Origin: Trypanosoma brucei
Taxonomy: Eukaryota
Direction of reading: 5' to 3'
Assembly: GCA_000002445.1 (NCBI GenBank)
Contig: AE017150.2
Span: 64,001 to 128,000 of the forward strand
DNA length: 64,000 nucleotides
Shown here: positions 1-64,000 of the stretch, piece after piece
How the letters are laid out: the number at the start of each line of letters is the position of its first letter
Position numbering within the stretch: position 1 is the stretch's first letter
The notes under the pieces: model-generated
What the model saw: only the letters and a program-made list of their open reading frames with translations
What the model was told of the DNA's origin: nothing
Database searches by the model: none
Program-made: the position numbers and the translations under genes

Positions 1-1925
1 AAAATAATTAATTTCCTGCATCATTCTTTCTAAACCATATATAATATGGAAACAAAAAATATTACTGCCTCATATACATGCATCAACACTACGTATATAT
101 AATCAATATTTAAAGAGAGTCAAATTCTATCAATTAAAATCAAGTAAAACAATAAGCAGAAAAAAATTTAAGGATATTAATGAAGCGAAGAAAAAGAGTA
201 TCGGTACAACACATAGATACACACACACACAACTAAACAACTGTTCCACTGGAGTTTCTTCCCTTTCTGTCAATACGTAACATTCACTTGCATTGAATAA
301 ACTCATTGAAAATATAAATCACTTATCCCCTCCCCCGTGTATTCGCTTACTTCCAAAGGAGAATATTAAATAATGTCTGTAGGACAGGTAAAAAAAAACT
401 GATAGTCTTTTTGCATCAGATAACCAGAGAGTATTTCTGTTTACTTTCATAATAAACAAAAACATTCTTTTACCTTCAGTTAAAATAAAATTTAATTACC
501 TGCCTCATTAGTTGTTCACAACTGTCAACAACTAATTCAGCCCCAGAAATTCACATGTATCTGATGTGCCATCGTTGTTTGATTCATTCAGATGTCTTCC
601 ATGATGGTGATTGCACAACATATGGAAAATAATTGGAATGAAATTAACACAATTAATTGAGGAAACCGTAAAAGATTATCATAACACATTTTAAAATTTC
701 CCTCCCTTCATTTACACAGATTAAATATGTAATGATACAATTCCCTTTCAGTACGTGTCCTCACTTATTGTATCATCATTGTAAGTTTCCTACTGCTCAT
801 ATACGCGAAGCTATTGGAATAACAAAAATAATGAAACGACACATTTAAATAACTTGAAAAAATATATAACAAATAAAGGTAATAAAGAGAATGTGTGAAC
901 AGACAGATAATAAAATGAAACACGTTTCGCACTTTCCTTATAAATATTCAATAGTTGGTATGTTACAAATAAAAACAATTATATAATATAGAAAGGAAGG
1001 AATATAATTACATTATACACCTGCATGTGGATATGTAACAGTGAGTCATAGTAGAAATAAATTGCCTAAACACAATAGTTATGAAAGATAAAATAATTCA
1101 AAATATCAATAATATTATTCTATCAACATTCCCTTCCTTCTCCATTAAGTTTCCAATGGTTTCAAATAATAATTCACATAATCTCATACATATGTTACGA
1201 TGGGTATTGCATGCAGTACAATTGAAAGAAAGTGTAACTCATATAACATTTTCAAAAAAAAAGGCATTGAATGGTTGTTTGCTACCATCAATTACATTTC
1301 CAATGCCTAATTACACTTTTATATGCATGAAGGAAGTTACAGATGATAACTTTGACATGCTCGAGAATTCATAACACAAAGCGACTGCTGCATGCGATAA
1401 AAAATAAAAATATAAATAACATCCGAATTAATTTACTGACAGATGAGTGCAATTCATTCACCCAAACTTCATAGCTGCAAACATAAACTCGCTGCTGCCA
1501 ATAGGAAATAATCCCGCATAAATATTGAGTATCTGAAAATGATAGCAACGGGTTTCCATTTTTGAAATATATACATAAAATACATGAGGTATATGAAGTC
1601 ATATTGGTAAAGTGTCACTACGCATGTTGCAATTTACTATCAAAAGTGTATGCCTTATTTTATTTCTTGTGTTACTGTAACTCATGAGTATCATTCATTA
1701 TTCTTTACAATACAACTGTAAGTCATTTTGCATTTTTACATATTTCCTTATTCTCTCATGCTGGAAGTATTCCACATATAAGATTCCTCAATATCGTTCA
1801 CAAAATAAAAATAATTTCATTTACTTCTGCATTCAGTTTCTTGTGCAGCAGTGTGCACTAATCATTCATAAAGTTTTTAATTTGCCAAATACATCATTAC
1901 GAAACTATTTTCATACACACACATA
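1..1925. repeat. AT-rich RHS upstream spacer module, copy 1. It is the 5'-flank of an RHS gene lying left of the window. The same ~1.9 kb sequence recurs at 5371-7300, 36840-38760 and 47525-49450, with partial copies at 16285-17040 and 26020-26770.
   Basis: Direct sequence identity visible between the blocks. For example, 'aaaataattaatttcctgcatcattctttctaaaccatatataatatggaaacaaaaaatattactgcc' occurs at 1, 5371 and 47532. The spacer ORFs 1684..2082 and 7064..7252 have identical N-termini. Confidence 0.8.
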
Positions 1926-2765
1926 CACAAACACAAACAACCAAACATTTTTAAATGTTGCTGTGAAACGGAAATTGAATCACGGAAAATTGTGTGGCGC
2001 ACACGTAATGGGCACCATGAATGCCTCTTTGAATATTCCTCAATGGCTTTTCACCAGCATCATCAACTTACTTTTTGTGTAAAAAAATAATAGAAACAAG
2101 ACAGAACAGAAAAAAGAAATAAAGGTACAAATGCATTAATAAACCCAACTCCTCAGCAGGAAATCAAGAACAGGAAGCCACGAAAAGCGTATGGCACATA
2201 TGATTTTCACCTCTCAGTTACTTAAGGTGGATCGCATGATTTACCCACCTTCTAAGAACACACCCTCCGAGAGGCCCGATTAAAAGAAAAAAAAACGCTA
2301 TGACGGTTGAAAAGACGTTTTTCATAAACCTTCACTTTATACGTGAGGATGCATGAATAAACAATGATAACGATGAGAATGCTAACGGAAACAATGACGA
2401 ACCGTGAGGATCCTAGAAAAAAAAATAAAATAAAATCATCACGTACCTTCGCAGTAGGGAAACTTAATAAATAACAAAATATAAATATTCCCTACACAGA
2501 GGTATAGGGAGTGTTCGTCAACTTCGTAATGCTAATCAAAAAGCCTTCAAATGTATCGATCATTCGTGTAGTCAATCAAATAAGAAGTAACATGTACTAC
2601 ACGCACAAAAGCACACTTATAAAGCCTACAAACCCACTTGCCCCCTTTTAGAGAATACCACTCTCTAGTCAGTGATAGGAGAGGTGATATTAAAAGTATT
2701 CCCTTTATAATTATTTCTGACTCCTCAATTCGTTGCAACATAACATAACATGCAAAGATGTTGCA
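1926..2765. repeat. Type-A RHS 3'-flank module. It has a second copy at 26771-27627 and replaces the spacer continuation found in other units.
   Basis: The sequence diverges from the other spacer copies right after 'ttttcatacaca'. The block 'caaacaaccaaacatttttaaatgttgctgtgaaacggaaattgaatcacgg...' is shared only with 26771-27627. It contains a 7-bp inverted repeat, aaggtgg...ccacctt, at 2222-2250. Confidence 0.7.
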
Positions 2766-5222
2766 TCAGGCAGCGGGGCCACCAGCAATAGCGTTTGGTT
2801 CATCCTGGGTGATCTCCTTAACAATATTCCCTTCCATCTTCACTTGAAACTGGTTGATTTTATTCCACAACTCTGTAGTATGATCGCCTCTGCCCCCAAC
2901 TGGTTCGCACTTCTGCCTCTCCTCGATTGGCTTGCTGTCACTGTACTGTATGTAAATCAGCTCCCATTTCAAGTTTCTTGCGAGCTTATCCCATTCACCA
3001 AACAATTGTTTCATTGCCTTGATAAACTTATCTACCTTCTCTCGTGTCGTGTGATGCGTTGGTGCCACTGTCGCCTGGAGCAGAACAATTGTTGTTGTAA
3101 TGATCGCTCTTCCTTCTCTATCAACAGCTGGCTCAGTTACAAAGAAAAAGGCGTCCACAACGGGGAAATTTCCCTGTACAGGTCGGTAGAAGCACCCAAC
3201 CTCAATGTCTTGGCCTGTCGTTTCGGGGTTAAACTGACGAAGTGAAGTTGGAACACGTCCCACGGCATTACCACTTGCCAGAACGGATACATTTGAATCC
3301 ATTTCTTCTCCAACGCGAGGGAGATACCGCAGGTGCGTCACAATCGTCTGCACAACATTTCCCATCGTGAAGGCATATACGCCCACATTTTCAAATTCAT
3401 CAGCGGCCCGCTCTTCTTTCCCACGAAAAACCTTTCGAAGGTAATTGTCTCGCATACATGCTGTGTTCGCCCACACTCTCAATTTCTGCTCAATATCAAT
3501 GGAAACAGCTCTGTTTCTGCATTCTTCTCCATTCTCAGTTACAACCCGGACCAACTTAGCTAACATGTAAGTAGTCCCGTCCTGGCGCCATTGAACTCGA
3601 CTATTCAGCACCTTCATGTAGTGACTATCATCGCCTCTACTGATTTCTGCCAGTGCCTCATTTATTTCTCTAACGCGGCCCTTGTAGCGTTTTTCACCTT
3701 CCAGTACTTGGCGGGCCAGTGGGCCCACCTTCTTAATCCATCCCAATGTTTTCTGCCATTCATTCTCAAGGTTTATGATGTGAGCTTCGGTGATTTTACT
3801 TTCCTCCAACTTCGACAGCCGCCTCCACGCAACCGCAGCCTTCAGTTCCACCTCTTCATAGCAATTGATGCAAAGGAACTCGCAACCCCGTGGTTCCTTC
3901 CAGTCTTTGTAGTTATTTGGATCTGGAGATGTCAACACAATTACGGGCCACGCTCCCGGCAAGTCTGCGGGTATGGGTTGGTGCCTGTCTTTCCAAAAGT
4001 CGTATATAATGTAACCAAGAACTTTTTCAACAACGAAGGCCTCAACAGCATCCAATCCATCTTTTTCTTTTTCATAGAATACAACCTTTCCCGGATGATC
4101 GTTTGTCGCCCTGAAGAAAATATATGCCCTACCCTTCACAAAATAAGCGATATTCCGCAACAGCTCCGAATCGTAATGCAGCAACCTTTGAAGCAGAAAC
4201 GAGCCAACACCAAATGATTTCCCAATACCTGGAGTGCCAACGAGGACGCAAGGAATCTGTTTTTTATTCACGCCTGGCCCTAACCACAAATCCAGCCTGT
4301 GCTTCACGAGATACCACACTCTCATTACCTCTCGACGAATGTACACATCCCCGTCAAACACGTAGTCTCCTGGTTCTTCCGCTTCCTCTTGAATTGCATG
4401 TTCCGGAGTGCTGAAAGAGTTATACGGCCAACCCTCCTGCGAGGTGAGCACAGCAATCTCTAAATTACCGTGACGAGGCAGTGGGTCGCACAAGTCATAA
4501 GGCGTGTGACTGACATTCACCTCCTCTTCTGTCCACAACTCGGGCTCGCCGTCACTATTACCCACCACCTTCATGCCAAGAGGTAAATCATTGTGACCCG
4601 ACTCCACATAACCCCATGTCGCATTGTATATGGATTCATATACTCCTTTCAGTTCGACACCATCAGCTGTTTGGTGAGCTCTTTTCCTTGCTTCTTTGGC
4701 AATGCGCAGTGCACTGTCCAACTTTGTCGCTGCCACGGGACCAACAAATTCCCTTATTTGCGCTGTTGCATTTTCTTCCCATTGGTGAATGTCTTCAATC
4801 CTATTACGAGGCAGATAAATAACTGCCCTCAGTAATTGAAACTCATCAAGCCGCTGTATCCTTCCTAGAAACTTGGCATTCACAATATAATCCTCCGGGC
4901 TCTGAACAAAGACACCCACTGACACATTAGAAGTGCCGAGGGTTTCACCGAAGTGATGATTCAAAAGGTCATGCAATTTCATATCCCTCAAACCCGCAAA
5001 GCGTTGAAGCAATACATCTTCAATAGAACTATTCATCGTCCATGTTGGTCCCTCTTCATCCCCGCGCAGTCTCTTGAGAAAACGCCTTGCCGCATGTAAG
5101 CCATCAGTATAGAAACGCCGCATTGAATTCCACATTGCTAATGCCCTATTGTCTCGTTGTCTAGCAACTGCAAAATTAAAGTAACGTATGAGGAAAATAA
5201 TAGTGTGTGAACAGTGTAACAT
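2766..5222 (-). CDS. RHS: Retrotransposon hot spot (RHS) protein, type-A C-terminus. The 5' end is divergent: the ORF reads through what is 5'-UTR sequence in the paralogs.
   Basis: 818-aa ORF. It has the P-loop 'VLVGTPGIGKSFGVGSFLL' and conserved RHS blocks (KGVYESIYNATWGYVESG, HVYIRREVMRVWY, VVDAFFFV, HPTTREKV). The annotated ATG lies inside the 'gtgtaacataat' motif, which is upstream non-coding in paralogs at 36672 and 47375. The true start is therefore probably a downstream Met. Confidence 0.85.
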   Translation of the reverse strand: MLHCSHTIIFLIRYFNFAVARQRDNRALAMWNSMRRFYTDGLHAARRFLKRLRGDEEGPTWTMNSSIEDVLLQRFAGLRDMKLHDLLNHHFGETLGTSNVSVGVFVQSPEDYIVNAKFLGRIQRLDEFQLLRAVIYLPRNRIEDIHQWEENATAQIREFVGPVAATKLDSALRIAKEARKRAHQTADGVELKGVYESIYNATWGYVESGHNDLPLGMKVVGNSDGEPELWTEEEVNVSHTPYDLCDPLPRHGNLEIAVLTSQEGWPYNSFSTPEHAIQEEAEEPGDYVFDGDVYIRREVMRVWYLVKHRLDLWLGPGVNKKQIPCVLVGTPGIGKSFGVGSFLLQRLLHYDSELLRNIAYFVKGRAYIFFRATNDHPGKVVFYEKEKDGLDAVEAFVVEKVLGYIIYDFWKDRHQPIPADLPGAWPVIVLTSPDPNNYKDWKEPRGCEFLCINCYEEVELKAAVAWRRLSKLEESKITEAHIINLENEWQKTLGWIKKVGPLARQVLEGEKRYKGRVREINEALAEISRGDDSHYMKVLNSRVQWRQDGTTYMLAKLVRVVTENGEECRNRAVSIDIEQKLRVWANTACMRDNYLRKVFRGKEERAADEFENVGVYAFTMGNVVQTIVTHLRYLPRVGEEMDSNVSVLASGNAVGRVPTSLRQFNPETTGQDIEVGCFYRPVQGNFPVVDAFFFVTEPAVDREGRAIITTTIVLLQATVAPTHHTTREKVDKFIKAMKQLFGEWDKLARNLKWELIYIQYSDSKPIEERQKCEPVGGRGDHTTELWNKINQFQVKMEGNIVKEITQDEPNAIAGGPAA

Positions 5223-8200
5223 AATATCAAATGTAATAGAGCAAGATAATGTTTATTCACTATAGTTTGTATAATATGATATCATAATGTATTTGGTATT
5301 GAGAGGAACAATTTCAAAATATAGCAGCTGTAAATAAATATTTCCCTTGCTTCATCATCATGTTCTAAAAATAATTAATTTCCTGCATCATTCTTTCTAA
5401 ACCATATATAATATGGAAACAAAAAATATTACTGCCTCATATACATGCATCAACACTACGTATATATAATCAATATTTAAAGAGAGTCAAATTCTATCAA
5501 TTAAAATCAAGTAAAACAAAAAACAAAAAAATTTATGGATATTAATGAAGCGAAGAAAAAGAGTATCGGCACAACACATAGATATATACACACATGAATA
5601 CACACCACACAATTGCTTCTTTATACATCCTCCCCATTTTTACAATTCATAATATTCACTTGCATTGAATAAACTCATTGAAAATATAAATCACCTATCC
5701 CCTCCCCCGTGTATTCACTTACTTCCAAAGGAGAATATTAAATAATGTCTGTAGGACAGGTAAAAAAAAAAAACTGATAGTCTTTTTGCATCAGATAACC
5801 AGAGAGTATTTCTGTTTACTTTCATAATAAACAAAAACATTCTTTCACCTTCAGTTAAAATAAAATTGATTTACTTGCCTCCTTACTGTTCACAACCATC
5901 AACAACTAATTCAGCCCCACATATTCACATGTATTTTATGTGCCATCGTTGTTTGATTCATTCACACATCTTCCATGATGGTGATGATACAACATATGAA
6001 AAATTATTGAAATACAATTAATACAATTATTTGAGGAACCCATGAAAGACTATCATAACATATCTTTTATTTTCCCTCCTTTCATTTACAAAAATTAAAT
6101 ATGTAATGAGACAATTCCCTTTCAGTACGTGTCCACACTTATTGTATCATCATTGTAAGTTTCCTATTGCTCACATACACAGAGCTATTGGAACAACAAA
6201 AACATAAAACAACACATCTAAACAACTTGATAAAATATATAATAAATAAATAAAGGTAATAAAGAGAATGAGCGTGAACAGACAGATAATAAAATGAAAC
6301 ACGTCTCGTACTTTCCTTATAAATATTCAATAGTTGGCGGATTACAAATAAAAACAATTACACATTATAGAAAGGAAAGGATATAATTACATTATACACC
6401 TGCATGTGGATATGTAACAGTGAGTCATAGTAGAAATAAATTGTCTAAACACAATAGTTATGGAAGATAAAATAATTCAAAATATCAATAATATTATTCT
6501 ATCAACATTCCCTTCCTTCTCCATTAAGTTTTCAATGGATTTAAATAATAATTCACATAATCCCATACATATGTTATGACGGGTATTGCATGCAGTACAA
6601 TTTAAAGGAAGTGAAACTCATATAACATTTTCAAAAAAAAAAGGCATTGAATGGTTGTTTGCTACCATCAATTACATTTCCAATGCCTAATTACACTTTT
6701 GTATGCATGAAGGAAGTTACTGATGATAACTTTGACATGCTCGAGAATCCATAACACAAAGCGACTGCTGCATGCAATAAAAAATAAAAATATAAATAAC
6801 ATCCGAATTCATTTACTGACAGATGAGTGCAATTCATTCATCCAAACTTCATAGCTGTAAACATAAACTCGTTGCTGCCAATAGGAAATAATCCCGCATA
6901 AATATTGAGTATCTGAAAATGATAGCAACGGGTTTCCATTTTTGAAATATATACATAAAATACATGAGGTATATGAAGTCATATTGGTAAAGTGTCACTA
7001 CGCATGTTGCAATTTACTATCAAAAGTGTATGCCTTATTTTATTTCTTGTGTTACTGTAACTCATGAGTATTATTCATTATTCTTTACAATACAACTGTA
7101 AGTCATTTTGCATTTTTACATATTTCCTTATTCTCTCATGCTGGAAGTATTCCACATATGAGATTCCTCAATATCGTTCACAAATAAAAATAATTTTATT
7201 TACTTCTGCATTCAGTTTCTTGTGCAGCAGTGTGTGTACTAATCATCCATAAAGTTTTTAATTTGCCAAATACATCATTACGAAACTATTTTCATACACA
7301 TGCACAAACAAACCGTTGGGACAATATCTTTGAGGAATTTCCTTCACTATATTTGCAGTTCAGTAGTAATTAAAATACACTTTTTGTATAATTCAACACA
7401 TGGTGGAATTGCAAAGAAATGTGATGGTACTTATAATCAATAAGTTCCCAATTTTCCTCACATGGTCTCTTTTCATGCCTTTCCACACATATATAATTCA
7501 CAGAGAATTACTGCAATATCCTTCATATGCTTTCAGGATTCCATATGTCACAATACAAATAATATACATTTACACATATATATAATTTGGACAGCATATT
7601 GCTTAACATATAAATTATCACAAACCTATGATATTACACTCCTCCTAAGAATAATAGAATCAAATCATTTCTATTTTGCATCATTACATGAAGCTTTGGA
7701 AAAGAAAAAAAAAGAATCAAACAAAAGGTAATGTAAAGAACACAGTTTCATAATACAGATTATAACTTGTTTGTGAATTTCAGATGCAAACACAAAATGT
7801 TCAAACAGTAAAACAGTAAAGGATAGTACTGGTGATGTAAGCACAAATTAATCAAAAATAGAAACATAAATAAAATTGAAACTTATAAAAACACAAATAT
7901 ATATGATACAAATATTTACCACATATTATAATTCGCCACCCTCACACTTGAATTAGAAAGAGTACATAACACACATATGTGGTAAAACTAATACAACTCG
8001 AGTATACGTATGTGCCATCTTCATAACATAATCATTCTAATATTTACTCAGTATGTGTGTCTGTGTGTGTGTCTGTGTGTGTAGAAATGATGAAATGTAA
8101 TTGTAACAAATCAGGCACAACACAAACAAAATATATGAATTATATTATTCTCTAAAAAGTAGAAGAATAAAAATCAAGAAATATTACGCAGCTTTTCTCA

Positions 8201-10100
8201 CAAGTAATTTTGTTTCTGTATATATATATATACATATATAACACGACAGCTGACAACATTAAACTCTCAATTCCATAATATCTGACACCTGAAGTGATAA
8301 TTAGCAGCGGATGCCTTTAACAAAAAACAACAGAAATAACAACATCAAAGCATGTTTTGAAAGCTTAAATAAACTTCCTCATGGATAAACCATTTGTACG
8401 AAGTTTGAGTGCCAAGTTGGAGGAACAAAGAAAAAATAAAAAAAGAAGAATTAAATGGTAAAACAATTGCGTGTGATATAACTAAAGGATTTGTTAGGCA
8501 CTACACTCATTAAACTCCAGTTTCATAAAAATACTGCAAGGCATAATATTTACTGCTTTACCGGTTATGTGCCTCCAGCAAGCAATAATAAATACTTCGA
8601 GTATTATTCAATTTCTGATGCTATGAAGTGTGTAATAAATTAGTGCGGGAGCAAAATATTCAAATGTTGGTGTTCACTTCAAATTATAACCTCTGCACTA
8701 TGAATGTCTCTCGATGTTTATAATTTGAGAGAGCAAAAGTGACGGCGCTATTACTTATTTCTTCCAGTTCATGAATACATACACATATTTATACATATAT
8801 AATCAGAGGTGACACGCAAAAGCGTTTAAACATCAGGCATGAACATCTTTCCATTCAAAGTAAGACGATACAATAAGGTAAGTTTAGGATGAAGTGAAGG
8901 TATCATAATGTTAATATCTTCCTTCAAGCGGAGGATTCAATTCAAATAGGCGTACTTCACAAACAATAGTAAAATAACTGAGAAAACTTATATCACTTAA
9001 TCGTTATTTCCTTCAATTCTTATTTTGAATCGCTCTGTACCGTCACACCTTCAATAAAGTATATAGTGACGCATTTCATACATCCTCCCTAAGCCATCTC
9101 TCATAGTCATTAGCTCTCAACAGCAATAATAACAAATAATGAATAGTTTAGTTCTTACCTTCCCTTTTTTACTACCAACAAGAAAGATATACGAAATAAT
9201 TATCATACTGAATAAACAGTAGGCGTTCCTCATTATCCTACACAAAATATGAATTGAAACGATAATTTACTAACGGAGCGGAAGTGTCTGAAAGCGTCTT
9301 TAACTCGTCTCCTGTGCGGGGCGAAGAGGGTTGTGTTGTGTGGGCTTTCTAAAAATTTCACTCTCTTGCAGACAGCTGTGTAAATAAACGGGGAGTACAG
9401 GTGTGTTTAGAGAAAGATAACCGTACAAAATAATACTCTGCACTCCTATGACCAAAACAACCATTCGTAATGCAGGTTTTCAAAATACACGATATCATCT
9501 CAACAAATTGTAATTTTTTTTTGCATAATGTCCTCCAGAAGACAGAACAACAGATGACACAGTTAAATAACACATGACAAACAAGGAATATAACCGCACA
9601 TCCTCAGCAGTAAATGTTTCAGTTTCTCCTTTAAAAAAAAAAAAGAAAAATAAAACAGTTTCACACGTGTGGTCCAAAAGCTGCATCAGCCAATACAATA
9701 TCTTGACAGCTTGTCACGCAGTCTTGCCTCAAGAAGAAAATAAATCATTCATCTCTGCTTTCCTTAGTTGATAAATGAGATCCCATGCTGTGTTAACTCC
9801 CGTCTCCATTCAAAAAGTTGACTCAACGTTATGACGAGGCAGTGACCAAAAACAATCCAAATGCAATTCTAAATTTCTTCATATTACGTTTTCAGTTTTA
9901 TTACACATTTCCCCAACCATTCCAAGTACTAACAGGAATAATTTGGTTCTATAATAATGCATGTGTTTTCTACAGCTCTTTCATTTTGTTATGATCCGCA
10001 CAAAAATTATATATGTGGTTGTTGATTCGTCCTGTCAATCAAAGTAACAATCATAATAATTAATTTTCCCCTTTTCTTCATTTTTTCTATTAGCACATGT
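5223..10100. repeat. Full-length inter-RHS AT-rich spacer: type-C 5'-flank, upstream module and distal spacer module.
   Basis: Colinear with 36587-41560. Partially colinear with 15725-19840 and 47270-50230. Contains variable (TG)n/(TC)n at 8050-8090 and poly-A tracts. Confidence 0.75.
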
Positions 10101-10129
10101 GCACCTTGGTGAGATCACTTTCACTCATT

Positions 10130-12500
10130 TGCACTGATTGGTCAACACTATTTAGTTCGTTATTCAACACACTCCCTTACATGTCCTCCTCTCACCATTT
10201 ATAACCCACACGAGCAGCATCAAATATAAATTGTGAAGAGGTATGAGATCACAAGGAGCTCGCTCTCATTGAGAAGGTTGGATGCGTCATATATATATAA
10301 TCATGTAATCCCTTTCCATTTCAACAATACGCAAACCTCAACTGCGGAATCGACTTTGAATGAGTTGACCTCGTCAGCATGAAACGGGGCCCGCCAAGTG
10401 GCATGAACATTAATCTTATCAGTAAACATGTGTTTGAGGTGTTGGTAATAAATGGGGTCAAAGAAAACATAAGTGCGTATCATCTTCCCCGTTATGCCCG
10501 AGTGGAAAATATACATCATCTCCGTGAAGATAATTGTATCCATGTTGTATCAATTCCTCATCCAGCTCTTCATCCTTATCAGTACCCAAACGAAGTGCCA
10601 TCGCCTAACTTTTTCCGTGAATGCACTCACACCTTTGAGCTAACGAGTTCCAGCAACTTTGCAACTGTCATACGGCTCGGGAATCCATGAGAATTTATGA
10701 TCATATCTGTGCAAATGCCTTTACTCATTGAAGGGCATGTTAACACACCATCAGTCATGAGATCCACTACTCCCTCCAGCCAGCGCCGTGAGGAAAACTT
10801 ATTTCAGACCTCGGGACCGCGAACTTCTCTCGTAGTAACTTTAACTTTATTGTTCTACATCCATTGATATATCCGAGTCACTGGAAGGTGAGAGATGAAC
10901 ACATTTGGTCCACAACAGCAGGCTGAGGGTATTTATTATATTCAAGAAAATTAGGTCTTGGTTCCTTGAAAGGCACGGGAGTGTATTTGTTTACAAAAAT
11001 ATCAAACTGACAAACAGCCGCACCTTTACTACTGGCAATACCATCACTACTAAAGGCATTGTGTCTCGCAACATTCCAATCTGTTGGAAGAATTATATCA
11101 TACATACTCACCGTTGGGAAGTCTTTCCAGTTCCATCTCATGCTTACAAAAAACAACATAGCACCCATAGCCACAATTGAGCGAACTGCGGTTGTGTACA
11201 CCTTTGCGTCTTCAATATTGTAACCTCTATAGCTCATAATGCATACCATCGTATTAATTCCTGCACCTAATATTTCGTAGTTGCTTAGGTTCATAGCCTT
11301 CGTCCGGCAAAGGGACAGTTGAGAGTAAGCACTCAACATAAGTACTGTGTCCATTTCTAATGTACTGAATATACGCAATGGTTCCAACAGCTTGCTTGCC
11401 CATGGCTGACTGTAATGTGTTTCGTGCAAATTGATTGTGATGTGGAAAGGAAAATAATGCTAGCGACAACTCCAAGTGAGCCTCGTGTACTGCTCAATGT
11501 CTTTGTGGTGAACTGCTATAAGAGAGTCATTCGCTTCGTCATATAAGTCAATGAATTCCACAACAAGCCCTCAACTAAAATATCGTTAATCGATCACTTG
11601 CTTGAACTCAAGTTATCCAGATGTTAAGAAATTACAGCGTGTTTCCCATCGCAAACGAAAACATACAACCTCACGATCCTTCCGCCAACACAAACAATTT
11701 GAACACTCTTCTGACGGTCATTTATCGCAATTGAAACGTAAGGATGCAAGCGGCCTGTGTTCCTCAGGGTTCGTAATACATCCCGACACAAACGGCTCAT
11801 GTATCGATAAACGCACATCAGCACTTCATTGAGGAAAACTGTGTAGTATTTAAGAAATTCGTTAAGACTGATATAATCTATTTCCTCCACTCCAATATTG
11901 TACGCATCCGCGTGTAAACAAACAAATTATCCATGTCTAGTGTTACCTGACTAAGAATGGCAAAATTATTAACCAAACAGCAACAACTTTCACCCTCTGG
12001 GGTATCGCAAGGAGGGATATACACCATTCCCCATTGACTTGAATAGAGAAATAATGATCCGCACATGTGGGTCAATAGACGAGGCCATGGTCACTCCACT
12101 GCTGCCGTTACATATGATCACTGCATGGTTTTTATATCAATGTTGATGATGATGTGGGATTTGCTGCTGGAGGCAACCAACAACATAAGTTTAAGGTTGC
12201 CACGTGTGAAGAGAGGCCCAACTGCCAACCCTCAACCAGGATAACAGAAGTGATTATAAGGAAAGAGAAGACAACATATCATAGTATGTTTACCCACCGA
12301 CAAATAACTGAAGAAAGAGAGAGAGAGAGAAAGAGAGGAAAATAGAAACAATCACGTCACCAGCTGCGTGTCTGCGAAGAACACCATCAAGAGCTGCTCC
12401 ATAACTGCAACCATAACTAACATGTATAATATAATTATAACAGCTCGTATATGAAACAGCACATCCAGTAACTGCTTCTAATGTTTGCATATTTCACTCC
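10130..12500 (-). pseudogene. Truncated, frameshifted RPB2-family pseudogene (DNA-directed RNA polymerase second-largest subunit). It covers only the C-terminal ~40%. Copy 1 of 4.
   Basis: Minus-strand ORF fragments carry hallmark motifs of the RPB2 family, compared here with yeast Rpb2 as I recall it. 11878..12075: 'SQWGMVYIPPCDTPEGESCCCLVNNFAILSQVT' (cf. [30 protein letters not shown]). 11624..11890: 'DVLRTLRNTGRLHPYVSIAINDRQKSVQIVCVGGRIVRLYVFV' (cf. [43 protein letters not shown]). 11254..11475: '[22 protein letters not shown]' (cf. [22 protein letters not shown]). 10878..11429: 'SYRGYNIEDA' (cf. SGYNQEDS). 10301..10543: 'FFDPIYYQHLKHMFTDKINVHA' (cf. [22 protein letters not shown]). By-hand translation near 10170-10200 shows a C-terminal CCSC cysteine cluster. 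The pieces are colinear but sit in different frames. Confidence 0.65.
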
Positions 12501-13150
12501 GTCACAATCTCTCTCCCATGACACCTACTGGAAACACAACTCAGAGGAGTTATAGTTGAGGCATGTTTCCAATACGCCCTCTCCACCACGGATGGCAAAG
12601 AAGCAAAAAGTACTATTACATTTTTGTTCCTTTTATCATTGGCCTATAGATCCTTATCTCTACACGGATGTAAAATTTAGATTGTATAAATGAAAAGAAG
12701 ATGTGAAAAGTTAGTGTAGTATAATCCAATTCTTTAGTTAGTAACAGCACAAATGAAAACAAAACGTTACAATGTTTTCCTACGTCCGTCGATAACATTA
12801 TTTCTGTCTTTCTCTGTGCCCCTTAAGATTACGATGTGGCTTAACTCCAGTTACGCGTTAGCCGATAAAATACTACTTTTGCTATTCCTTAGTCGTCTTC
12901 ATTTCCACTTCCCTTCCCTCACCTCCGGCACTCAAGTGAATTATCACGTCCCTTTCCTTGCAGCAGCTGAGGAAGCTCATTACTGGTGGACAAACAACAC
13001 ACTTGGAAAGGCGCAACGGGGCACTTCAAGTTGTGATCATAAACCAAACCAGGCACAAAAACGAACCCGCTCCCCCTAATGGTTGGTTCCCTCCTCTTTA
13101 AGCATTTGTCACTCTTAACAGCAACGCCGTGCACTGCTACAAAAAAACAA

Positions 13151-15724
13151 TTACGCGTCTTCACCTCCTTCCACGTCGTCCATTGCTACGTCACCTCGCC
13201 CCTCCACAACCTCTTCACGAGCGCGCCGCCTTCCCGCCAGTCCGATCAATGCCGGTGCATCTCGCATGCCAGATTCTCGGCGATATGCCCGAATTAATTC
13301 CGCTTGCATCGTTTCCTTGAGTGTCACTTGGAATTGGTCGATGGATTCCCAAAATGTTTGTGGTCCCAGAGGACCTCCGTCCTCACCTTGATCTCTATCG
13401 GGAGGTCCTTCGCAAAGTTGCCTGATGGTTATCGTGCCACCGTTAACCGAATTAATGTATATCATCTCCCAAACCATGTTGCGGGAAAACGCACCCCAAT
13501 CAGAAAAATATCTTTCCATGTTTTTTCGGAACTTCTGCACCTTATCCGTAGTGGTGGGGTGCCTCTCCGACTTGGTTACTTGTAAAAGCACAGCTATATT
13601 TGGAGTGGTCGGTGGCGCTGCTCCGTCACGGTTTCTCCTGAACCGCCCCTCAACGAAAAAAAAGCCATCCACCACGGGTTCATTGCCTGTGGCAGGGAGG
13701 TAGAGAACCATGTATTCACAATTATCAATTGGTTGCTGTCTGGCCGCAGGTAAGGCCTTCTGCCCAATGAGTCTCAACTGCTGAGGAGCCATGTCGTTCA
13801 GTATGTTTCGACGGTCAGCTATTTCTCTGCCTCGTCGCAGGTATTTCAAGTTGTCTGCGATAACTTTAAAAACTCGAGGGAAAAGAAGCGAAAGCAACGC
13901 AAGCCTTTCAAAAGCGTTGGCCCCAACACACTCGTCTGATAATGTAATCTCCTTTGACGTCATCTCCACAATAAGAATGCCAAATAATGTGCAAATCAAC
14001 ATATTCCAAATGTTGACAGAAAGCGATCTGCAACGATATGAATCGACATTGACAGTCCCAGAGCTTACCCGCACTATCTTCACCAATTTGTGCGTTACCT
14101 TATCATTTTGCCAGCCCTTAGATTTACTAATAATCTTATCATATTTCTTTCCGTTATCGCTATCGAGCTGCCTAGCTTCTTTACGCACACTTTCCAGTCG
14201 TGCGTCATAGTCAGAGACTGAGAAAACAAAACGAGGCAGTGGACCAACCATGTCAATGCGCTCTTCCACAATTTTCCACTCGCTTTCAAGGTCCTCCATT
14301 AACTGCTGCTTCGTCTTGTCGCGCGGCACCTCCTCCGAAAGCACACACAGCTTTTTCCATGCCACAAATGCCTTCATGTCACGCACATCATCACAGTTTA
14401 TAATAATTTGGCGGTCTCCCGTGTCCTTTGCCCACTCCTCGTAATGTGCCGTATCCGGGGAAGTAAGGACAGTTACACCCCAACTCAAATGGCGCAGCTC
14501 ACCAGGCGGTTTAAGTAGGTCGTTACCGATGTCAACAATGATGTGACCTCTTTTATTTTCTAACGCATCCATAGCCGTAATAGCATTCTTTGAGACCACA
14601 TACTTTTCAACCCTCCCCTCTTCTCCGGGTTTCTTGTTATATATTAAGAAAGCGATTTCTCCCACGAAATATGCAACAACATCAAGCATTCCATCATTGA
14701 AGTGAAGCAATGAATGAAGCAAAAATGATCCAACTCCATACGACTTTCCAATACCAGGTGTACCAATAACAATATGTATCGGTGTTCTCTGAGCTGTCTT
14801 TTCCACCCACCATGCTTGTAACCCTCGTTGGATTATATACCACACGCGCATAATTTCACGACGGATGTATACATGTTTAAAATTGTTCTTGCGTATATTA
14901 ACGTCCCTCGATGCAAACCTGTTGTATGGCCAACCCTTCTCCGAAGTGAGAACAAAAATCTCCAAACCATAAGGTCTCTCCGGCACTCGTGCATCAACAT
15001 TCGCAGGAAGAGGAGTTATATCCACCTCCTCCTTCGTCCACATGTGCGGCGGTCTGCCATCGAACACTTTCATGCCAAGTGGCTCTTCATCATAACCCGA
15101 CATTACATAACTCCATTTTGCATTATAAATGGAATCATACACTCCTTTAATTTCGACAGCACTAGCAGCTGTTTGGGCAGCCCGTTCCAATGCTACATTG
15201 AGTGCATTATTCAGTAGCGCATTGACAACAATCCAAAGCCGCTCTCCATCTCTCAGTCCACGAATATTCACCTGTAACCCGGCCTTTACTACCTCATCTG
15301 CTTGTTGCCACTGCTGAAGATCCAATATTCCCTCATCCTCAAAGAAACCATAGACGCTGACAAAACGTTTGTACACTTTATACTCTGCCGTCGCGAATAT
15401 TAGATTGAGCGCATTAACGTCATTAATATACTCTTCAGGTTCCAGTACGAACACAAACATTGATACATTATTTTCTTCATTCACATTATATCTTCTGCCA
15501 AAATTACGCCTCAAAAAATCATTTACACTCACATTTTCAGGATGGACCCGACCTTCCAGCAAAACTGCGTCAACGCGGCTGAAAAGACTCCATTGTGGTT
15601 GGTTGTTATTCTCCACTCGCTGCTGCACTGCTGGAGGTTCCGCATCGTTACGCGCAGCCTCCTCATTTTCTCGTCTCCTTCCCTCAATATCACCCCTTCC
15701 TTCAATAGGAACCTGTTGATTCAT
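13151..15724 (-). CDS. RHS: Retrotransposon hot spot (RHS) protein, type-B N-terminus (MNQQVPIEGRGD...). Intact.
   Basis: 857-aa uninterrupted ORF. P-loop 'IVIGTPGIGKSYGVGSFLLHSLLHF' is encoded around 14745-14770. Conserved RHS blocks are present. The C-terminus is '...EEVVEGRGDVAMDDVEGGEDA'. Confidence 0.9.
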   Translation of the reverse strand: MNQQVPIEGRGDIEGRRRENEEAARNDAEPPAVQQRVENNNQPQWSLFSRVDAVLLEGRVHPENVSVNDFLRRNFGRRYNVNEENNVSMFVFVLEPEEYINDVNALNLIFATAEYKVYKRFVSVYGFFEDEGILDLQQWQQADEVVKAGLQVNIRGLRDGERLWIVVNALLNNALNVALERAAQTAASAVEIKGVYDSIYNAKWSYVMSGYDEEPLGMKVFDGRPPHMWTKEEVDITPLPANVDARVPERPYGLEIFVLTSEKGWPYNRFASRDVNIRKNNFKHVYIRREIMRVWYIIQRGLQAWWVEKTAQRTPIHIVIGTPGIGKSYGVGSFLLHSLLHFNDGMLDVVAYFVGEIAFLIYNKKPGEEGRVEKYVVSKNAITAMDALENKRGHIIVDIGNDLLKPPGELRHLSWGVTVLTSPDTAHYEEWAKDTGDRQIIINCDDVRDMKAFVAWKKLCVLSEEVPRDKTKQQLMEDLESEWKIVEERIDMVGPLPRFVFSVSDYDARLESVRKEARQLDSDNGKKYDKIISKSKGWQNDKVTHKLVKIVRVSSGTVNVDSYRCRSLSVNIWNMLICTLFGILIVEMTSKEITLSDECVGANAFERLALLSLLFPRVFKVIADNLKYLRRGREIADRRNILNDMAPQQLRLIGQKALPAARQQPIDNCEYMVLYLPATGNEPVVDGFFFVEGRFRRNRDGAAPPTTPNIAVLLQVTKSERHPTTTDKVQKFRKNMERYFSDWGAFSRNMVWEMIYINSVNGGTITIRQLCEGPPDRDQGEDGGPLGPQTFWESIDQFQVTLKETMQAELIRAYRRESGMRDAPALIGLAGRRRAREEVVEGRGDVAMDDVEGGEDA

Positions 15725-18700
15725 TTCGCTCTCCTAATAATAATCTTAATTGAGTGTGTTGTGTTATTTCCTTTCTTTGTAACATAAATTTTAAAAAAGG
15801 GATAAAAGATGAGGAAATTTAAAATGGATACGCTTATAAACCAAAGCAAATATACAACCAATAAATATTAGGAATTAATATGGCAGGCGGAAACTATTTA
15901 TTGAAATTAGGATTCAATACAAATCTTATCATGTGTTTAGAACTCACAGCAACTTAAGCACAAATAAGGTATGACAGTATGAAAAAATTTTTCTCTTGGG
16001 AGGAAAAACTCAAACAACAATTTCCATTCAGAACACACAATCATTCCAAAAAAAAATAATATACATATATGTATGTATTGAAAAGCAAAAAAAATAAATG
16101 TGGCATTGCCATGAGAAATAGGAAACAATAGTTTTAGCGATAAATCATGCAAAACGTAGAATACTCGGTTGCATACAGAAAAGTGCCTTACGTACCTTAC
16201 GAAATTTAAAAAAACAAAATACTGAATGTAACGATAAATATAAAACATTATCTTCACACTTCAAACCAGACACGTATTAAGCAAGAGAAAATAATTCATA
16301 TAATCTCATACATATGTTATGACGGGTATTGCATGCAGTACCATATAAAGGAAGTGTAACTCATATAACATTTTCAAAAAAAGATATTGAATGGTTGTTT
16401 GCTACCATCAATTACATTTCCAATGCCTGATTACACTTTTATATGCATGAAGGAAGTTACTGATCATAACTTTGACATGCTCGAGAATCCATAACACAAA
16501 GCGACAGCTGCATGCAATTAAAAATAAAACATAAAAACAACATCCGAATTCATTTACTGACAGATGAGTGCGAGTTATTCACCCAAACTTCATAGCTGCA
16601 AACATAAACTCGCCGTTGCCAAAAGGAAATAATCCCGCATAAATATTGAGTATCTGAAAATGATAGCAACGGGTTTCCATTTTTGAAATATATGCATAAA
16701 CTACATGAGGTATATGAAGCCGTATTGGTAAAGTGTCACTACGCATGTTGCAATTTACTATCAGAAGTGTCTTCCTTATTTTATTTCTTTTGTTACTGTA
16801 ACTCATGAGCATCGTTCATTATTCTTTACAATACAACTGTAAGTCATTTTGCATTTTTACATATTTCCTTATTCCCTCATACTGGAAGTATTCCACATAT
16901 AATATTCCTCAATATCGTTCACAAAATAAAAATAATTTCATTTTCTTCTGCATTCAGTTGCTCGTGTAGCAGTGTGCACACTAATCATCCATAAAGTTTT
17001 TAATTTGCCAAATACATCATTACGAAACTATTTTCCACAAATAAACAAACAAACAAATCATTGGGACAATATCTTTGAGATATTTCCTTTACTATATTTG
17101 CAGTTCAGTAGTGAATAAAAGAAACTTTTCTGTATAATTCAACACATGGTGGAATTGCACAGAAATGTGATGGTACTTATAATCAATAAGTTCTCAATTT
17201 TCCTCACACGGTCTCCTTTCATGCCTTTACATCCTTATATAATTCACAGAGAATTACTGCAATTTCTTTCATATGCTTTCAAGATTCCATATGTCACAAT
17301 ACAAATAATATATATATATATATATCCTCCTACATAATTTGCACATAATATTGCTTAACATATAAATTATCACAAACCTATGATATTACACTCTTCCTAA
17401 GAATAATAGAATCAAATCATTTCTATTTTGCATCATTACATGAAGCTTTGGAAAAGGAAAGAAAAAGAATCAAACAAAAGGTAATGTAAAGAACACAGTT
17501 TTTTAATACAGAATATAACTTGTTTGTGAATTTCAGATGCAAACACAAAATGTTCAAACAGGGAAACAGTAAAGGACGGTACTGGTGATGTAAGCACAAA
17601 TTAATCAAAAATAGAAACATAAATAAATTTGAAACTTATAAAAACACAAATATATATGACACAAATATTTACCACATATTATAATTCGCCACCCTCACAC
17701 TTGAATTATAAAGAGGACATAACACACATATGTGGTAAAACTAATACAACTCGAATATACGTATGTGCCATCTTATTAACATAATCATTCTAATATTTAC
17801 TCAGTATGTATGTCTGTGTGTAGAAATGATGAAATGTAATTGTAACAAATCAGGCACAACACAAACAAAATATATGCATTATATTATTCTCTAAAAAGAA
17901 GAATAAAAATCAAGAAATATTACGCAACTTTTCTCACAAGTAATTTTGTTTCTGTATATATATATATATATAACACGACAGCTAACAACATTAAACTCTC
18001 AATTCCATAATATCTGACACCTGAAGTGATAATTAGCAGCGGATGCCTTTAACAAAAAACAACAGAAATAACAACATCAAAGCATGTTTTGAGAGCTTAA
18101 ATAAACTTCCTCATGGATAAACCATTTGTACGAAGTTTGAGTGCCAAGTAGGAGGAACAAAGAAAAAATAAAAAAAAGAAGAATTAAATGGTAAAACAAT
18201 TGCGTGTGATATAACTAAAGGATTTGTTAGGCACTACACTCATTAAACTCCAGTTTCATAAAAATACTGTAAGGCATAATATTTACTGCTTTACCGGTTA
18301 TGTGCCTCCAGCAAGCAATAATAAATACTTCGAGTATTATTCGATTTCTGATGCTATGAAGTGTGTAATAAATTAGTGCATGAGTAAAATATTCAAATGT
18401 TGGTGTTCACTTCAGATTATAAACTCTGCACTATGAATGTCTCGCGATGTTTATAATTTGAGAGAGCAAAAGTGACGGCGCTACTATTTATTTCTTCCAG
18501 TTCATGAATATATAAATATATTTATACATATATAATCAGATATGACATGCAAAAGCGTTTAAACATCAGGCATGAACATCTTTCCATCCATTTAAAGTAA
18601 GACGATACAATAAGGTAAGTTTAGGATGAAGTGAAGGTATCATAATGTTAATATCTTCCTTCAAGCGGAGGATTCAATTCAAATAGGCGTACTTCACAAA

Positions 18701-19840
18701 CAATAGTAAAATAACTGAGAAAACTTATATCACTTAATCGTTATTTCCTTCAATTCTTATTTTGAATCGCTCTGTACCGTCACACCTTCAATAAAGTATA
18801 TAGTGACGCATTTCATACATCCTCCCTAAGCCATCTCTCATAGTCATAGTTCTCAACAGCAATAATAAAAAATAATGAATAGTTTAGTTCTTACCTTCCC
18901 TTTTTTACTATCGACAAGAAAGATATACGAAATAATTATCATGCTGAATAAACAGTAAGGTTTCCTCATTATCCAACACAAAATATGAATTGAAACGATA
19001 ATTTACTAACGAAGCGGAAGTGTCTGAAAGCGTCTTTAACCCGTCTCCTGTGCGGGGCGAAGAGGGTTGTGTTGTGTGGGCTTTCTAAAAATTTCACTCT
19101 CTTGCAGACAGCTGCGTAAATAAACGGGGAGTACAGGTGGGTTTAGAGAAATATAACCGTACAAAATAATACTCTGCACTCCTAAGTCCAAAACAACCAT
19201 TCGTAATGCAGGTTTTCAAAATACACGACATCATCTCAACAAATTGTAATTATTTTTTTTGCATAATGTCCTCCAGAAGACAGAACAACAGATGACACAG
19301 TGAAATAACACATGACAAACAAGGAATATAACCGCACATCCTCAGCAGTAAATGTTTCAGTTTCTCCTTTAAAAAAAAAAAAAGAAAAATAAAACAGTTT
19401 CACACGTGTGGTCCAAAAGCTGCATCAGCCAATACAATATCTTGACACCTTGTCACGCAGTCTTGCCTCAAGAAGAAAATAAATCATTCATCTCTGCTTT
19501 CCTTAGTTGATAAATGAGATCCCATGCTGTGTTAACTCACGTCTCCATTCAAAAAGTTGACTCAACGTTGTGACGAGGCAGTGACCAAAAACAATCCAAA
19601 TGCAATTCTAAATTTCTTCATCATATGCTTTCAGTTTTATTACACATTTCCCCAACCATTCCGAGTACTAACAGGAATAATTTGGTTCTATAATAATGCA
19701 TGTGTTTTCTACAGCTCTTTCATTTTGTTATGATCCGCACAAAAATTATATATGTGGTTGTTGATTCGTCCTGTCAATCAAAATAATAATCATAATAATT
19801 AATTTTCCCCTTTTCTTCATTTTTTCTATTAGCACATGCG
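15725..19840. repeat. Inter-RHS spacer. It has the type-B 5'-flank at 15725-16285, then joins the upstream module part-way (from 'aataattcatataatctcatacatatg') and continues into the distal spacer module.
   Basis: The type-B 5'-flank is shared with 25464-26020 and 30084-30480. The remainder is colinear with 6540-10100. Confidence 0.7.
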
Positions 19841-22240
19841 CACCTTGGTGAGATCACTTTCACTCATTTGCACTAATTGGTCAACACCATTTAGTTCGTT
19901 ATTCAACACACTCCCTTACATGTCCTCTTCTCACCATTTATAACCCACAGGAGCAGCATCAAATATAAATTGTGAAGAGGTATGAGATCACAAGGAGCTC
20001 GCTCTCATTGAGAAGGTTGGATGCGTCATATATATATAATCATGTAATCTTTTTCCATTTCAACAATACGCAAACCTCAACTGCGGAATCGACTTTGAAT
20101 GAGTTGACCTCGTCAGCATGAAACGGGGCCCGCCCAGTGGCATGAACATTAATCTTATCAGTAAACATGTGTTTGAGGTGTTGGTAATAAATGGGGTCAA
20201 AGAAAACATAAGTGCGTATCATCTTCCCCGTTATGCCCGAGTGGAAAATATACATCATCTCCTTGAAGATAATTGTATCGATGTTGTATCAATTCCTCAT
20301 TCAGCTCTTCATCCCTATCGGTACCCAAACGAAGTGCCATCGCCTAACTTTTCCATGAATGCACTCACGCCTTTGAGCTAACGAGTTTCAGCAACTTTGC
20401 ATCTGTCATACGGCTGGGGAATCCATGAGAATTTATGATCATATCTGTGCAAATGCCTTTACTCATTGAAGGGCATTTTAACACACCATCAGTGATGAGA
20501 TCCACTACTCCCTCCAGCCAGCGCCGTGAGGAAAACTTATTTCAGACCTCGGGACCGCAAACTTCTCTCGTGGCAACTTTAACTTTATTGTTCTACATCC
20601 ATTGATATATCCGAGTCACTGGAAGGTGAGAGATGACCACATTTGGTCCACAACAGCAGGCTGAGGGTATTTATTATATTCAAGAAAATTAGGTCTTGTT
20701 TTCATGGAAGGCACGGGAGTGTATTTGTTTACAAAAATATCAAACTGACAAACAGCCGCACCTTTACTACTGGCAATACCATCACTACTAAAGGCATTGT
20801 GTCTCGCAACATTTCAATCTGTTGGAAGAATTATATCATACATACTCACCGTTGGGAAGTCTTTCCAGTTCCATCTCATGCTTGCAGAAAACAACACGCC
20901 ACCCATAGCCACAATTGAGCGAACTGCGGTTGTGTACACCTTTGCGTCTTCAATATTGTAACCTCTATAGCTCATAATGCATACCATCGTATTAATTCCT
21001 GCACCTAATATTTCGTAGTTGCTTAGGTTCATAGCCTTCGTCCGGCAAAGGGATAGTTGAGAGTAAGCACTCAACATAAGTACTGTGTCCATTTATAATG
21101 TACTGAATATACGCAATGGTTCCAACAGCTTGCTTGCCCATGGCTGACTGTAATGTGTTTCGTGCAAATTGATTGTGATGTGTAAAGGAGAATAATGCTA
21201 GCGGCAACTCCAAGTGAGTCTCGTGTACTGCTCAATGTCTTTGTGGTGAACTGCTATAAGACAGACATTTGCCTTGTCATATACGTCAATGAATTCCACA
21301 ACAAACCTTCAGCTAAAATATCGTTAATCGAGCACTTGCCTGAACTCAAGTTATCCAGGTGTTGAGAAATTACAGCGTGTTTCCCATCGCGAACGACAAC
21401 ACACAACCGCATGATCCTTCTGCCAACACAAACAATTTGAACACTCTTCTGACGGTCATTTATCGCAATTGAAACGCAAGGATGCAAGCGGCCTGTGTTC
21501 CTCAGGGTTCGTAATACATCCCGACACAAACGGCTCATGTATCGATAAACGCACATCAGCGCTTCATTGAGAAAAACTGTGTAGTATTTAAGAAATTCGT
21601 TAAGGCTGATACAATCCATTTCGTACACTCCAATATTGTACGCATCCGCATGTAAAAAAAAAACAAATTATCCATGTCTAGTGTTACCTGACTAAGAATA
21701 GCAAAATTATTAACCAAACAGCAACAACTTTTACCCTCTGGGGTATTGCAAGGAGGGACATACACCATTCCCCATTGACTTGAATAGAGAAATAAGTCCG
21801 CACATGTGGGTCAATAGACGAGGCCATGGTCACTCCACTGCTGCCGTTACATATGATCACTGCATGGTTTTTATATCAATGTTGATGATGATGTGGGATT
21901 TGCTGCTGGAGGCAACCAGAAACATAAGTTTAAGGTTCCCACGTGTGGAGAGAGGCCCAACTGCCAACCCTCAACCAGGATAACAGAAGTGATTATAAGG
22001 AAAAAGACAACATATCATAGCATGTTTACACACCGACACATAATTGAAGAAAGAAAGAGAGAGAGAGGAAAATAGAAACAATCAGGTCACCAGCTGCGTG
22101 TCTGCGAAGAACACCATCAAGAGCTGCTCCATAACTGCAACCATAACTAACATGTATAATATAATTATAGCAGCTCGTATATGAAACAGCACATCCAGTA
22201 ACTGCTTCTAATGTTTGCATATTTCGCTCCGTCACAATCT
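19840..22240 (-). pseudogene. RPB2-family C-terminal pseudogene fragment, copy 2.
   Basis: ORFs 20040..20258, 20814..21092, 20992..21213, 21254..21628, 21556..21768 and 22026..22235 repeat the same motif series as copy 1. The frameshift pattern differs slightly: 21254..21628 fuses two of the copy-1 pieces. Confidence 0.6.
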
Positions 22241-22880
22241 CTCTCCCATGACACCTACTGGAAATACAACTCAGAGGAGTTTTAGTTCAGGCATGTTTCC
22301 AATACGCCCTCTCCACCACGGATGGCGAAGAAGCAAAAAGTACTATAGCATTTTTGTTCCTTTTATCATTGGCCTATAGATTCCTATCTCTACACAGATG
22401 GAAAATTTAGATTGTATAAATGAAAAGAAGATGTGAAGAGTTAGTGTAATATAATCCAATCCTATAGTTAGTAACAGCACAAATGAAAACAAAACGTTAC
22501 AATGTTTTCTTACGTCCGTCGATAACATTATTTCTGTCTTCATCTGTGCCCCTTAAGATTACGATGTGGCTTAACTCCAGTTACGCGTTAGCCGATAAAA
22601 TACTACTTTCGCTATTCCTTAGTCGTCTTCATTTCCACTTCCCTTCCCTCACCTCCGGCACTCAAGTGAATTATCACGTCCCTTTCCTTGCAGCAGCTGC
22701 GGAAGCTCATTACTGGTGGACAAACAACACACTTGGAAAGGCGCAACGGGGCACTTCAAGTTGTGATCATAAACCAAACCAGGTACAAAAACGAACCCGC
22801 TCCCCCTAATGGTTGGTTCCCTCCTCTTTAAGCATTTGTCACTCTTAACAGCAACGCCGTGCACTGCTAAAAAAAAACAA

Positions 22881-25463
22881 TTACGCGTCTTCACCTCCTT
22901 CCACGTCGTCCATTGCTACGTCACCTCGCCCCTCCACAACCTCTTCACGAGCGCGCCGCCTTCCCGCCAGTCCCATCAATGCTGGTGCATCTCGCATGCC
23001 AGATTCTCGGCGATATGCCTGAATTAATTCCGCTTGCATCGTTTCCTTGAGTGTCACTTGGAATTGGTCGATGGATTCCCAAAATGTTTGCGGTCCCAGA
23101 GGACCTCCGTCCTCACCTCTATCTCTATCGGGGGGTCCTCCGCAAAGTTGCCTGTGGGTTATCGTGCCACCGTTAACCGAATTAATGTATATCATTTCCC
23201 AAGCCATGTTACCCGAAAACGTGTTCCAGTCGGAAAAATAACTTGCTATGTTTTCTCGGAACTTCTGCACCTTATCCGTAGTGGTGGGGTGCCTCTCCGA
23301 CTTGGTTACTTGTAAAAGCACAGCTATATTTGGAGTGGTCGGTGGCGCTGTTCCGTCACGGTTTCTCCTGAGCCGCCCCTCAACGAAAAAAAAGCCATCC
23401 ACCACGGGTTCATTGCCTGTGGCAGGGAGGTAGAGAACCATGTGTTCACAGCGTTCAATTGGTCGCTGTTGGGCCGCAGGTAAGGCCTTCTGCCCAATGA
23501 GTCTCAACTGCTGAGGAGCCATGTCGTTCAGTATGCTTCGACGGTCAGCTATTTCTCTGCCTCGTCGCAGGTATTTCAAGTTGTTTGCGATAACTTTAAA
23601 AACTCGAGGGAAAAGAAGCGAAAGCAACGCAAGCCTTTCAAAAGCGTTGGCCCCGACACTCTCGTCTGACATTATAATCTCCTTTGACGTCATCTCCACA
23701 ATAAGAATGCCAAATAATGTGCAAATCAACATATTCCAAATGTTGACAGAAAGCGATCTGCAACGATATGATTCGACATTGACAGTCCCAGAGCTTACCC
23801 GCACTATCTTCACCAATTTGTGCGTTACCTTATCATTTTGCCAGCCCTTAGATTTACTAATAATCTTATCATATTTCTTTCCGTTATCGCTATCGAGCTG
23901 CCTAGCTTCTTTACGCACACTTTCCAGTCGTTCGTCATAGTCAGGGGCTGAGAAAACAAAACGAGGCAGTGGACCAACCATGTCAATGCGCTCTTCCACA
24001 ATTTTCCACTCGCTTTCAAGCTCCTCCTTTAACTGCTGCCTCGTTTTGTCGCGCGGCACCTCCTCCGAAAGCACACACAGCTTTTTCCATGCCACAAATG
24101 CCTTCATGTCACGCACATCATCGCAGTTTATAATAATTCGGCGGCCTCCCGTGTCCTTTGCCCACTCCTCGTAATGTGCCGTATCCGGGGAAGTGAGAAC
24201 AGTTATACCCCAACTCAAATGGCACAGCTCATCAGGCGGTGTAAGTAAGCGCTTACCGATGTCAACAATGATGTGCCCTTTTTTTTTCTTGGATACTAAC
24301 GCAGCTATTGCGTCAACGGCATCTTCCGGGACTTTATACCTCTCAACCCTCCCCTCTTCTCCGGGTTTCTTGTTATATATTAAGTAAGCGATTTTACCCA
24401 CGAAATATGCAACAACATCAAGCATTCCATCATTGAAGTGAAGCAATGAATGAAGCAAAAATGATCCAACTCCATACGACTTTCCAATACCAGGTGTACC
24501 AATAACAATATGTATCGGTGTTCTCCGAGCTGTCTTTTCCACCCACCATGTTTGCAGCCCTCGTTGGATTATATACCACACGCGCATAATTTCACGACGG
24601 ATGTATACATGTTTAAAATTGTTCTTGCGTATATTAACGTCCCTCGATGCAAACCTGTCGTATGGCCAACCCTTCTCCGAAGTGAGAACAAAAATCTCCA
24701 AACCATTGGGTCTCTCCGGCACTCGTGCATCAAGATTCGCAGGATCAGGAGTTATATCCACCTCCGCTTCGGTCCATATGCGCTGTGGTTTTCCATTAAA
24801 CACTTTCATTCCAAGTGGCTCTCTACGATAACCCGACATTACATAACTCCATTTCGCATCATAAATGGAATCATACACTCCTTTAATTTCGACAGCACTA
24901 GCAGCTGTTTGGGCAGCTCGTTCCAATGCTACATCGAGTGCATCATTCAACATGTTAGTGACAATAATCCAAAGCCGCCCTCCATCTCTCTGTCCACGAA
25001 TATTCACCTGTAACCCGGCCTTTACTACCTCATCTGCTTGTTGCCAGCGCTGAAGATTCAATATTCCCTCTCTGAACAACAGGGGGTAAGCAGTAGCAAA
25101 AACTTTGTACACTTGATACTCTGTTGTCGCGAATATTCGATTGAGCGCATTAACGTCATTAATATACTCTTCGCATCGTTGTACAAAGGCAAACATTGAT
25201 GCTCTCAGGAGACGTTGATCCAAGTCGATATCATCGAGTAAATTACGCCTCAAATAATCATTTACACTCACATTTTCAGGATGAGCCCGACCATTCAGCA
25301 AAACTGCTTCAATGCAGCTGAAAAGTCTCCATTGTGGTTGGTTATTATTCTCCACTCGTTGCTGGACTGCTGGAGGTTCCGCATCGTTACGCGCAGCCTC
25401 CTCACGCTCTCGTCTCCTTCCCTCAATGTCACCCCTTCCTTCAATAGGAACCTGTTGATTCAT
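22881..25463 (-). CDS. RHS: Retrotransposon hot spot (RHS) protein, type-B. Intact.
   Basis: 860-aa ORF. Close to 13151..15724 but has internal patches matching other paralogs. Contains a homopolymer run encoding 'SKKKKGHIIVD' at about 24270-24300. Confidence 0.9.
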   Translation of the reverse strand: MNQQVPIEGRGDIEGRRREREEAARNDAEPPAVQQRVENNNQPQWRLFSCIEAVLLNGRAHPENVSVNDYLRRNLLDDIDLDQRLLRASMFAFVQRCEEYINDVNALNRIFATTEYQVYKVFATAYPLLFREGILNLQRWQQADEVVKAGLQVNIRGQRDGGRLWIIVTNMLNDALDVALERAAQTAASAVEIKGVYDSIYDAKWSYVMSGYRREPLGMKVFNGKPQRIWTEAEVDITPDPANLDARVPERPNGLEIFVLTSEKGWPYDRFASRDVNIRKNNFKHVYIRREIMRVWYIIQRGLQTWWVEKTARRTPIHIVIGTPGIGKSYGVGSFLLHSLLHFNDGMLDVVAYFVGKIAYLIYNKKPGEEGRVERYKVPEDAVDAIAALVSKKKKGHIIVDIGKRLLTPPDELCHLSWGITVLTSPDTAHYEEWAKDTGGRRIIINCDDVRDMKAFVAWKKLCVLSEEVPRDKTRQQLKEELESEWKIVEERIDMVGPLPRFVFSAPDYDERLESVRKEARQLDSDNGKKYDKIISKSKGWQNDKVTHKLVKIVRVSSGTVNVESYRCRSLSVNIWNMLICTLFGILIVEMTSKEIIMSDESVGANAFERLALLSLLFPRVFKVIANNLKYLRRGREIADRRSILNDMAPQQLRLIGQKALPAAQQRPIERCEHMVLYLPATGNEPVVDGFFFVEGRLRRNRDGTAPPTTPNIAVLLQVTKSERHPTTTDKVQKFRENIASYFSDWNTFSGNMAWEMIYINSVNGGTITHRQLCGGPPDRDRGEDGGPLGPQTFWESIDQFQVTLKETMQAELIQAYRRESGMRDAPALMGLAGRRRAREEVVEGRGDVAMDDVEGGEDA

Positions 25464-26770
25464 TTCACTCTCCGAATAATAATCCTAACTGAGTGTGTTG
25501 TGTTATTTCCTTTCTTTGTAATATAAATTAAGAAAAGAATTAAGATGAGGGAATTTAAAATGGATACACTTATAAACCAAATCAAATATACAATTAATGA
25601 ATATTAGGAATTAATATGGCAGATGGAAACTATTTATTTAAATTAGGATTCAATACAAATCTTATCATGTGTTGGGGCGTCACGGCAACTTAAGCACAAA
25701 TAAGGTATGACAGTATGAATAAACATTTCTCTTGGGATGAAAAACTCAAACAACAATTCCCAGTTACTGCACACCATCATTTCAGAAAAAATATATATAC
25801 TTAGATATATTTATGTATGGAAAAGCAAAAAAAATAAATAAATGTGGCATTACCACGAAAAATGGGAAACAATAGTTTTAATGATAAATCATGCAAAACG
25901 TAGAAAACTCGGTTGCATACAGAAAAGTGCCTTACTTACCTTACAAAATTAAAAATATACCAAAAGTAAAAATAAATATAAAACATTATCTTCACAAATC
26001 AAACCAGACACGTATTAAGCAAGAGAAAATAATTCACATAATCTCATACATATGTTATGATGGGCATTGCATGCAGTACAATTTAAAGGAAGTGTAACTC
26101 ATATAACATTTTCAAAAAAAAAAGTAATGAATGGTTGTTTGCTACCATCAATTACATTTCCAATGCCTAATTACACTTTTATATGCATGAAGGAAGTTAC
26201 AGATGATAACTTTGACATGCTCGAGAATCCATAACACAAAGCGACAGCTGCATGCAAATAAAAAAATATAAATATAAATAACATCCGAATTCATTTACTG
26301 ACAGATGAGTGCAATTCATTCACCCAAACTTCATAGCTGTAAACATAAACTTGCTTCTGCCAAAAGGAAAAAATCCCGCATAAATATTGAGTATCTGAAA
26401 ATGATAGCAACGGGTTTCCATTTTTGAAATATATGCATAAACTACATGAGGTATATGAAGCCATATTGGTGAAGTGTCATTACGCATGTTGCAATTTACT
26501 ATCAGAAGTGTATGCCTTATTTTATTTCTTGTGTTACTGTAACTCATGAGTATCATTCATTATTCTTTACAATACAACTGTAAGTCATTTTGCATTTTTA
26601 CATATTTCCTTATTCTCTCATACTGGAAGTATTCCACATATGAGATTCCTCAATATCGTTCAAAAAATAAAAATAATTTTATTTACTTCTGCATTCAGTT
26701 TCTCGTGTAGCAGTGTGTACACTAATCATCCATAAAGTTTTTAATTTGCCAAATACATCATTACGAAACT
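25464..26770. repeat. Type-B 5'-flank plus a partial upstream spacer module. It ends where the type-A 3'-flank begins.
   Basis: Colinear with 15725-17040. Confidence 0.7.
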
Positions 26771-27627
26771 ATTTTCCACAAATAAACAAACAAATAAACA
26801 ACCAAACACTTTTAAATGTTGTTGTGAAACGAAAATTGAATCACGGAAAATTGTGGGGCGCACACGTAATGGGCACCATGAATGCCTCTTTGGATATTCC
26901 TCAATGGCTTTTCACCAGCATCATCAACTTACTTTTTGTGTAAAAAAAAACAAAAAAGAAAAAAAGAAAAAAGAAATTTAAAAAGAAAACAAAAAAGAAA
27001 TAAAGGTACAAATGCATTAATAAACCCAACTCCTCAGCAGGAAATCAAGAACAGGAAGCCACGAAAAGCGTATGGCACATATGATTTTCACCTCTCAGTT
27101 ACTTAAGGTGGATCGCATGATTTACCCACCTTCTAAAAACACACCCTCCGAGAGGCCCGATTAAAAGAAAAAAAAACGCTATGACGGTTGAAAAGACGTT
27201 TTTCATAAACCTTCACTTTATACGTGAGGATGCATGAATAAACAATGATAACGATGAGAATGCTAACGGAAACAATGACGAACCGTGAGGATCATAGAAA
27301 AAAAAACACATACTTTTACATTAAGGAAACTTAATAAATAACAAAATATAAATATTCCCTACACAGAGGTATAGGGAGTGTTCGTCAACTTCGTAATGCT
27401 AATCAAAAAGCCTTCAAATGTATCGATCATTCGTGCAGTCAATCAAATAAGAAGTAACATGTACTACACGCACAAAAGCACACTTATAAAGCCTACAAAC
27501 CCACTTGCCCCCTTTTAGAGAATACCACTCTCTAGTCAGTGATAGGAGAGGTGATATTAAAAGTATTCCCTTTATAATTATTTCTTGTTTTTCAATTCGT
27601 TGCAACATAACATGCAAAGGTGTTGCA
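26771..27627. repeat. Type-A RHS 3'-flank module, copy 2. Its A-rich tract is expanded at 26941-27000.
   Basis: Near-identical to 1926-2765 apart from poly-A/(AAAAG)n expansion. The hairpin aaggtgg...ccacctt is conserved at 27106-27134. Confidence 0.7.
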
Positions 27628-30083
27628 TCAGGCAGCGGGGCCACCAGCAATAGCGTTTGGTTCATCCTGGGTGATCTCCTTAACAATATTCCCTTCCATC
27701 TTCACTTGAAACTGGCTGATTTTATTCCACAACTTTGTAGTATAATCGCCTCTGCCCCCAACTGGTTCGCACTTCTGCCTCACATCGATTGGCTTGCTGT
27801 CACTGTACTGTATGTAAATCAGCTCCCATTTCAAGTTTCTTGCGAGCTTATCCCATTCACCAAACAATTGTTTCATTGCCTTGATAAACTTATCTACCTT
27901 CTCTCGTGTCGTGTGATGCGTTGGTGCCACTGTCGGCTGGAGCAGAACAATTGTTGTTGCGGTGATCGCTCTTCCTTCTCTATCAACAGCTGGCTCAGTT
28001 ACAAAGAAAAAGGCGTCCACAACGGGGAAATTTCCCTGTACAGGTCGGTAAAGGCACCCAACCTTGATGTCTTGGCCTGTCGTTTCGGGGTAAATATGAC
28101 GAAGTGAAGTTGGAACACGTCCCACGGCATTACCACTTGCCAGAGCGGATACATTTGAATCCATTTCTTCTCCAACGCGAGGGAGATACCGCAGGTGCGT
28201 CACAATCGTCTGCACAACATTTCCCATCGTGAAGGCATATATGCCCACATTTTCAAATTCATCAGCGGCCTGCTCTTTTTTCCCACGAAAACCCTTTCGA
28301 AGGTAATTGTCTCGCATACATGCTGTGTCCGCCCACACTCTCAATTTCTGCTCAATATCAATGGAAACAGCTCTGTTTCTGCATTCTTCTCCATTCTCAG
28401 TTACAACCCGGACCAACTTAGCCAACCTGTATGTAGTCCCGTCCTCGCGCCATTGAACTCGACTATTCAGCACCTTCATGTAGTGTTCAGCATCGCCTCT
28501 ACTGATCTCCTCCAGTGCCCCATTTATTTCTCTAACGCGGCCCTTGTAGCGTTTTTCACCTTCCAGTACTTGGCGGGCCAGTGGGCCCACCTTCTTAATC
28601 CATCCCAATGTTTTCTGCCATTCATTCTCAAGGTTTATGATGTGAGCTTCGGTGATTTTACTTTCGTCCAACTTCGACAGCCGCCTTCACGCAACCGCAG
28701 CCTTCAGTTCCACCTCTTCATAGCAATTGATGCAAAAGCGCTCGCAAGCCCGTGGCCGCTTCCAGCGTCTGTAGTTATTTGGATCTGGAGATGTCAACAC
28801 AATTACGGGCCACGTTTCCGGCAATTTTGTCGGTATGGGTTCATCTCTCTCTTTCGCAAAGTCGTATATAATGTAACCAAGACCTTCTTCATCAGCCAAG
28901 TCATTGACAGCATCCAATCCATCTACTTCTTTTTCATAAAATACAACCTTTCTCGGATGATCATTTGTCGCCCTGAAGAAAATATATGCCCTACCCTTCA
29001 CAAAATAAGCGATATTCCGCAACAGCTCCGAATCGTAATGCAGCAACCTTTGGAGCAGAAACGAGCCAACACCAAATGATTTCCCAATACCTGGAGTGCC
29101 AACGAGGACGCAAGGTATTTGTTTTTTATTCACGCCTGGCCCTAACCACAAATCCAGCCTCTGCTTCACAAGATACCACACTCTCATTACCTCTCGACGA
29201 ATGTACACATCCCCGTCAAACACATGGACCTTTGGCTTTTCCTCACCCTCTTGAATTGCTCTTCGCGGAATGCGGAAACGATTATACGGCCAACCCTTCT
29301 GCGAGGTGAGCACAGCAATCTCTAAATTACCACGTCGAGGCAGTGGGTCGCACAAATCGTAAGGCGTGTGACTGACATTCACCTCCTCTTCTGTCCACAA
29401 CTCGGGCTCGCCGTCACTATTACCCACCACCTTCATGCCAAGAGGTAAGTCATTGTGACCCGACTCCACATAACCCCACGTCGCATTGTATATGGATTCA
29501 TATACTCCTTTCAGTTCGACACCATCAGCTCTTTGAGCAGCTCGCTTTTCCGCTTCCTTGAGTGCATTATTCAACATGTTAGTGACAATAATCCAAGTCT
29601 GCTCTCCATTTCTCAGTCCACGAATATTCACCTGTAACCTGGCCTTTACTTCCTCATTTGCTTGTTTCCAGCGCACGAGATTCAATATTCCCTCATTCTC
29701 ATAAAAACCATAGACGCTGACAAAACGTTTGTACACTTTATACGGTATTGTCGCGAATATTCGATTGAGCGCATTAACGTCATTAATATACTCTTCACAT
29801 CGTTGTAAACCCCAGATATTGATACATTATTTTCTTCGTTCACATTGTATCTTGTGCCAAAATTAAGCTTCAAAAAATCATTCAACATCACATTTTGAGG
29901 ATGTGGCAGACCATTCAGCAAAACTGCTTCAATGCAGCTGAAAAGTCTCCATTGTGGTTGGTTATTATTCTCCACTCGTTGCTGCACTGCTGGAGGTTCC
30001 GCATCGTTACGCGCAGCCTCCTCACGCTCTCGTCTCCTTCCCTCAATGTCACCCCTTCCTTCAATAGGAACCTGTTGATTCAT
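27628..30083 (-). pseudogene. RHS: Chimeric RHS pseudogene: type-B 5' flank and N-terminus joined to a type-A body and C-terminus. It is disrupted by a nonsense codon and an N-terminal indel.
   Basis: The ORF is split into 29682..30083, 28687..29736 and 27628..28671. At 28684-28686 the minus-strand codon is TGA, where gene 2766..5222 has TGG at the homologous position ('...AAVAW' with W at the stop position). The N-terminal ORF loses frame around 29800-29830 relative to 13151..15724 and 22881..25463. The P-loop 'VLVGTPGIGKSFGVGSFLL' is still encoded. Confidence 0.85.
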
Positions 30084-30930
30084 TTCACTCTCCGAATAAT
30101 AATCCTAACTGAGTGTGTTGTGTTATTTCCTTTCTTTGTAATATAAATTAAGAAAAGAATTAAGATGAGGGAATTTAAAATGGATACACTTATAAACCAA
30201 ATCAAATATACAATTAATGAATATTAGGAATTAATATGGCAGATGGAAACTATTTATTTAAATTAGGATTCAATACAAATCTTATCATGTGTTGGGGCGT
30301 CACGGCAACTTAAGCACAAATAAGGTATGACAGTATTAATAAACATTTCTGTTGAGAGGAAAACTCAAACAACAATTCCCGGTTACTTCACACCATGATT
30401 TCAAAAACAATAATATACTTACACATATATTTATGTATTGAAAAGCAAAACAAATAAATAAATGTGGCATTGCCATGAAAAAAAAAACAGTTTCACACGT
30501 GTGGTCCAAAAGCTGCATCAGCCAATACAATATCTTGACAACTTGTCACGCAGTCTTGCCTCAAGAAGAAAATAAAACATTCATCACTTGTTTACTTAAT
30601 TGATAAATGAGATCCCATGCTGTGTTAACTCACGTCTCCATTCAAAAAGTTGACTCAACGTTGTGACGAGGCAGTGACAAAAAACAATCCAAATGCAATT
30701 CCAAATTTCTTCATATTACGTTTTCAGTTTTATTACACATTTCCCCAACCATTCCAAGTACTAACAGGAATAATTTGGTTCTATAATAATGCATGTGTTT
30801 TCTACAGCTCTTTCATTTTGTTATGATCCGCACAAAAATTATATATGTGGTTGTTGATTCGTCCTGTCAATCAAAGTAATATAATAATTAATTTTCCCCT
30901 TTTCTTCATTTTTTCTATTAGCACATGTGC
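30084..30930. repeat. Truncated spacer: the type-B 5'-flank joined directly to the tail of the distal spacer module. About 4 kb of spacer is missing.
   Basis: The junction is near 30480, where '...tggcattgccatgaaaaaaaaaacagtttcacacgtgtggtcc' jumps to sequence that sits about 3.5 kb further along in full units (cf. 9640). Confidence 0.65.
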
Positions 30931-33431
30931 ACCTTGGTGAGATCACTTTCACTCATTTGCACTGATTGGTCAACACTATTTAGTTCGTTATTCAACACAC
31001 TCCCTTACATGTCCTCTTCTCACCATTTATAACCCACACGAGCAGCATCAAATATAAATTGTGAAGAGGTATGAGATCACAAGGAGCTCGCTCTCATTGA
31101 GAAGGTTGGATGCGTCATATATATATAATCATGTAATCCCTTTCCATTTCAACAATACGCAAACCTCAACTGCGGAATCGACTTTGAATGAGTTGACCTC
31201 GTCAGCATGAAACGGGGCCCGCCAAGTGGCATGAACATTAATCTTATCAGTAAACATGTGTTTGAGGTGTTGGTAATAAATGGGGTCAAATAAAACATAA
31301 GTGCGTATCATCTCCCCCGTTATGCCCGAGTGGAAAATATACATCATCTCCTTGAATATAATTGTATCCATGTTGTATCAATTCCTCATTCAGCTCTTCA
31401 TCCTTATCGGTACCCAAAGGCATTGCCATCGCCTAACTTTTCCGTGAATGCACTCACGCCTTTAAGCTAACGAGTTCCAGCAACTTTCCATCTGTCATAC
31501 GGCTCGGGAATCCATGAGAATTTATGATCATATCTGTGCAAATGCCTTTACTCATTGAAGGGCATGTTAACACACCATCAGTGATGAGATCCACTACTCC
31601 CTCCAGCCCGTGCCGTGAGGAAAACTTATTTCAGACCTCGGGACCGCGAACTTCTCTCGTAGCAACTTTAACTTTATTGTTATACATTCATCGATATATC
31701 CGAGTCACTGGAAGGTGAGAGATGACCACATTTGGTTCACAACAGCAGGCTGAGGGTATTTATTATATTCAAGAAAATTAGGTCTTGGTTCCTTGAAAGG
31801 CACGGGAGTTTATTTGTTTACCAAAATATCAAACTGACGAATAACCGCACCTTTACTACTGGCAATACCATCAATATTAAAGGCATTGTGTCTCGCAACA
31901 TTTCAATCTGTTGGAAGAATTATATCATACATACTCACCGTTGGGAAGTCTTTCCAGTTCCATCTCATGCTTACAAAAAACAACACGCCACCCATAGCCA
32001 CAATTGAGCGAACTGCGGTTGTGTACACCTTTGCGTCTTCAATATTGTAACCTCTATAGCTCATAATGCATACCATTGTATTAATTCCCGCATCTAATAT
32101 TTTGTAGTTGCTTAGGTTCATAGCCTTCGTCCAGCAAAGGGATAGTTGAGAGTAAGCACTCAACATAAGTACTGTGTCCATTTCTAATGTACTGAATATA
32201 CGCAATGGTTCCAACAGTTTGCTTGCCCATGGCTGACTGTAATGTGTTTCGTGCAAATTGATTGTGATGTGGAAAGGAGAATAATGCTAGCGACAACTCC
32301 AAGTGAGTCTCGTGTACTGCTCAATGTCTTTGTGGTGAACTGCTATAAGATAGTCATTCGCTTCATCATATAAGTCAATGAATTCCACAACAAACCTTCA
32401 GCTAAAATATCGTTAATCGAGCACTTGCCTGGACTCAAGTTATCCAGGTGTTAAGAAATTACGGCGTGTTTCCCATCGCTAACGAAAACATACAACCTCA
32501 CGATCCTTCCGCCAACACAAACAATTTGAACAATATTCTGGCGGTCATTTATCGCAATAGAAACATGCTGATGCAAGCGGCCTGTGTTCCTCAGGGTTCG
32601 TAATACATCCCAACACAAACGGCTCATGTATCGATAAACGCACATCAGCACTTCATTGAGGAAAACTGTGTAGTATTTAAGAAATTCGTTAAGGCTGATA
32701 TAATCTATTTCCTCCACTCCAATATTGCACGCATCCGCATGTAAACAAACAAATTATCCATGTTGAGTGTTACCTGACTAAGAATAGCAAAATTATTAAC
32801 CAAACAGCAACAACTTTTACCCTCTGGGGTATCGCAAGGAGGGATATACACCATTCCCCATTGACTTGAATAGAGAAATAATGATCCGCACATGTGGGTC
32901 AATAGACGAGGTCATGACCACTCCACTGCTGCCGTTACATATGATCACTGCATGGTTTTCGTATCAATGTTGATGATGATATGGGATTTGCTGCTGGAGG
33001 CAACCAACAACATAAGTTTAAGGTTCCCACGTGTGGAGAGAGGCCTAACTGCCAACCCTCAACCAGGATAACAGAAGTGATTATAAGGAAAGAGAAGACA
33101 ACATATCATAGCATGTTTGCACACCGACAAATAATTGAAGAAAGAGAGTAAAAGAGAGAGAGAGAGAGAGGAAAATGGACACAATCACGTCACCAGCTGC
33201 GTGTCTGCGAAGAACACCATCAAGAGCTGCTCCATAACTGCAACCATAACTAACATGTATAATATAATTATAACAGCTCGTATATGAAACAGCAAATCCA
33301 GTAATTGCTTCTAATGTTTGCATATTTCGCTCCGTCACAATCTCTCTCCCATGACACCTACTGGAAATACAACTCAGAGGAGTTTTAGTTGAGGCATGTT
33401 TCCAATACGCTCTCTCTACCACGGATGGCAA
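30930..33431 (-). pseudogene. RPB2-family C-terminal pseudogene fragment, copy 3.
   Basis: ORFs 31129..31371, 31903..32256, 32081..32302, 32451..32717, 32705..32902 and 33081..33431 carry the same motif series ([65 protein letters not shown]). Confidence 0.6.
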
Positions 33432-34072
33432 AGAAGCAAAAAGTACTATTACATTTTTGTTCCTTTTATCATTGGCCTATAGATCCCTATCTCTACACTG
33501 ATGGAAAATTTAGATTGTATAAATGAAAAGAAGATGTGAAGAGTTAGCGTAGTATAATTCAATCCTTTAGTTGGTAATAGCACAAATGAAAACAAAACGT
33601 TATAATGTTTTCTTACGTCCGTCGATAACATTATATCTGTCTTTCTTTGTGACCCTTAAGATTACGATGTGGCTTAACTCCAGTTACACGTTAGCCTATA
33701 AAATACTGCACTCCTTCTACTTCCTCCACTACTTTGTCGTCTCGCCACGTTTCCTTGGAACCTTCATTACATTCATACCATGGCGTCCTTGCTGCACCCA
33801 AAAGAAAAAGCAGCCACACCTCCTTGCCCGCTGTGAGGTTACTGAATATACTTCGGACGTCACTGATTATGTGCACCTCTGTGTTACTCTTGTTTTGACT
33901 GCAGTCCGCTGAACTTGGTTTCCTTTCAAACTGCCACACCCCAAGCGCTGCCCACTGCTGAGGAGATTGAACCGCATATATTCACCTCCTTCCACAGCGT
34001 CCGTTGCGTGTCAAACAACAGCGACTGGCCTTACTCCAGCTATTGGGTTCACCTTCGCTTTGCTTTCATCGC

Positions 34073-36586
34073 TCACCTCCCCTGTGCCTTTTCTGCCTTC
34101 TGAAAGGCAATCATCAGCTGTGCATTCATTTCGTCCCTCAACGTTACCTGGAATTGTTCAATCGTTTCCCAAAATGTTTGCAGTTGTTCCGCCTGCCTGG
34201 CAGGGATAACTTCGTCGTCGTTCGCCTCACATTTTTGCCAATTGGTAATTACGGCGCCATCCACTGAGTTTATGTATATCATTTCCCAAGCCATGTTACC
34301 CGAAAACGTGTTCCAGTCGGAAAAATAACTTGCTATGTTTTCTCGGAATTTCTTCACCTTCGCCGTGGTGGTGGGGTGCCTGTCTAACTTGGTTATTTGT
34401 AAAAGGACAATTGTCTTCGGTTTTGGCGCTTTTTTCGCTTGCCTTCCAGGCGACATCGTGAAGCGCCCCTCAACGAAAAAAAAGCCATCCACCACGGGCT
34501 CGTTGGCAGTAGAGGGAGTGTAGAGCACCATGTATTCACACTTCTCAATTGGTTGCTGGCCGGCCGTTGGTAAGAACTCCGATCCAGTGAGGCACAACTG
34601 CTGAGGAGTCATGCTACTCAGTATACTTTGCTTTCCCCTCAGCTTCTCAGGTGGACGGAGGTGTCTCAAGTTCTTTGCCATCACCTCGAGAACTTGAGGA
34701 TTGACTATCGCAAACAACGCATGGCTTTCAAATGAAATGGAAGCGGCACTTCTGTTTCCCATCATGAGCTGGGACTCTGCTGTTTTTCGCGCAGTAATGC
34801 CAAGCAGCGCCCAAAGTAGCAAGATCCTTATGTGTCCGGACAGCTCTTTGCAGCGATATGAATCTCCGGAAACTCCATTTCCACGTGCACGGACTATCTG
34901 TACCAACTTGTGCGACACCTTTTCAGTTTGCCAGTTCACTGATGACCTAAAAAGATCCTCGTAACCACTTTTATCATTAGCATCGAGGCCTCTTATTTTT
35001 TTTGCCATAGCCTCCATTCGCACGCCGTGCCCCACAGCGTCGTAAACGGCACGAGGCACCGGGCCGGCCACTGCAATACGCTGCTTTACAGTTTCCCATT
35101 CGTCCTTTAGTCTTCCTCTTAACTCTTGTTTCGCCGTGTTGGATACCTTTTCACCTAATGCTACTGATAAATTCTTCCATGCCACAAACGCCTTCATGTC
35201 ACGCACATCATCGCAGTTTATAATAATATGGCGGCTTCCCGTGTCCTTTTCCCACTCCTCATAATGTGCCGTATCGGGGGAAGTGAGGACAGTTATACCC
35301 CAATCCAAATGGCGCAGCTCACCAGGCGGTATAAGTAGTTCGTTACCGATGTCAACAATGATGTGACCTCTTTTTTTCTCGAATACTAACGCAGCTATGG
35401 CGTCAACGGCATCTTCCGGGACTTTATACCTCTCAACCCTTCCCTCTTCTCCGGGTTTCTTGTTATATATTAGGTAAGCGATTTTACCCACGAAATACGC
35501 AATGACATTAAACATTCCATCATGGAAGTGAAGCAGTGAATAAAGCAAAAATGATCCAACACCGTATGATTTACCAATACCAGGTGTACCAATAACAATA
35601 TGTCTCGGTGTTATCCGAGCTGTCCTTTCCACCCACCATGTTTGCAGCCCTCGTTGAATTATATACCACACGCGCATAATTTCACGACGGATATACACAT
35701 GTTTATAAATTTCCTCGCACCTCTCAGTGTCACTTGTTTTAAACCTGTTGTATGGCCAACCTTCCTCCGAAGTGAGAACGAAAATCTCCAAACCATCGGG
35801 TCTCTCCTCAATCTCTGCATCAACATTGGTAGGATCAGGAGTTATATCCACCTCCGCTTCGGTCCAAATGCTCTGTGGTCTTCCATCGAACACTTTCATT
35901 CCAAGTGGCTCTCTACGATAACCCGACATTACATAACTCCATTTCGCATTATAAATGGAATCATATAATCCTTTCAGTTCGACAGCACCACCAGCTGCTA
36001 GGACAGCTCGCTTTTCCGCTCTCTTGGCGGCCGCCAACGCTCCATCCAACCTTCCCCTCGCCATGGGACCAACAAATTCTCTTATTTCCACTGTCCCCTT
36101 CTCCTCCCACTGACTGAGGTAGTAAATTTCCTTTTCATCAAGGTACTCTACCTTCTCAGACAGATCAATAGCTGTCTTCACTGTTTTAAACTCATCAGTG
36201 CCTTGTATATCCTCAAGAATCTCAGCATCAACAATATATCTTCTGGGATTCTTAACAAACAAAAACATGGCCACATTCTCTGTGTTATACGTGTTTGAGA
36301 AGTATTGATTCAAAAGGTCATGCAATTTCATATTACGCAGAACCTCATACCGTTGCAGCAGCGCATCTTCCAGCAGCACATTCCTCACCTTACTATCCAT
36401 CGTCCAGTTGGGCCTCTCTTCAGTTCTCTGCCGTATTTGTGGAGGCTGAGCAGCAGCAGCAGCAGCAGCAGCAGGAGGCGGTACATTTTCATCTCGCGGT
36501 CTCCTCATGGGCCCTTCAATATTACCTGCCACTTGTTGGTTTTCATTATTTCCTTGTGGAGCTGCGGGACTATTTGCTCTTGACAT
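34073..36586 (-). CDS. RHS: Retrotransposon hot spot (RHS) protein, type-C N-terminus (MSRANSPAAPQGNNENQQVA..., poly-Ala). Intact.
   Basis: 837-aa ORF. P-loop 'IVIGTPGIGKSYGVGSFLLYSLLHF'. Conserved RHS blocks. Its unique 3' flank diverges from the other units after 'ccagttacacgttagcc'. Confidence 0.9.
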   Translation of the reverse strand: MSRANSPAAPQGNNENQQVAGNIEGPMRRPRDENVPPPAAAAAAAAQPPQIRQRTEERPNWTMDSKVRNVLLEDALLQRYEVLRNMKLHDLLNQYFSNTYNTENVAMFLFVKNPRRYIVDAEILEDIQGTDEFKTVKTAIDLSEKVEYLDEKEIYYLSQWEEKGTVEIREFVGPMARGRLDGALAAAKRAEKRAVLAAGGAVELKGLYDSIYNAKWSYVMSGYRREPLGMKVFDGRPQSIWTEAEVDITPDPTNVDAEIEERPDGLEIFVLTSEEGWPYNRFKTSDTERCEEIYKHVYIRREIMRVWYIIQRGLQTWWVERTARITPRHIVIGTPGIGKSYGVGSFLLYSLLHFHDGMFNVIAYFVGKIAYLIYNKKPGEEGRVERYKVPEDAVDAIAALVFEKKRGHIIVDIGNELLIPPGELRHLDWGITVLTSPDTAHYEEWEKDTGSRHIIINCDDVRDMKAFVAWKNLSVALGEKVSNTAKQELRGRLKDEWETVKQRIAVAGPVPRAVYDAVGHGVRMEAMAKKIRGLDANDKSGYEDLFRSSVNWQTEKVSHKLVQIVRARGNGVSGDSYRCKELSGHIRILLLWALLGITARKTAESQLMMGNRSAASISFESHALFAIVNPQVLEVMAKNLRHLRPPEKLRGKQSILSSMTPQQLCLTGSEFLPTAGQQPIEKCEYMVLYTPSTANEPVVDGFFFVEGRFTMSPGRQAKKAPKPKTIVLLQITKLDRHPTTTAKVKKFRENIASYFSDWNTFSGNMAWEMIYINSVDGAVITNWQKCEANDDEVIPARQAEQLQTFWETIEQFQVTLRDEMNAQLMIAFQKAEKAQGR
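36451..36474. repeat. (CAG)8 / (CTG)8 trinucleotide repeat encoding the poly-Ala tract of RHS 34073..36586. The paralog has (CAG)5 at 47152-47166.
   Basis: Direct count in the sequence. The protein reads PPPAAAAAAAAQPP versus PPPAAAAQPP in 44732..47269. Confidence 0.85.
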
Positions 36587-39500
36587 AACTCTCTTAATAT
36601 TATTAACTTAACTTCCTTTCCTTTTCTTTTTTCTCTGAAATTATAAATAACTGAAGTAAAATAATAGATAAGGAAATAATAGTGTGTGAACAGTGTAACA
36701 CAATATCAAATGTGATAGAGCAAGATAATGTTTACTCACTATTGTTTGTATAATATGATATCATAATGCATTTGGTATTGAGAGGAACAATTTCAAAATA
36801 TAGCAGCTGTAAATAAATATTTCCCTTGCTTCATTATCATGTGCTAAATATAATGAACTTCATACATCATTTCTTTAACTATGAATAACATGCAGACAAA
36901 AAATATTACTGCCTCATATACCTGCATAAACACTTCGTATATATAATCAATATTTAAAGAGAGTCAAATTCTATCAATTAAAATCAAGTAAAACAATAAA
37001 CAATAAAAATATATATACGGATATTAATGAAGCGAAGAAAAAGAGTATCGGCACAACACATACATATACACACACATGAATACGCACTACACAATTATAT
37101 ATCCTCCCCATTTTTACAATACGTAACATTTACTTGCATTGAATAAACTCATTGAAAATATAAATCACTTATCCCCTCCCCCGTGTATTCACTTACTTCC
37201 AAAGGAGAATATTAAATAATGTCTGTAGGACAGGTAAAAAAGAAACTGATAGTCTTTTTGCATCAGATAACCAGAGAGTATTTCCGTTTACTTTCATAAT
37301 AAACAAAAACATCATTTTGCCTTCAGTTAAAATAAAATTGAATTACTTGCCTCCTCACTGTTCACAACTATCAACAACTAATTCAGCGACACAAATTCAC
37401 ATGTATTTTATGTGCCTTCGTTGTTTGATTCATTCACACACCTTTTATGATGGTGATTATACAACTTATTGTAAAAAATTGGAATAAAATTAACACAATT
37501 ATTTGAGGAAACCGTAAAAGATTATCATAACATATCTTTTATTTTCCCTCCTTTCATTTACACAGATTAAATATGTAATGATACAATTCCCTTTCAGTAC
37601 GTGTCCACACTTATTGTATCATCATTGTAAGTTTCCTATTGCTCACATACACAAAGTTATTGGAATAACAAAAAATGAAACAACACATCTAAACAACTTG
37701 AAACAATATATAATAAATAAATAAAGGTAATAGAGAGAATGAGCGTGAACAGACAGATAATAAAATGAAACACGTCTCGCATTTTCCTTATAAATATTCA
37801 ATAGTTGGCGGATTACAAAACAATTACACATTATAGAAAGGAAGGGATATAATTACATTATACACCTGCATGTGGATATGTAACAGTGAGTCATAGTAGA
37901 AATAAATTGCCTAAACACAATAGTTATGGAAGATAACATAATTCAAAACATCAATAATATTATTCTATCAACATTCCCTTCCTTCTCCATTAAGTTTCCA
38001 AATGGTTTCAAATAATAATTCACATAATTCCATACATATGTTATGACGGGCATTGCATGCAGTACAATTTAAAGGAAGTGTAACTCATATAACATTTTCA
38101 AAAAAAGGTATTGAATGGTTGTTTGCTACCATCAATTACATTTCCAATGCCTAATTACACTTTTATATGCATGAAGGAAGTTACTGATCATAACTTTGAC
38201 ATACTCGAGAATTCATAACACAAAGCAGCAGCTGCATGCAATAAAAAATAAAAATATAAATAACATCCGAATTCATTTACTGACAGATGAGTGCAATTCA
38301 TTCACCCAAACTTCATAGCTGTAAACATAAACTCGATGCTGCCAATAGGAAAAAATCCCGCATAAATATTGAGTATCTGAAAATGATAGCAACGGGTTTC
38401 CATTTTTGAAATATATGCATAAAATACATGAGGTATATGAAGCCATATTGGTAAAGTGTCACTACGCATGTTGCAATTTACTATCAAAAGTGTCTGCCTT
38501 ATTTTATTTCTTGTGTTAATGTAACTCATGAGTATTATTCATTATTCTTTACAATACAACTGTAAGTCATTTTGCATTTTTTTATATTTTCTTATTCCCT
38601 CATGCTGGAAGTGTTCCACATATGAGATTCCTCAATATCGTTCACACAATAAAAATAATTTCATTTCCTTCTGCATTCAGTTTCTTGTGTAGCAGTGTGT
38701 ACACTAATCATCCATAAAGTTTTTAATTTGCCAAATACATCATTACGAAACTATTTTCCACAAATAAACAAACAAATCATTGGGACAATATCTTTGAGAT
38801 ATTTCCTTCACTATATTTACAGTTCAGTAGTAATTAAAATACACTTTTTGTATAATTCAACACATGGTGGAATTGCAAAGAAATGTGATGGTACTTATAA
38901 TCAATAAGTTCCCAATTTTCCTCACATGGTCTCCTTTCATGCCTTTACATCCATATATAATTCACAGAGAATTACTGCAATTTCTTTCATATGCTTTCAG
39001 GATTCCATATGTCACAATACAAATTATATATATTTACAAATTTGGACATAATATTGCTTAACATATAAATTATCACAAACCTATGATATTACACTCCTCC
39101 TAAGAATAAGAATCAAATTATTTCTATTTTGCATCATTACATGAAGCTTTGGAAAAGGAAAAAAAAGAATCAAACAAAAGGTAATGTAAAGAACACAGTT
39201 TTTTAATACAGGTTAAAACTTGTTTGTGAGTGTCAGATGCGAACACAAAATGTTCAAACAGGAAAACAGTAAAGGACGGTACTGATAATGTAAGCACAAA
39301 TTAACCAAAAATAGAAACATAAATAAAATTTAAAACTTATAAAAACACAAATATATATGATACAAATATTTACCACATATTATAATTCGCCACCCTCACA
39401 CTTGAAATACAAAGAGGACATAACACACATATGTGGTAAAACTAATACAACTCGAATATACATATGTGACATCTTCTTAACATAATCATTCTAATATTTA

Positions 39501-41560
39501 CTCAGTATGTGTGTATGTCTGTGTATCTGTGTGTGTAGAAATGATGAAATGTAATTGTAACAAATCAGGCACAACACAAACAAAAAATATGAATTATATT
39601 ATTCTCTAAAAAGTAGAAGAATAAAAATCAAGAAATATTACGCAACTTTTCTCACAAGTAATTTTGTTTCTGTATATATATATATACATAACACGACAGC
39701 TGACAACATTAAACTCTCAATTCCATAATATCTGACACCTGAAGTGATAATTAGCAGCGGATGCCTCTATCAAAAAACAACAGAAATAACAACATCAAAG
39801 CATGTTTTGAAAGCTTAAATAAACTTCCTCATGGATAAACCATTTGTACAAAGTTTGAGTGCCAAGTAGGAGGAACAAAGAAAAATAAAAAAAGAAGAAT
39901 TAAATGGTAAAAGAATTGCGTGTGATATAACTAAAGGATTTGTTAGGCACTACACTCATTTAACTCCAGTTTCATAAAAATACTGCAAGGCATAATATTT
40001 ACTGCTTTACCGGTTATGTGCCTCCAGCAAGCAATAATAAATACTTCGAGTATTATTCAATTTCTGATGCTATGAAGTGTGTAATAAATTAGTGCGGGAG
40101 TAAAATATTCAAATGTTGGTGTTCAATTCAGATTATAAACTCTGCACTATGAATGTCTCTCGATGTTTATAATTTGAGAGAGCAAAAGTGACGGCGCTAC
40201 TATTTATTTCTTCCAGTTCATGAATACATACACATATATAAATATATTTATACATATATAATCAGATGTGACACGCAAAAGCGTTTAAACATCAGGCATG
40301 AACATCTTTCCATCCATTTAAAGTAAGACTATACAATAAGGTAAGTTTAGGATGAAGTGAAGGTATCATAATGTTAATATCTTCCTTCAAGCGGAGGATT
40401 CAATTCAAATAGGCGTACTTCACAAACAATAGTAAAATAACTGAGAAAACTTATATCACTTAATCGTTATTTCCTTCAATTCTTATTTTGAATCGCTCTG
40501 TACCGTCACACCTTCAATAAAGTATATAGTGACACATTTCACACATCCTCCCTAAGCCATCTCTCATAGTCATTAGCTCTCAACAGCAATAATAACAAAT
40601 AATGAATAGTTTAGTTCTTACCTTCCCTTTTTTACTACCGACAAGAAAGATATACGAAATAATTATCATACTGAATAAACAGTAGGCGTTCCTCATTATC
40701 CTACACAAAATATGAATTGAAACGATAATTTAGTAACGAAGCGGAAGTGTCTGAAAGCGTCTTTAACTCATCTCCTGTGCGGGGCGAAGAGGGTTGTGTT
40801 GTGTGGACTTTCTAAAAATTTCACTCCCTTGCAGACAGCTGCGTAAATAAACGGGGAGTACAGGTGTGTTTATAAAAAGATAACCGTACAAAATAATACT
40901 CTGCACTCCTAAGTCCAAAACAACCATTCGTAATGCAGGCTTTCAAAATACACGACATCATCTCAACAAATTGTAATTTTTTTTTGTATAATGTCCTCCA
41001 GAAGACGGAACAACAGATGACACAGTTAAATAACACATGACAAACAAGGAATATAACCGCACATCCTCAGCAGTAAATGTTTCAGTTTCTCCTTTAAAAA
41101 AAAAAAAAAAGAAAAATAAAACAGTTTCACACGTGTGGTCCAAAAGCTGCATCAGCCAATACAATATCTTGACAGCTTGTCACGCAGTATTGCCTCAAGA
41201 AGAAAATAAAACATTCATCTCTGCTTTCCGTTAATTGATAAATGAGATCCCATGCTGTGTTAACTCCCGTCTCCATTCAAATAGTTGACTCAACGTTATG
41301 ACGAGGCAGTGACCAAAAACAATCCAAATGCAATTCTAAATTTCTTCATATTACGTTTTCAGTTTTATTACACATTTCCCCAACCATTCCGAGTACTAAC
41401 AGGAATAATTTGGTTCTATAATAATGCATGTGTTTTCTACAACCCTTTCATTTTGTTATGATCCGCACAAAAATTATATATGTGGTTGTTGATTCGTCCT
41501 GTCAATCAAAGTAATATAATAATTAATTTTCCCCTTTTCTTCATTTTTTCTATTAGCACA
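36587..41560. repeat. Full-length inter-RHS AT-rich spacer (type-C 5'-flank, upstream module, distal spacer module).
   Basis: Colinear with 5223-10100. Confidence 0.75.
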
Positions 41561-43890
41561 TGTGCACCTTGGTGAGATCACTTTCACTCATTTGCACTGA
41601 TTGGTCAACACTATTTAGTTCGTTATTCAACACACTCCCTTACATGTCCTCTTCTCACCATTTATAACCCACACGAGCAGCATCAAATATAAATTGTGAA
41701 GAGGTATGAGATCACAAGGAGCTCGCTCTCATTGAGAAGGTTGGATGCGTCATATATATATAATCATGTAATCCCTTTCCATTTCAACAATACGCAAACC
41801 TCAACTGCGGAATCGACTTTGAATGAGTTGACCTCGTCAGCATGAAACGGGGCCCGCCAAGTGGCATGAACATTAATCTTATCAGTAAACATGTGTTTGA
41901 GGTGTTGGTAATAAATGGGGTCAAATAAAACATAAGTGCGTATCATCTCCCCCGTTATGCCCGAGTGGAAAATATACATCATCTCCTTGAATATAATTGT
42001 ATCCATGTTGTATCAATTCCTCATTCAGCTCTTCATCCTTATCGGTACCCAAAGGCATTGCCATCGCCTAACTTTTCCGTGAATGCACTCACGCCTTTAA
42101 GCTAACGAGTTCCAGCAACTTTCCATCTGTCATACGGCTCGGGAATCCATGAGAATTTATGATCATATCTGTGCAAATGCCTTTACTCATTGAAGGGCAT
42201 GTTAACACACCATCAGTGATGAGATCCACTACTCCCTCCAGCCCGTGCCGTGAGGAAAACTTATTTCAGACCTCGGGACCGCGAACTTCTCTCGTAGCAA
42301 CTTTAACTTTATTGTTATACATTCATCGATATATCCGAGTCACTGGAAGGTGAGAGATGACCACATTTGGTTCACAACAGCAGGCTGAGGGTATTTATTA
42401 TATTCAAGAAAATTAGGTCTTGGTTTCATGGAAGGCACGGGAGTGTATTTGTTTACAAAAATATCAAACTGACAAACAGCCGCACCTTTACTACTGGCAA
42501 TACCATCACTACTAAAGGCATTGTGTCTCGCAACATTTCAATCTGTTGGAAGAATTATATCATACATACTCACCGTTGGGAAGTCTTTCCAGTTCCATCT
42601 CATGCTTACAAAAAACAACACGCCACCCATAGCCACAATTGAGCGAACTGCGGTTGTGTACACCTTTGAGTCTTCAATATTGTAACCTCTATAGCTCATA
42701 ATGCATACCATCGTATTAATTCCTGCGCCTAATATTTTGTAGTTGCTTAGGTTCATAGCCTTCGTCCAGCAAAGGGATCGTTGAGAGTAAGCACTCAACA
42801 TAAGTACTGTGCCCATTTCTAATGTACTGAATATACGCAATGGTTCCAACAGCTTGCTTGCCCATGGCTGACTGTAATGTGTTTCGTGCAAATTGATTGT
42901 GATGTGTAAAGGAGAATAATGCTAGCGGCAACTCCAAGTGAGTCTCGTGTACTGCTCAATGTCTCTATGGTGAACTGCTAAAAGACAGACATTCGCTTCG
43001 TCATATAAGTCAATGAATTCCACAACAAACCTTCAGCTAAAATATCGTTAATCGAGCACTTGCCTGAACTCAAGTTATCCAGGTGTTGAGAAATTACAGC
43101 GTGTTTCCCATCGCGAACAAAAACATACAACCTCACGATCCTTCTGCCAACACAAACAATTTGAACACTCTTCTGACGGTCATTTATCGCAATTGAAACG
43201 TAAGGATGCAAGCGGCCTGTGTTCCTCAGGGTTCGTAATACATCCCGACACAAACGGCTCATGTATCGATAAACGCACATCAGCACTTCATTGAGGAAAA
43301 CTGTGTAGTATTTAAGAAATTCGTTAAGGCTGATATAATCTATTTCCTCCACTCCAATATTGTACGCATCCGCATGTAAACAAATTATCCATGTCGAGTG
43401 TTACCTGACTAAGAATAGCAAAATTATTAACCAAACAGCAACAACTTTCACCCTCTGGGGTATCGCAAAGAGGGATATACACCATTCCCCATTGACTTGA
43501 ATAGAGACATAATGATCCGCACATGTGGGTCAATAGACGAGGCCATGGTCACTCCACTGCTGCCGTTACATATGATCACTGCATGATTTTCGTATCAATG
43601 TTGATGATGATGTGGGATTTGCTGCTGGAGGCAACCAACAACACAAGTTTAAGGTTCCCACGTGTGGAGAGAGGCCCAACTGCCAACCCTCAACCAGGAT
43701 AACAGAAGTGATTATAAGGAAAGAGAAGACAACATATCATAGCATGTTTGCACACCGACAAATAATTGAAGAAAGAAAGAGAGGGAGAGAGAGAGAGAGA
43801 GGAAAATGGACACAATCACGTCACCAGCTGCGTGTCTGCGAAGAACACCATCAAGAGCTACTCCATAACTCTAATCATAACTAACATGTA
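41560..43890 (-). pseudogene. RPB2-family C-terminal pseudogene fragment, copy 4.
   Basis: ORFs 41764..42006, 42538..42891, 42716..42937, 42978..43352 and 43324..43533 carry the same motif series. Confidence 0.6.
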
Positions 43891-44731
43891 TAATATAATT
43901 ATAACAGCTCGTATATAAAACAGCACATCCAGTAACTGCTTCTAATGTTTGCATATTTCACTCCGTCACAATCTCTCTCCCATGACACCTACTGGAAATA
44001 CAACTCAGAGGGGCTATATTTGAGGCATGTTTCCAATACGCTCTCTCCACCACGGATGGCAAAGAAGCAAAAAGTACTATTACATTTTTGTTCCTTTTAT
44101 CATTGGCCTATAGATCCCTATCTCTACACGGATGGAAAATTTAGACTGTATAAATGAAAAGAAGATGTGAAGAGTTAGTGTAGTATAATCCAATCCTATA
44201 GTTTGTAATAGCACAAATGAAAACAAAACGTCACAATGTTTTCTTACGTCCGTCGATAACATTATTTCTGTCTTTCTCTGTGCCCCTTAAGATTACGATG
44301 TGGCTTAACTCCAGTTACGCGGTAGCCGATAAAATACTACTTTTACTATTCCTTAGTCGTCTTCATTTCCACTTCCCTTCCCTCACCTCCGGCACTCAAG
44401 TGAATTACCACGTCCCTTTCCTGCACTAACCGCCGCATTCGACTGCTTGTTGAAAAGAATAAGATGATTACTACAGCCGCTATTTGCTGAATATTACTCC
44501 CTTGCAGCGCATCTTGTCATCCTAAGCATTAAGACAAAGCCACTTACCCTGTTTTGGCAGTTAGGACTGCTGGCCTCCCTATGATACGATAACTCAATTT
44601 TACATTAAATGAAAAAACGCCGACTAGCCCCACATTAGCACCGTACACTGTTGACTGCTTGCGTTCACCATAACATACCAGGCCGGATATTTTTACCCAG
44701 CTTCCACCACACCTAATGCTATGAAATCGTC

Positions 44732-47269
44732 TCACCCTCCTTGCGCTCCCGCTTGCTCGTTGCGTGGCTGCGGCGCAGGCTCCATGGCCAGAAGTGGAGC
44801 ATCCCGATACCAACATTCATCTCTATATGCTCGCATTAGCTGCCCCTGCATTTCTTCCCTTAACGTTACTTGGTATTGAGCCATGTTTCTCCACATATCT
44901 GCCGCTTCGGCGGGGTCGTCGCCATCACAAAGTTGCCTGATGGTTATCGTGCCACCGTTAACCGAATTAATGTATATCATCTCCCAAACCATGTCGCGGG
45001 AAAACGCACCCCAATCAGAAAAATATCTTGCCATGTTTTCTCGGAACTTCTGCACCTTATCCGTAGTGGTGGGGTGCCTGTCCGACTTGGTTACTTGTAA
45101 AAGCACAGCTATATTTGGAGTGGTCGGTGGCGCTGCTCCGTCAGGGGCTCTCCTGAGCCGCCCCTCAACGAAAAAAAAGCCATCCACCACGGGTTCATTG
45201 CCTGTGGCAGGGCGGTAGAGAACCATGTATTCACAATTATCAATTGGTCGCTGGTGGGCCGCAGGTAAGGCCTTCTGCCCAGTGAGTTTCAACTGCTGAG
45301 GAGCCATGTCGTTCAGTATGCTTCGACGGTCAGCTATTTCTCCGCCTCGTCGCAGGTATTTCAAGTTGTCTGCGATAACTTTAAAAACTCGAGGAAAAAG
45401 AAGCGAAAGCAACGCCCTTGATTCAAACACGTTGGCTGCGGCACTCTCGTCTGACATCGTAACTTGACGGATAGCCATTTTCTCCACATCAATGGCAAGC
45501 AGTTTGAAAAATATAGCATTCCCAATGCAAACCGAAAGTGGCCGGCAGCGGTATTCATCGACGCTCTCTCCGGCATCTCGCACACGGACGATTTTCACTA
45601 ACCTGTGCGTTACCTTATCATTTCGCCAATCGGCAATTTTCCCCATTATGTCCTCGTAGTGACTTTTGTTGTCACCATTGATGGACGTTATCATCTTTTT
45701 TGCCTGAGACACACGTTTTGTGTACCCCGCGCTGTTGTAAACGCAACGAGGCACTGGCCCAACCACATTAATACGGCTCTTTATTGTTTCCCACTCATTT
45801 TTAAGTTCTTCTACAATCCTCGCCTGAGCTTCTTCATCAAGTGCCGCATAGCCTGATGCTACAGACAGCTTAGTCCATGCCACAAATGCCTTCATGTCAC
45901 GCACATCATCACAGTTTATAATAATTCCTACGTCTCTCTTGTCTTTTGACCAGTGATGAAAATGGGCCTCATCCGGAGAAGTGAGGAGAGTTACACCCCA
46001 AGCGTGAACCGGCAGACCATCGGGTGGCGTCTGCGCATTCTTGCATATGTCAACAATGATGTGCCCTTTTTTTTTCTTGAATACTAACGCAGCTATGACC
46101 CTAACAGCAGCTTTCACGTCTTCATATTGCTCAACCTTCCCCCCTTCTCCGGGTTTCTTGTTATATATTAAATAGGCTATTTTACCCACGAAATATGCAA
46201 CAACATCAAGCATTCCATCATTGAAGTGAAGCAATGAATGAAGCAAAAATGATCCAACACCATATGATTTACCAATACCAGGTGTACCAATAACAATATG
46301 TCTCGGTGTTATCTCAGCTTTTTCCACCCACCTTCCTTGCAGCCCTCGTTGGATTATATACCACACGCGCATAATTTCACGACGGATATATACATGCTTA
46401 AAATTTTCCAAGCATATCTCAGCGTCATCCAATGCAAACCCGTTGTATGGCCAACCCTTCTCCGAAGTGAGAACAAAAATCTCCAAACCATCAGGCCTCT
46501 CCTCAATCTCTGCATCAACATTCGCAGGGTCAGGAGTTATATCCACCTCCGCTTCGGTCCATATGCACTGTGGTTTTCCATCAAACACTTTCATGCCAAG
46601 TGGCTCTTCATTATAACCCGACATTACATAACTCCATTTCGCATTATATATGGATTCATACACTCCTTCAAGTTCGACAGCACCACCAGCTGTTTGGGCA
46701 GCTCGCTTTTCCGCTCTCTTGGCGACCTCCAGTGCTCCATCCAACCTTCCCCTCGCCATGGGACCAACAAATTCTCTTATTTCCCCTCTTCCCTTCTCCT
46801 CCCACTGACTGAGGTAGTAAATTTCTTTTTCGTCAAGGTACCTTGCTTTCCGCTTCATTTCAGAGAATTGGTTATATAATTCTTTATATTCCTCAAACTG
46901 ATAAAGCCGCCGTATCCTTCCTAGAATCCCGGCATCCAAAATATAATCCTCCGGGCTCTGGACAAACACATCCATGGCCACATTCTCTGTGTCATACGTG
47001 TTAAAAAACTTTTTCAGCAAAAAGTCATGCAGTGTCATATCCCTCAAACCCTCATAGCGTTGCAGCAATACATCTTCAATAGAACTGTTCATTGTCCAAT
47101 TGGGCCCCTCTTCAGTTCTCTGCCGTATTTGTGGAGGCTGAGCAGCAGCAGCAGCAGGAGGCGGTACATTTTCATCCCGTGGCCTCCTCATGGCTGCTTC
47201 AATATTATCTGCCACTTGTTGATTTTCATTATTTCCTTGTGGAGCTGCGGGACTATTTGCTCTTGACAT
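44732..47269 (-). CDS. RHS: Retrotransposon hot spot (RHS) protein, type-C N-terminus. Intact.
   Basis: 845-aa ORF. P-loop 'IVIGTPGIGKSYGVGSFLLHSLLHF'. The C-terminal region matches the RHS blocks (VVDGFFFVEGR, HPTTTDKVQKF, VWEMIYINSV). Its unique 3' flank is at 44400-44731. Confidence 0.9.
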   Translation of the reverse strand: MSRANSPAAPQGNNENQQVADNIEAAMRRPRDENVPPPAAAAAQPPQIRQRTEEGPNWTMNSSIEDVLLQRYEGLRDMTLHDFLLKKFFNTYDTENVAMDVFVQSPEDYILDAGILGRIRRLYQFEEYKELYNQFSEMKRKARYLDEKEIYYLSQWEEKGRGEIREFVGPMARGRLDGALEVAKRAEKRAAQTAGGAVELEGVYESIYNAKWSYVMSGYNEEPLGMKVFDGKPQCIWTEAEVDITPDPANVDAEIEERPDGLEIFVLTSEKGWPYNGFALDDAEICLENFKHVYIRREIMRVWYIIQRGLQGRWVEKAEITPRHIVIGTPGIGKSYGVGSFLLHSLLHFNDGMLDVVAYFVGKIAYLIYNKKPGEGGKVEQYEDVKAAVRVIAALVFKKKKGHIIVDICKNAQTPPDGLPVHAWGVTLLTSPDEAHFHHWSKDKRDVGIIINCDDVRDMKAFVAWTKLSVASGYAALDEEAQARIVEELKNEWETIKSRINVVGPVPRCVYNSAGYTKRVSQAKKMITSINGDNKSHYEDIMGKIADWRNDKVTHRLVKIVRVRDAGESVDEYRCRPLSVCIGNAIFFKLLAIDVEKMAIRQVTMSDESAAANVFESRALLSLLFPRVFKVIADNLKYLRRGGEIADRRSILNDMAPQQLKLTGQKALPAAHQRPIDNCEYMVLYRPATGNEPVVDGFFFVEGRLRRAPDGAAPPTTPNIAVLLQVTKSDRHPTTTDKVQKFRENMARYFSDWGAFSRDMVWEMIYINSVNGGTITIRQLCDGDDPAEAADMWRNMAQYQVTLREEMQGQLMRAYRDECWYRDAPLLAMEPAPQPRNEQAGAQGG

Positions 47270-50230
47270 AACTCTCTTAATATTATTAACTTAACTTCCT
47301 TTCCTTTTCTTTTTTCTCTGAAATTATAAAAAACTGAAGTAAAATAATAGATAAGAAAACAATAGCGGGTGAACAGTGTAACATAATATCAAATGTAATA
47401 AAGCGCGTTAATGTTTATTCACTATAGTTTGTATAATATGATATCATAATGTATTTGGTATTGAGGGGAACAATTTCAAAATATAGCAGCTGTAAATAAA
47501 TATTTCCCTTGCTTCATTATCATGTGCTAAATATAATTAATTTCCTGTATCATTTCTTTCTAAACCATATATAATATGGAAACAAAAAATATTACTGCCT
47601 CATATACCTGCGTAAACACTTCGTATATATAATCAATATTTAAAGAGAGTCAAATTCTATTAATTAAAATCAAGTAAAACAATAAACAATAAAAATATAT
47701 GGATATTAATGAAACGAAGAAATAGAGTATCGGCACAACACATAGATATACACACACACGAATACGCACTACACTACACAACTGTTCCACTGGAGTTTCC
47801 TCACTTCTGTCAATACGTAACATTCACTTGCATTGAATAAACTCATTGAAAATATAAATCACTTATCCCCTCCCCCGTGTATTCACTTACTTCCAAAGGA
47901 GAATATTAAATAATGTCTGTAGGACAGGTAAAAAAAAACTGATAGTCTTTTTGCATCAGATAACCAGAGAGTATTTCTGTTTACTTTCATAATAAATAAA
48001 AACATTCTTTCACCTTCAGTTAAAATAAAATTTAATTACTTGCCTCCTCATTGTTCACAACTATCAACAACTAATTCAGCGACACAAATTCACATGTATC
48101 TGATGTGCCATCGTTGTTGAATCCATTCACACACCTTTTATGATGGTGATTATACAACATATGGAAAATAATTGGAATAAAATTAATACAATTAATTGAG
48201 GAAACCGTAAAAGATTATCATAACATATCTTTTATTTTCCCTCCTTTCATTTACACAGATTAAATATGTAATGAGACAATTCCCTTTCAGTACGTGTCCA
48301 CACTTATTGTATCATCATTGTAAGTTTCCTATTGCTCACATACACAAAGTTATTGGAATAACAAAAACACAAAACAACACATCTAAAGAACTTGAAAATG
48401 TATAACAAATAAAGGTAATAAAGAGAATAAGCGTGAACTGACAGATAATAAAATGAAACACGTCTCGCATTTTCCTTCTAAATATTCAATAGTTGGCGGA
48501 TTACAAAACAATTACACATTATAGAAAGGAAGGAATATAATTACATTATACACCTGCATGTGGATATGTAACAGTGAGTCATAGTAGAGATGAATTGCCT
48601 AAACACGATAGTTATGGAAGATAACATAATTCAAAATATCAAAAATATTATTCTATCAAAATTCCCTTCCTTCTCCATTAAGTTTTCAAATGGTTTCAAA
48701 TAATAATTCACATAATTCCATACATATGTTATGATGGGTATTGCATGCAGTACAATTTAAAGGAAGTGCAACTCATATAACATTTTCAAAAATAGGTATT
48801 GAATAGTTGTTTGCTACCATCAATTACATTTCCAACGCCTGATTACACTTTTATATGCATGAAGGAAGTTACTGATGATAACTTTGACATGCTCGAGAAT
48901 CCATAACACAAAGCAGCAGCTGCATGCAATAAAAAATATAAATATAAATAACATCCGAATTTATTTACTGACAGATGAGTGCAATCCATTCATTCAAACT
49001 TCATAGCTGCAAATATAAACTCGCTGCTGCCAATAGGAAATAATCCCGCATAAATATTGAGTATCTGAAAATGATAGCAACGGGTTTCCATTATTGAAAT
49101 ATATACATAAACTACATGAGGTATATGAAGCCATATTGGTAAAGTGTCACTACGCATGTTGCAATTTACTATCAAAAGTGTCTGCCTTATTTTATTTCTT
49201 GTGTTACTGTAACTCATGAGTATCATTCATTATTCTTTACAATACAACTGTAAGTCATTTTGCATTTTTACATATTTCCTTATTCCCTCATACTGGAAGT
49301 ATTCCACATATGAGATTCCTCAATATCGTTCACAAAATAAAAATAATTTCATTTCCTTCTGCATTCAGTTTCTCGTGTAGCAGTGTGTACACTAATCATC
49401 CATAAAGTTTTTAATTTGCCAAATACATCATTAAGAAACTATTTTCATACACACACATACACAAACAAACAAATCATTGGGACAATATCTTTGAGGAATT
49501 TCCTTCACTATATTTGCAGTTCAGTAGTAATTAAAATACACTTTTCTGTATAATTCAACACATGGTGGAATTGCAAAGAAATGTGATGGTACTTATAATC
49601 CATAAGTTCCCAATTTTCCTCATACGGTCTCTTTTCATGCCTTTACATCCTTATATAATTCACAGAGAATTACTGCAATTTCTTTCATATGCTTTCAGGA
49701 TTCCATATGTCACAATACAAATTATATATATATATATATATATATCCTCTTACATAAGTTGCACATAATATTGCTTAACATATAAATTATCACAAACCTA
49801 TGACTTTACACTCCTCCTAAGAATAAGAATCAAATTATTTCTATTTTGCATCATTACATGAAGCTTTGGAAAAGGAAAAAAAAAGAATCAAACAAAAGGT
49901 AATGTAAAGAAAATAGTTTTTTAATACAGAATATAACTTGTTTGTGAATTTCAGATGCAAACACAAAATGTTCAAACAGTAAAACAGTAAAGGACGTTAC
50001 TGGTGATGTAAGCACAAATTAATCAAAAATAGAAACATAAATAAAATTGAAACTTATAAAAACACAAATATATATGACACAAATATTTACCACATATTAT
50101 AATTCGCCACCCTCACACTTGAATTACAAAGAGTACATAACACACATATGTGGTAAAACTAATACAACTCGAATATACATATGTGCCACCTTCTTAACAT
50201 AATCATTCTAATATTTACTCAGTGTGTGTG
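47270..50230. repeat. Terminal copy of the inter-RHS spacer (type-C 5'-flank, upstream module and start of the distal spacer module). It is truncated at the edge of the array.
   Basis: Colinear with 36587-39540. Homology stops at about 50230, where 'tatttactcagtgtgtgtgtgtgtag|tgatgatgatatgtaatcgacagtcc' has the break marked '|'. Confidence 0.7.
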
Positions 50231-53200
50231 TGTGTAGTGATGATGATATGTAATCGACAGTCCCTTGACTCGGAATGCGGTATTAACATGTCTCAGATGT
50301 TAAGCGTTCTTGTTCTACAAGGGAAGTCATTTGCCTTTTCTTCCTTTTTGCAGGAAATAAAAAATAAAAAGAAGAATTCAGGGGTTGTAGCGGATAACTG
50401 CCTCTTTGGATAGTAGCAATATATTATGAAGCATGTACCACAGTCTACTCAGTATTTTTTTTATTTTTTTGACTTCCTCTGATTTCATTAACTTTCGTCC
50501 ATGTTTATAAATGATACTTTTTGTGAAAGTTATAACAAGAAACTAACTCGTAGTTTTAGTCATTAGTTTCACAGTTCTGAATTTTCGTAATGATGCCACG
50601 GCAAAATATCATTATCGTTTCCTATTTTATTGAAGAGTTACTCTCGTAGAAGAAAGCAGGATGAAAATACTCAAGACTTCACCAACAGGGGCCAGACGTT
50701 CCTCAAAAAAGAACGAACAAAGAAGTTAACCACACAACCCTTCTTACAAATGAGCGTCTGTCAATGTGCAAGAAAAACAAAGGCTCTTCAACTGCACACA
50801 ACACTAGAAACGATATCAGCGGCTTCAATCCCACAGTTAAAGCCACTTGACGAAACACTCAGCATACGAAACCTTTGCAAAGCAATGTATTGGTTATTTA
50901 AAGAAAAAGAAAAAAACGTATTCCTTCACGTGCAGTTTGAACAAACTGCTAGCCTAGAACTAAGAGTATCAACACACACAGGTGATAACTACGCGTCGAA
51001 TATTTGCTGCCCAGCTGACTCCAAACTCACAAAGAGGAAACAACACGTAACCACTTACAGCCCAGCTGCTAGTGTCCTTTAAGTGCATACAAATACACAA
51101 CAGCAATCATTGTCACACTAATTTTAGGCATCATTTAATACGTATTTAACAAACATGATGCCCGACTCCAAATGTGAAAGGCACTCGTCACGCACCCTCC
51201 CCGCCAATTCCACAGAATGGTGGAAACGAAGCGGCAAAGGAGGAGCGGCGCGGCGCTGTTAAACCGAATAGCTGCGCATCGGCCGCATTGAGTTTGTGGA
51301 ATGCGGAGAAACCACCAGTTGAGTTTAGAGTAAGTGATGCCTCTCACAGAGCAGTGGCGGCAGAAGGTGTCAAGAACCTTTTTTTTAGAAACCTCCCGAA
51401 ATGCGTTGAAACGCCAAGCACTACCGTCACCCCCAGAGCAAAAACGTTGGAGAGAAAAAGCGAAACAATGCGTAGGTTGTGGCGCTGAAACCGCAATTAC
51501 CAACTGGCAAGGTGGATGGACCGCGACATGTGAGCGAGCAAGGGAGGCATCGCGATATGTTTGTGGAATGTGGGGAAATGTAAGAAAAGAGACCACTAAA
51601 TATGATAACGGTGTTAGAGCAACGAATATGAGCAGCGTCCAATTCCGTTTAGAAACCCTGTCCGGAATTTCTGTCCGTAAAACAACAACTGGCATCGCCG
51701 ACGAATTAAGGACAGAGGGCTGCGGGATGCCAACCAAAAAAAACCAACAATAGGCCACAGCCACCCCAAATCAGAAAGTCCATGTAAAAGTAACCAAATA
51801 CTCGCAGCTCAAACGCTCAAATGTTGGATACGCAGCAGGTGACACGGCGGAAGGAATATTATCCGGCGCTTGGAAGCATGTCACCACCGCAACGACTCCT
51901 CAGAAACTGGACAGCTTCAAGTGTGGAGTGGCGGCTTGCATATGAACACGGTGAGTGTCGGAAAAGGGAGGAAAGGCACAGCGGGAGGAGTGGCAAAGTA
52001 AAAAAGGCAGGGGGGCGGTGCCAAGACTCCCGAGCAGACATCCGCTAAAACCTACGGCATATGACATGTTTGATACGGCCATTGCAGCGCAGGAGGAACT
52101 GTTGCAACGAATCGGACATGACTGTTATGGGCCCGTCACTGCCTTCAGAGACTTTTCCAAACGAAAGGAAAGAGCGCATTGCGACAGAGTGATGCTGACG
52201 TGTGCAGAAGTCTGAAGGCATTATATCAGCGAGGTCTGTGGTGACTAAAAGCCTGAGATGGGCACATGGTTAGAAGGGTGGTGGATCCTGCGAATAGTTG
52301 AAAGTAGGGTGCCTGTACTTTATTTCTCATATACTCGCGTGCTCCGTATACAAAATATAAATGAGAAATGGAGCCAACAAACGCGCCAGCAAAGTGACTC
52401 TGTTCCTTTGCAATGTCCAGACAATTCGTACTAAGACTCTTAAAGCTATTGGACCGAAGGAACCTCACGACCATGTGCAGCCGGCAAACGTACGAAAATG
52501 GAGAGCTGGCCGGCATCCCACCCTCCACTTGACAGCTGCTCTCAACTGGAATATCGGGGATTATGGATGGTGCGGAAAGCTCATCATTTCGTGGATTCTT
52601 CTGAGTAGCAATGGAGTCTGAAGGTTAACCCAAAGAGTTAAAACGTTGAACAGACCTGGTGACCCACATGGTCTTTTTTTGTGTAAAAAATGCCGGACTG
52701 CCTTACTGCATCCCTTCGCGTGCATGCAAACTGAGCACAACGCAATGTCTCCTTTATTGTTTGAAGCATGAAAGCTCATGGATCATAGCCATGGGACAGA
52801 GGGCCTTGATTACGTTAGACTGATAGGACCGCTGTGTATTTTTTGTCGTTTATGTTGGGATTGGTATTTGATAGTAGCATCTGTTAATGTACAATCATTC
52901 TAGTGAATTCGGCACATTACAGTGATTTCTTTTGAGAGTTTCTCTTCCCCCTCACTCTGAGTAGATGTGGGGTAACTGGTTTCTTTTCTGACGTTAACAT
53001 GGTATGCCAGTTCTGTTTGGCAATGTTACGGTATCATCACGCACAGTTTCGAAAATTGTCTGTAAAGCTGTTTTGAATCCATGTTGCGGTTGTCACGAAT
53101 CCAAAAAATGATAACGGAGACGGGTCTGCAAAAAGGTATTGTGAGTTAGCGGCAATACTGCGTATCAAATAATGTCACATCACGATGATTACAGTGCTGC

Positions 53201-56200
53201 TTCACAACTTCAGCATAGGGGAATGGCGGAATCGTTTCAAATGCGGAACAAATAATGAGAGTCCAAATCTCCCTCTTAAATTCCCGTGTCCGCATAAACT
53301 GTATACAGGTGAAACATTTCTTTCAAGGAAACTGTATTTACGAGATTTAATCTAAGGAGAGATTAGGAATGCAGATACTTCATGCCTTCAATGAACAGCC
53401 GTACATCAGACCTGTCAACTCCATTAAGTGACTGAGGAGTTAACCTATTGTAAGGTGTATGGACATGGAGACATGGTTTGAGCAACCAACAGCCAGTATT
53501 CAGTACAGTTGGCTTATGTGAAACCAAAACGTCTGCATCCGTGTATGTTCAACCTGACAGCTTCGCTTAGCCTTTTGTTAAGCTGTACGACACTCTTCCA
53601 GGTGTATGCAACAAAATACAGTTATGCGCGTGATCTTGCAAGTGAGGATGGTAGTCTACAGTAAGCATGCGAAACAGGGAAAATATATATTGAGCTGCTC
53701 TGAATCCATTTCATGCAGAATGTAAGAGCACAACCCGGCTGATATTTTGATATGAACCAACACACTAAAGAATGATTTAAGAAGCAGGAAAAAGTTGATC
53801 CAAACTGCACTTAGCCTGGAATTATTTCCAATGCTCCTAGATAATATTGTGTATGATGCGTATGGGGATTTATTACTTTTTGAGGGAGCATGAAAAAGGA
53901 TGAGGAGCAGAAACTGTTCGGAAGATGACAATATTTACGATTCTTATTATTAGGTCGATATCGCCTTTGTGATGGCTTAATGGTTTAGTATGTATGAGTG
54001 CTTTATACTTGCTTTATTTGAACACAAACTCATGCATGCCCACAAATTGTGAAGCTGCATACCCACAGATATCAATTAAGGGCATCAAACTTTTGGTGTA
54101 AAGCAGTCATTTTCATATGAAGTTAGCATTCCGAAACAGCTACCTGGGAGAGGAAATTGAAGGTCCACCGCCCTTGCCAACACGCGTTTCGTGTGTATTT
54201 GTGGTCAAAATGGAGGTCATATGTAGCCGCACCATTTCATTGACCGCTGCGTAATATATTCCCTCACTTATACTCATTAATATCCACTGACGCCTCTCTT
54301 TTCTCTCTTTGTGTGCGGGAAGCAGTGCCGTCGTGCAGAGAGAATCGCAACATTGGATCAGAGAATGGATCTGGAGTGTGTTAGAAGGCAGTCAGAGACA
54401 ATAGAAGTTGTGACGGTTGTGGTGTTCTGGGTGAATTTGGATTTGATTAATGATGAACCTCCTCGTGTAGCGGTAAGAGACCCTGATGAAACTGCACACA
54501 AAGAAACTGGAGGAAGGGCTCACAATGGTCATAAACACGTCTTATGGATGTGATAATGTATGAAGTGAAAGTGTGGATACAAGGTTGAGAGTAATCGTGT
54601 GTGAGACTGTATTGGCCAATTTTTACAAAATGGGGATGAATTCTCTCCGTGTATGAATGCTGCGTTGGAGAGTGCAAATGATACGTTACACGTACAAGCT
54701 GGAGAGGGTGGCGACTGACGTCTGAACTTGGAATGGATGTAAAAGACATAAAGCATTGTACCGATGCGAAAGCAAAGGGCGCATGCATGTCAACGATAGA
54801 AAACTAGTTTAGACTCTTTTTATTCGGATATGCTTTGGCGGAAACAGTGTGCATGCAGAAACCCCGAGCATCCGACAACGGGATATAGAAGCGTTAACGA
54901 TAGTCTCCAACTCATGGAAATCCGGCGGACATCAACTCCTCTCAATTATAAGTTACTTCGAGCTTATCAATTTCCTCCTTATGAGGTCCCATTTCCTCCA
55001 CACACTTTTGCATCACAACAATGGAGAGAAGGAGAAAATGTTGAAGCGCATTATGCACTGTATCAAACTTGTTTGTGTATGTATTTGGTCTCTTCTGATA
55101 TGAGTCTTACCGTTACCAACATGTTACCGGCTCTAGGAATCCATGAGCGTGATGTACATAAAATATCACGAACTTTGTGCACGCCTTGGTGTTCCACTTA
55201 GTGAGCGTCATCAAACTCAATGAGCAGAACCACATGGAAGGAGGAAATTGTGTATTTGTATGCATACATGTGTGGCAATATGTTGGTTTGTAACACTGTG
55301 GTGAGAGTAAATGGAAGCATCTTTTAATATGGAGAATACCGCACATAAACACACCTCAGCGTATCGCCAAGAAATAATGGCGGAAACGGGTCAGACAATG
55401 TTGCAAAGATATCAGTCTCAAATATATACATATGACACTAGCCATTCTCTGGTCACACAACAAGGAAGAGCAAGGTGTAGCGTTGATTGGATGTAACGGC
55501 AGGATGAATCATTTCCTTTAAAGGACAAATGAGCAGATGCGCGTGTGCAGTCCAAACCGGCCAACTGTGCATTGCATTTCATTGAGAAATATTTTGTTGA
55601 TTCAGTAGGAAGAACGCCTTCTTTTTTCACTCTCATTTTACGCAGACATGACGGTCGATAGAGGTTTGTACCAGCTGATGCATTTACAACCGTGTACGGT
55701 GATAAATGTTAACTGATTGCTCCTGTCATGTGACTCTCGAGACGTTACCAGGTGACCATGGAATTATCTTAAAGATGTTTGGATAGAAGGGCATCTAATA
55801 GGTGCCGGTCTTCTAATGCAGCGAAAAGCTTGTAATGCATGCGTATGTTTGGTAAGATGCGAGGAAGCCATTGAGTGTACTGTTGTAGTTAGCTGTTGCG
55901 CACTGCATTGACTGGGTCTGGTTGTGGCACATCTCAGTAATGAAATGCAGAAACCTCTCATCCATCGCAGTGATCGGCAAATATGTCTTAATTAAGTTGA
56001 ATGGCAGGTGGTGTCTATGCATATGCTGGGTTGCTCGACCGCCAGAAACCTGGATTAAAGCAGCAAAAGGTGTTGTCGTTTGTTTTTATCCATGCATTTG
56101 TTCAAACTATCTGTGCATCAATGAGAACTATCATTGTCTTTCAGTATAACCAACCTTTCTACGCCATCACTAGCAACTCTCTTCCATCCATCATTGCTAA

Positions 56201-56244
56201 ACAAGATAACTTTCTTGATGAATTTCATTCATGATCGCACGCGT
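50231..56244. other. ORF-poor, GC-richer, non-repetitive region lying between the leftward-transcribed RHS array and the rightward-oriented genes. The leading interpretation is a divergent strand-switch region that may include degenerate element debris.
   Basis: No ORF longer than 209 aa in any frame. No recognisable protein motifs in the longest ORFs (50630..51082, 51135..51764). The base composition differs clearly from the AT-rich spacers. Flanking gene orientation is minus to the left and plus to the right. Confidence 0.4.
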
Positions 56245-58599
56245 ATGCCGGCTGACGAAGCACAGCAAGCTCCACCACCTCTCCCAATTACCTTTACGAC
56301 GCCAACACTTTTCCTGTTGCTGTTAGTGTTACTTCAACTTTATCAAATATGTGTTATTTTTAACGCAGATGACAGTGGGAAAGTTACGGTGAAGGCAATA
56401 TCTCTGTTATACAGTCGAAAATGGGACCTACAAGTTATCAATGCCGTGAATGCCGGTTTCAATGCCTCCCTGGCTGCTCGGAACTGGACGGTGGCACTCG
56501 GGGTGAATGTTGAAGTTGCCCGCTCCCCCTCATACGGCATCAATTTGGTCCAGTTTCTGAATGATTACCCGAAGGCACTAAATGGCGATGACGCGAACGA
56601 GCTGTACAATACATCAGAAGGGAACCAACTTGTTGGATTCGGTCCCATGACTGAGTATCGACAGGGCATGAGGGATACCTGCCGCATTTTTGCTTCCTGC
56701 TCCTTGGGGCCACTGGCGAACTTATTACCCCAGTACGTTATGCGATGAGTCACTTACGTGTGCTAAAGCAGGGTTTCATGTATCTTGATGGGCTCCCGGG
56801 AGGTAGTGAGGCATATAATCAGGCAGTGGATTTCATATGGCGCATGGGGTACAGTTTCTGTTGTGTTTTCACGGTGGAGGACAAAGCGGGTGGCCAAGGT
56901 GGATCACCTGAGGAATTCGACGCCGTATGGGATGAGTTTGCTGGGGGAAATCCACAGGCTGTGACTATGTTTGCCGCCATGAAGCCTGATGCCAAAAAAA
57001 TTCTCGTGAGGTTGGTGTCTGATCCGCGTACGGAAGATACGTTCATGCCAACTCCGATCTTATTGCAGAAATCAATCGTGCGCATCTGGAAAGAGACATT
57101 GGAGGAAGCGAATGTTCCGTTTGTTCCCCATCGTGTGATTCAGACGGGGTCAAATCCTCTCGCTGAGGAAGATTATATCGACGCGGTAAAACGCTTTCAG
57201 ACTGAAATGAGGAACTATTTGACTGAATACAGGGAGTGGAGTGACTTCAATGATGCGGATCACTTTCTAAAGAGTGACGCGGATGGGGAGCTGACGATCA
57301 ATGGCTGGATTACTGGAGAGGTGTTGGCGCGGGCACTGCGTAGTCATGGCTGGATGAAAAATCGCACAGCCGTCATTGAGTCGCCGTTATGTGATTGATG
57401 GCATCGTGATCGGTGATTTTGGAGGTGAGTGCGATAGCTTTACCACTGCAAATGATGCCACTTGCCGCTGCAACCGTGGCAGGAAGAACGTCTACATGAG
57501 GGAGATTGCTGAAAATTACCGCCTGCAACCGCTTGTTGGCAGGCATATTATGACAACTTCCTTACAGTGTTATATCGACCCCTCGTTCCTATAGACACCA
57601 CTCATCGGCCTCATCGTTGATATGGAAGATCACGAAGAGCTTCTGAGAGAGGTTCCACACAGTTTGAAACTGGTGTGTCCACCACGACCGCATCTGGGAA
57701 AGTTGGCGAGATGAACAGTTCCTTCCTTCAGAGGATTGCCACAGATACGCACAAGGTTTCCAACGAGCTCAACACATTGCGGCAGGAAAGGATAGTCACT
57801 GCCGTGTTTGGCATCGTAACAAAAGCGGTGCTCGGTCTGACATTCATTGACCCTATGACACCAATCCCCCATCTGAACAGTTTCAGCAGGAATGTGATCC
57901 ACTTGTCCCCAACAATGGAACAGCAGCTATACATGTTAGCGAGCTCCCTCTCCAGCATTCGTGCTGACTTCCACCAATTGCGTTGTAAGGGGCGGTGAGG
58001 CGTCCGCTTTCATTGATGCGCTAAGAAAGGCACTGCTCACATTTGGCTTGAACCTCAGCTCTACCGTTGTGTTGACTGCAGGGGACTCTGTTGGAGAGTA
58101 TCTTTCGAAAAGTGGTAGCACTTTTATCATTGGACTTGCTGTTGATGGCATTGTGGTAATTGAAGAGCATCTACGTATCCGCAACAAGGTGCGCGTATTT
58201 GTCCAGTTCTCTGGCATTGCGCTGCTGTAAAATGAGTTTGTGCAAGCCTTCGACAATAGCGATGGCACCAAGCACCTTTTGTTCGCAACAAGTTTGCTTT
58301 GCTACCCAGACATCAACACGACATCGTAGACTGTGCAACGGTTCCACGAGGCGGTACGTGAGGTGGAAAAGTGGACGCCGCTGTCGGTGCTGGGTTTCGC
58401 CACGGGTAGACTAATACAAGAGAATCTGCAAAACATGGAAAGGGTAACGTCCGGCCTGCTGGTCGACCTTTTCTTCAACCAAACAGTAATCATCATTGAT
58501 GGCATGCGTTATATGGGCCGTACAAACATTATGATTGCATAATCAACGTTGTCGTTACCGCTGATGATTGCATGTCAAACTTCGGTGCTACGGATATAA

Positions 58600-58679
<80 letters not shown>

Positions 58680-59192
58680 TCAGTGGGACGTCCGCTACGG
58701 TCAGATGCACCAATACTACAGAATCCGATGTCGCCGTCGTTGATGTGCGCTGTCCCCAACGGTAATGCCCTCACCCCCGCACAAGTTGCTGGTGTGGTTG
58801 ATGACTCTTTATTCGTTGTGGCTCTCGCAATATGTCTAAGCTTACTTGCGTGATTCCCTCTCCGGGGCACCCGTGATGACGACAGCGCGCCGAAGGAATC
58901 AACGGACCCTGTGACACTAATATTTACTGACATTGATAGCAGGACTGCGTTGTGGGCTGCACACCCTGATCTGATGGCTGATGCCGTTGCAACACATCAC
59001 CGTCTGATTCGTTCACTGATTGGGAGGTATGACTGCTACGAGGTGAAAACTGTTGGTGATTTGTTCACAATAGTGAGCAAGAGTCCCTTCGCTGCCGTAC
59101 ACCTCGCACAGAAACTACAGCTGTGTTTCTTGCATCATTCCTTCCGAAGGGGTTGCACAATTTCTAACAGCGCCGAATGGACAAATGCATAA
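56245..59192 (+). pseudogene. GRESAG4: Receptor-type adenylate cyclase pseudogene (GRESAG4/ESAG4 family). It has multiple frameshifts, an in-frame stop in the transmembrane segment and a truncated catalytic domain.
   Basis: The colinear plus-strand ORF fragments 56134..56748, 56745..57398, 57376..57594, 57675..57998, 57961..58230, 58333..58542 and 58911..59192 give, in order: a signal-peptide-like 'TPTLFLLLLVLLQ'; extracellular-domain blocks (KAISLLYS, AGFNASLAARNW, GELTINGWITGEVLARALRSHGWMKNR, IVIGDFGGECDSF, FSRNVIHLSPTMEQQLYMLA, TPLSVLGFATGRLIQ); a juxtamembrane 'FPLRGTRDDDSAPKESTDPVTLIFTDIDSRTALWAAHPDLMADAVATHHRLIRSLIGRYDCYEVKTVGDLF', which is the class III cyclase catalytic-domain start; and an end at 59192 after 'LQLCFLHH'. 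A TGA lies about 12 codons upstream of FPLRG in the same frame. Confidence 0.85.
58603..58678. repeat. (TG)38 dinucleotide microsatellite inside the adenylate cyclase pseudogene, just upstream of the transmembrane/juxtamembrane segment.
   Basis: Direct count: 76 nt of uninterrupted tg. It translates as (CV)n on plus and (HT)n on minus in the ORF track. Confidence 0.95.
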
Positions 59193-61195
59193 TATTACGG
59201 AGCGTTGCTTATGCACACAGCTTATATAATGTCACATGCGTTGTGATTTGTAGAGGGGAGTGGGCCACCAGAAATTGGGTCATTTTAATGTCAATAAGTT
59301 TTTACCGCTTCTTGGACCCGTCATTCCCCGCACTTAACCTTTTCGAACCGAGGAGTTGGTAAAAGACGGCCAAGCAACGGTATCGTCGACACCGTGGCCA
59401 TCAGTACGGGATTTTACATACGGTAACGAAGCGTGGGCATATGTTTTTCTTTAAACGTCATTTTTTAAATTTTTCTGTACATTGTTGCTGTCACTTCTAC
59501 GAAGTATGGCCAGAATGTTAGAGTAGTGCATTTGTGTGCAAAACGAAGAAAATAATACTCCCTTTGTTTTTCTTTCCCTCTTGGGTTGTATGAAAAGAGG
59601 GGACTCCTGTTTGTAGGATGACAAGAGCTGTTTTGTTTATTTCCTCAAAAAAATTGCATGCTCCATAGTTGCTCCAATATTCCCATCCCTTCATTGGAAA
59701 ATGACCCGTCGGCTCCGTCCATGTGAGTGAAGCGGTGGCCCTGATATTTGCCCTGATGCTTTTTCTTTTTTCCACCGTGAAACCTGCACTGCACTGCACT
59801 TGCGTTCCCTCATCCCCTCTTACAGTTATCCGTTTCACTTCCCCTGTTGAGGAATGCGTATTTCTAACCGTGCGAGATATCAAACAGTAAATCTGTCGGA
59901 CAAACAAAAGGCTGAGAAATTCGTCACATAAACTTATGAGCATTCACCACTGAGGCACGCACGCTCACCAACACCAACAAAGTCAAGCAAAAGGCGCTGC
60001 ATATTAATACTCAATGGCGCCATAATGTTCCCTTTCGTGTTCCCTTTTCCTTTTTCCTTCCGTTGGGGTTACACAACACTTGTGGGAACCCGCTTCACTT
60101 CGTCCTTTTCCAATTATGAAGGTAACTGTGTTTTGTTTGCCACACTTCCGCTTGTTATTTCTCCAACTGGTTTCACTTACAGAAGTCGCGTGTACACCAC
60201 TTGTGGAGGAAATATTACATTAGGCAAAACCAACAACGAAAAAAATGGCAATACATTCTAAAACATTCCCTCAACATTGCAGAACTCATGAAAGGAACCA
60301 TGGTTACTGCCACCAGGTTAAGCAAAGACCAAAAGGCTTTTGAAATGTGTTTTCGAATCGAATGTACCACTGGTATTTCTTTAACATGCAAACACAACAC
60401 AAATCACGGCATGCACAAACACGAGTGCCAAGCTTCTTATAGAGATATTTCAATACCTGAAAAAAGGGACCGGGACGCAAAGTTTGGGAATGGAATTTCC
60501 CCGCCCGTAACGGTGATCATCTAAGACATTCAATCAACACATTTCCGCCTGTCCACAGTTAATCGGAAACCGTAGTGCCCATATGTCTCCCTAATTACTG
60601 TTGTCCCTTCAGTTTTCACAGTAGATGTTTCAATTGGTTTCTGTGGCCGAGGTAAATAAAGCGTATGTGTCATATCCGGGAGGTGTTTTCATGTGTCTTC
60701 TCTTTCCGTTTTGTCACTGCGTTTGGGCTCACGCAGTGACATTAATTGAAAATTTAGGCCACTACCATAGATGGGTGGCTCGTGGAGAGAGTGAGGATTG
60801 GGATTATTCTAACAGCTTTGTGGTTGTGTGTGCTGTGCTTTTGGAAAATATTGCAGCCAATGAAAGGGAAGGCAAGTGTCACCTTGCTTTCCATGCTGCG
60901 ACATCAATGCATAAGAATTATATGCTAGTTGCTCTGCAAGGGAAGGTCGTGAAGGCGAAGGTTAGCTTCCGGTTTAAGGAAGTGCAGAGACTTCCTGATA
61001 CTACTGTCAGAAACTACTGTTGCTGCGTGCTCCAGGCACTGGGTCAGTAATTCATAAATACAACAACGAGAATAAAATTAATCCCTTGTGGCTGCTAAGC
61101 GTGCAAGCAACTGAGAATAATAAACAGTATATTTTTGCCACACTTTATTGATTTCTATATATATACAAAACAACCTCATTACAATTATCATTTCT

Positions 61196-61377
61196 TTTGT
61201 CCCCAAAGACTGCTGAATGAAGGTTAGGATTACTGACCATAACACATTTTGGCATGCACCTCAATTACTTCCTTATAACACTCCCCCCATTTGATTCATC
61301 GCTTAGCTCTATTATTAAAAAAAGAAAAAGCATTTCCTCAACACTCAGCACCTCAAGGAATCGGAAACGGGAACTAT
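61196..61377 (+). promoter_or_regulatory. Pyrimidine-rich tract with downstream AG dinucleotides. It is a candidate trans-splicing acceptor region for the LRRP mRNA.
   Basis: 'ccttataacactccccccatttgattcatcgcttagctctattatt...' is followed by several AG within 100 nt of the ATG at 61378. Kinetoplastid pre-mRNAs are processed by trans-splicing downstream of polypyrimidine tracts. Confidence 0.4.
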
Positions 61378-64000
61378 AATGTCAGGAAACCAAGGAAGAA
61401 AGCGACAGTGCATCTCATCACCTGAGCAGTCAGAAGCTTTAAAGGAATCATCAACTACTGGACAAAATAAACTCACCACCGTTACAATCACCGAAGAGAC
61501 GCGTGACGCCAGTAATGATGAAACTGTGGTATCATTACTGAATGAGCATGAGAAATTGATTAAACAAACGACACGGCTGGAAAGCAGTGTGAAGGCACTT
61601 AGGTGTCTCATGAGTAATCTCACAGCTATGAGTGGCGAAAGGCAAGGTGGTGTGTGTGATGACACCGAATGCATACATAGAGTAACATTATATAATGCTG
61701 CTGATAATGCCTTCAGTGACGAAGGACTATATGAAGGTGCTCTTTCCTCACTCCGTGGCCGCATTCATACCAAGAAATTAACCATCACGTTATCAAAGGG
61801 TTGGAAATTTAACTTAGAACGAGTCAGTAAGCTAAAACAGTTAGAAGAGTTACGCATTGAATATCCGCGGGGCAAACTTGTGAATATGATATCTTTGAAG
61901 AGACTGCACATGTTGAAAAGGCTTTGTTTCAGGAGCAACAATATTGACAACAATGACGCCCGTCACTTATTCAATATTGTAACATTGGAAGAGTTGGCTA
62001 TTACTGACACCATGCAACTGACAAATATCAGAGGAATCTCTCGCTTGACTAACCTGAAGTGTCTTGAGTTAAATTCCACAGATATTGATGATAGCTGTAT
62101 AGGGGAAATAAGCGCATGTGCTAAACTGTCCAAATTGAGTGTATCCGAATGCAACAATATCACGGATGCAACCCCAATTTCACAACTTGCAGCACTGGAA
62201 GAGTTGAATCTAAACAGCTGTTACCACATAACGAAGGGAATAGAAACACTTGGCATGTTGTTGCGACTGCGTATGCTTGACTTGAGTGGTGTTCCTGTGG
62301 AAGATAATTGTCTGAAGGATTTGTGTGACTGTGGATCGCTTGAAAGGCTGAACATTTCTTATTGTATTCAGCTGACAGATATCAATCCACTCTCCAATGC
62401 CACTGCTATTGAGGAATTGAACCTTAACGGTTGTCGCCGAATAACACGAGGGATAGGCGTTGTGTGGGCATTACCAAAGCTCCGTGTATTGCACATGAAG
62501 GATGTGCACCTGAGCGAGCCATCTCTCGATTCAGTTGGAACTGGTGGATCACTTGTAAGGCTCAGTCTTGAGAATTGCAAAGGGTTTGGTGATGTCAAGC
62601 CCCTCTCGAACCTTGTTACACTTGAGGAACTGAATCTCCACTACTGTGACAAAGTAACCTCTGGAATGGGAACACTGGGCAGGCTACCGCAGCTTCGTGT
62701 ACTGGATTTGGGACGGACACAAGTTGATAATAATTCCCTTGAGAATATCTGCACAAGCTCAATCCCACTTGTGTCATTAAATCTTTCGCATTGCAAGAAA
62801 ATAACATCTATTTCTGCAATAGCTTCCCTTACAGCATTGGAGGAACTCAACATTGACAACTCCTGTAATGTAACATCCGGCTGGAATGTATTTGGTACAC
62901 TTCACCAACTGCGTGTAGCCACACTGTCGAATACACGCATTAATGATGAAAACATACGGCACGTTAGCGAGTGCAAGTCTTTGAATACACTCAACCTTGC
63001 GTTTTGCAAAGATATAACAGACGTCACAGCACTTTCTAAAATTACTATGCTTGAGGAGTTGAACCTTGATTGCTGCCCTAACATCAGAAAAGGTATTGAA
63101 ACTCTTGGAAAGCTTCCCAAGGCACGTATCCTAAGCATGAAGGAATGTTACATGGGAGACGGATATGCGCAACAATGTTCCATCCTTGGGAATAGTAAGT
63201 CACTTGTGAAACTGAATCTTGAGAGGTCAATGGGATTCATATCTGTGAAAGCTCTCTCTAACATTGCGACGTTGGAGGAATTGGTACTTGATCATGCAGA
63301 GGAAGTATGTTGCATACCGTCATTTTCCTGTCTACCGCGCCTTCGAGTACTGAATCTGAAATATACGGACATTAATGGTGATGTAACTAAAAATATTTCC
63401 GAATCGAAATCGCTGCGATCACTCAACTTATCACATTGCAAATGGGTAACCGATATATCAGTATTATCTTCCTTATCGACACTGGAAGAACTGAATGTTA
63501 ACTGCTGCAACGGAATACGAAAAGGCTGGGAGTCGCTCGGAAAGCTGCCTCTACTACGTGTAGCAATTCTATCTGATACTAACATCGCCGCTAAAGATAT
63601 AGCTTGCCTTAGCAGTTGCAAAACGCTGGTGAAACTAAAGTTTTTCCGGTGTGAGAAGTTGTCAGATGTTACGGTGGTGTATAAAATTCAATCACTGGAG
63701 GAACTGATAGTTAGGAGCTGTTCAGACGGCCTCAAGGGACTAAATGACCTTGGTACACTGCCACGGTTGCGTTTTTTGCTTCTGCGAAATGTGAGAGGTA
63801 GTGATATATCTGTTGAATCTATTGGGACGAGCAAATCTCTCGTGAGGCTTCATATTGAAATGCGCAAGGAGTTAACAGACATAACACCCCTCTCCAACAT
63901 CACGTCCCTTGAGGAATTGTCATTGCGGGAATGCGGTGATAACCTGGAAGGAGTCGGGACACTTGGGAAACTGCCACGGCTTAAATCGCTGGATCTCGGT
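61378..64000 (+). CDS. LRRP: Leucine-rich repeat protein (LRRP; ESAG8-related LRR family). This is the 5' part only: it runs off the window end after 874 codons.
   Basis: Open frame from the ATG at 61378 to the window end (translated by hand; it is absent from the ORF track because there is no stop). After a ~170-aa N-terminal region there are about 9 tandem ~72-aa super-repeats. Each holds three LRRs of the form 'L.L..C..ITD...LS....LEELNL..C..I..G...LG.LP.LRVL.L..T.I.D..L..I....SLV.LNLS.C'. Confidence 0.85.

Follow-up and report, generated by a model that had tools for sequence, protein, structure and literature searches.

The locus raises the question of how RHS (retrotransposon hot spot) genes of several diverged types, each with flanking sequence of its own, came to stand in units of very unequal length between closely similar spacers. 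The window analysed here, 64,000 nucleotides of Trypanosoma brucei DNA (AE017150.2:64001-128000), had been read in an earlier note as an array whose units are shuffled by repeated unequal crossing-over between paralogous modules. It belongs to chromosome 2 of T. brucei brucei TREU927 and holds five intact RHS genes and one RHS pseudogene on the minus strand, the strand given also for the spacer and flank modules described below. The five intact open reading frames correspond exactly to the TREU927 chromosome 2 entries XP_951482 to XP_951486, and the array makes up the transcription-start-proximal portion of the chromosome 2 RHS (pseudo)gene cluster.

RHS genes and their shared spacers

The four proteins scanned (A1, B1, C1 and C2) carry the Pfam domains RHSP, RHS_N and DUF7578 above the curated cut-offs, with E values for RHSP from 7e-138 to 6e-64, and on these Pfam signatures all six genes would be classed as members of the RHS family. 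The Walker A motif GTPGIGKS is present in every translation, including that of the pseudogene. No ingi/RIME element was found at the hot spot, immediately 3' of the P-loop codons, in any of the six genes, whose reading frames all run uninterrupted through the P-loop region; such an insertion is a trait of many RHS pseudogenes, and is not required for membership of the family. The subfamilies of RHS, whose named members are RHS1-7, are told apart by their divergent C-terminal region. In clusters at 90%, A1 groups with GenBank 'RHS2a' and C2 with 'RHS4' (CAD21774), while the nearest named relative of type B is RHS4, at 54-59%. The same subfamilies, RHS2 and RHS4, also occur at other loci.

Self-BLAST of the window returned kilobase-scale matches at 91-97% identity, which do not resolve into uniform, colinear units of ~10 kb. 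Measured from ATG to ATG the units span 10.59, 9.74, 4.62, 6.50 and 10.68 kb, in agreement with the range of ~4.6 to ~10.7 kb given earlier (measured, 4.62-10.68 kb). The spacers are built from two modules whose copies are ~95% identical, namely U (2.1 kb), upstream of the genes, and D (5.6 kb), downstream of them and containing a polymerase pseudogene. Full copies of U precede A1 (5174-7313), C1 (36587-38777) and C2 (47270-49473); positions 5174-12958 match 36654-44422 at 95.1%, and only 36587-36653 is unlike the region upstream of A1. Another copy, cut by the start of the window (1-1940), is 91-93% identical to 5368-7313, 36847-38774 and 47530-49472; this copy precedes the next RHS gene, which is situated beyond position 1. 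Upstream of B1 and B2 stands the distal 0.77 kb of U, here called U' (16290-17057 and 26028-26798). D follows B1 (7314-12958), B2 (17058-22688), C1 (truncated, 30477-33707) and C2 (38778-44422), and a further truncated D (49474-50258) forms the upstream end of the array, where homology ends just past a (TG)n run.

The polymerase fragment within the four downstream D copies (~10300-12050, 20039-21791, 31128-32877 and 41763-43507, respectively) had been named RPB2, and this assignment has to be corrected: it is closest to RPC2, a subunit of RNA polymerase III. A search of the PDB gave 235 bits for RPC2, 150 bits for RPB2 and 84 bits for RPA2, and the best database matches are trypanosomatid RPC2 proteins at 50-53% identity. 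The Pfam models found in it are Rpb2_4, Rpb2_6 and, weakly, Rpb2_3; the Rpb2_4 and Rpb2_6 models are family-wide, and an identity as RPB2 of polymerase II was rejected on the bit scores and the database matches. ESAG4 pseudogene sequence was also seen at the locus.

Flanks of the gene types and a hybrid unit

The type A gene A1 is an intact RHS2 gene (2766-5135; XP_951482, 789 aa), with an open frame that extends upstream to 5222 and there amounts to 818 aa. It is followed by an A-type 3' flank (1941-2765), which matches a second copy (26799-27627) inside a 93.7% alignment of 1168-4698 with 26028-29560; at both places this flank stands instead of the 5.6 kb D, just as the earlier note had described it for the polymerase-fragment module. 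The switch from U|D to U|A-type 3' flank falls at a (CA)n/(CAAA)n microsatellite, beyond which homology is absent. No Pfam remnant was found in the A-type 3' flank at 1941-2765.

Type B is represented by two intact genes, B1 (13151-15724; XP_951483, 857 aa; B-specific 3' stretch, 12959-13150) and B2 (22881-25463; XP_951484, 860 aa). Their 5' flank, 565 bp long upstream of B1 (15725-16289), recurs at 25464-26027 and, truncated to 397 bp, at 30084-30480, and it enters the upstream module part-way, as had been proposed. The junction with U' is abrupt, lying at 16290, the equivalent of 6547. B1 and B2 are a plain colinear tandem duplication of 9.74 kb, in which 6547-17057 corresponds to 16290-26798 at 93.9% over ~10.5 kb.

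Both type C genes are intact: C1 (34073-36586; XP_951485, 837 aa; specific 3' stretch, 33708-34072), whose C-terminal two-thirds are 78% identical to RHS4 of chromosome 1, and C2, an RHS4 gene (44732-47269; XP_951486, 845 aa; specific 3' stretch, 44423-44731). Their N-termini start at 36586 and 47269, and the adjoining 36587-36840 and 47270-47530 had been regarded as a separate short 5' flank. The outer boundary of this flank is an artefact of the window start, which truncates the copy (1-1940) that served as reference. The region upstream of A1 is homologous straight through the boundary, to 5174 (equivalent to 36654 and 47355), and therefore types A and C share one 5' module, the sole difference being in the 40-85 nt next to the ATG.

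What the earlier note took as its third type B gene and as its second type A gene is one and the same gene, counted twice; apart from this, the supposed type C flank and the RPB2 name, its module coordinates hold. The gene in question (27628-30083) is a chimeric pseudogene, B-type over the first ~520-560 nt (30083 to ~29567-29525) and A-type (RHS2) over the remainder, and the switch is confined to ~40 nt between 29567 and 29525. A B-type 5' flank and N-terminus are thus joined to an A-type body and 3' flank in one in-register hybrid unit, disabled by one frameshift (after ~codon 88) and one W-to-stop change. At 30477-30482 its truncated 5' flank runs straight into D, over a GAAAAA/poly-A microhomology of 5-8 nt. 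This junction is a non-homologous deletion of ~3.3 kb, which accounts for the shortness of the 6.50 kb unit.

Exchange between units and the origin of the array

The N- and C-terminal coding segments are 30-60% identical between types, i.e. 40-70% diverged at the nucleotide level, whereas the adjoining spacers are 93-97% identical. Two tracts are perfect: 981 bp in the third and fourth D copies (30810-31790 = 41445-42425) against a background ~4% divergent, and 351 bp in B2 and the pseudogene (25366-25716 = 29986-30336) against a background ~19% divergent; simple arithmetic from tract lengths and backgrounds puts the chance of such runs at the order of 1e-14 or less. Both tracts join neighbouring units. 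Within the coding sequences, patches are bounded on both sides by non-matching sequence. The tract 44930-45436 of C2 is 93-99% identical to B1 vs 68-70% to C1, three patches of B2 (24745-24855, 24285-24342 and 23196-23255; 58-111 nt) are C1-like, and C1 has B-like patches at 35175-35480 and 34283-34342. Since the sequence on either side is unchanged, these patches are ascribed to gene conversion, not to crossing-over. Recombination is strongly supported; for the B/A chimera, crossing-over and long-tract conversion cannot be told apart.

Along these lines, two related loci are informative. In T. b. gambiense (FN554974) the order A-type 3' flank, U', B 5' flank, B gene, D, U is colinear at 95.1% over 12.8 kb, and in T. 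equiperdum (CM010673) the order B gene, D, U, RHS2, A-type 3' flank, U is colinear as well; the unit order differs, and at ~95% identity the loci look paralogous. The co-segregation of flank and subtype asserted earlier is perfect, but among few, non-independent paralogues; with the two loci added, the A-type C-terminus goes with the A-type 3' flank in 4/4 cases, the B N-terminus with the B 5' flank in 4/4, and a B or C C-terminus with D in 6/6. The spacer copies, including those of T. b. gambiense and T. equiperdum, are equidistant and star-like, ~3-7% diverged, and together with the same junctions elsewhere this shows that most of the shuffling is old, the architecture being for the most part inherited by segmental duplication, not recently reshuffled.

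Very probably, old and diverged coding segments have been set into young and similar spacers by homologous exchange, mainly conversion, with non-homologous events superimposed, although the six genes in view are non-independent. An ancestral unit of U, RHS gene and D, with the RPC2 pseudogene hitch-hiking, would have been amplified long ago. The gene may be seen as a cassette of a 5' end with its own flank, a central P-loop region shared between the subfamilies, and a 3' end with its own flank. Polypyrimidine-AG motifs stand 50-110 nt upstream of each ATG; to judge from sequence motifs, trans-splice acceptor and 5' UTR are probably contained in the 5' flank, and the 3' UTR probably in the 3' flank. 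Conversion of patches of 60 bp to 1 kb between RHS paralogues would be the main form of exchange, and the B/A chimera would go back to in-register exchange, on at least one occasion, in the first family-wide conserved block, where RHS_N starts. Tandem duplication of the B unit, the microhomology-mediated deletion of 3.3 kb and a switch at the microsatellite that put the short RHS2 3' flank in place of D would have been superimposed. Co-segregation of flank and subtype is not a separate phenomenon, because the flanks belong to the exchanged ends of the cassette. Alternatively, the process may have run in the opposite direction, the spacers being homogenised around genes kept diverse by selection.

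How much of this could be had from simpler processes? Simple tandem duplication with ordinary divergence, in which diversifying selection drove the types apart where they stand and local indels made the flanks differ, could point to B1 and B2, a plain tandem duplicate, and to RHS clusters reported to be under positive selection (PMC2386149). Coding segments 40-70% different next to non-coding spacers ~5% different, however, cannot arise in place; discrete patch boundaries and perfect tracts require exchange, and the RHS2 and RHS4 subfamilies are present at other loci. This reading is highly improbable and, by the coding/spacer contrast, effectively refuted, and for the array overall the earlier exclusion of simple tandem duplication stands. 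Least probable of all is an assembly artefact, in which mis-joined or collapsed repeats would have produced the hybrid junctions and the irregularity of the units. Assembly is difficult for 10 kb repeats that are ~95% identical, and the 981 bp and 351 bp perfect tracts could be consensus carry-over, but copies ~5% different are separable in clone-based sequencing, and all five intact reading frames equal deposited proteins. Moreover, the independent gambiense and equiperdum assemblies are colinear across the junctions from the A-type 3' flank to U and from the B gene through D, U, the A gene and its 3' flank to U, which confirms every junction except the deletion junction at 30477-30482.

Derivation of the whole pattern from repeated unequal crossing-over, i.e. 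reciprocal non-allelic homologous recombination between misaligned modules, is unlikely. Shared U and D copies offer ample homology for misalignment, a B/A hybrid pseudogene in which either half has the flank proper to it is the classic product, and the B1/B2 duplication could be another. On the other hand, most exchanges are internal patches between stretches of unchanged sequence, which indicates conversion; the 6.50 kb unit, the second shortest, was shortened by a deletion at 5-8 nt of poly-A microhomology; D and the A-type 3' flank alternate without homology across the switch; and star-like spacer distances with the same junctions at other loci speak against repeated recent crossovers. Nor does homologous misalignment explain all differences in unit length, given the novel non-homologous junctions (30477-30482, U|D vs U|A-type 3' flank, and the abrupt U'|B 5' flank). 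Of the earlier proposal, the non-uniform array and shuffling by homologous exchange (hybrid, patches, tracts) therefore survive, while repeated unequal crossing-over is too narrow a cause. A retroposed, cDNA-derived cassette was likewise considered and rejected: there is no A-run at the junctions of the subtype-specific 3' stretches with D, the B 5' flank reaches 565 bp upstream of the ATG, far past the likely splice site, and of the boundaries, that on the 5' side of A/C alone has a polypyrimidine-AG motif close by.

Relation to known recombining gene families

The RHS multigene family and an RHS cluster of ~250 kb at one end of chromosome II were reportedly described by Bringaud et al. (2002, Eukaryot Cell 1:137) and El-Sayed et al. 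(2003, NAR 31:4856). Truncated pseudogenes of RNA polymerase and pseudogenes of ESAG4 are reported to be scattered through the cluster. The present locus is the same, its proteins being TREU927 chromosome 2 entries and both kinds of pseudogene being seen; it differs in that none of its six genes has an ingi/RIME insert, the single pseudogene having been inactivated through a frameshift and a nonsense codon instead. The work of 2002 is summarised in PMC7563717 and PMC6393297, the latter of which places RHS proteins among the factors of nucleus or cytoplasm. PMC7563717 already describes mosaic RHS genes, as well as RHS (pseudo)genes that became chimeric through recombination in their 5' region. 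RHS mosaicism and this cluster are thus published, and patchwork units are an ordinary property of the RHS family; what may be added to the published account, as refinements, is the map of modules and junctions at nucleotide level, the junctions at a microsatellite and at a microhomology, and the assignment of the polymerase fragment to RPC2.

Bernardo et al. (2020, PMC7563717) came to the same conclusion for this family in T. cruzi, where the genes are mosaics with as many as three foreign fragments; ectopic recombination, gene conversion and unequal mitotic crossing-over are given as the causes. That study concerns another species and treats coding sequences by RDP4, not flanks, whereas flanks and spacers are included here. 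Tandem arrays of T. brucei often undergo gene conversion (Jackson 2007, PMC1855330): chimeric copies occurred in 21 of 47 arrays, and conversion between duplicates lying side by side was partial and biased. Here, too, perfect tracts tie neighbouring units (the third and fourth D copies; B2 and the pseudogene). The RHS array in that survey is the RHS7 array on chromosome 7 only, and its arrays are typically of near-identical copies, whereas different subfamilies are mixed in a common spacer in the present one.

A more far-reaching possibility, which we consider quite doubtful, is that the exchange boundaries are non-random and set by specific recombinogenic elements (the (CA)n/(CAAA)n microsatellite where U meets its 3' module, the run of (TG)n where the array ends, and the first conserved coding block, where RHS_N starts), that conversion is ongoing and neighbour-biased, and that the cluster serves as a cassette-shuffling system for new functional RHS isoforms. 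If so, it would join an N-terminus with its 5' UTR to a C-terminus with its 3' UTR, much as mosaic VSGs are assembled. In mosaic VSG formation from silent subtelomeric arrays, diverged paralogues and pseudogenes likewise swap segments by homology-dependent conversion; the expression-site mechanism, the 70-bp repeats and the antigenic role of the VSGs have no part in the RHS array, and the likeness is one of genetics, not of family.

Gene content and modular order of the array

All long open reading frames between 2.7 and 47.3 kb in an ORF scan of the window lie on the minus strand, and those of the array encode proteins of 789-860 amino acids with matches to the Pfam families DUF7578, RHS_N, and RHSP (E down to 7e-138). 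In database searches these proteins matched, without a difference, entries from chromosome 2 (1,193,948 bp) of Trypanosoma brucei brucei TREU927. The array thus belongs to the well-known cluster of RHS genes located at one end of chromosome II, for which El-Sayed and co-workers are said to have described scattered, truncated pseudogenes of RNA polymerase, and also pseudogenes of ESAG4, in 2003. The five intact genes, all on the minus strand, are A1 (2766-5135, XP_951482), which shares a 90% cluster with the GenBank entry 'RHS2a', B1 (13151-15724, XP_951483), B2 (22881-25463, XP_951484), C1 (34073-36586, XP_951485), and C2 (44732-47269, XP_951486), which clusters with CAD21774 'RHS4'. Florini et al. 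listed three RHS2 genes, Tb927.2.280/380/400 (PMC6393297); judging from the order of the accessions, A1 appears to be the third of these. The A1 frame is open for a further 29 codons 5' of the annotated ATG (5136-5222), giving 818 amino acids, as in the deposited 'RHS2a', versus 789 in RefSeq, and this extension overlaps position 5174, the limit of homology with the region upstream of the type-C genes.

Self-comparison of the window, with module identities of 91-97% over kilobases, reproduced to within about 25 nt the module coordinates of the earlier note. In transcription order, from high to low coordinates and throughout on the minus strand, the array begins with a truncated copy of the downstream spacer D (50258-49474), followed by the upstream spacer U (49473-47270), C2, a C2-specific 3' stretch of 310 nt, D4, U, C1, a C1-specific 3' stretch of 365 nt, a truncated D3 (33707-30477), a truncated B 5' flank (30480-30084), a chimeric pseudogene (30083-27628), and the A 3' flank. 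Then come U', the distal part of U (26798-26028), B 5' flank, B2, D2, a second U', B 5' flank, B1, and D1, and finally U (7313-5174), A1, the A 3' flank (2765-1941), and a U cut by the window edge (1940-1). B1 and B2 represent a plain colinear tandem duplication of 9.74 kb (6547-17057 = 16290-26798, 93.9%). Measured from ATG to ATG, the units are 10.59, 9.74, 4.62, 6.50, and 10.68 kb long, in agreement with the range of 4.6-10.7 kb proposed before. The short 5' flank ascribed to type-C genes, on the other hand, is no module, its outer edge at 36840/47530 being merely the counterpart of window position 1, where the truncated copy is cut off; the region upstream of A1 aligns through this edge to 5174 (= 36654 = 47355), such that types A and C share the whole of U, all differences being confined to the 40-85 nt immediately 5' of the ATG. 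An Rfam search of the window matched no family, and Pfam scans of X-masked translations of the A 3' flank and of the part of D nearest the genes added no domain remnant beyond an Rpb2_3 match below threshold.

Each of D1 to D4 carries one fragment of a polymerase pseudogene on the minus strand (about 10300-12050, 20039-21791, 31128-32877, and 41763-43507), the four copies being ~96% identical to each other. The fragment had been labelled RPB2, and it does match the generic Pfam models Rpb2_4 and Rpb2_6. This label is rejected: against solved structures the fragment scores 235 bits with RPC2, 150 with RPB2, and 84 with RPA2, and its best database matches are trypanosomatid RPC2 proteins (50-53% identity), so that the Pol III subunit RPC2 is its nearest relative. 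It spans roughly domains 3/4 to 6, with the reading split over several frames. A literature search turned up no link between 'RPB2' and RHS.

Junctions and the chimeric pseudogene

Junctions were read from alignments centred on them, since the six upstream regions differ in structure and aligning them globally with MAFFT was uninformative. The switch between U joined to D (7313, 17057, 38777, 49473) and U joined to the A 3' flank (1936, 26796) falls in a (CA)n/(CAAA)n microsatellite, past which the junction alignment showed no similarity between the two kinds of copy. Upstream of the B genes the proximal 1.3 kb of U is swapped for the B 5' flank, the change being abrupt at both 16290 and 26028 (equivalent 6547). 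A fusion of D (equivalent 9645) to the B 5' flank (equivalent 16118), with a deletion of ~3.3 kb, accounts for the shortness of the 6.5 kb unit; the fusion, at 30477-30482, crosses a GAAAAA/poly-A microhomology. Near 50258, ~25 nt beyond a (TG)n run, the array comes to its end. As no poly(A) was present where the subtype-specific 3' stretches meet D, an origin of the cassettes by retroposition of cDNA is rejected.

A third 'type B' 5' flank and a second 'type A' 3' flank had been counted in the array; both are present, but they belong to a single chimera (27628-30083). B-type sequence makes up the first ~520-560 nt (to alignment column 600-630 or so) and starts at 98-100% identity to B2; the remainder is A-type, 97-99% identical to A1, with the switch confined to a zone of ~40 nt between 29567 and 29525. 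The gene is dead: its frame is shifted once, after about codon 88, and interrupted once by a W-to-stop change. Within the switch zone, at 29547-29557, a few sites match the C-type genes and neither parent type, a hint that this spot saw more than a single exchange.

A polypyrimidine tract and an AG are found 50-110 nt 5' of each ATG. Judging from these motifs, the proximal subtype-specific flanks would provide the trans-splice acceptor and 5' UTR on the 5' side and the 3' UTR on the 3' side, and the flank modules are probably UTRs. If so, their co-segregation with gene subtype is readily understood, the flank being part of the cassette end.

Mode and age of the exchanges

Among spacer copies divergence is 3-7%. 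In the N- and C-terminal coding segments that these enclose, by comparison, the types share just 30-60% identity, B and C agreeing at 80-96% in their central P-loop region. Old coding segments thus sit inside young spacers, which requires exchange, and this contrast in depth between coding and spacer sequence is the strongest argument for recombination. Site-by-site 'painting' located discrete patches: C2 is 93-99% identical to B1 versus 68-70% to C1 at 44930-45436, C1 is B-like at 35175-35480, and B2 contains three C1-like patches (24745-24855, 24285-24342, and 23196-23255, the last 100% identical to C1). As the patches are edged on both sides by non-matching sequence, they bear the hallmark of gene conversion and not that of crossing-over. 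Furthermore, an exact-repeat search revealed two perfect tracts, one of 981 bp between D3 and D4 of adjacent units (30810-31790 = 41445-42425) against a background divergence of ~4%, the other of 351 bp between B2 and the pseudogene (25366-25716 = 29986-30336), covering the 5' flank and the first 98 nt of coding sequence. By our own arithmetic the chance probability of such runs is about 1e-14 or less, which argues for recent conversion between neighbouring units; the D3/D4 tract would stem either from a gene conversion of very recent date or from consensus carry-over when the repeats were assembled.

An assembly artefact as the source of the junctions is rejected, since two assemblies of related loci reproduce them. 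The first, L001 in T. b. gambiense DAL972 (FN554974, 1.083-1.106 Mb), is colinear with window 29060-16290 (95.1% over 12.8 kb) and reads in turn A-type C-terminus, A 3' flank, U', B 5' flank, B, D, and U', after which come a full U and a gene whose N-terminus is C-type. The second, L002 in T. equiperdum (CM010673, 776-798 kb), runs B, D, U, RHS2, A 3' flank, and U, and then reaches a gene whose N-terminus is likewise C-type. The co-segregation of flank and subtype noted in the window thus holds outside it as well, and most of the architecture is older than the duplication of these loci. As T. brucei subspecies differ genome-wide by ~1%, both loci, at ~95% identity, look paralogous. The D copies are related in a star-like manner (95.5-96.9% identical), as are the U' copies (93.3-97.1%), and the T. 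b. gambiense DAL972 and T. equiperdum spacer copies are no more distant than the copies within the window. Concerted evolution homogenising the array is therefore rejected, the copies in the window being no more alike than those of other loci. At 19583-21809 of L002, a 5' flank resembling that of type B (85% identical) stands before another RHS type, which is shorter, starts MNQNGGSVGD, and lacks the DUF7578 region, the match extending over the first three codons, MNQ (~8 nt); flank modules can thus be re-paired with other gene bodies. A further T. equiperdum RHS locus (L003), beside VSG and adenylate cyclase genes, has no DNA in common with the window. The first RHS copy of L001 is truncated at the equivalent of window 29060, and its RHS block (1-7830, about 1.083 Mb) lies internally on a 4.5 Mb chromosome, adjoining a subtilisin-like (Peptidase_S8) gene; this placement is either real or a scaffolding choice.

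The observation of the earlier note is confirmed, subject to the three corrections concerning the type-C flank, the chimera, and RPC2; its interpretation, repeated unequal crossing-over, is supported in part. Recombination is real, but its mode is a mixture of dominant gene conversion, seen as patches, and non-homologous indels, and most of it is old. N-terminal, central, and C-terminal RHS segments, each with its own flank, have recombined within a spacer framework that they share, and neighbouring units may still be converting one another.

RHS mosaicism at such arrays is already known: the family, its subfamilies, and chimeric (pseudo)genes arising by recombination go back to Bringaud 2002, as summarised in PMC7563717 and PMC6393297, mosaic RHS genes of T. 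cruzi have been ascribed to unequal crossing-over, ectopic recombination, and conversion (PMC7563717), and partial gene conversion is frequent in T. brucei tandem arrays (PMC1855330). Added here are the nucleotide-level map of modules and junctions and the RPC2 assignment, so that the window offers a clean example at this resolution which refines the published conclusions on RHS chimeras and array conversion and leaves them unchanged. Annotation gains one B/A chimeric pseudogene, the RPC2-like fragments, and the probable UTR flank modules. RHS proteins are abundant, essential, and trypanosome-specific, and have been tied to transcription by Pol II, to elongation, and to the export of mRNA (PMC6393297); the origin of their diversity is thus of some interest.

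The region to the right of the array

The GC skew changes sign near 50-52 kb, where coding flips from the minus strand of the RHS array to the plus strand beyond. Trypanosome transcription is polycistronic, and the array is probably transcribed leftwards from a divergent strand-switch region at its head. No long ORF with a Pfam match was found at 50.3-56 kb. A receptor-type adenylate cyclase pseudogene (ESAG4/GRESAG4-like) lies on the plus strand at 56134-59192, broken up over at least three reading frames, with Pfam matches to Peripla_BP_A-cyclase_1, Peripla_BP_A-cyclase, and Guanylate_cyc. A perfect (TG)38 microsatellite (58603-58678) lies within this region, and TRF reported no other tandem repeat in the window. 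Farther to the right, an intact plus-strand ORF of 141 amino acids (60625-61050) gives a full-length match to Pfam DUF1181 (E 1e-77).

What the first reader, a model, noticed from the sequence alone, without database searches (positions are those of the whole stretch)
10130..12500. Every type-B/C RHS repeat unit also carries a C-terminal fragment of an RPB2-like gene
Four colinear, frameshifted copies lie at 10130-12500, 19840-22240, 30930-33431 and 41560-43890. Each sits immediately downstream of an RHS gene on the same strand. They encode the series [14 protein letters not shown]-like, RTLRRKG...VYRP-like, [19 protein letters not shown]-like, GYNQEDS-like, [22 protein letters not shown]-like and a C-terminal cysteine cluster. 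This series is diagnostic of the second-largest subunit of multisubunit RNA polymerases. Only the last ~450 residues are represented, and the RHS gene occupies the position where the N-terminal ~750 residues would be. So an RPB2 3' portion was captured and then amplified together with RHS. The two type-A units (genes at 2766 and 27628) lack it. It is also a notable coincidence that RHS proteins have been linked to Pol II transcription in T. brucei. Whether the fragment is transcribed or translated in any copy is unknown.
Basis: partly seen in the sequence, partly recalled or inferred. Interest (0 to 1): 0.7.

Follow-up and report, generated by a model that had tools for sequence, protein, structure and literature searches.

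The report
Dead Pol III subunit fragment in RHS repeats
Four of the six RHS repeat units in this trypanosome window carry the same decayed, truncated piece of the gene for the second-largest subunit of RNA polymerase III (RPC2, not RPB2), a non-coding passenger copied along with RHS, which is ordinary and probably already reported.

Summary
Four about 96% identical copies of a second-largest-subunit RNA polymerase pseudogene lie on the minus strand at 10205-12060, 19944-21789, 31033-32887 and 41668-43518. Each starts 1.1-1.2 kb downstream of an RHS gene. The two other RHS units lack it.

The interpretation needs three corrections.
- The source is RPC2 of RNA polymerase III, not RPB2. The stitched fragment scores 408/405 bits against RPC2, at most 266 against RPB2 and at most 175 against RPA2. 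It is closest to RPC2 of the genus Trypanosoma.
- It covers RPC2 residues about 477-1080 of 1130, roughly 604 residues. That is more than the "last ~450". The final ~50 residues are not detectable.
- RHS does not sit where the N-terminus would be. About 1.1 kb of unrelated sequence with a polypyrimidine tract lies between them.

Each copy has about 17 frameshifts and 4-6 stops. At least 12 frameshifts and 3 stops are shared by all four copies. The fragment has changed 27% of the positions that are invariant across kinetoplastids. Differences between copies show no codon-position bias, and the fragment diverges at the same rate as the flanking spacer. It was therefore dead before it was amplified and has drifted neutrally since.

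From memory only, the 2003 T. brucei chromosome II paper mentions "truncated RNA polymerase pseudogenes" among RHS genes. I could not check this here. Interest is low.

The parts
10205..12060 (-). RPC2 pseudogene fragment, copy 1 (RPC2 residues ~477-1080). About 17 frameshifts and 5 in-frame stops. Contains the only long ORF (10878-11429, 183 aa, TTG start).
19944..21789 (-). RPC2 pseudogene fragment, copy 2
31033..32887 (-). RPC2 pseudogene fragment, copy 3
41668..43518 (-). RPC2 pseudogene fragment, copy 4
12061..12958 (-). Conserved non-coding linker between the RHS 3' flank and the RPC2 fragment. It shows no RPC2 similarity. It is shared by all four units as far as 12874, and by copies 1, 2 and 4 as far as 12958.
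12311..12350 (-). Polypyrimidine, (CT)n-rich tract. It is present in all four units and varies in length. It is followed directly by AG only in copy 1. A role as a trans-splicing and polyadenylation signal is inferred, not shown.
13151..15724 (-). RHS gene upstream of copy 1 (857 aa; DUF7578 + RHS_N + RHSP)
22881..25463 (-). RHS gene upstream of copy 2 (860 aa)
34073..36586 (-). RHS gene upstream of copy 3 (837 aa)
44732..47269 (-). RHS gene upstream of copy 4 (845 aa)
7313..10204 (-). AT-rich non-coding part of the module that is present only in the units carrying the RPC2 fragment. Type-A units jump from the RHS 3' flank straight to the equivalent of 7313-5368.

Best explanation
This is a dead, doubly truncated pseudogene fragment of RPC2 (C128), the second-largest subunit of RNA polymerase III, from the trypanosome's own lineage. 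A DNA segment covering RPC2 codons ~477-1080 came to lie about 1.1 kb downstream of an RHS gene. It lost its reading frame and accumulated many substitutions. It was then copied passively as part of a roughly 10.5-kb RHS repeat unit, by tandem or segmental duplication and gene conversion within an RHS array, giving four copies in this window. It encodes no protein and evolves neutrally. Shown here: its identity, its extent, its decay, the shared lesions, and neutrality between copies. Inferred: the order of events and a DNA-level origin rather than retroposition. Any transcription would be read-through of the polycistronic unit, not a function.
For: Identity as RPC2:
- A T. vivax ORF, the only database relative of the raw fragment, scores 132 bits against RPC2, 71 against RPB2 and 53 against RPA2.
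- Stitched copy 1 scores 408/405 bits against RPC2, at most 266 against RPB2 and at most 175 against RPA2, and aligns to human RPC2 residues 471-1084.
- The uninterrupted 183-aa ORF also ranks RPC2 first.

Origin within Trypanosoma:
- Summed tblastn bits are 707-722 for T. rangeli, T. theileri and T. cruzi RPC2, against 566-640 for other kinetoplastids.
- A neighbour-joining tree attaches the fragment to the Trypanosoma RPC2 clade.

Decay:
- Each copy has about 17 frameshifts and 4-6 stops.
- The fragment consensus differs at 95 of 353 positions invariant in 10 kinetoplastid RPC2 proteins.
- The active-site motif GDKFSSRHGQKG reads V*NKFSSRRWLEG.

Dead before amplification:
- At least 12 frameshift positions and 3 stops are shared by all four copies.
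- 84 of the 95 changes at invariant positions are shared by all four copies. Only 4-13 changes per copy are private (counted at the 486 positions invariant in the four Trypanosoma proteins).

Neutral drift since amplification:
- Variable sites by codon position are 43/31/45 (p=0.23).
- Identity between copies in the fragment is 96.2-96.7%, the same as in the adjacent non-coding spacer.

Passenger status:
- The fragment is one part of a module of about 5.6 kb shared by the four units and missing from the two type-A units.
Against: The species' own functional RPC2 gene could not be retrieved. No salivarian RPC2 other than a frameshifted T. vivax locus came back. The time of origin and the exact breakpoints therefore rest on proxies. 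No expression data could be examined, so a non-coding role cannot be excluded. The frameshift count depends on alignment penalties and may be a few too high. The stitched protein was built against an RPC2 reference, which biases it, although searches do not have this bias.
Confidence: 0.9

Rival explanations
1. The fragment derives from RPB2, the Pol II second-largest subunit. This was the first reader's working label, with a hinted functional link to the role of RHS in Pol II transcription.
For: The Pfam families that match are named Rpb2 domains. These families cover the second-largest subunits of all the polymerases. RPB2 structures do match significantly.
Against: RPC2 outscores RPB2 by about 140 bits for the stitched fragment and by about 60 bits for the T. 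vivax relative. RPC2 also ranks first for the unstitched ORF. All named close database relatives are RPC2.
Confidence: 0.02
2. The fragment has been taken over as a non-coding functional element. One version: it is the body of a trans-spliced non-coding RNA whose polypyrimidine tract sets the polyadenylation site of the upstream RHS mRNA. Another version: it is a source of antisense RNA or siRNA acting on RPC2 mRNA.
For: A polypyrimidine tract lies about 250 nt upstream of the fragment in all four units. RHS arrays and some pseudogenes are reported sources of siRNAs in T. brucei (PMC3683921, PMC3447711).
Against: The fragment is no better conserved between copies than the flanking spacer and shows no positional constraint. 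The AG directly after the tract is lost in three of four copies. Type-A RHS units function without the module. With about 69% amino-acid identity to functional RPC2 proteins, long perfect matches to RPC2 mRNA are unlikely, but this was not tested.
Confidence: 0.05
3. It is a processed pseudogene made from RPC2 mRNA by the ingi/RIME reverse-transcriptase machinery, with 5' truncation.
For: RHS genes are known hot spots for ingi/RIME insertion (established knowledge). 5' truncation is typical of LINE-mediated retroposition.
Against: The 3' end of the coding region (the last ~50 codons) is undetectable. No 3' UTR was identified, and no poly(A) tail follows the fragment. No flanking target-site duplication was seen. 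The fragment lies outside the RHS coding region, where retroelements usually insert.
Confidence: 0.03

Closest known systems
'Truncated RNA polymerase pseudogenes' interspersed with RHS genes in the 250-kb RHS region of T. brucei chromosome II (El-Sayed et al. 2003, Nucleic Acids Res 31:4856). Recalled from memory of the abstract; the paper is not held in the library.
   Same: It describes truncated RNA polymerase pseudogenes lying between RHS (pseudo)genes, in a region that also holds ESAG3/4 pseudogenes. This window has RHS arrays and an ESAG4-like adenylate cyclase pseudogene.
   Different: I could not confirm that the published loci are these sequences. I also could not confirm whether the paper names the subunit (RPC2), the extent (residues 477-1080), or the strict association with certain RHS unit types.
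Functional RPC2 (C128, POLR3B) of trypanosomatids, e.g. the T. rangeli, T. cruzi and T. theileri proteins P0123, P0122 and P0121
   Same: Colinear homology over residues 477-1080 at about 69% amino-acid identity after frame correction. Domain order is Rpb2 3(end)-4-5-6.
   Different: It lacks 476 N-terminal and about 50 C-terminal residues. It carries about 17 frameshifts and 4-6 stops. The catalytic-centre motif is destroyed, and 27% of kinetoplastid-invariant positions are changed.
Other passenger pseudogenes of trypanosome subtelomeres (ESAG and VSG pseudogenes, RHS pseudogenes)
   Same: It is a decayed gene copy carried in a repeated, recombination-prone region, and it is homogenised between copies.
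   Different: The parent is a single-copy housekeeping gene rather than a member of a subtelomeric gene family.
Pseudogene-derived siRNA loci in T. brucei (PMC3447711; PMC3683921)
   Same: A pseudogene sitting in an RHS context that is known to yield small RNAs.
   Different: No evidence here that this fragment yields small RNAs. This was not testable.

Membership tests
RPC2 (RNA polymerase III second-largest subunit)-derived sequence | Scores higher against RPC2 than against the RPB2, RPA2 and archaeal paralogues | tested here: met
   408/405 bits against RPC2, at most 280 archaeal, at most 266 RPB2, at most 175 RPA2. 132 against 71 against 53 for the T. vivax relative. RPC2 ranks first for the raw 183-aa ORF.
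RPC2 (RNA polymerase III second-largest subunit)-derived sequence | Colinear series of Rpb2 domains | tested here: met
   Rpb2_4 and Rpb2_6 are above the curated cut-offs, and the Rpb2_3 end is weak. A single colinear alignment runs over residues 477-1080. Rpb2_5 and Rpb2_7 were not reported by Pfam on the broken frames.
Functional RPC2 gene | Complete uninterrupted ORF with intact catalytic-centre motifs | tested here: not met
   About 17 frameshifts and 4-6 stops per copy. The N-terminal 476 and C-terminal ~50 residues are absent. GDKFSSRHGQKG has become V*NKFSSRRWLEG.
   RPB2 scores about 140 bits lower than RPC2.
Processed (retroposed) pseudogene | Includes the 3' end of the mRNA with a poly(A) remnant and target-site duplications | tested here: not met
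   No similarity to the RPC2 C-terminal tail beyond residue 1080 (observed score 26, shuffled 24±4). No poly(A) run follows. The 3' UTR of the parent gene was not available for comparison.
Neutrally evolving pseudogene | No codon-position bias, and no excess conservation relative to flanking non-coding DNA | tested here: met
   Variable sites by codon position are 43/31/45, p=0.23. Identity is 96.2-96.7% both in the fragment and in the spacer 7300-9645.
Published RHS-array 'truncated RNA polymerase pseudogenes' of T. brucei chromosome II | Sequence identity to, or the same locus as, the annotated pseudogenes | not testable with these tools
Window proteins are not on record in the protein collection. 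The context fits: RHS array plus ESAG4-like pseudogene.

The most novel reading that the evidence does not exclude
The RPC2 fragment is not inert. It would be trans-spliced from the conserved polypyrimidine tract into a non-coding RNA expressed from the RHS array. That RNA, or small RNAs derived from it, would modulate the mRNA of the Pol III subunit RPC2 or set RHS mRNA 3'-end formation. This would link RHS array copy number to Pol III or RHS expression.
Probability: 0.04. Interest if true: 0.55.

Novelty: already known. Interest (0 to 1): 0.15.

Why it matters
It matters little biologically. It is one more decayed passenger in a repetitive RHS array.

It has three practical uses:
- It corrects the label from RPB2 to RPC2 and removes the tempting but false link to Pol II.
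- The many lesions shared by all copies make a convenient marker for tracing the duplication history of RHS repeat units. The substitution estimate suggests the fragment died roughly ten or more times earlier than the copies last diverged or were homogenised.
- It warns annotators and read-mappers that RPC2-like reads and ORFs, such as the 183-aa ORF at 10878-11429, can come from these loci.

Tried and rejected
- **Retrieving the species' own RPC2.** I tried to get it in order to date the fragment. All three homologue searches returned only a frameshifted T. vivax locus and stercorarian or other kinetoplastid RPC2 proteins.
- **Exact look-ups of three window RHS proteins.** These found nothing, so the source record could not be identified.
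- **Extra RPC2 homology outside the fragment.** I searched between the RHS stop and the fragment (12070-13160) and beyond its 3' end (9900-10215). Scores equal those of shuffled controls.
- **RHS next to the functional RPC2 in T. vivax.** Finding this would have suggested capture at an array boundary. No RHS domain lies in the 2.2 kb upstream of that gene.
- **Placement within the genus.** Lineage-informative sites were too few to decide.
- **Literature.** Ten searches and several look-ups by id did not retrieve Bringaud 2002, Hall 2003 or El-Sayed 2003. No held paper mentions the pseudogene.
- **Rfam, tRNA and tandem-repeat scans.** These found nothing relevant in the repeat units.
- **Spacer translations.** Six-frame translations of the AT-rich spacer are full of stop codons, so I did not pursue them.

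Full report
**What is in the window**

The minus strand from about 2.7 to 47.3 kb carries six RHS genes. They lie at 2766-5222, 13151-15724, 22881-25463, 27628-29736 (split into two ORFs), 34073-36586 and 44732-47269. All have the RHS_N and RHSP Pfam domains, and the five unbroken genes also have DUF7578. AT-rich spacers of 29-34% GC separate them. GC skew changes sign near 50 kb. Beyond that point, the plus strand holds a frameshifted receptor-type adenylate cyclase (ESAG4-like) pseudogene and an intact DUF1181 ORF. This is the kind of RHS-rich, expression-site-like region known from Trypanosoma brucei.

**Checking the observation**

- The block 9500-13200 recurs three more times, at 19236-22930, 30477-33707 and 40963-44422, at about 96% identity.
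- I translated the minus strand of 10000-12700 in three frames with stop codons masked. Pfam finds RNA_pol_Rpb2_6 (E=4e-23, spread over all three frames), Rpb2_4 (E=6e-10) and a weak end of Rpb2_3. This is far beyond chance.
- tblastn with nine kinetoplastid RPC2 proteins hits only these four places in the window.
- I wrote a frameshift-aware protein-to-DNA alignment against T. rangeli RPC2. It gives one colinear path per copy: 12060→10205, 21789→19944, 32887→31033 and 43518→41668. These correspond to RPC2 residues 477 (481 in copy 2) to 1080 of 1130, at about 69% identity over about 595 aligned residues.
- Each copy starts 1.09-1.21 kb downstream of an RHS stop codon on the same strand.
- The units at 2766-5222 and 27628-29736 lack the fragment. 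Their 3' flank runs straight into the equivalent of spacer 7313-5368, skipping a module of about 5.6 kb that includes the fragment.

The observation therefore stands. The extent, however, is about 604 residues rather than about 450. The missing N-terminus is 476 residues rather than about 750.

**Which polymerase**

- The only database relative of the raw fragment was a 183-aa T. vivax ORF. It lies in a full-length, frame-broken RPC2 locus (L001:2196-5548).
- That ORF scores 132 bits against yeast RPC2, 71 against RPB2 and 53 against RPA2.
- The stitched copy-1 translation scores 408 and 405 bits against human and yeast RPC2. It scores at most 280 against archaeal subunit B, at most 266 against RPB2 and at most 175 against RPA2. 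It aligns to human RPC2 residues 471-1084.
- The stitching used an RPC2 reference, so I also tested the one uninterrupted ORF (10878-11429). RPC2 again ranks first, at 43.8 and 37.5 bits against at most 33.6 for the next hit, an RPB2-type chain.
- Among kinetoplastid RPC2 proteins, the genus Trypanosoma matches best, with 707-722 summed bits against 566-640 for the others. A neighbour-joining tree places the four copies as one long branch on the Trypanosoma RPC2 clade. Finer placement within the genus could not be resolved.

The fragment therefore derives from the lineage's own RPC2, not from RPB2. The hinted link to RHS and Pol II has no basis in this sequence.

**State of decay and order of events**

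- Each copy has about 17 frameshifts and 4-6 in-frame stops. At least 12 frameshift positions and 3 stops fall at the same RPC2 coordinate in all four copies.
- Of 353 alignment positions invariant in ten kinetoplastid RPC2 proteins, the fragment consensus differs at 95 (27%). Of these changes, 84 are shared by all four copies. At the 486 positions invariant in the four Trypanosoma proteins, only 4-13 changes are private to any one copy.
- The catalytic-centre motif GDKFSSRHGQKG reads V*NKFSSRRWLEG.
- Between copies, variable sites are spread 43/31/45 over codon positions 1/2/3 (p=0.23).
- Pairwise identity in the fragment is 96.2-96.7%. This equals the identity in the adjacent non-coding spacer.

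The fragment was thus already dead and heavily mutated before the present copies diverged or were last homogenised, and it has drifted neutrally since. A rough estimate assumes that positions invariant in functional genes were ancestral. It gives about 0.12-0.14 substitutions per site on the shared stem, against about 0.01 per copy afterwards (inference).

**Ends of the fragment**

- Upstream, 12070-13160 shows no RPC2 N-terminal similarity (score 37, shuffled 35±4).
- Downstream, 9900-10215 shows no similarity to the last ~50 residues (score 26, shuffled 24±4). No poly(A) run follows.
- The fragment is therefore truncated on both sides. This argues for a DNA-level rearrangement rather than retroposition of an mRNA.
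- The linker 12061-12958 is conserved among the units. It contains a length-variable (CT)n polypyrimidine tract at 12311-12350. The tract is followed directly by AG only in copy 1.
- In trypanosomes such tracts direct trans-splicing of the downstream RNA and polyadenylation of the upstream one (established knowledge). Any transcript of the fragment would then probably be separate from the RHS mRNA. This is inference only.

**Most likely explanation**

The fragment is a passenger pseudogene. A piece of RPC2 became lodged in the 3' flank of an RHS gene, decayed, and was then multiplied as part of a ~10.5-kb RHS unit. The multiplication happened by the tandem duplication and gene conversion that build these arrays. 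The units that carry it have RHS genes of more than one C-terminal type (75-81% identity between types). The module has therefore either been exchanged between units or predates their divergence.

**Rivals**

The rivals are RPB2 origin, co-option as a non-coding RNA or siRNA source, and a processed pseudogene. Each is contradicted or left unsupported by the evidence above. Only co-option remains open, because no expression data can be examined here.

**Comparison with what is known**

From memory, the abstract of the T. brucei chromosome II paper (El-Sayed et al. 2003) describes a 250-kb RHS region. It says that interspersed with the RHS genes are "a few copies of truncated RNA polymerase pseudogenes", ESAG3/4 pseudogenes and 76-bp repeats. 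That matches this window closely.

I could not retrieve that paper, or the Bringaud 2002 and Hall 2003 papers. No held paper mentions the pseudogene. The "already known" rating therefore rests on recall plus matching context, not on a check made here. If the recall is wrong, the finding would be a new member of a well-known kind, namely a passenger pseudogene in a subtelomeric repeat.

**Verdict**

It is wrong on the polymerase, the extent and the geometry. The feature is biologically ordinary, and interest is low.

Noticed in passing
window 56100-59200 (+): Frameshifted receptor-type adenylate cyclase (ESAG4/GRESAG4-like) pseudogene. The periplasmic-binding-like domains and the start of the cyclase catalytic domain are split over two frames. 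A (TG)38 microsatellite at 58603-58678 lies inside it.
   Followed up: partly
window 60625-61050 (+): Intact 141-aa ORF matching the whole of Pfam DUF1181 (E=1e-77). From memory, DUF1181 is specific to T. brucei, which would support a T. brucei-group origin for the window.
   Followed up: partly
window 27628-29736 (-): This type-A RHS copy is broken into two ORFs (27628-28671 and 28687-29736), each carrying half of the RHSP domain. It is an RHS pseudogene made by a point disruption, not by a retroelement insertion.
   Followed up: partly
window ~50000: GC skew changes from negative to positive, and the RHS-unit homology ends at about 50235. This looks like a strand switch between the minus-strand RHS array and plus-strand ESAG-like pseudogenes.
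   Followed up: no
window 10878-11429 (-): Copy 1 alone has a 183-aa ORF (TTG start) within the RPC2 fragment. It lacks a stop codon that copies 2-4 share (20816, 31905, 42540). An automatic gene caller could mis-annotate it as an 'RNA polymerase Rpb2 domain' protein.
   Followed up: yes
L001 2196-5548 (T. vivax GCA_021307395.1, contig SOPI01000015.1): The T. vivax RPC2 locus is full length and 84% identical in protein to T. theileri RPC2, yet it is broken into at least 8 ORFs by frameshifts. These are most likely indel errors in the assembly rather than a pseudogene. The gene starts 2.2 kb from the contig end, and no RHS domain was found upstream.
   Followed up: partly
protein collection (not in the window): No intact RPC2 from any salivarian trypanosome (T. 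brucei, T. congolense, T. vivax Y486) was returned. Three RHS proteins of the window are also not on record. The source genome and its close relatives appear to be missing from the searchable collection.
   Followed up: no
window 13151-15724 / 22881-25463 versus 34073-36586 / 44732-47269: The four RHS genes that precede the RPC2 fragment fall into at least two sequence types, 75-81% identical to each other. Even so, they share the same downstream module from about 200-370 bp after the stop codon. The flank and the gene body therefore have different histories.
   Followed up: no

Follow-up and report, generated by a model that had tools for sequence, protein, structure and literature searches.

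Mosaic retrotransposon hot spot genes and a probable short gene conversion tract in a Trypanosoma brucei chromosome 2 array

The retrotransposon hot spot (RHS) paralogs arrayed on chromosome 2 of Trypanosoma brucei brucei TREU927 are very probably mosaics produced by repeated non-allelic homologous recombination, with a 77-nt patch in the C-terminal region of one gene representing a short, probably non-reciprocal conversion tract. An earlier note on this DNA had attributed patchwork similarity among the genes to gene conversion between array members, and this was borne out by exchanged tracts, incongruent trees, breakpoint tests and the pattern of synonymous divergence (dS). The window, that is, the whole 64-kb stretch of the RHS array analysed here, contained five intact RHS genes together with a chimeric pseudogene (~27628-30087), all on the minus strand, where six genes had previously been counted:

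2766..5222, minus strand: g1, intact RHS gene matching AAL14353.1 ('RHS2a') exactly, 818 aa when counted from the first ATG
13151..15724, minus strand: g2, intact RHS gene, 857 aa, XP_951483.1, sister of g3
22881..25463, minus strand: g3, intact RHS gene, 860 aa, exact match to XP_951484.1, with a g2-type ('type B') backbone
27628..30087, minus strand: g6, chimeric RHS pseudogene with one frameshift and one in-frame stop
34073..36586, minus strand: g4, intact RHS gene, 837 aa, 'type C', exact match to XP_951485.1
44732..47269, minus strand: g5, intact RHS gene, 845 aa, XP_951486.1

Exact protein matches identified g2 to g5 as XP_951483 through XP_951486 of TREU927 chromosome 2. The array is laid out in head-to-tail units of ~10 kb that comprise one RHS gene and, after it, conserved spacer blocks; the units are 94-97% identical to one another. 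Pfam searches recovered RHS_N (PF20445) followed by the P-loop domain RHSP (PF07999) in all five intact proteins, the latter covered over its full length with E-values of 6e-64 to 7e-138, and DUF7578 was matched in all five as well. Each protein also carried the ATP/GTP-binding motif GTPGIGKS in its central region (24477-24500 in g3). A bacterial Rhs reading of the acronym was ruled out, as the Pfam hits denote kinetoplastid retrotransposon hot spot proteins and no RHS/YD-repeat family was found among matches of the five intact proteins at E ≤ 0.001; apart from the acronym and a broad notion of variable C-termini, bacterial Rhs or YD-repeat toxins have nothing in common with these proteins, and there is no homology. 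The T. brucei RHS family was reportedly described, with an RHS2a entry, by Bringaud and colleagues in 2002 (Eukaryot Cell 1:137); the chromosome 2 cluster belongs to that family, g1 being their RHS2a entry, and the chimeric pseudogene agrees with what is reported of chimeras in that description.

One exchange is the patch in g3. The quoted peptide KFRENIASYFSDWNTFSGNMAWEMIYINSV was confirmed in both g3 (aa 734-763, window 23175-23264) and g4 (aa 746-775, window 34262-34351), as were KFRKNMERYFSDWGAFSRNMVWEMIYINSV in g2 (13445-13534) and ENMARYFSDWGAFSRDMVWEMIYINSV in g5 (44960-45040). At the nucleotide level, the sharing between g3 and g4 resolves into two copies of one tract:

23185..23261, minus strand: conversion tract in g3, the recipient copy, 77 nt identical to g4
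34272..34348, minus strand: donor-type copy in g4, identical to the g3 tract

Within this run, g2 and g3 differ at 15 sites, synonymous ones included, and g5 also differs from g3 at 14 of these 15 informative sites. The informative core (23196-23255) measures 52-60 nt, and the shared identity at the junctions spans 6-14 nt (5') and 11 nt (3'). On both flanks g3 returns to the g2 type and identity to g4 drops to ~60-70%. Around the patch, type-B genes and g4 are 77.6-80.8% identical over ~350 nt (BLAST), and g2 and g4 are 67% identical over alignment columns 2200-2450. Control pairs drawn from the same 250-nt similarity island (g2-g4 and the T. b. gambiense copy-g4) had a longest identical run of 14 nt, and permutation of identity-run length gave p about 5e-5 for g3-g4 against 0.24 for the controls. 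The type-B state was not received by g4, which keeps its own, and g2 retains the unconverted type-B state at 13466-13525.

Synonymous divergence followed the same boundaries. With the patch segment set at columns 2311-2388, which extend a little beyond the 77-nt run, g2-g3 dS was 0.73 inside it versus 0.02-0.055 in the flanks, and g3-g4 dS was 0.08 inside versus at least 0.64 in the flanks. For a single gene pair, dS ranged from 0 to >2 across segments, a >20-fold change; between g5 and g2, the values over six segments were 2.9, 0.38, 1.5, 0.07, 0 and 0.93.

When trees were built separately for the N-terminal, central and C-terminal thirds, a comparison that the earlier note had proposed, they were incongruent. 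In the set restricted to the window, g4 paired with g5 in the N-terminal third (79% bootstrap), g1 with g5 in the central third (98%) and g1 with g4 in the C-terminal third (86%); therefore, g4 groups with g2/g3 in the central third and g5 with g2/g3 in the C-terminal third. The patch itself placed g3 with g4 at 100% bootstrap, versus g2 with g3 at 98-100% elsewhere. When the gambiense copy was added, conflict among the trees of the thirds was slight, type B then making up three of the five taxa; it was visible at a finer scale and in the window-only set.

Breakpoint tests, which the earlier note had also proposed in GENECONV/RDP style, were run as triplet, GENECONV-style longest-fragment and standard-window PHI tests, all of which were significant at the permutation limit. 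Taking g3 as child of g2 and g4, 659 sites were g2-type versus 86 g4-type, the latter clustered in runs of 19, 15, 9 and 7 (p ≤ 2e-4), and with g5 as child the maximum descent was 138 (p ≤ 2e-4). PHI at the standard 100-nt-equivalent window gave p about 2e-4 in two taxon sets, and at a very wide window (100 informative sites, ~600 nt) was not significant (p = 0.11). Every pair was significant in the longest-fragment test, which carries low weight between types because the slow-evolving central domain yields long matches without exchange; the triplet tests and the comparison with control pairs are the more robust evidence.

Exchange is also evident outside the patch. That the rest of g3 follows type B held for its backbone, which is g2-type, but not at 25083-25304, where identity to g2 is just 68-77%, nor at 24745-24855 and 24285-24396, the first two of the following three tracts:

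24745..24855, minus strand: central g4-like, non-g2 tract in g3, 16 informative sites in two runs
24285..24396, minus strand: central g4-like, non-g2 tract in g3, 22 informative sites, 96% versus 79% identity
44930..45454, minus strand: type-B block of ~525 nt in g5, 93-98% identical to g2/g3

The tract at 24745-24855 is older than the patch, since it is common to g3 and the gambiense copy, and that at 24285-24396 lies 66-180 nt downstream of the P-loop (24477-24500) and of the retroelement hot spot, which is situated near 24460-24480. Gene g5 is itself a mosaic, with a g4-like N-terminus, a mid-C-terminal region and tail of its own, and the type-B block embedded; dS between this block and g2/g3 is 0.06-0.07, versus 0.9-1.6 in flanks that are 55-60% identical. 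Over N-terminal columns 181-420, g1 and g5 are closer than g4 and g5. The pseudogene g6 joins a type-B N-terminus (85-88% to g2/g3) to a g1-type body (~94% to g1) at about 29428-29560.

The distribution of patch states among relatives suggests that the state in g3 is native to the g4 ('34073') type. Among g4-type C-termini, the NTFSGNMAW state was found in g4 and chromosome 1 P0008, and the only type-B genes to carry it were g3 and its array neighbour XP_951479, whereas GAFSR occurred in g2, the gambiense copy, H25N7.12, g5, P0062 and P0063. With the array of one genome to go by, the donor appears to have been g4, the nearest intact upstream neighbour of g3, or a near-identical copy. XP_951479 (= AAL14355.1, P0003) lies outside the window, has the same patch and is identical to g3 at the protein level over C-terminal columns 601-810; the patch may have arisen there and then reached g3 through a larger exchange.

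A copy on chromosome 11 of T. b. gambiense bears on the age of these events. It is ~99.8% identical to g3 in background and is without the patch, so the event looks young. Only 6 of the 64 substitution sites separating the two are isolated (0.24% of sites), the remainder falling in clusters of 2 to 15 that span up to 87 nt. One such cluster overlies the patch, at which the g2/g5 state is found in the gambiense copy. This clustering is significant (variance-to-mean ratio 2.8, p = 2e-4) and therefore implies that short exchanges took place several times over a period comparable to that of subspecies divergence. The word 'ongoing' used in the earlier note would be an inference, with recency read only from the patch-free gambiense copy. 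The gambiense DAL972 assembly was constructed on the TREU927 template, and patches within its repeated RHS regions may be mixed consensus sequence; the dating is weakened accordingly.

It is conceivable, but unlikely, that the mosaic is real but old, dating from a handful of unequal crossover or chimeric duplication events as the subfamilies and the array took shape, with no exchange taking place now. Such a history would accommodate the presence of the g5 type-B block in another g5-type gene, P0062, as well as in RHS4 CAD21774, the closeness of its divergence from g2/g3 (dS 0.06-0.07) to that between g2 and g3 themselves (dS 0.03-0.05), the central g4-like tracts that the gambiense copy shares with g3, and a patch common to two array members. 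However, recipient sequence on both sides of the patch calls for conversion or a double crossover rather than a single crossover, the patch is 100% identical to g4 yet absent from a copy with ~99.8% identical background, and the short, clustered differences between that copy and g3 count against a solely ancient mosaic.

False patches could also come from paralog reads mixed during assembly of a highly repetitive region whose 10-kb units are 94-97% identical, but we consider this very improbable for the TREU927 chromosome 2 assembly, which we take to derive from Sanger-sequenced BAC clones. A 77-nt patch with 15 changes, set within a 94-100% g2-like gene, is far below the length of a sequencing read, the separately annotated array gene XP_951479 (= AAL14355.1) has the same patch state, and g1 exactly equals the independently deposited RHS2a entry (AAL14353.1). 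As for convergent or purifying selection holding the peptide alike in g3 and g4 with no DNA exchange, the patch does sit in the C-terminal domain's best-conserved island and the YFSDW...WEMIYIN motif is conserved in several subfamilies, but this has a negligible probability, being refuted by the synonymous-site pattern (6 synonymous differences in the patch segment for g3-g2 versus 1 for g3-g4, the latter outside the identical run), in which synonymous and non-synonymous sites were converted together and peptide selection is therefore excluded as the cause, and by the different, equally intact peptide of g2 and the near-identical gambiense copy.

Under repeated non-allelic recombination, the patch would have begun when a type-B gene, either g3 or its immediate ancestor, suffered a break or gap in its C-terminal region, the trigger presumably being a double-strand break or gap. 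Repair templated by g4, or by another type-C gene nearly identical to it, would then have overwritten 52-77 nt and been resolved within the shared identity of 6-14 nt and 11 nt, the whole exchange falling inside an island of ~350 nt in which the gene types are only ~70-80% identical. Larger exchanges of the same kind would have given rise to the ~525-nt block of g5, to the g4-like tracts in the centre of g3 and to the chimeric g6. By analogy with mosaic VSG formation, for which it has been established by experiment in T. brucei, the enzymology may be templated repair in short tracts that tolerates mismatches and depends on RAD51 and BRCA2.

Mosaic RHS genes formed by conversion are expected in the RHS family and are not a new kind of system, the T. 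cruzi case having been published. RHS mosaics in that species contain up to three foreign fragments, N-terminal, central and C-terminal (Bernardo et al. 2020, PMC7563717), and were attributed to unequal crossing-over, segmental conversion and interlocus gene conversion (Genes 11:1085, PMC7563717). The same protein family and phenomenon are seen in the T. brucei array, whereas the species and subfamily structure differ and the array lies outside that study; here, in addition, the tract is mapped at nucleotide resolution, and a closely related patch-free copy allows it to be dated in relative terms.

In T. brucei itself, mosaic VSGs form by break-induced templated insertions averaging 41-70 bp and shorter than 300 bp (Nature 2026, PMC13233330), with junction identities averaging 9-13 bp, ~20% donor mismatch tolerated, dependence on RAD51 and BRCA2, and donors located anywhere in the genome (PMC13233330). 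Inserts (52-77 nt) and junctions (6-14 and 11 nt) of the RHS patch compare with these averages in the same organism, and both systems involve a donor mismatch of ~20% or more and a possible genome-wide donor. VSG mosaics, however, come under selection by host antibody at a telomeric site that is expressed, whereas RHS proteins, nuclear factors associated with RNA polymerase II, are without immune selection. Since tract size (~50-80 nt), junctions (6-14 nt) and donor divergence (20-30%) coincide, we tentatively suggest, with somewhat more doubt than conviction, that the array is a natural record of VSG-like mismatch-tolerant short-tract repair acting genome-wide on non-antigen families, with breaks at the retroelement hot spot or conflicts between replication and transcription in the array seeding the exchanges. 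If so, continual exchanges would both add diversity to the RHS genes and save them from retroelement insertion.

Pseudogenes account for 78 of the 118 annotated RHS copies (66%), and nucleotide-resolved tracts between intact paralogs help explain the upkeep of functional copies and the appearance of new subfamily combinations. They also urge caution over RHS subfamily names based on the C-terminus, which do not track any one history of the genes. In practical terms the gain is modest, consisting of added natural tract lengths for homologous recombination in trypanosomes.

Outside the genes, a search of one spacer unit found no tandem repeats, and four spacer 'D blocks' of ~3.2 kb were delineated:

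9645-12874: D block
19384-22604: D block
30477-33707, minus strand: D block
41111-44338: D block

Mutual identity among these blocks is 95.5-97%, and their 71 informative sites include every possible 2|3 split; therefore, reticulation reaches the non-coding DNA of the array as well.

All long ORFs at 2.7-47.3 kb of the window were found on the minus strand, spaced approximately 10 kb apart, and all five proteins encoded by intact genes matched the Pfam domains DUF7578, RHS_N and P-loop RHSP. Based on these domains and exact matches to GenBank T. brucei entries, the genes are assigned to the kinetoplastid retrotransposon-hot-spot (RHS) family and a bacterial Rhs identity for g1-g5 was therefore rejected.

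RHS genes of the array
g1, 2766-5222, minus strand: intact; exact-sequence match RHS2a (AAL14353.1)
g2, 13151-15724, minus strand: intact, type B; exact-sequence match XP_951483, T. b. brucei TREU927 chromosome 2
g3, 22881-25463, minus strand: intact; exact-sequence match XP_951484, T. b. brucei TREU927 chromosome 2
g4, 34073-36586, minus strand: intact, type C; exact-sequence match XP_951485, T. b. brucei TREU927 chromosome 2
g5, 44732-47269, minus strand: intact; exact-sequence match XP_951486, T. b. brucei TREU927 chromosome 2
g6, ~27628-30087, minus strand: chimeric RHS pseudogene; one frameshift, one in-frame stop

Self-comparison of the window showed that array units share spacer blocks, among them one of 3.2 kb lying downstream of each of g2, g3, g4 and g5, and that identity between the entire g2 and g3 units is 94% across 10.5 kb. 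The g6 pseudogene joins a type B N-terminus to a g1-type (RHS2-type) body at ~29428-29560. The first-ATG ORF of g1 (818 aa) matched RHS2a exactly; other TREU927 chromosome 2 proteins within its 90% cluster are 789 aa and ~96% identical, and its N-terminal 29 residues (MLHCSHTIIFLIRYF...) look unlike other RHS N-termini.

The earlier note had described a g4-like C-terminal patch within g3, a gene otherwise resembling g2, and the three peptides it quoted were found exactly in the genes named. Codon alignment revealed 77 nt of perfect identity encoding the shared peptide (g3 23185-23261, g4 34272-34348), within which g3 differs from g2 at 15 sites, from g5 at 14 and from a near-g3 RHS gene in T. 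b. gambiense DAL972 (the gambiense copy) at 13. Directly beyond this run, g3 is again of the g2 type and its identity to g4 falls to ~60-70%. Over the surrounding 250-nt similarity island, g2-g4 and gambiense copy-g4 each reached at most 14 consecutive identical nt; permutation p was about 5e-5 for g3-g4, as against about 0.24 for these control pairs, placing the C-terminal sharing far beyond chance.

Breakpoint testing and trees of gene thirds, both proposed in the earlier note, each pointed to recombination. In the triplet that treats g3 as the child of g2 and g4, 659 informative sites were g2-type and 86 g4-type, the latter falling in uninterrupted runs of 19, 15, 9 and 7; longest-run and maximum-descent tests both reached the permutation limit (p <= 2e-4), as did maximum descent (138, p <= 2e-4) for g5 with g4 and g2 as parents. 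Phylogenetic analyses of g1-g5 gave conflicting, well-supported topologies, with g4 grouping with g5 in the N-terminal third (79%) and with g2/g3 in the central third (98%), g5 grouping with g2/g3 in the C-terminal third (86%), and g3 with g4 in the patch (100%). PHI gave p of about 2e-4 in two taxon sets at the standard 100-nt-equivalent window and was not significant at a much wider window (p = 0.11). Synonymous divergence within a single gene pair also differed greatly along the gene, with g5-g2 dS in successive segments of 2.9, 0.38, 1.5, 0.07, 0 and 0.93, and g2-g3 dS of 0.73 inside the patch versus 0.02-0.05 around it. Selection on the peptide was ruled out as the cause of the patch because synonymous sites were transferred with it.

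A single crossover cannot place recipient sequence on both flanks. Here, recipient sequence flanks the patch on both sides and g4, of the donor type, keeps its own state, as gene conversion yields. Together, the tract, triplet tests, conflicting trees and synonymous transfer support gene conversion between RHS paralogs as the source of the patch and of RHS mosaicism. The patch (core 52-60 nt, maximum 77 nt), its junction identities (6-14 and 11 nt) and its donor type (~70-80% identical over the surrounding 350 nt) match the short templated insertions demonstrated by experiment for mosaic VSGs in T. brucei (PMC13233330). Those insertions have mean lengths of 41-70 bp and mean junction identities of 9-13 bp, form despite ~20% mismatch and require RAD51 and BRCA2. 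By analogy, the same RAD51/BRCA2-dependent pathway may act on RHS genes.

Among the relatives compared, the NTFSGNMAW state of the patch occurred in the g4-type C-termini of g4 and chromosome 1 protein P0008, and within type B proteins only in g3 and XP_951479, which belongs to this chromosome 2 array and lies immediately beyond the window. The alternative GAFSR state was found in g2, the gambiense copy, H25N7.12, g5, P0062 and RHS4 CAD21774. This distribution identifies a type B gene as the recipient. The C-terminal regions of g3 and XP_951479 are identical at the protein level (alignment columns 601-810), so the patch may have originated in either gene and then spread via a larger exchange.

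Further tracts were detected in g3 and g5.

Additional tracts
44930-45454, minus strand: type B block in g5, ~525 nt, 93-98% identity to g2/g3
24745-24855, minus strand: g4-like tract in g3, conserved central region
24285-24396, minus strand: g4-like tract in g3, conserved central region
25083-25304, minus strand: N-terminal module in g3, unlike g2, identical to the gambiense copy and H25N7.12

Elsewhere in its C-terminal region, g5 matches g2/g3 at only 55-60% identity. The retroelement hot spot adjoins the P-loop coding region, located at 24477-24500 in g3, and breaks there could have seeded the nearby 24285-24396 tract. The 3.2-kb spacer blocks, which are non-coding, show roughly equal pairwise identities (95.5-97%), and their informative sites (n = 71) back each of the ten ways of splitting five copies 2|3, indicating that exchange extends beyond coding DNA. 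Between close type B paralogs (g2, g3 and gambiense coding sequences), dN was about equal to dS (g2-g3: 0.177 vs 0.232 in the N-terminal region; 0.022 vs 0.021 and 0.043 vs 0.031 in C-terminal segments), suggesting that selection is relaxed or diversifying, or that conversion rather than point mutation introduced many of the differences.

The gambiense copy lies at locus L001 (FN554974.1:1083213-1105786, DAL972 chromosome 11), where 11.3 kb align collinearly to window 29060-17804 at 95.7% identity (88% to 100% per 300-nt window), which could reflect inter-chromosomal segmental duplication or assembly placement. The g6-type pseudogene and g3 arrangement is also present there. Identity between g3 and the gambiense copy is 99-100% over most of the CDS, and their 64 substitutions show marked clustering (variance-to-mean ratio 2.8, p = 2e-4), with six isolated (0.24% of sites) and the others in clusters of up to 87 nt. 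One cluster spans the patch, where the gambiense copy carries the g2/g5 state at 13 of 13 sites. This pattern indicates several short exchanges after the two genes separated. Mean coding identity between the subspecies is 99.2%, and by these sequence measures the divergence of g3 from the gambiense copy is comparable to that between subspecies. The patch thus looks young and conversion may be ongoing, as the earlier note had suggested, with dating subject to the templating of the DAL972 assembly on TREU927.

For T. cruzi, published work using RDP4 describes RHS genes as mosaics and reports recombination and gene conversion among them (PMC7563717). The original T. brucei RHS description, according to the account in PMC7563717, had proposed homologous recombination between variants as the origin of RHS pseudogenes. 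Florini et al. reported 78 of 118 annotated RHS copies as pseudogenes and noted that sub-telomeric location would favour recombination. Therefore, the exchange described here adds a further, well-supported example of an established process at a well-studied locus, rather than a new kind of system.

A degenerate RNA-polymerase second-largest-subunit pseudogene was observed in each 3.2-kb spacer downstream of an RHS gene.

Rpb2-like pseudogene spacers
9645-12874, minus strand
19384-22604, minus strand
30477-33707, minus strand
41111-44338, minus strand
L001 13923-14665: corresponding T. b. gambiense copy

Its ORF fragments match Rpb2 domains 4 and 6, and the best solved-structure match, by a small margin, is RPC2 of RNA polymerase III. 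The pseudogene was copied along when the RHS unit duplicated, and T. b. gambiense carries it too; no mention of it was found in the literature searched. Cumulative GC skew flips near 50 kb, at the end of the minus-strand array, suggesting a strand-switch region. On the plus strand at 56134-57398, two adjacent ORFs split a receptor-type adenylate cyclase periplasmic-binding-like domain across frames (PF25495, E = 2e-39), probably representing a pseudogene or frameshifted GRESAG4-like gene. Finally, the translation of minus-strand ORF 58529-58933 contains a (TH)n run, pointing to a dinucleotide (AC/GT)n microsatellite at ~58600-58700.

What the first reader, a model, noticed from the sequence alone, without database searches (positions are those of the whole stretch)
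27628..30930. Chimeric RHS pseudogene with a single-base nonsense mutation, inside a unit that lacks about 4 kb of spacer
The gene has a type-B promoter-proximal flank and N-terminus fused to a type-A body, C-terminus and 3'-flank. That points to recombination between subfamilies. It is inactivated by TGG to TGA at 28684-28686, where the homologous codon in gene 2766..5222 encodes W in '...AAVAWRRLSKLEESKITEAH'. A frame-disrupting indel lies near 29800-29830. The spacer upstream is also deleted, with a junction near 30480. A single nonsense change in an otherwise conserved ORF suggests recent inactivation.
Basis: seen in the sequence. Interest (0 to 1): 0.55.

Follow-up and report, generated by a model that had tools for sequence, protein, structure and literature searches.

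The report
Ordinary trypanosome RHS2 pseudogene
This is one dead copy of a retrotransposon hot spot (RHS2) gene in the well-known RHS gene array on Trypanosoma brucei chromosome 2, knocked out by a stop codon and a one-base deletion; it is an ordinary example of a family in which most copies are pseudogenes.

Summary
The window is the RHS tandem array of Trypanosoma brucei brucei TREU927 chromosome 2. Four neighbouring ORFs match its RefSeq proteins exactly; gene 2766-5222 matches GenBank RHS2a exactly.

27628-30083 (minus strand) is a full-length RHS2 copy with two lesions:
- TGG to TGA at 28687-28689, one codon from the stated position.
- A net 1-nt deletion between 29808 and 29807.

The upstream spacer lacks about 3.3 kb, not about 4 kb. 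The junction lies at 30477-30484 in a short T-rich microhomology.

The "chimera" reading is only partly right. An intact paralogue, H25N7.01 (818 aa), has the same MNQQ-type N-terminus on an RHS2 body. It is 89.5% identical to the pseudogene over residues 1-190, against 70-75% for the neighbouring "type-B" genes. The architecture is therefore inherited, not made at this locus.

What is recent is a 428-nt tract (29909-30336) with one mismatch to the adjacent gene 22881-25463, which indicates gene conversion.

The short downstream spacer is the same as that of the intact RHS2 gene. The retroelement hot spot is empty.

RHS pseudogenes (78 of 118 annotated copies) and RHS recombination are already documented. 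Interest is low.

The parts
27628..30083 (-). RHS2 pseudogene. The conceptual CDS is 818 codons after repairing one frameshift and one stop.
   Evidence: ORFs and three-frame translation. Pfam DUF7578, RHS_N and RHSP on the repaired translation. The body is 90% identical in protein to RHS2a, i.e. gene 2766-5222.
28687..28689 (-). Nonsense codon TGA, codon 466. It is TGG (Trp) in all compared RHS2 copies.
   Evidence: At 28687 the minus-strand base is A here and G in gene 2766-5222, the T. b. gambiense L001 copy and the T. equiperdum L002 copy.
29806..29815 (-). Frameshift site: net 1-nt deletion between 29808 and 29807, with neighbouring substitutions. It cuts the DUF7578 domain.
   Evidence: Three-way nucleotide alignment with genes 22881-25463 and 13151-15724. 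The frame changes from 0 to 2. DUF7578 is truncated in the 133-aa N-terminal ORF.
29909..30336 (-). Recent gene-conversion tract from the adjacent downstream gene 22881-25463. It covers the 5' flank plus codons 1-58.
   Evidence: 428 nt with 1 mismatch to 25289-25716. The same interval differs at 38-39 positions between the other copies.
29570..29908 (-). Remainder of the MNQQ-type N-terminal module. It is closest to the intact paralogue H25N7.01, not to the window's type-B genes.
   Evidence: Sliding identities and sequence comparison.
29077..29100 (-). P-loop GTPGIGKS. The retroelement insertion hot spot just downstream (about 29060) is unoccupied.
   Evidence: In T. b. gambiense L001 a poly(A)-ended RIME/ingi-like element abuts TTCTGCTCC at exactly this point.
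30477..30484 (-). Deletion junction in the upstream spacer, within a T-rich microhomology ((A/T)TTTTTC). About 3.27 kb is missing relative to 19383..16113.
   Evidence: Self-BLAST, junction alignments, exact coordinates.
30085..30476 (-). Retained MNQQ-type 5' flank, about 390 bp.
   Evidence: Aligns to 25464-25862 and 15725-16118.
26799..27627 (-). RHS2-type 3' flank, about 830 bp. It runs straight into the 770-bp element 26028-26798 that normally lies upstream of the next gene.
   Evidence: The alignment 1168-4698 to 26028-29560 (93.9%) is continuous across the same junction as in the intact RHS2 gene.
30477..33707 (-). Retained part of the spacer, belonging to the 3' side of gene 34073-36586. 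It contains decayed pieces of an RNA polymerase second-largest-subunit gene.
   Evidence: 95-97% identical to 9645-12874, 19384-22604 and 41111-44338. Pfam Rpb2_4 and Rpb2_6 on ORFs within 31129-32717.

Best explanation
27628-30083 is a non-functional copy of an RHS2 gene in the tandem RHS array of T. brucei TREU927 chromosome 2.

Shown: it belongs to an RHS2 lineage that carries the MNQQVPIEGRG-type N-terminal module. That architecture also exists as an intact 818-aa gene, H25N7.01.

Inferred history:
(a) An RHS2 cassette with its own 830-bp 3' flank, joined to the 770-bp upstream element of the next unit, was duplicated within the array. The intact RHS2 gene at 2766-5222 has the same structure.
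(b) About 3.3 kb of the upstream spacer was lost by recombination between short T-rich microhomologies.
(c) The 5' flank and first 58 codons were recently overwritten by gene conversion from the adjacent gene 22881-25463.
(d) The reading frame was destroyed by a 1-nt deletion in codon about 92 and by TGG to TGA at codon 466.

The order of (b) to (d) is not resolved. The only translatable product from the native start is a 133-aa N-terminal peptide without the P-loop domain, so no RHS2 function is expected. Like the rest of the array, it is probably still transcribed polycistronically.
For: Identity of the locus:
- The ORFs at 13151-15724, 34073-36586 and 44732-47269 equal TREU927 proteins XP_951483, XP_951485 and XP_951486 exactly.
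- 22881-25463 equals XP_951484, and 2766-5222 equals GenBank RHS2a AAL14353.1.
- No protein accession lies between XP_951484 and XP_951485, which is where the pseudogene sits.

Family: Pfam RHSP, RHS_N and DUF7578.

Lesions. These are the only two frame-breaking changes.

Inherited architecture: H25N7.01 has the same module combination, and the N-terminus is 89.5% identical to it against 70-75% for type-B genes.

Conversion tract: 1 mismatch in 428 nt, against 38-39 for the other pairs.

Mosaicism: patchy similarity to different RHS2 copies (P0002, H25N7.01, the gambiense copy) fits ongoing segmental conversion.

Deletion junction.

Shared flank: the RHS2-3'flank-to-next-unit junction is the same in gene 2766-5222 and in T. 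b. gambiense L001.

Literature:
- 78 of 118 annotated RHS genes in TREU927 are pseudogenes, by retroelement insertion or a truncated ORF (PMC6393297).
- RHS N-terminal regions are shared among subfamilies that are defined by their C-termini, and RHS pseudogenes can arise by crossing-over in the 5' region (PMC7563717, summarising Bringaud et al. 2002).
Against: - No read-level data or second assembly of this exact locus could be examined, so neither lesion nor the deletion junction is independently confirmed.
- DNA of H25N7.01 was not available, so the N-terminal comparison with it is at protein level only.
- dN/dS does not separate this copy from intact ones, so relaxed constraint after inactivation is not demonstrated.
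- Whether TriTrypDB already lists this copy as a pseudogene could not be checked.
Confidence: 0.85

Rival explanations
1. One reading: a de novo inter-subfamily chimera. A recombination at this locus fused the 5' flank and N-terminus of a type-B gene to a type-A (RHS2) body, and the product then decayed.
For: - The homology partner switches near 29560-29575, from genes 13151-15724 and 22881-25463 to gene 2766-5222.
- 428 nt are virtually identical to the adjacent type-B gene.
- Crossing-over in the RHS 5' region is a documented route to RHS pseudogenes (PMC7563717).
Against: - Outside the 428-nt tract the N-terminal module is only 60-80% identical to the type-B genes. It is 80-95% identical to H25N7.01, an intact RHS2-bodied protein with the same architecture.
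- The fusion therefore predates this copy.
- The intact RHS2 gene in the window also has a 'foreign' 5' flank, so module mixing is a family trait and not a lesion.
Confidence: 0.1
2. Sequencing or assembly artefact. The gene is intact in the organism, and/or the identical tract and the spacer deletion come from mis-assembly of about 94%-identical tandem repeats.
For: - The array consists of 92-97%-identical repeats.
- A 428-nt block identical to the neighbouring unit is about the size of one Sanger read.
- Exact-product look-ups found no independent record of the two ORF fragments.
Against: - Two independent lesions lie 1.1 kb apart, in non-repetitive sequence context.
- The deletion junction sits in a plausible microhomology.
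- An independent assembly, T. b. gambiense FN554974.1, reproduces the RHS2-3'flank-to-type-B-gene adjacency.
- RefSeq annotators left this interval without a protein.
Confidence: 0.06
3. A retained, functional non-coding or truncated element. The copy is kept as a donor for gene conversion among RHS2 genes, as a source of pseudogene-derived siRNAs, or to express the 133-aa N-terminal peptide.
For: - Patchwork similarity shows sequence exchange with other RHS2 copies.
- RHS pseudogene transcripts give siRNAs, and RHS genes are siRNA targets in T. brucei (PMC3683921).
Against: - Nothing specific to this copy was seen: no Rfam match, no inverted partner, and no conservation test was possible.
- Exchange among tandem paralogues is expected without selection.
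Confidence: 0.1

Closest known systems
RHS2 subfamily of T. brucei retrotransposon hot spot proteins (RHS2a, AAL14353.1; Tb927.2.280/380/400)
   Same: - The body from codon about 175 to the end is about 90% identical in protein and about 94% in DNA.
- It has the same length, the same P-loop and the same 830-bp 3' flank joined to the next unit.
   Different: - The N-terminal 190 residues are only 26% identical (MNQQ-type module against the MLHCSH/MWNS-type).
- This copy carries a stop and a frameshift.
H25N7.01 (CAD21858.1, Q8WPT5), an intact 818-aa T. brucei RHS protein
   Same: Same full-length architecture: MNQQ-type N-terminus plus an RHS2 body. The repaired length is the same (818 aa). Identity is 89.5% over the N-terminus and 86% over the body.
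   Different: - It has an intact reading frame.
- It comes from a different locus. A gene from the same BAC-named series (H25N7.12) clusters with a protein on a 1,064,672-bp record, not on the 1,193,948-bp record that matches this window.
Classical RHS pseudogenes split by RIME/ingi at the hot spot downstream of the P-loop (Bringaud et al. 2002, as summarised in PMC7563717 and PMC6393297)
   Same: Same family and the same genomic setting. A very similar RHS2 copy in T. b. gambiense (L001) is interrupted exactly at that hot spot.
   Different: Here the hot spot is empty. Inactivation is by point lesions, which puts it in the 'truncated ORF' class of RHS pseudogenes.
Mosaic RHS genes of T. cruzi generated by gene conversion and unequal crossing-over (PMC7563717)
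   Same: Segmental exchange among paralogues, including in the N-terminal coding region.
   Different: It is a different species, and the T. cruzi examples described are transcribed, intact genes.

Membership tests
RHS (retrotransposon hot spot) protein family | RHSP P-loop domain (PF07999) | tested here: met
   The two ORF halves match model positions 1-139 and 148-312. The repaired protein matches 1-312 with E = 6e-135.
RHS (retrotransposon hot spot) protein family | RHS_N domain (PF20445) and N-terminal DUF7578 (PF24466) | tested here: met
   RHS_N E = 1.2e-57.
RHS (retrotransposon hot spot) protein family | ATP/GTP-binding P-loop motif followed by the retroelement insertion hot spot | tested here: met
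   GTPGIGKS lies at 29077-29100. The hot-spot sequence TTCTGCTCC is present and unoccupied.
RHS2 subfamily (subfamilies are defined by C-terminal similarity) | C-terminal region matching RHS2 | tested here: met
   Residues 191-818 are 90% identical to RHS2a (gene 2766-5222, equal to AAL14353.1), against 36% for the type-B genes.
Pseudogene | Reading frame disrupted relative to intact paralogues | tested here: met
   In-frame TGA at 28687-28689 and a net 1-nt deletion at 29807/29808.
Pseudogene | Lesions real in the organism and no full-length protein made | not testable with these tools
   No reads, alternative TREU927 assemblies or proteomic data are available. Exact-product look-ups returned nothing.
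   The same combination occurs in the intact H25N7.01, which is the nearest relative of the N-terminal module outside the 428-nt tract.

The most novel reading that the evidence does not exclude
The pseudogene and the intact H25N7.01 would mark a second, little-noticed class of RHS2 genes. This class carries the N-terminal module of the nuclear, Pol II-associated RHS types, whereas the cytoplasmic RHS2 copies Tb927.2.280/380/400 have a different module. N-terminal module swapping by gene conversion would then be a way of re-targeting RHS bodies. In that picture this dead copy persists as a conversion donor or siRNA source rather than as junk.
Probability: 0.08. Interest if true: 0.35.

Novelty: already known. 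Interest (0 to 1): 0.08.

Why it matters
It matters little by itself. It is one of the many RHS pseudogenes in the T. brucei reference genome. Both its lesions (truncated ORF) and its mosaic make-up (recombination and conversion among paralogues) are documented features of the family.

The useful outcomes are corrections:
- The exact position of the stop codon.
- The true size and microhomology of the spacer deletion.
- The 'chimeric' architecture is inherited and shared with an intact paralogue.
- The only clearly recent exchange is a 428-nt conversion tract from the adjacent gene.

Tried and rejected
- Exact-product look-ups for the window's genes and for the two pseudogene ORF fragments found nothing. 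The 'same lesion in other isolates' test could therefore not be done.
- The only related loci retrieved were a paralogous locus in T. b. gambiense (L001) and an RHS2 locus in T. equiperdum with the 2766-5222-type 5' end (L002). Neither is the orthologue.
- dN/dS was computed to date the inactivation. It is 0.5-1.3 for all RHS2 pairs, including those with the intact gene, so it is uninformative.
- The original RHS paper (Bringaud et al. 2002) is not held. Its content is cited only through PMC7563717 and PMC6393297.
- The Rfam scan of the whole window gave no match. Tandem repeats in 25.0-34.5 kb are trivial A-rich runs.
- I considered that the pseudogene cassette was inserted into an intact spacer rather than the spacer being deleted. 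I rejected this as less parsimonious. The 3'-flank junction is shared with the intact RHS2 gene, so only one novel junction (30477-30484) needs explaining.
- Stop-codon recoding and programmed frameshifting were considered and dismissed. Nothing supports them, and the two lesions are independent.

Full report
**What the window is**

Six RHS-type genes lie on the minus strand at roughly 5-10 kb spacing. Each carries Pfam DUF7578, RHS_N and RHSP, the "retrotransposon hot spot protein" domains.
- The ORFs 13151-15724, 34073-36586 and 44732-47269 are identical to proteins of Trypanosoma brucei brucei TREU927, XP_951483, XP_951485 and XP_951486. These are encoded on a 1,193,948-bp record.
- 22881-25463 equals XP_951484.
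- The 818-aa translation of 2766-5222 equals GenBank AAL14353.1, "RHS2a". RefSeq starts it at Met30 as XP_951482.

"Type B" is the 857-860-aa kind. Its nearest named relatives are annotated RHS4, at 84-88% identity.

No protein accession lies between XP_951484 and XP_951485, which is where the finding sits.

**Checking the observation**

The minus strand of 27628-30083 translates as an RHS protein in two frames.
- Frame 0 gives MNQQVPIEGRG... for about 92 codons.
- The frame then shifts to frame 2, which runs to the normal RHS2 end (...NAIAGGPAA) with a single in-frame stop.

The stop is TGA at 28689..28687, reading ELKAAVA*RRLSKLDESK. At 28687 this copy has A on the minus strand. Gene 2766-5222, a T. 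b. gambiense copy (L001) and a T. equiperdum copy (L002) all have G (TGG, Trp).

The frameshift is a net 1-nt deletion between 29808 and 29807, with neighbouring substitutions. It falls inside DUF7578.

From 29560 to 27628 there is no indel and no other stop relative to gene 2766-5222. There are 120 substitutions, about 6%, and they occur in patches. Repairing the two lesions gives an 818-aa protein with all three domains.

**The flanks and the spacer**

Self-comparison shows the following.
- 26028-29560 aligns to 1168-4698 at 93.9%. This is the RHS2 body, an 830-bp RHS2 3' flank, and a 770-bp element.
- 29458-30482 aligns to 24831-25862 (88%) and to 15065-16118 (85%).
- 30477-33707 aligns at 95-97% to the gene-distal part of the three long spacers.

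At the junction, spacer sequence ...GAAACTGTTTT(A/T)TTTTTC is followed directly by ATGGCAATGCCAC. In normal units that sequence lies about 3.27 kb further on, after ...CC(C/T)ATTT(T/C)TC. The breakpoint therefore lies in a short T-rich microhomology at 30477-30484.

The spacer here is 3989 bp, against 7156, 7928 and 8145 bp elsewhere. The missing stretch is about 3.3 kb by direct alignment, so "about 4 kb" is an overestimate.

The short spacer downstream of the pseudogene (2164 bp) is not a second deletion. The intact RHS2 gene at 2766-5222 has exactly the same 3' flank joined at the same point to the 770-bp element. A T. b. gambiense locus reproduces the RHS2-flank-to-type-B-gene adjacency.

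**Is it a chimera?**

A sliding comparison shows a mosaic.
- 30336-29909 is essentially identical to the adjacent gene 22881-25463.
- 29908 to about 29570 is closer to gene 13151-15724 (about 85%) than to 22881-25463.
- From about 29570 onward it is RHS2.

The decisive result came from the protein search. The best hit to the repaired translation is an intact 818-aa T. brucei protein, H25N7.01 (CAD21858.1). It has the same MNQQ-type N-terminus on an RHS2 body.

| Compared with | Residues 1-190 | Remainder |
|---|---|---|
| H25N7.01 | 89.5% | 86% |
| Type-B genes 13151-15724 and 22881-25463 | 75% and 70% | 36% |
| RHS2a (2766-5222) | 26% | 90% |

(All values.)

The module combination is therefore inherited from an RHS2 lineage that still has an intact member. 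It was not created at this locus.

The intact RHS2a gene is no less "chimeric". From 5188 upward its flank is that of genes 34073-36586 and 44732-47269.

This fits the published description. RHS subfamilies are defined by their C-termini and share N-terminal regions, and recombination occurs in the 5' region (PMC7563717, summarising Bringaud et al. 2002).

**What is recent**

The 428 nt from 30336 to 29909 covers the 5' flank plus codons 1-58. It differs from the adjacent gene at one position. The same interval differs at 38-39 positions between the other pairs. The Poisson probability of one or fewer mismatches is about 5e-16, using the divergence between genes 22881-25463 and 13151-15724 as background. 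This is best explained by gene conversion between neighbouring copies.

Within the body, patches that differ from RHS2a match other RHS2 copies (P0002, H25N7.01, the gambiense copy). Only 14 positions in 29060-27628 are private to this copy, and the nonsense change is one of them.

dN/dS is 0.5-1.3 for all RHS2 pairs, including those with the intact gene. It cannot date the inactivation.

**Relation to the family's namesake lesion**

The P-loop GTPGIGKS lies at 29077-29100. The hot-spot sequence just downstream is uninterrupted.

In T. b. gambiense L001, a very similar RHS2 copy begins exactly at that point, directly after the poly(A) end of a RIME/ingi-like element. The window's copy therefore belongs to the "truncated ORF" class of RHS pseudogenes, not the retroelement-split class. 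Both classes are described. In TREU927, 78 of 118 annotated RHS genes are pseudogenes (PMC6393297).

**Mechanism and verdict**

Shown:
- It is an RHS2 copy with two frame-breaking point lesions.
- Its N-terminal architecture is inherited.
- It has a recent conversion tract.
- One microhomology-flanked spacer deletion lies upstream.

Inferred:
- The order of these events.
- Continued polycistronic transcription.
- Absence of function.

Not testable here:
- Read support for the lesions and the junction.
- The state of the orthologous locus in other isolates. Look-ups for the ORF fragments returned nothing.
- Expression.

This is an ordinary, already-documented kind of feature in a reference genome. 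The interest is low.

Noticed in passing
window 31129-32717 (-), 10878-11429 (-); equivalents in the other long spacers; L001 13923-14665: Every long spacer of the RHS array holds decayed pieces of a second-largest-subunit RNA polymerase gene (Pfam Rpb2_4 and Rpb2_6). The best solved-structure match is Pol III RPC2. The repeat unit is therefore RHS gene + polymerase pseudogene + AT-rich DNA. The two RHS2 units lack this piece downstream.
   Followed up: partly
L001 (T. b. gambiense FN554974.1) 5900-6398 and 6398-7833: A RIME/ingi-like element with a poly(A) end abuts TTCTGCTCC, the RHS hot spot a few codons after the P-loop. It is followed by the 3' half of an RHS2 copy that is the closest DNA relative of the pseudogene over 29060-27628 and keeps TGG at the mutated codon.
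   Followed up: partly
window 5136-5222 and 5188-7313: GenBank RHS2a (818 aa) and RefSeq XP_951482 (789 aa) use different start codons for gene 2766-5222. Most of the extra 29 codons, all but the first 12, lie outside the stretch (5188 upward) that BLAST aligns to the 5' flank of genes 34073-36586 and 44732-47269. The intact RHS2 gene has a 'foreign' 5' flank too.
   Followed up: partly
window 50250-64000: The RHS array ends near 50.25 kb and GC skew changes sign at about 51 kb. Beyond that lie plus-strand fragments of a receptor-type adenylate cyclase (56745-57398, 57675-57998, apparently frame-broken) and a DUF1181 ORF (60625-61050).
   Followed up: partly
L002 (T. equiperdum CM010673.1) 9500-11809: The T. 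equiperdum RHS2 gene is called only from an internal Met (602 aa), although its 5' region aligns to that of 2766-5222 at about 80%. It may be another 5'-damaged RHS2 copy.
   Followed up: no

Follow-up and report, generated by a model that had tools for sequence, protein, structure and literature searches.

The window analysed here is a stretch of 64,000 nucleotides, positions 64001-128000 of Trypanosoma brucei TREU927 chromosome 2, and window coordinates, which are used throughout, become chromosomal ones by adding 64000. Its RHS array ends with the minus-strand gene RHS4 (chromosomal coordinates 108732-111269) and the AT-rich upstream spacer of that gene, and beyond some 6 kb of DNA (50231-56244) a degenerate ESAG4/adenylate-cyclase pseudogene, a DUF1181 gene and, after the latter, an LRRP gene follow on the plus strand (Table 1). 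The neighbours of the 6 kb thus diverge according to their Pfam assignments, as had been claimed in an earlier note on this DNA. The pseudogene, Tb927.2.660, consists of frameshifted plus-strand fragments at 56655-59189 with Pfam domains across three frames, and its major spliced-leader site is supported by 149 reads at 56206. It has previously been given as 'start of DGC, within subtelomere' (Tiengwe 2012).

Table 1. Features at and around the change of gene polarity, in window coordinates.
Feature	Position	Strand	Remarks
RHS4, Tb927.2.560, XP_951486 (last RHS gene of the array)	44732..47269	-	Pfam RHSP, RHS_N, DUF7578; exact NCBI protein match
AT-rich RHS upstream spacer, final copy of the repeated module	47270..50254	-	92-94% identity to the spacers of other units
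Tb2.NT.74, leftward transcript of the RHS upstream spacer	49863 to 47413	-	Kolev 2010 Table S7
Tb2.NT.75, trans-spliced and polyadenylated, without annotated ORF	51431 to 49973	-	Kolev 2010 Table S7
Bdf3 CUT&RUN high-confidence site, 400 bp around summit	50081..50481		Tb927_02_v5.1:114081-114481; Ashby 2022 supplementary files 1 to 3
(GT)7 microsatellite	50222..50235	+	20 nt before the breakpoint 50254/50255
Longest stop-free frame, 211 aa	51138..51770	-	not a conserved gene
Spliced-leader acceptor sites assigned to Tb927.2.650	54069, 54104, 54107, 54339, 55025, 55027, 55137	+	Kolev 2010 Table S4
Tb927.2.650, annotated hypothetical gene, 123 aa, orphan ORF	54830..55201	+	exact match XP_951487
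ESAG4/adenylate-cyclase pseudogene Tb927.2.660, degenerate	56206..59178	+	annotated start 56231; Pfam domains
DUF1181 gene Tb927.2.680	60625..61050	+	Pfam domain at 60625-61047
LRRP Tb927.2.690	from 61379	+	Pfam-scanned LRR protein from 61319

In a four-way alignment the homology of the RHS array breaks at 50254/50255, and by self-BLAST the upstream spacer of the last unit matches those of other units up to 50235-50254; past the breakpoint the other RHS units run on into a different 4.9 kb module. The end of repeat homology is as sharp as the earlier note had it, although its 'about 50230' lies some 24 nt early because the alignment places the break at 50254/50255, and it constitutes the border of an RHS repeat unit. 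The claimed switch in composition is borne out as well, GC content rising from about 0.30 to 0.50 (0.28-0.32 at 47.5-50.5 kb, 0.48-0.50 at 51-52.5 kb and 0.39-0.45 beyond). While array homology does end here, this is not only the end of this particular array, for both the junction and the adjoining 6 kb have a further copy on chromosome 1 of T. b. equiperdum, the one paralogous locus that was compared. There the junction sequence is identical, the 6 kb aligns collinearly with about 92-95% identity along most of it, and the copy as a whole is collinear over about 18 kb. Junction and 6 kb belong to a multi-copy segmental duplication which measures at least 18 kb and takes in RHS, the strand-switch region, the ESAG4 pseudogene, DUF1181 and LRRP, and whose copy number, to judge from the gene numbers, is about five per genome.

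The 6 kb shows no coding signal. Its longest ORF with an ATG measures 186 aa and no stop-free frame exceeds 211 aa, so that the absence of a long ORF stated earlier is essentially true. In the right-hand 3.6 kb ORF lengths are distributed as in random sequence. When all six frames of the 6 kb were scanned whole and X-masked against Pfam at E<=1, only a chance-level match to SHLD2_C (E=0.28) was obtained. Likewise, tRNA and Rfam searches of the 6 kb gave no match, and the search for internal and tandem repeats gave chance-level short matches only. A bacterial promoter and terminator scan of the same DNA returned chance-level counts, its models being bacterial and irrelevant to this organism. 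Tb927.2.650 has six paralogues, all of them from T. brucei (T. b. brucei or T. b. equiperdum); no homologue was found outside the species, and the sequences make up one 90% cluster restricted to it. The 12 nucleotide differences from a paralogue are spread 4/4/4 over the codon positions, which is no pattern of purifying selection, and the major spliced-leader site at 55025 lies inside the ORF. Tb927.2.650 is thus probably a non-coding leader transcript rather than a protein-coding gene. Even so, the 6 kb was wrongly described as unannotated and without recognisable feature, since this annotated gene, published transcript ends and a Bdf3 site all fall inside it.

Could the 6 kb then be what is left of an eroded non-LTR retroelement (ingi, DIRE, RIME or SIDER) that inserted beside the RHS array? 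Retroelement insertions are the defining feature of the RHS family. Moreover, the stretch is close to ingi in length, the plus strand of its left 2 kb is rich in A, with a coding-like GC content, and one of its open frames, that of 211 aa, is longer than expected, a length reached by just 1% of local dinucleotide shuffles. However, whereas the Pfam scan recovered the adjoining frameshifted adenylate-cyclase pseudogene as a positive control, it detected no reverse transcriptase, endonuclease or RNase H domain in any of the six frames of the 6 kb, and the 211-aa frame, searched exhaustively with HMMER against 1.84 billion representatives, matched T. brucei paralogous ORFs only. Nothing similar to the 6 kb occurs elsewhere in the 64 kb window, and neither a terminal poly(A) tract nor a target-site duplication is evident by eye. 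Finally, the copies are not dispersed but always keep the same gene context: by their gene numbers, all seven known copies of ORF123 (Tb927.2.650) are adjacent to ESAG4 pseudogenes. The likeness to ingi, RIME and DIRE is one of length, A-rich segment and proximity to RHS genes, and we regard the ingi-like origin offered earlier as an alternative as unsupported and highly improbable.

Another explanation is that the stretch as a whole, or else the GC-rich 2 kb at its left, represents a gene relic too decayed to be recognised, which would be compatible with a present role as a start region. The GC content at 51-52.5 kb resembles that of neighbouring coding regions, and between 50.6 and 52.65 kb five open frames of at least 100 aa were observed as compared to 2.3 in shuffles. 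In the bloodstream expression sites the gene order is ESAG4-ESAG8, which the succession of an ESAG4 pseudogene and an LRR protein may recall, and one possibility would be that the relic comprises genes once upstream of ESAG4 in an expression-site-like unit. Then again, no Pfam domain was detected in any frame, and for the best one no homologue was found beyond the paralogous ORFs. This frame sits in a T-poor block in which stop frequency is lowered in all six frames, and the long frames of the block overlap on both strands, as such a composition would bring about. In addition, the paralogues are separated by frameshifting indels, the 211-aa frame carrying indels of 1, 16 and 1 nt in the chromosome 1 copy. 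A gene relic is thus an unlikely source of the stretch or of its left 2 kb.

Transcripts mapped to this locus by others leave the 6 kb in both directions. On the minus strand, Tb2.NT.75, which spans the RHS repeat junction, has spliced-leader sites at 51431, 51420 (major, 30 reads), 51406 and 50343 (10 reads) (Kolev 2010 Tables S4, S7); on the plus strand, 55025 is the major site of Tb927.2.650 with 35 reads (Kolev 2010 Table S4). The spliced-leader sites are supported by low numbers of reads, and some reads may come from other copies because the paralogues are about 95% identical. The minus-strand acceptors show an AG and an upstream polypyrimidine tract, the plus-strand site at 54339 is preceded by an AG and a polypyrimidine tract at 54293-54310, and these elements are conserved in the chromosome 1 paralogue. 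The sites of the two strands point apart, reaching up to 51431 on the minus strand and starting from 54069 on the plus strand, and the 2.6 kb between them hold no mapped spliced-leader site on either strand (Kolev 2010 Tables S4, S7). We consider 51431-54069 a likely zone of bidirectional Pol II initiation. The published table of initiation sites for chromosome 2 begins further right, at Tb927.2.1560-1600 (Kolev 2010).

The strand asymmetry that the earlier note had proposed to look for is present as well. Cumulative GC skew declines across 51 kb to its global minimum at 51213 and rises afterwards, and change points lie at 51920-52546 for the G+T skew and at 52504-52668 for the T/A skew, those of the GC and G+T skews being significant by block permutation (p<=0.001). 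The inversion at 51.2-52.5 kb thus falls on the left boundary of the 51431-54069 zone and a short way to the right of it. Similarly, AC-runs are found at 49958-51770 and GT-runs at 52674-56859, which means that keto-rich runs swap strand between 51770 and 52674. This agrees with the G/T bias of the coding strand described for start regions, where G/T-biased sequence can be sufficient on its own for directional initiation and for the deposition of H2A.Z (Wedel 2017). As in those GT-rich promoter elements, the keto-rich runs lie on the transcribed strand on each side of the switch and a (GT)7 run falls in the Bdf3 summit window; unlike the reporter elements with their long G or T stretches (Wedel 2017), however, the runs seen here are short (10-21 nt).

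Bdf3, a bromodomain factor, is a marker of start regions and the one chromatin mark that we checked: a published site places start-region chromatin in the 6 kb. Among the 11 Bdf3 sites of the window this one (50081-50481) has the top tag counts (Ashby 2022). Its summit, at about 50281, coincides exactly with the repeat boundary and lies about 1.1 kb left of the zone free of spliced-leader sites, a position that may partly reflect mappability because only unique alignments were kept in that mapping and its reads came from a different strain (Ashby 2022). Further sites were reported inside the RHS array and at 61318-61718, at the LRRP gene (Ashby 2022), and those within the array imply that RHS genes may have additional start sites. 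The junction at 50 kb need therefore not be the sole source of leftward transcription.

These additional sites, together with a summit at the repeat edge instead of the centre of the stretch, would also suit an inert spacer at a recombination junction, in which nothing initiates and which is merely read through from start sites in the RHS array or at LRRP. But why would processed transcripts of opposite polarity arise inside such a spacer and point apart? This arrangement requires either initiation between them or convergent read-through, and against the latter speaks that antisense spliced-leader sites were not reported (Kolev 2010). The skew inversion, which is significant and sits at the left edge of the zone that separates the two groups of sites and just inside it, speaks against a spacer too, and we give this explanation very little credence.

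Four independent lines of evidence, namely the diverging genes, the divergent spliced-leader sites, the Bdf3 site and the skew inversion, support the divergent strand-switch region proposed by the earlier note. We put the probability at roughly 0.8 that the 6 kb is an ordinary region of this kind, from which non-coding leader RNAs are made both ways, and not a decayed retroelement. Bidirectional initiation by Pol II most likely takes place in the interval of roughly 51.4-54.1 kb. The leftward precursor would be processed by trans-splicing and polyadenylation into Tb2.NT.75, then Tb2.NT.74 and then RHS4 mRNA; rightward, Tb927.2.650 transcripts would be followed by the ESAG4 pseudogene RNA, DUF1181 and LRRP. 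The region bears start-region chromatin to which Bdf3 is bound, and G and T are enriched on each coding strand, the bias expected of trypanosomatid start regions. With its diverging gene clusters, several kilobases of non-coding DNA, Bdf3-marked chromatin, processed transcripts leaving both ways, G and T bias of each coding strand and lack of a defined promoter motif, the locus resembles other divergent strand-switch and Pol II start regions of T. brucei (Siegel 2009; Kolev 2010; Wedel 2017). It differs from the usual ones in that it lies in a subtelomere-like part of the chromosome rich in RHS, ESAG and LRRP genes, is multi-copy at about 95% identity, and has non-coding or pseudogene RNAs as its first products.

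The multi-copy state bears on how such loci are seen. Being present in several copies at about 95% identity, this locus is only partly covered by published unique-read maps, and studies that discard multi-mapping reads consequently under-report the start region. The copies themselves are not alike in every respect, as the Tb927.2.900 copy has no called Bdf3 site at the equivalent position. It is conceivable, if rather doubtful, that the 51.4-54.1 kb core is a sequence-defined bidirectional Pol II promoter cassette which has been copied together with its RHS and ESAG4-pseudogene/LRRP neighbours to about five genomic sites, the copies differing in Bdf3 occupancy; if this were true, the copies would provide natural replicates in which to look for the determinants of promoter activity in trypanosomes. 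As strand-switch regions are a known kind of feature and the locus has already been charted, our analysis has little importance beyond annotation. The likely zone of initiation is thereby reduced to about 2.6 kb at this locus, and the result confirms that a trypanosome start region can be flagged from composition and polarity alone.

The 6-kb stretch between the last RHS gene (RHS4, Tb927.2.560) and the ESAG4 pseudogene Tb927.2.660, at 50255-56246, is most probably a divergent strand-switch region that acts as a Pol II start region, a reading on which all lines of evidence agree and to which we give a probability of about 0.8. The offset of the window was fixed from gene coordinates that Ashby et al. 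2022 (PMC9241505) give in a supplementary table, which place it at Tb927_02_v5.1:64001-128000. Exact-sequence look-up identified several ORFs of the window as TREU927 chromosome 2 proteins of Trypanosoma brucei brucei, and Pfam confirmed the change of polarity described in the earlier note, from RHS on the minus strand to the adenylate-cyclase pseudogene, DUF1181 and an LRR protein on the plus strand. The order of the latter three in 56231-64000, which runs from the ESAG4 pseudogene through DUF1181 to the LRR protein, is one that we take to resemble the ESAG4-ESAG8 order of bloodstream expression sites.

Features of the strand switch and its surroundings, in window coordinates
Feature	Position	Strand	Source
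Tb2.NT.75	51431 to 49973	minus	Kolev 2010 (PMC2936537)
Tb2.NT.75 acceptor sites	51431, 51420 (30 reads), 51406, 50343 (10 reads)	minus	Kolev 2010 (PMC2936537)
Tb2.NT.74	49863 to 47413	minus	Kolev 2010 (PMC2936537)
RHS4 acceptor upstream of start codon	47333 (one read)	minus	Kolev 2010 (PMC2936537)
RHS gene (= XP_951486)	44732-47269	minus	exact-sequence look-up; RHS protein by Pfam
Longest stop-free frame, 211 aa	51138-51770	minus	
Tb927.2.650-assigned acceptors	54069, 54104, 54107, 54339, 55025 (35 reads), 55027, 55137	plus	Kolev 2010 (PMC2936537)
123-aa ORF Tb927.2.650	54830-55201	plus	exact-sequence look-up
ESAG4 pseudogene major acceptor	56206 (149 reads)	plus	Kolev 2010 (PMC2936537)
Frameshifted adenylate-cyclase pseudogene; LRR protein		plus	Pfam
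DUF1181 ORF Tb927.2.680	60625-61050	plus	exact-sequence look-up; Pfam
LRRP Tb927.2.690 spliced-leader sites	61209, 61307		
Bdf3 consensus sites inside the RHS array	1285-1685, 17270-17670, 24774-25174, 25668-26068, 28380-28780, 37368-37768		

The transcript ends come from two tables of Kolev et al. 2010 (PMC2936537), S4 for the spliced-leader acceptors and S7 for the novel transcripts; reads may be shared between copies, as the paralogues are about 95% identical. The initiation sites that this study tabulates for chromosome 2 begin further right, at Tb927.2.1560-1600. At the main acceptor sites the sequence holds an AG dinucleotide and an upstream polypyrimidine tract on the correct strand, both kept in the paralogue, and these signals validate the coordinate conversion. 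Acceptors lie divergently on both strands, and therefore processed RNAs exit the stretch both ways, while the 2.6 kb in between (51431-54069) have no acceptor site on either strand in these tables. The major acceptor assigned to Tb927.2.650 is internal to the ORF; that of the paralogue Tb927.2.900 precedes the ATG by 507 nt. The main transcript of the Tb927.2.650 copy probably does not yield the annotated protein. Most of the spliced-leader reads assigned to RHS4 are likewise intra-ORF, at 45345-45387 (chromosome 109345-109387; 34 reads at 109378).

Strand asymmetry, which the earlier note had named as a check, inverts around the left edge of the acceptor-free zone. Summed from position 1, the GC skew declines steadily until its global minimum at 51213 and rises thereafter, and the G+T skew has its change point at 51920-52546 (block-permutation p≤0.001 for each inversion). 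Relative to that zone, the GC inversion is some 0.2 kb to the left, and the change points of G+T and T/A skew are inside it, in its left 1.2 kb. Keto-rich runs of at least 10 nt are on the minus strand across 49958-51770 and, from 52674 to 56859, on the plus strand in seven of ten cases, in agreement with the G and T bias of coding strands that Wedel 2017 reported for start regions. That the stretch is an inert spacer crossed by read-through is very improbable: the divergence of the processed transcripts and the inversion of the skew both contradict it. In the start region that we favour, the left 1.2 kb (50255-51431) would be a leader transcribed leftward and the right 2.2 kb (54069-56246) a leader transcribed rightward, and Pol II would most likely initiate in the middle 2.6 kb.

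Chromatin data are consistent with the start-region reading. Bdf3, known to mark start regions in T. brucei, has a 'high-confidence' CUT&RUN site at Tb927_02_v5.1:114081-114481 (window 50081-50481) in a study that used unique alignments only (Ashby et al. 2022, PMC9241505). Its tag counts (~1,800-11,900) are the highest among the 11 consensus sites of the window, and its summit falls at the edge of the repeat, with the central zone beginning about 1.1 kb to its right. Together with the divergent genes, the processed transcripts leaving both ways and the skew inversion, this site supports the divergent strand switch proposed in the earlier note. Moreover, Tiengwe et al. 2012 entered Tb927.2.660 as 'start of DGC, within subtelomere'.

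Bdf3 sites also occur inside the RHS array, some in AT-rich spacers upstream of single RHS genes and some with high counts (up to ~8,700 at 17270-17670). The array is therefore possibly not one long transcription unit, and individual RHS units may have start-region chromatin of their own. A second dynamic site, at 61318-61718, lies just upstream of the LRRP gene Tb927.2.690 and overlaps its start, so that an internal start region may exist only some 5 kb past the start of the ESAG4 pseudogene. The paralogous Tb927.2.900 copy has a strong Bdf3 site at the LRRP-equivalent place (chromosome positions 159403-159803), and none is called at the strand switch of that copy. Inside the ESAG4 pseudogene, a perfect (TG)38 microsatellite (58603-58678) marks the transition from extracellular-domain to catalytic-domain matches, and a weak Bdf3 consensus site (58599-58999) begins exactly there. 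Of the window's three perfect GT runs, two, (TG)38 and the (GT)7 in 50081-50481, fall within Bdf3 summit windows, an overlap that could reflect either GT-driven chromatin or a low-complexity mapping artefact.

Self-comparison finds five RHS units in the window, and the upstream spacer of the last one is 92-94% identical to the others as far as 50235-50254 and not beyond. A four-way alignment puts the homology breakpoint at 50254/50255, 20 nt past the (GT)7 run, where the other units run on into a different module of 4.9 kb. The sharp end of RHS homology seen earlier is hence real, with its true position about 24 nt further right, and the accompanying switch in composition is borne out by a GC content that goes from 0.28-0.32 up to 0.48-0.50 and then stays at 0.39-0.45. 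With break, GC rise and Pfam polarity all verified, the sequence-level observation is correct. The RHS copy at 26028-29736 is interrupted, its two open frames measuring 347 and 349 aa, and is thus a pseudogene inside the array. No RHS unit has a RIME- or ingi-sized insertion relative to the others.

Window 45865-64000 has a collinear counterpart on T. b. equiperdum chromosome 1, with the same junction between RHS spacer and 6 kb. Identity is 81% in the RHS gene body, about 92% in the spacer and, rightwards of 50178, about 95%. These two copies, the only ones compared, differ by 2-10% per 300 bp and share no strongly conserved island. By gene numbering, paralogues of the 123-aa ORF are paired with ESAG4 pseudogenes at Tb927.1.270/.275, Tb927.2.650/.660, Tb927.2.900/.910, Tb927.2.1250/.1260 and Tb927.4.120/.130. 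Collinearity and pairing together make the array end and the 6 kb part of a segmental duplication of at least 18 kb, which the gene numbering suggests to exist in about five copies.

Six-frame Pfam scanning of whole-frame translations (stop codons masked, E≤1) found no family in the 6 kb, bar one chance-level match. The same procedure recovered adenylate-cyclase domains across frames in the neighbouring pseudogene, so the negative is meaningful for Pfam-covered families, including reverse transcriptase and endonuclease. Neither tRNA, Rfam match nor internal repeats were found in the stretch, nor similarity to the remainder of the window. The length of its 211-aa frame is equalled in only 1% of local dinucleotide shuffles; however, the frame sits in a T-poor block with fewer stops in all six frames, is overlapped by long frames on the opposite strand, carries 1-, 16- and 1-nt indels in a paralogue and, among 1.84 billion representative proteins searched exhaustively with HMMER, matches only paralogous T. 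brucei ORFs. Tb927.2.650 has no relative beyond one cluster confined to T. brucei, differs from a paralogue at 12 nucleotides spread 4/4/4 over the codon positions, and is probably non-coding. Judged by sequence, the stretch is without detectable protein-coding content. The absence of a long ORF, as given in the earlier note, essentially holds; its claim of an unannotated stretch lacking recognisable features gives way to the annotated Tb927.2.650, the published transcript ends and the Bdf3 site.

The suggestion that the stretch is an eroded ingi-like element found no support and is highly unlikely, with no reverse transcriptase or endonuclease remnants in six-frame Pfam, no dispersed copies, and neither A-tail nor target-site duplication evident by eye. 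Somewhat less doubtful, though still unlikely, is that the stretch or its GC-rich left 2 kb descends from a gene decayed past recognition, an origin that would leave its present role unchanged. As a divergent start region, the stretch is typical of a class that is well described, at a locus already in published genome-wide tables. Among T. brucei start regions it is unusual only in its multi-copy state and in that its first products are non-coding and pseudogene RNAs.
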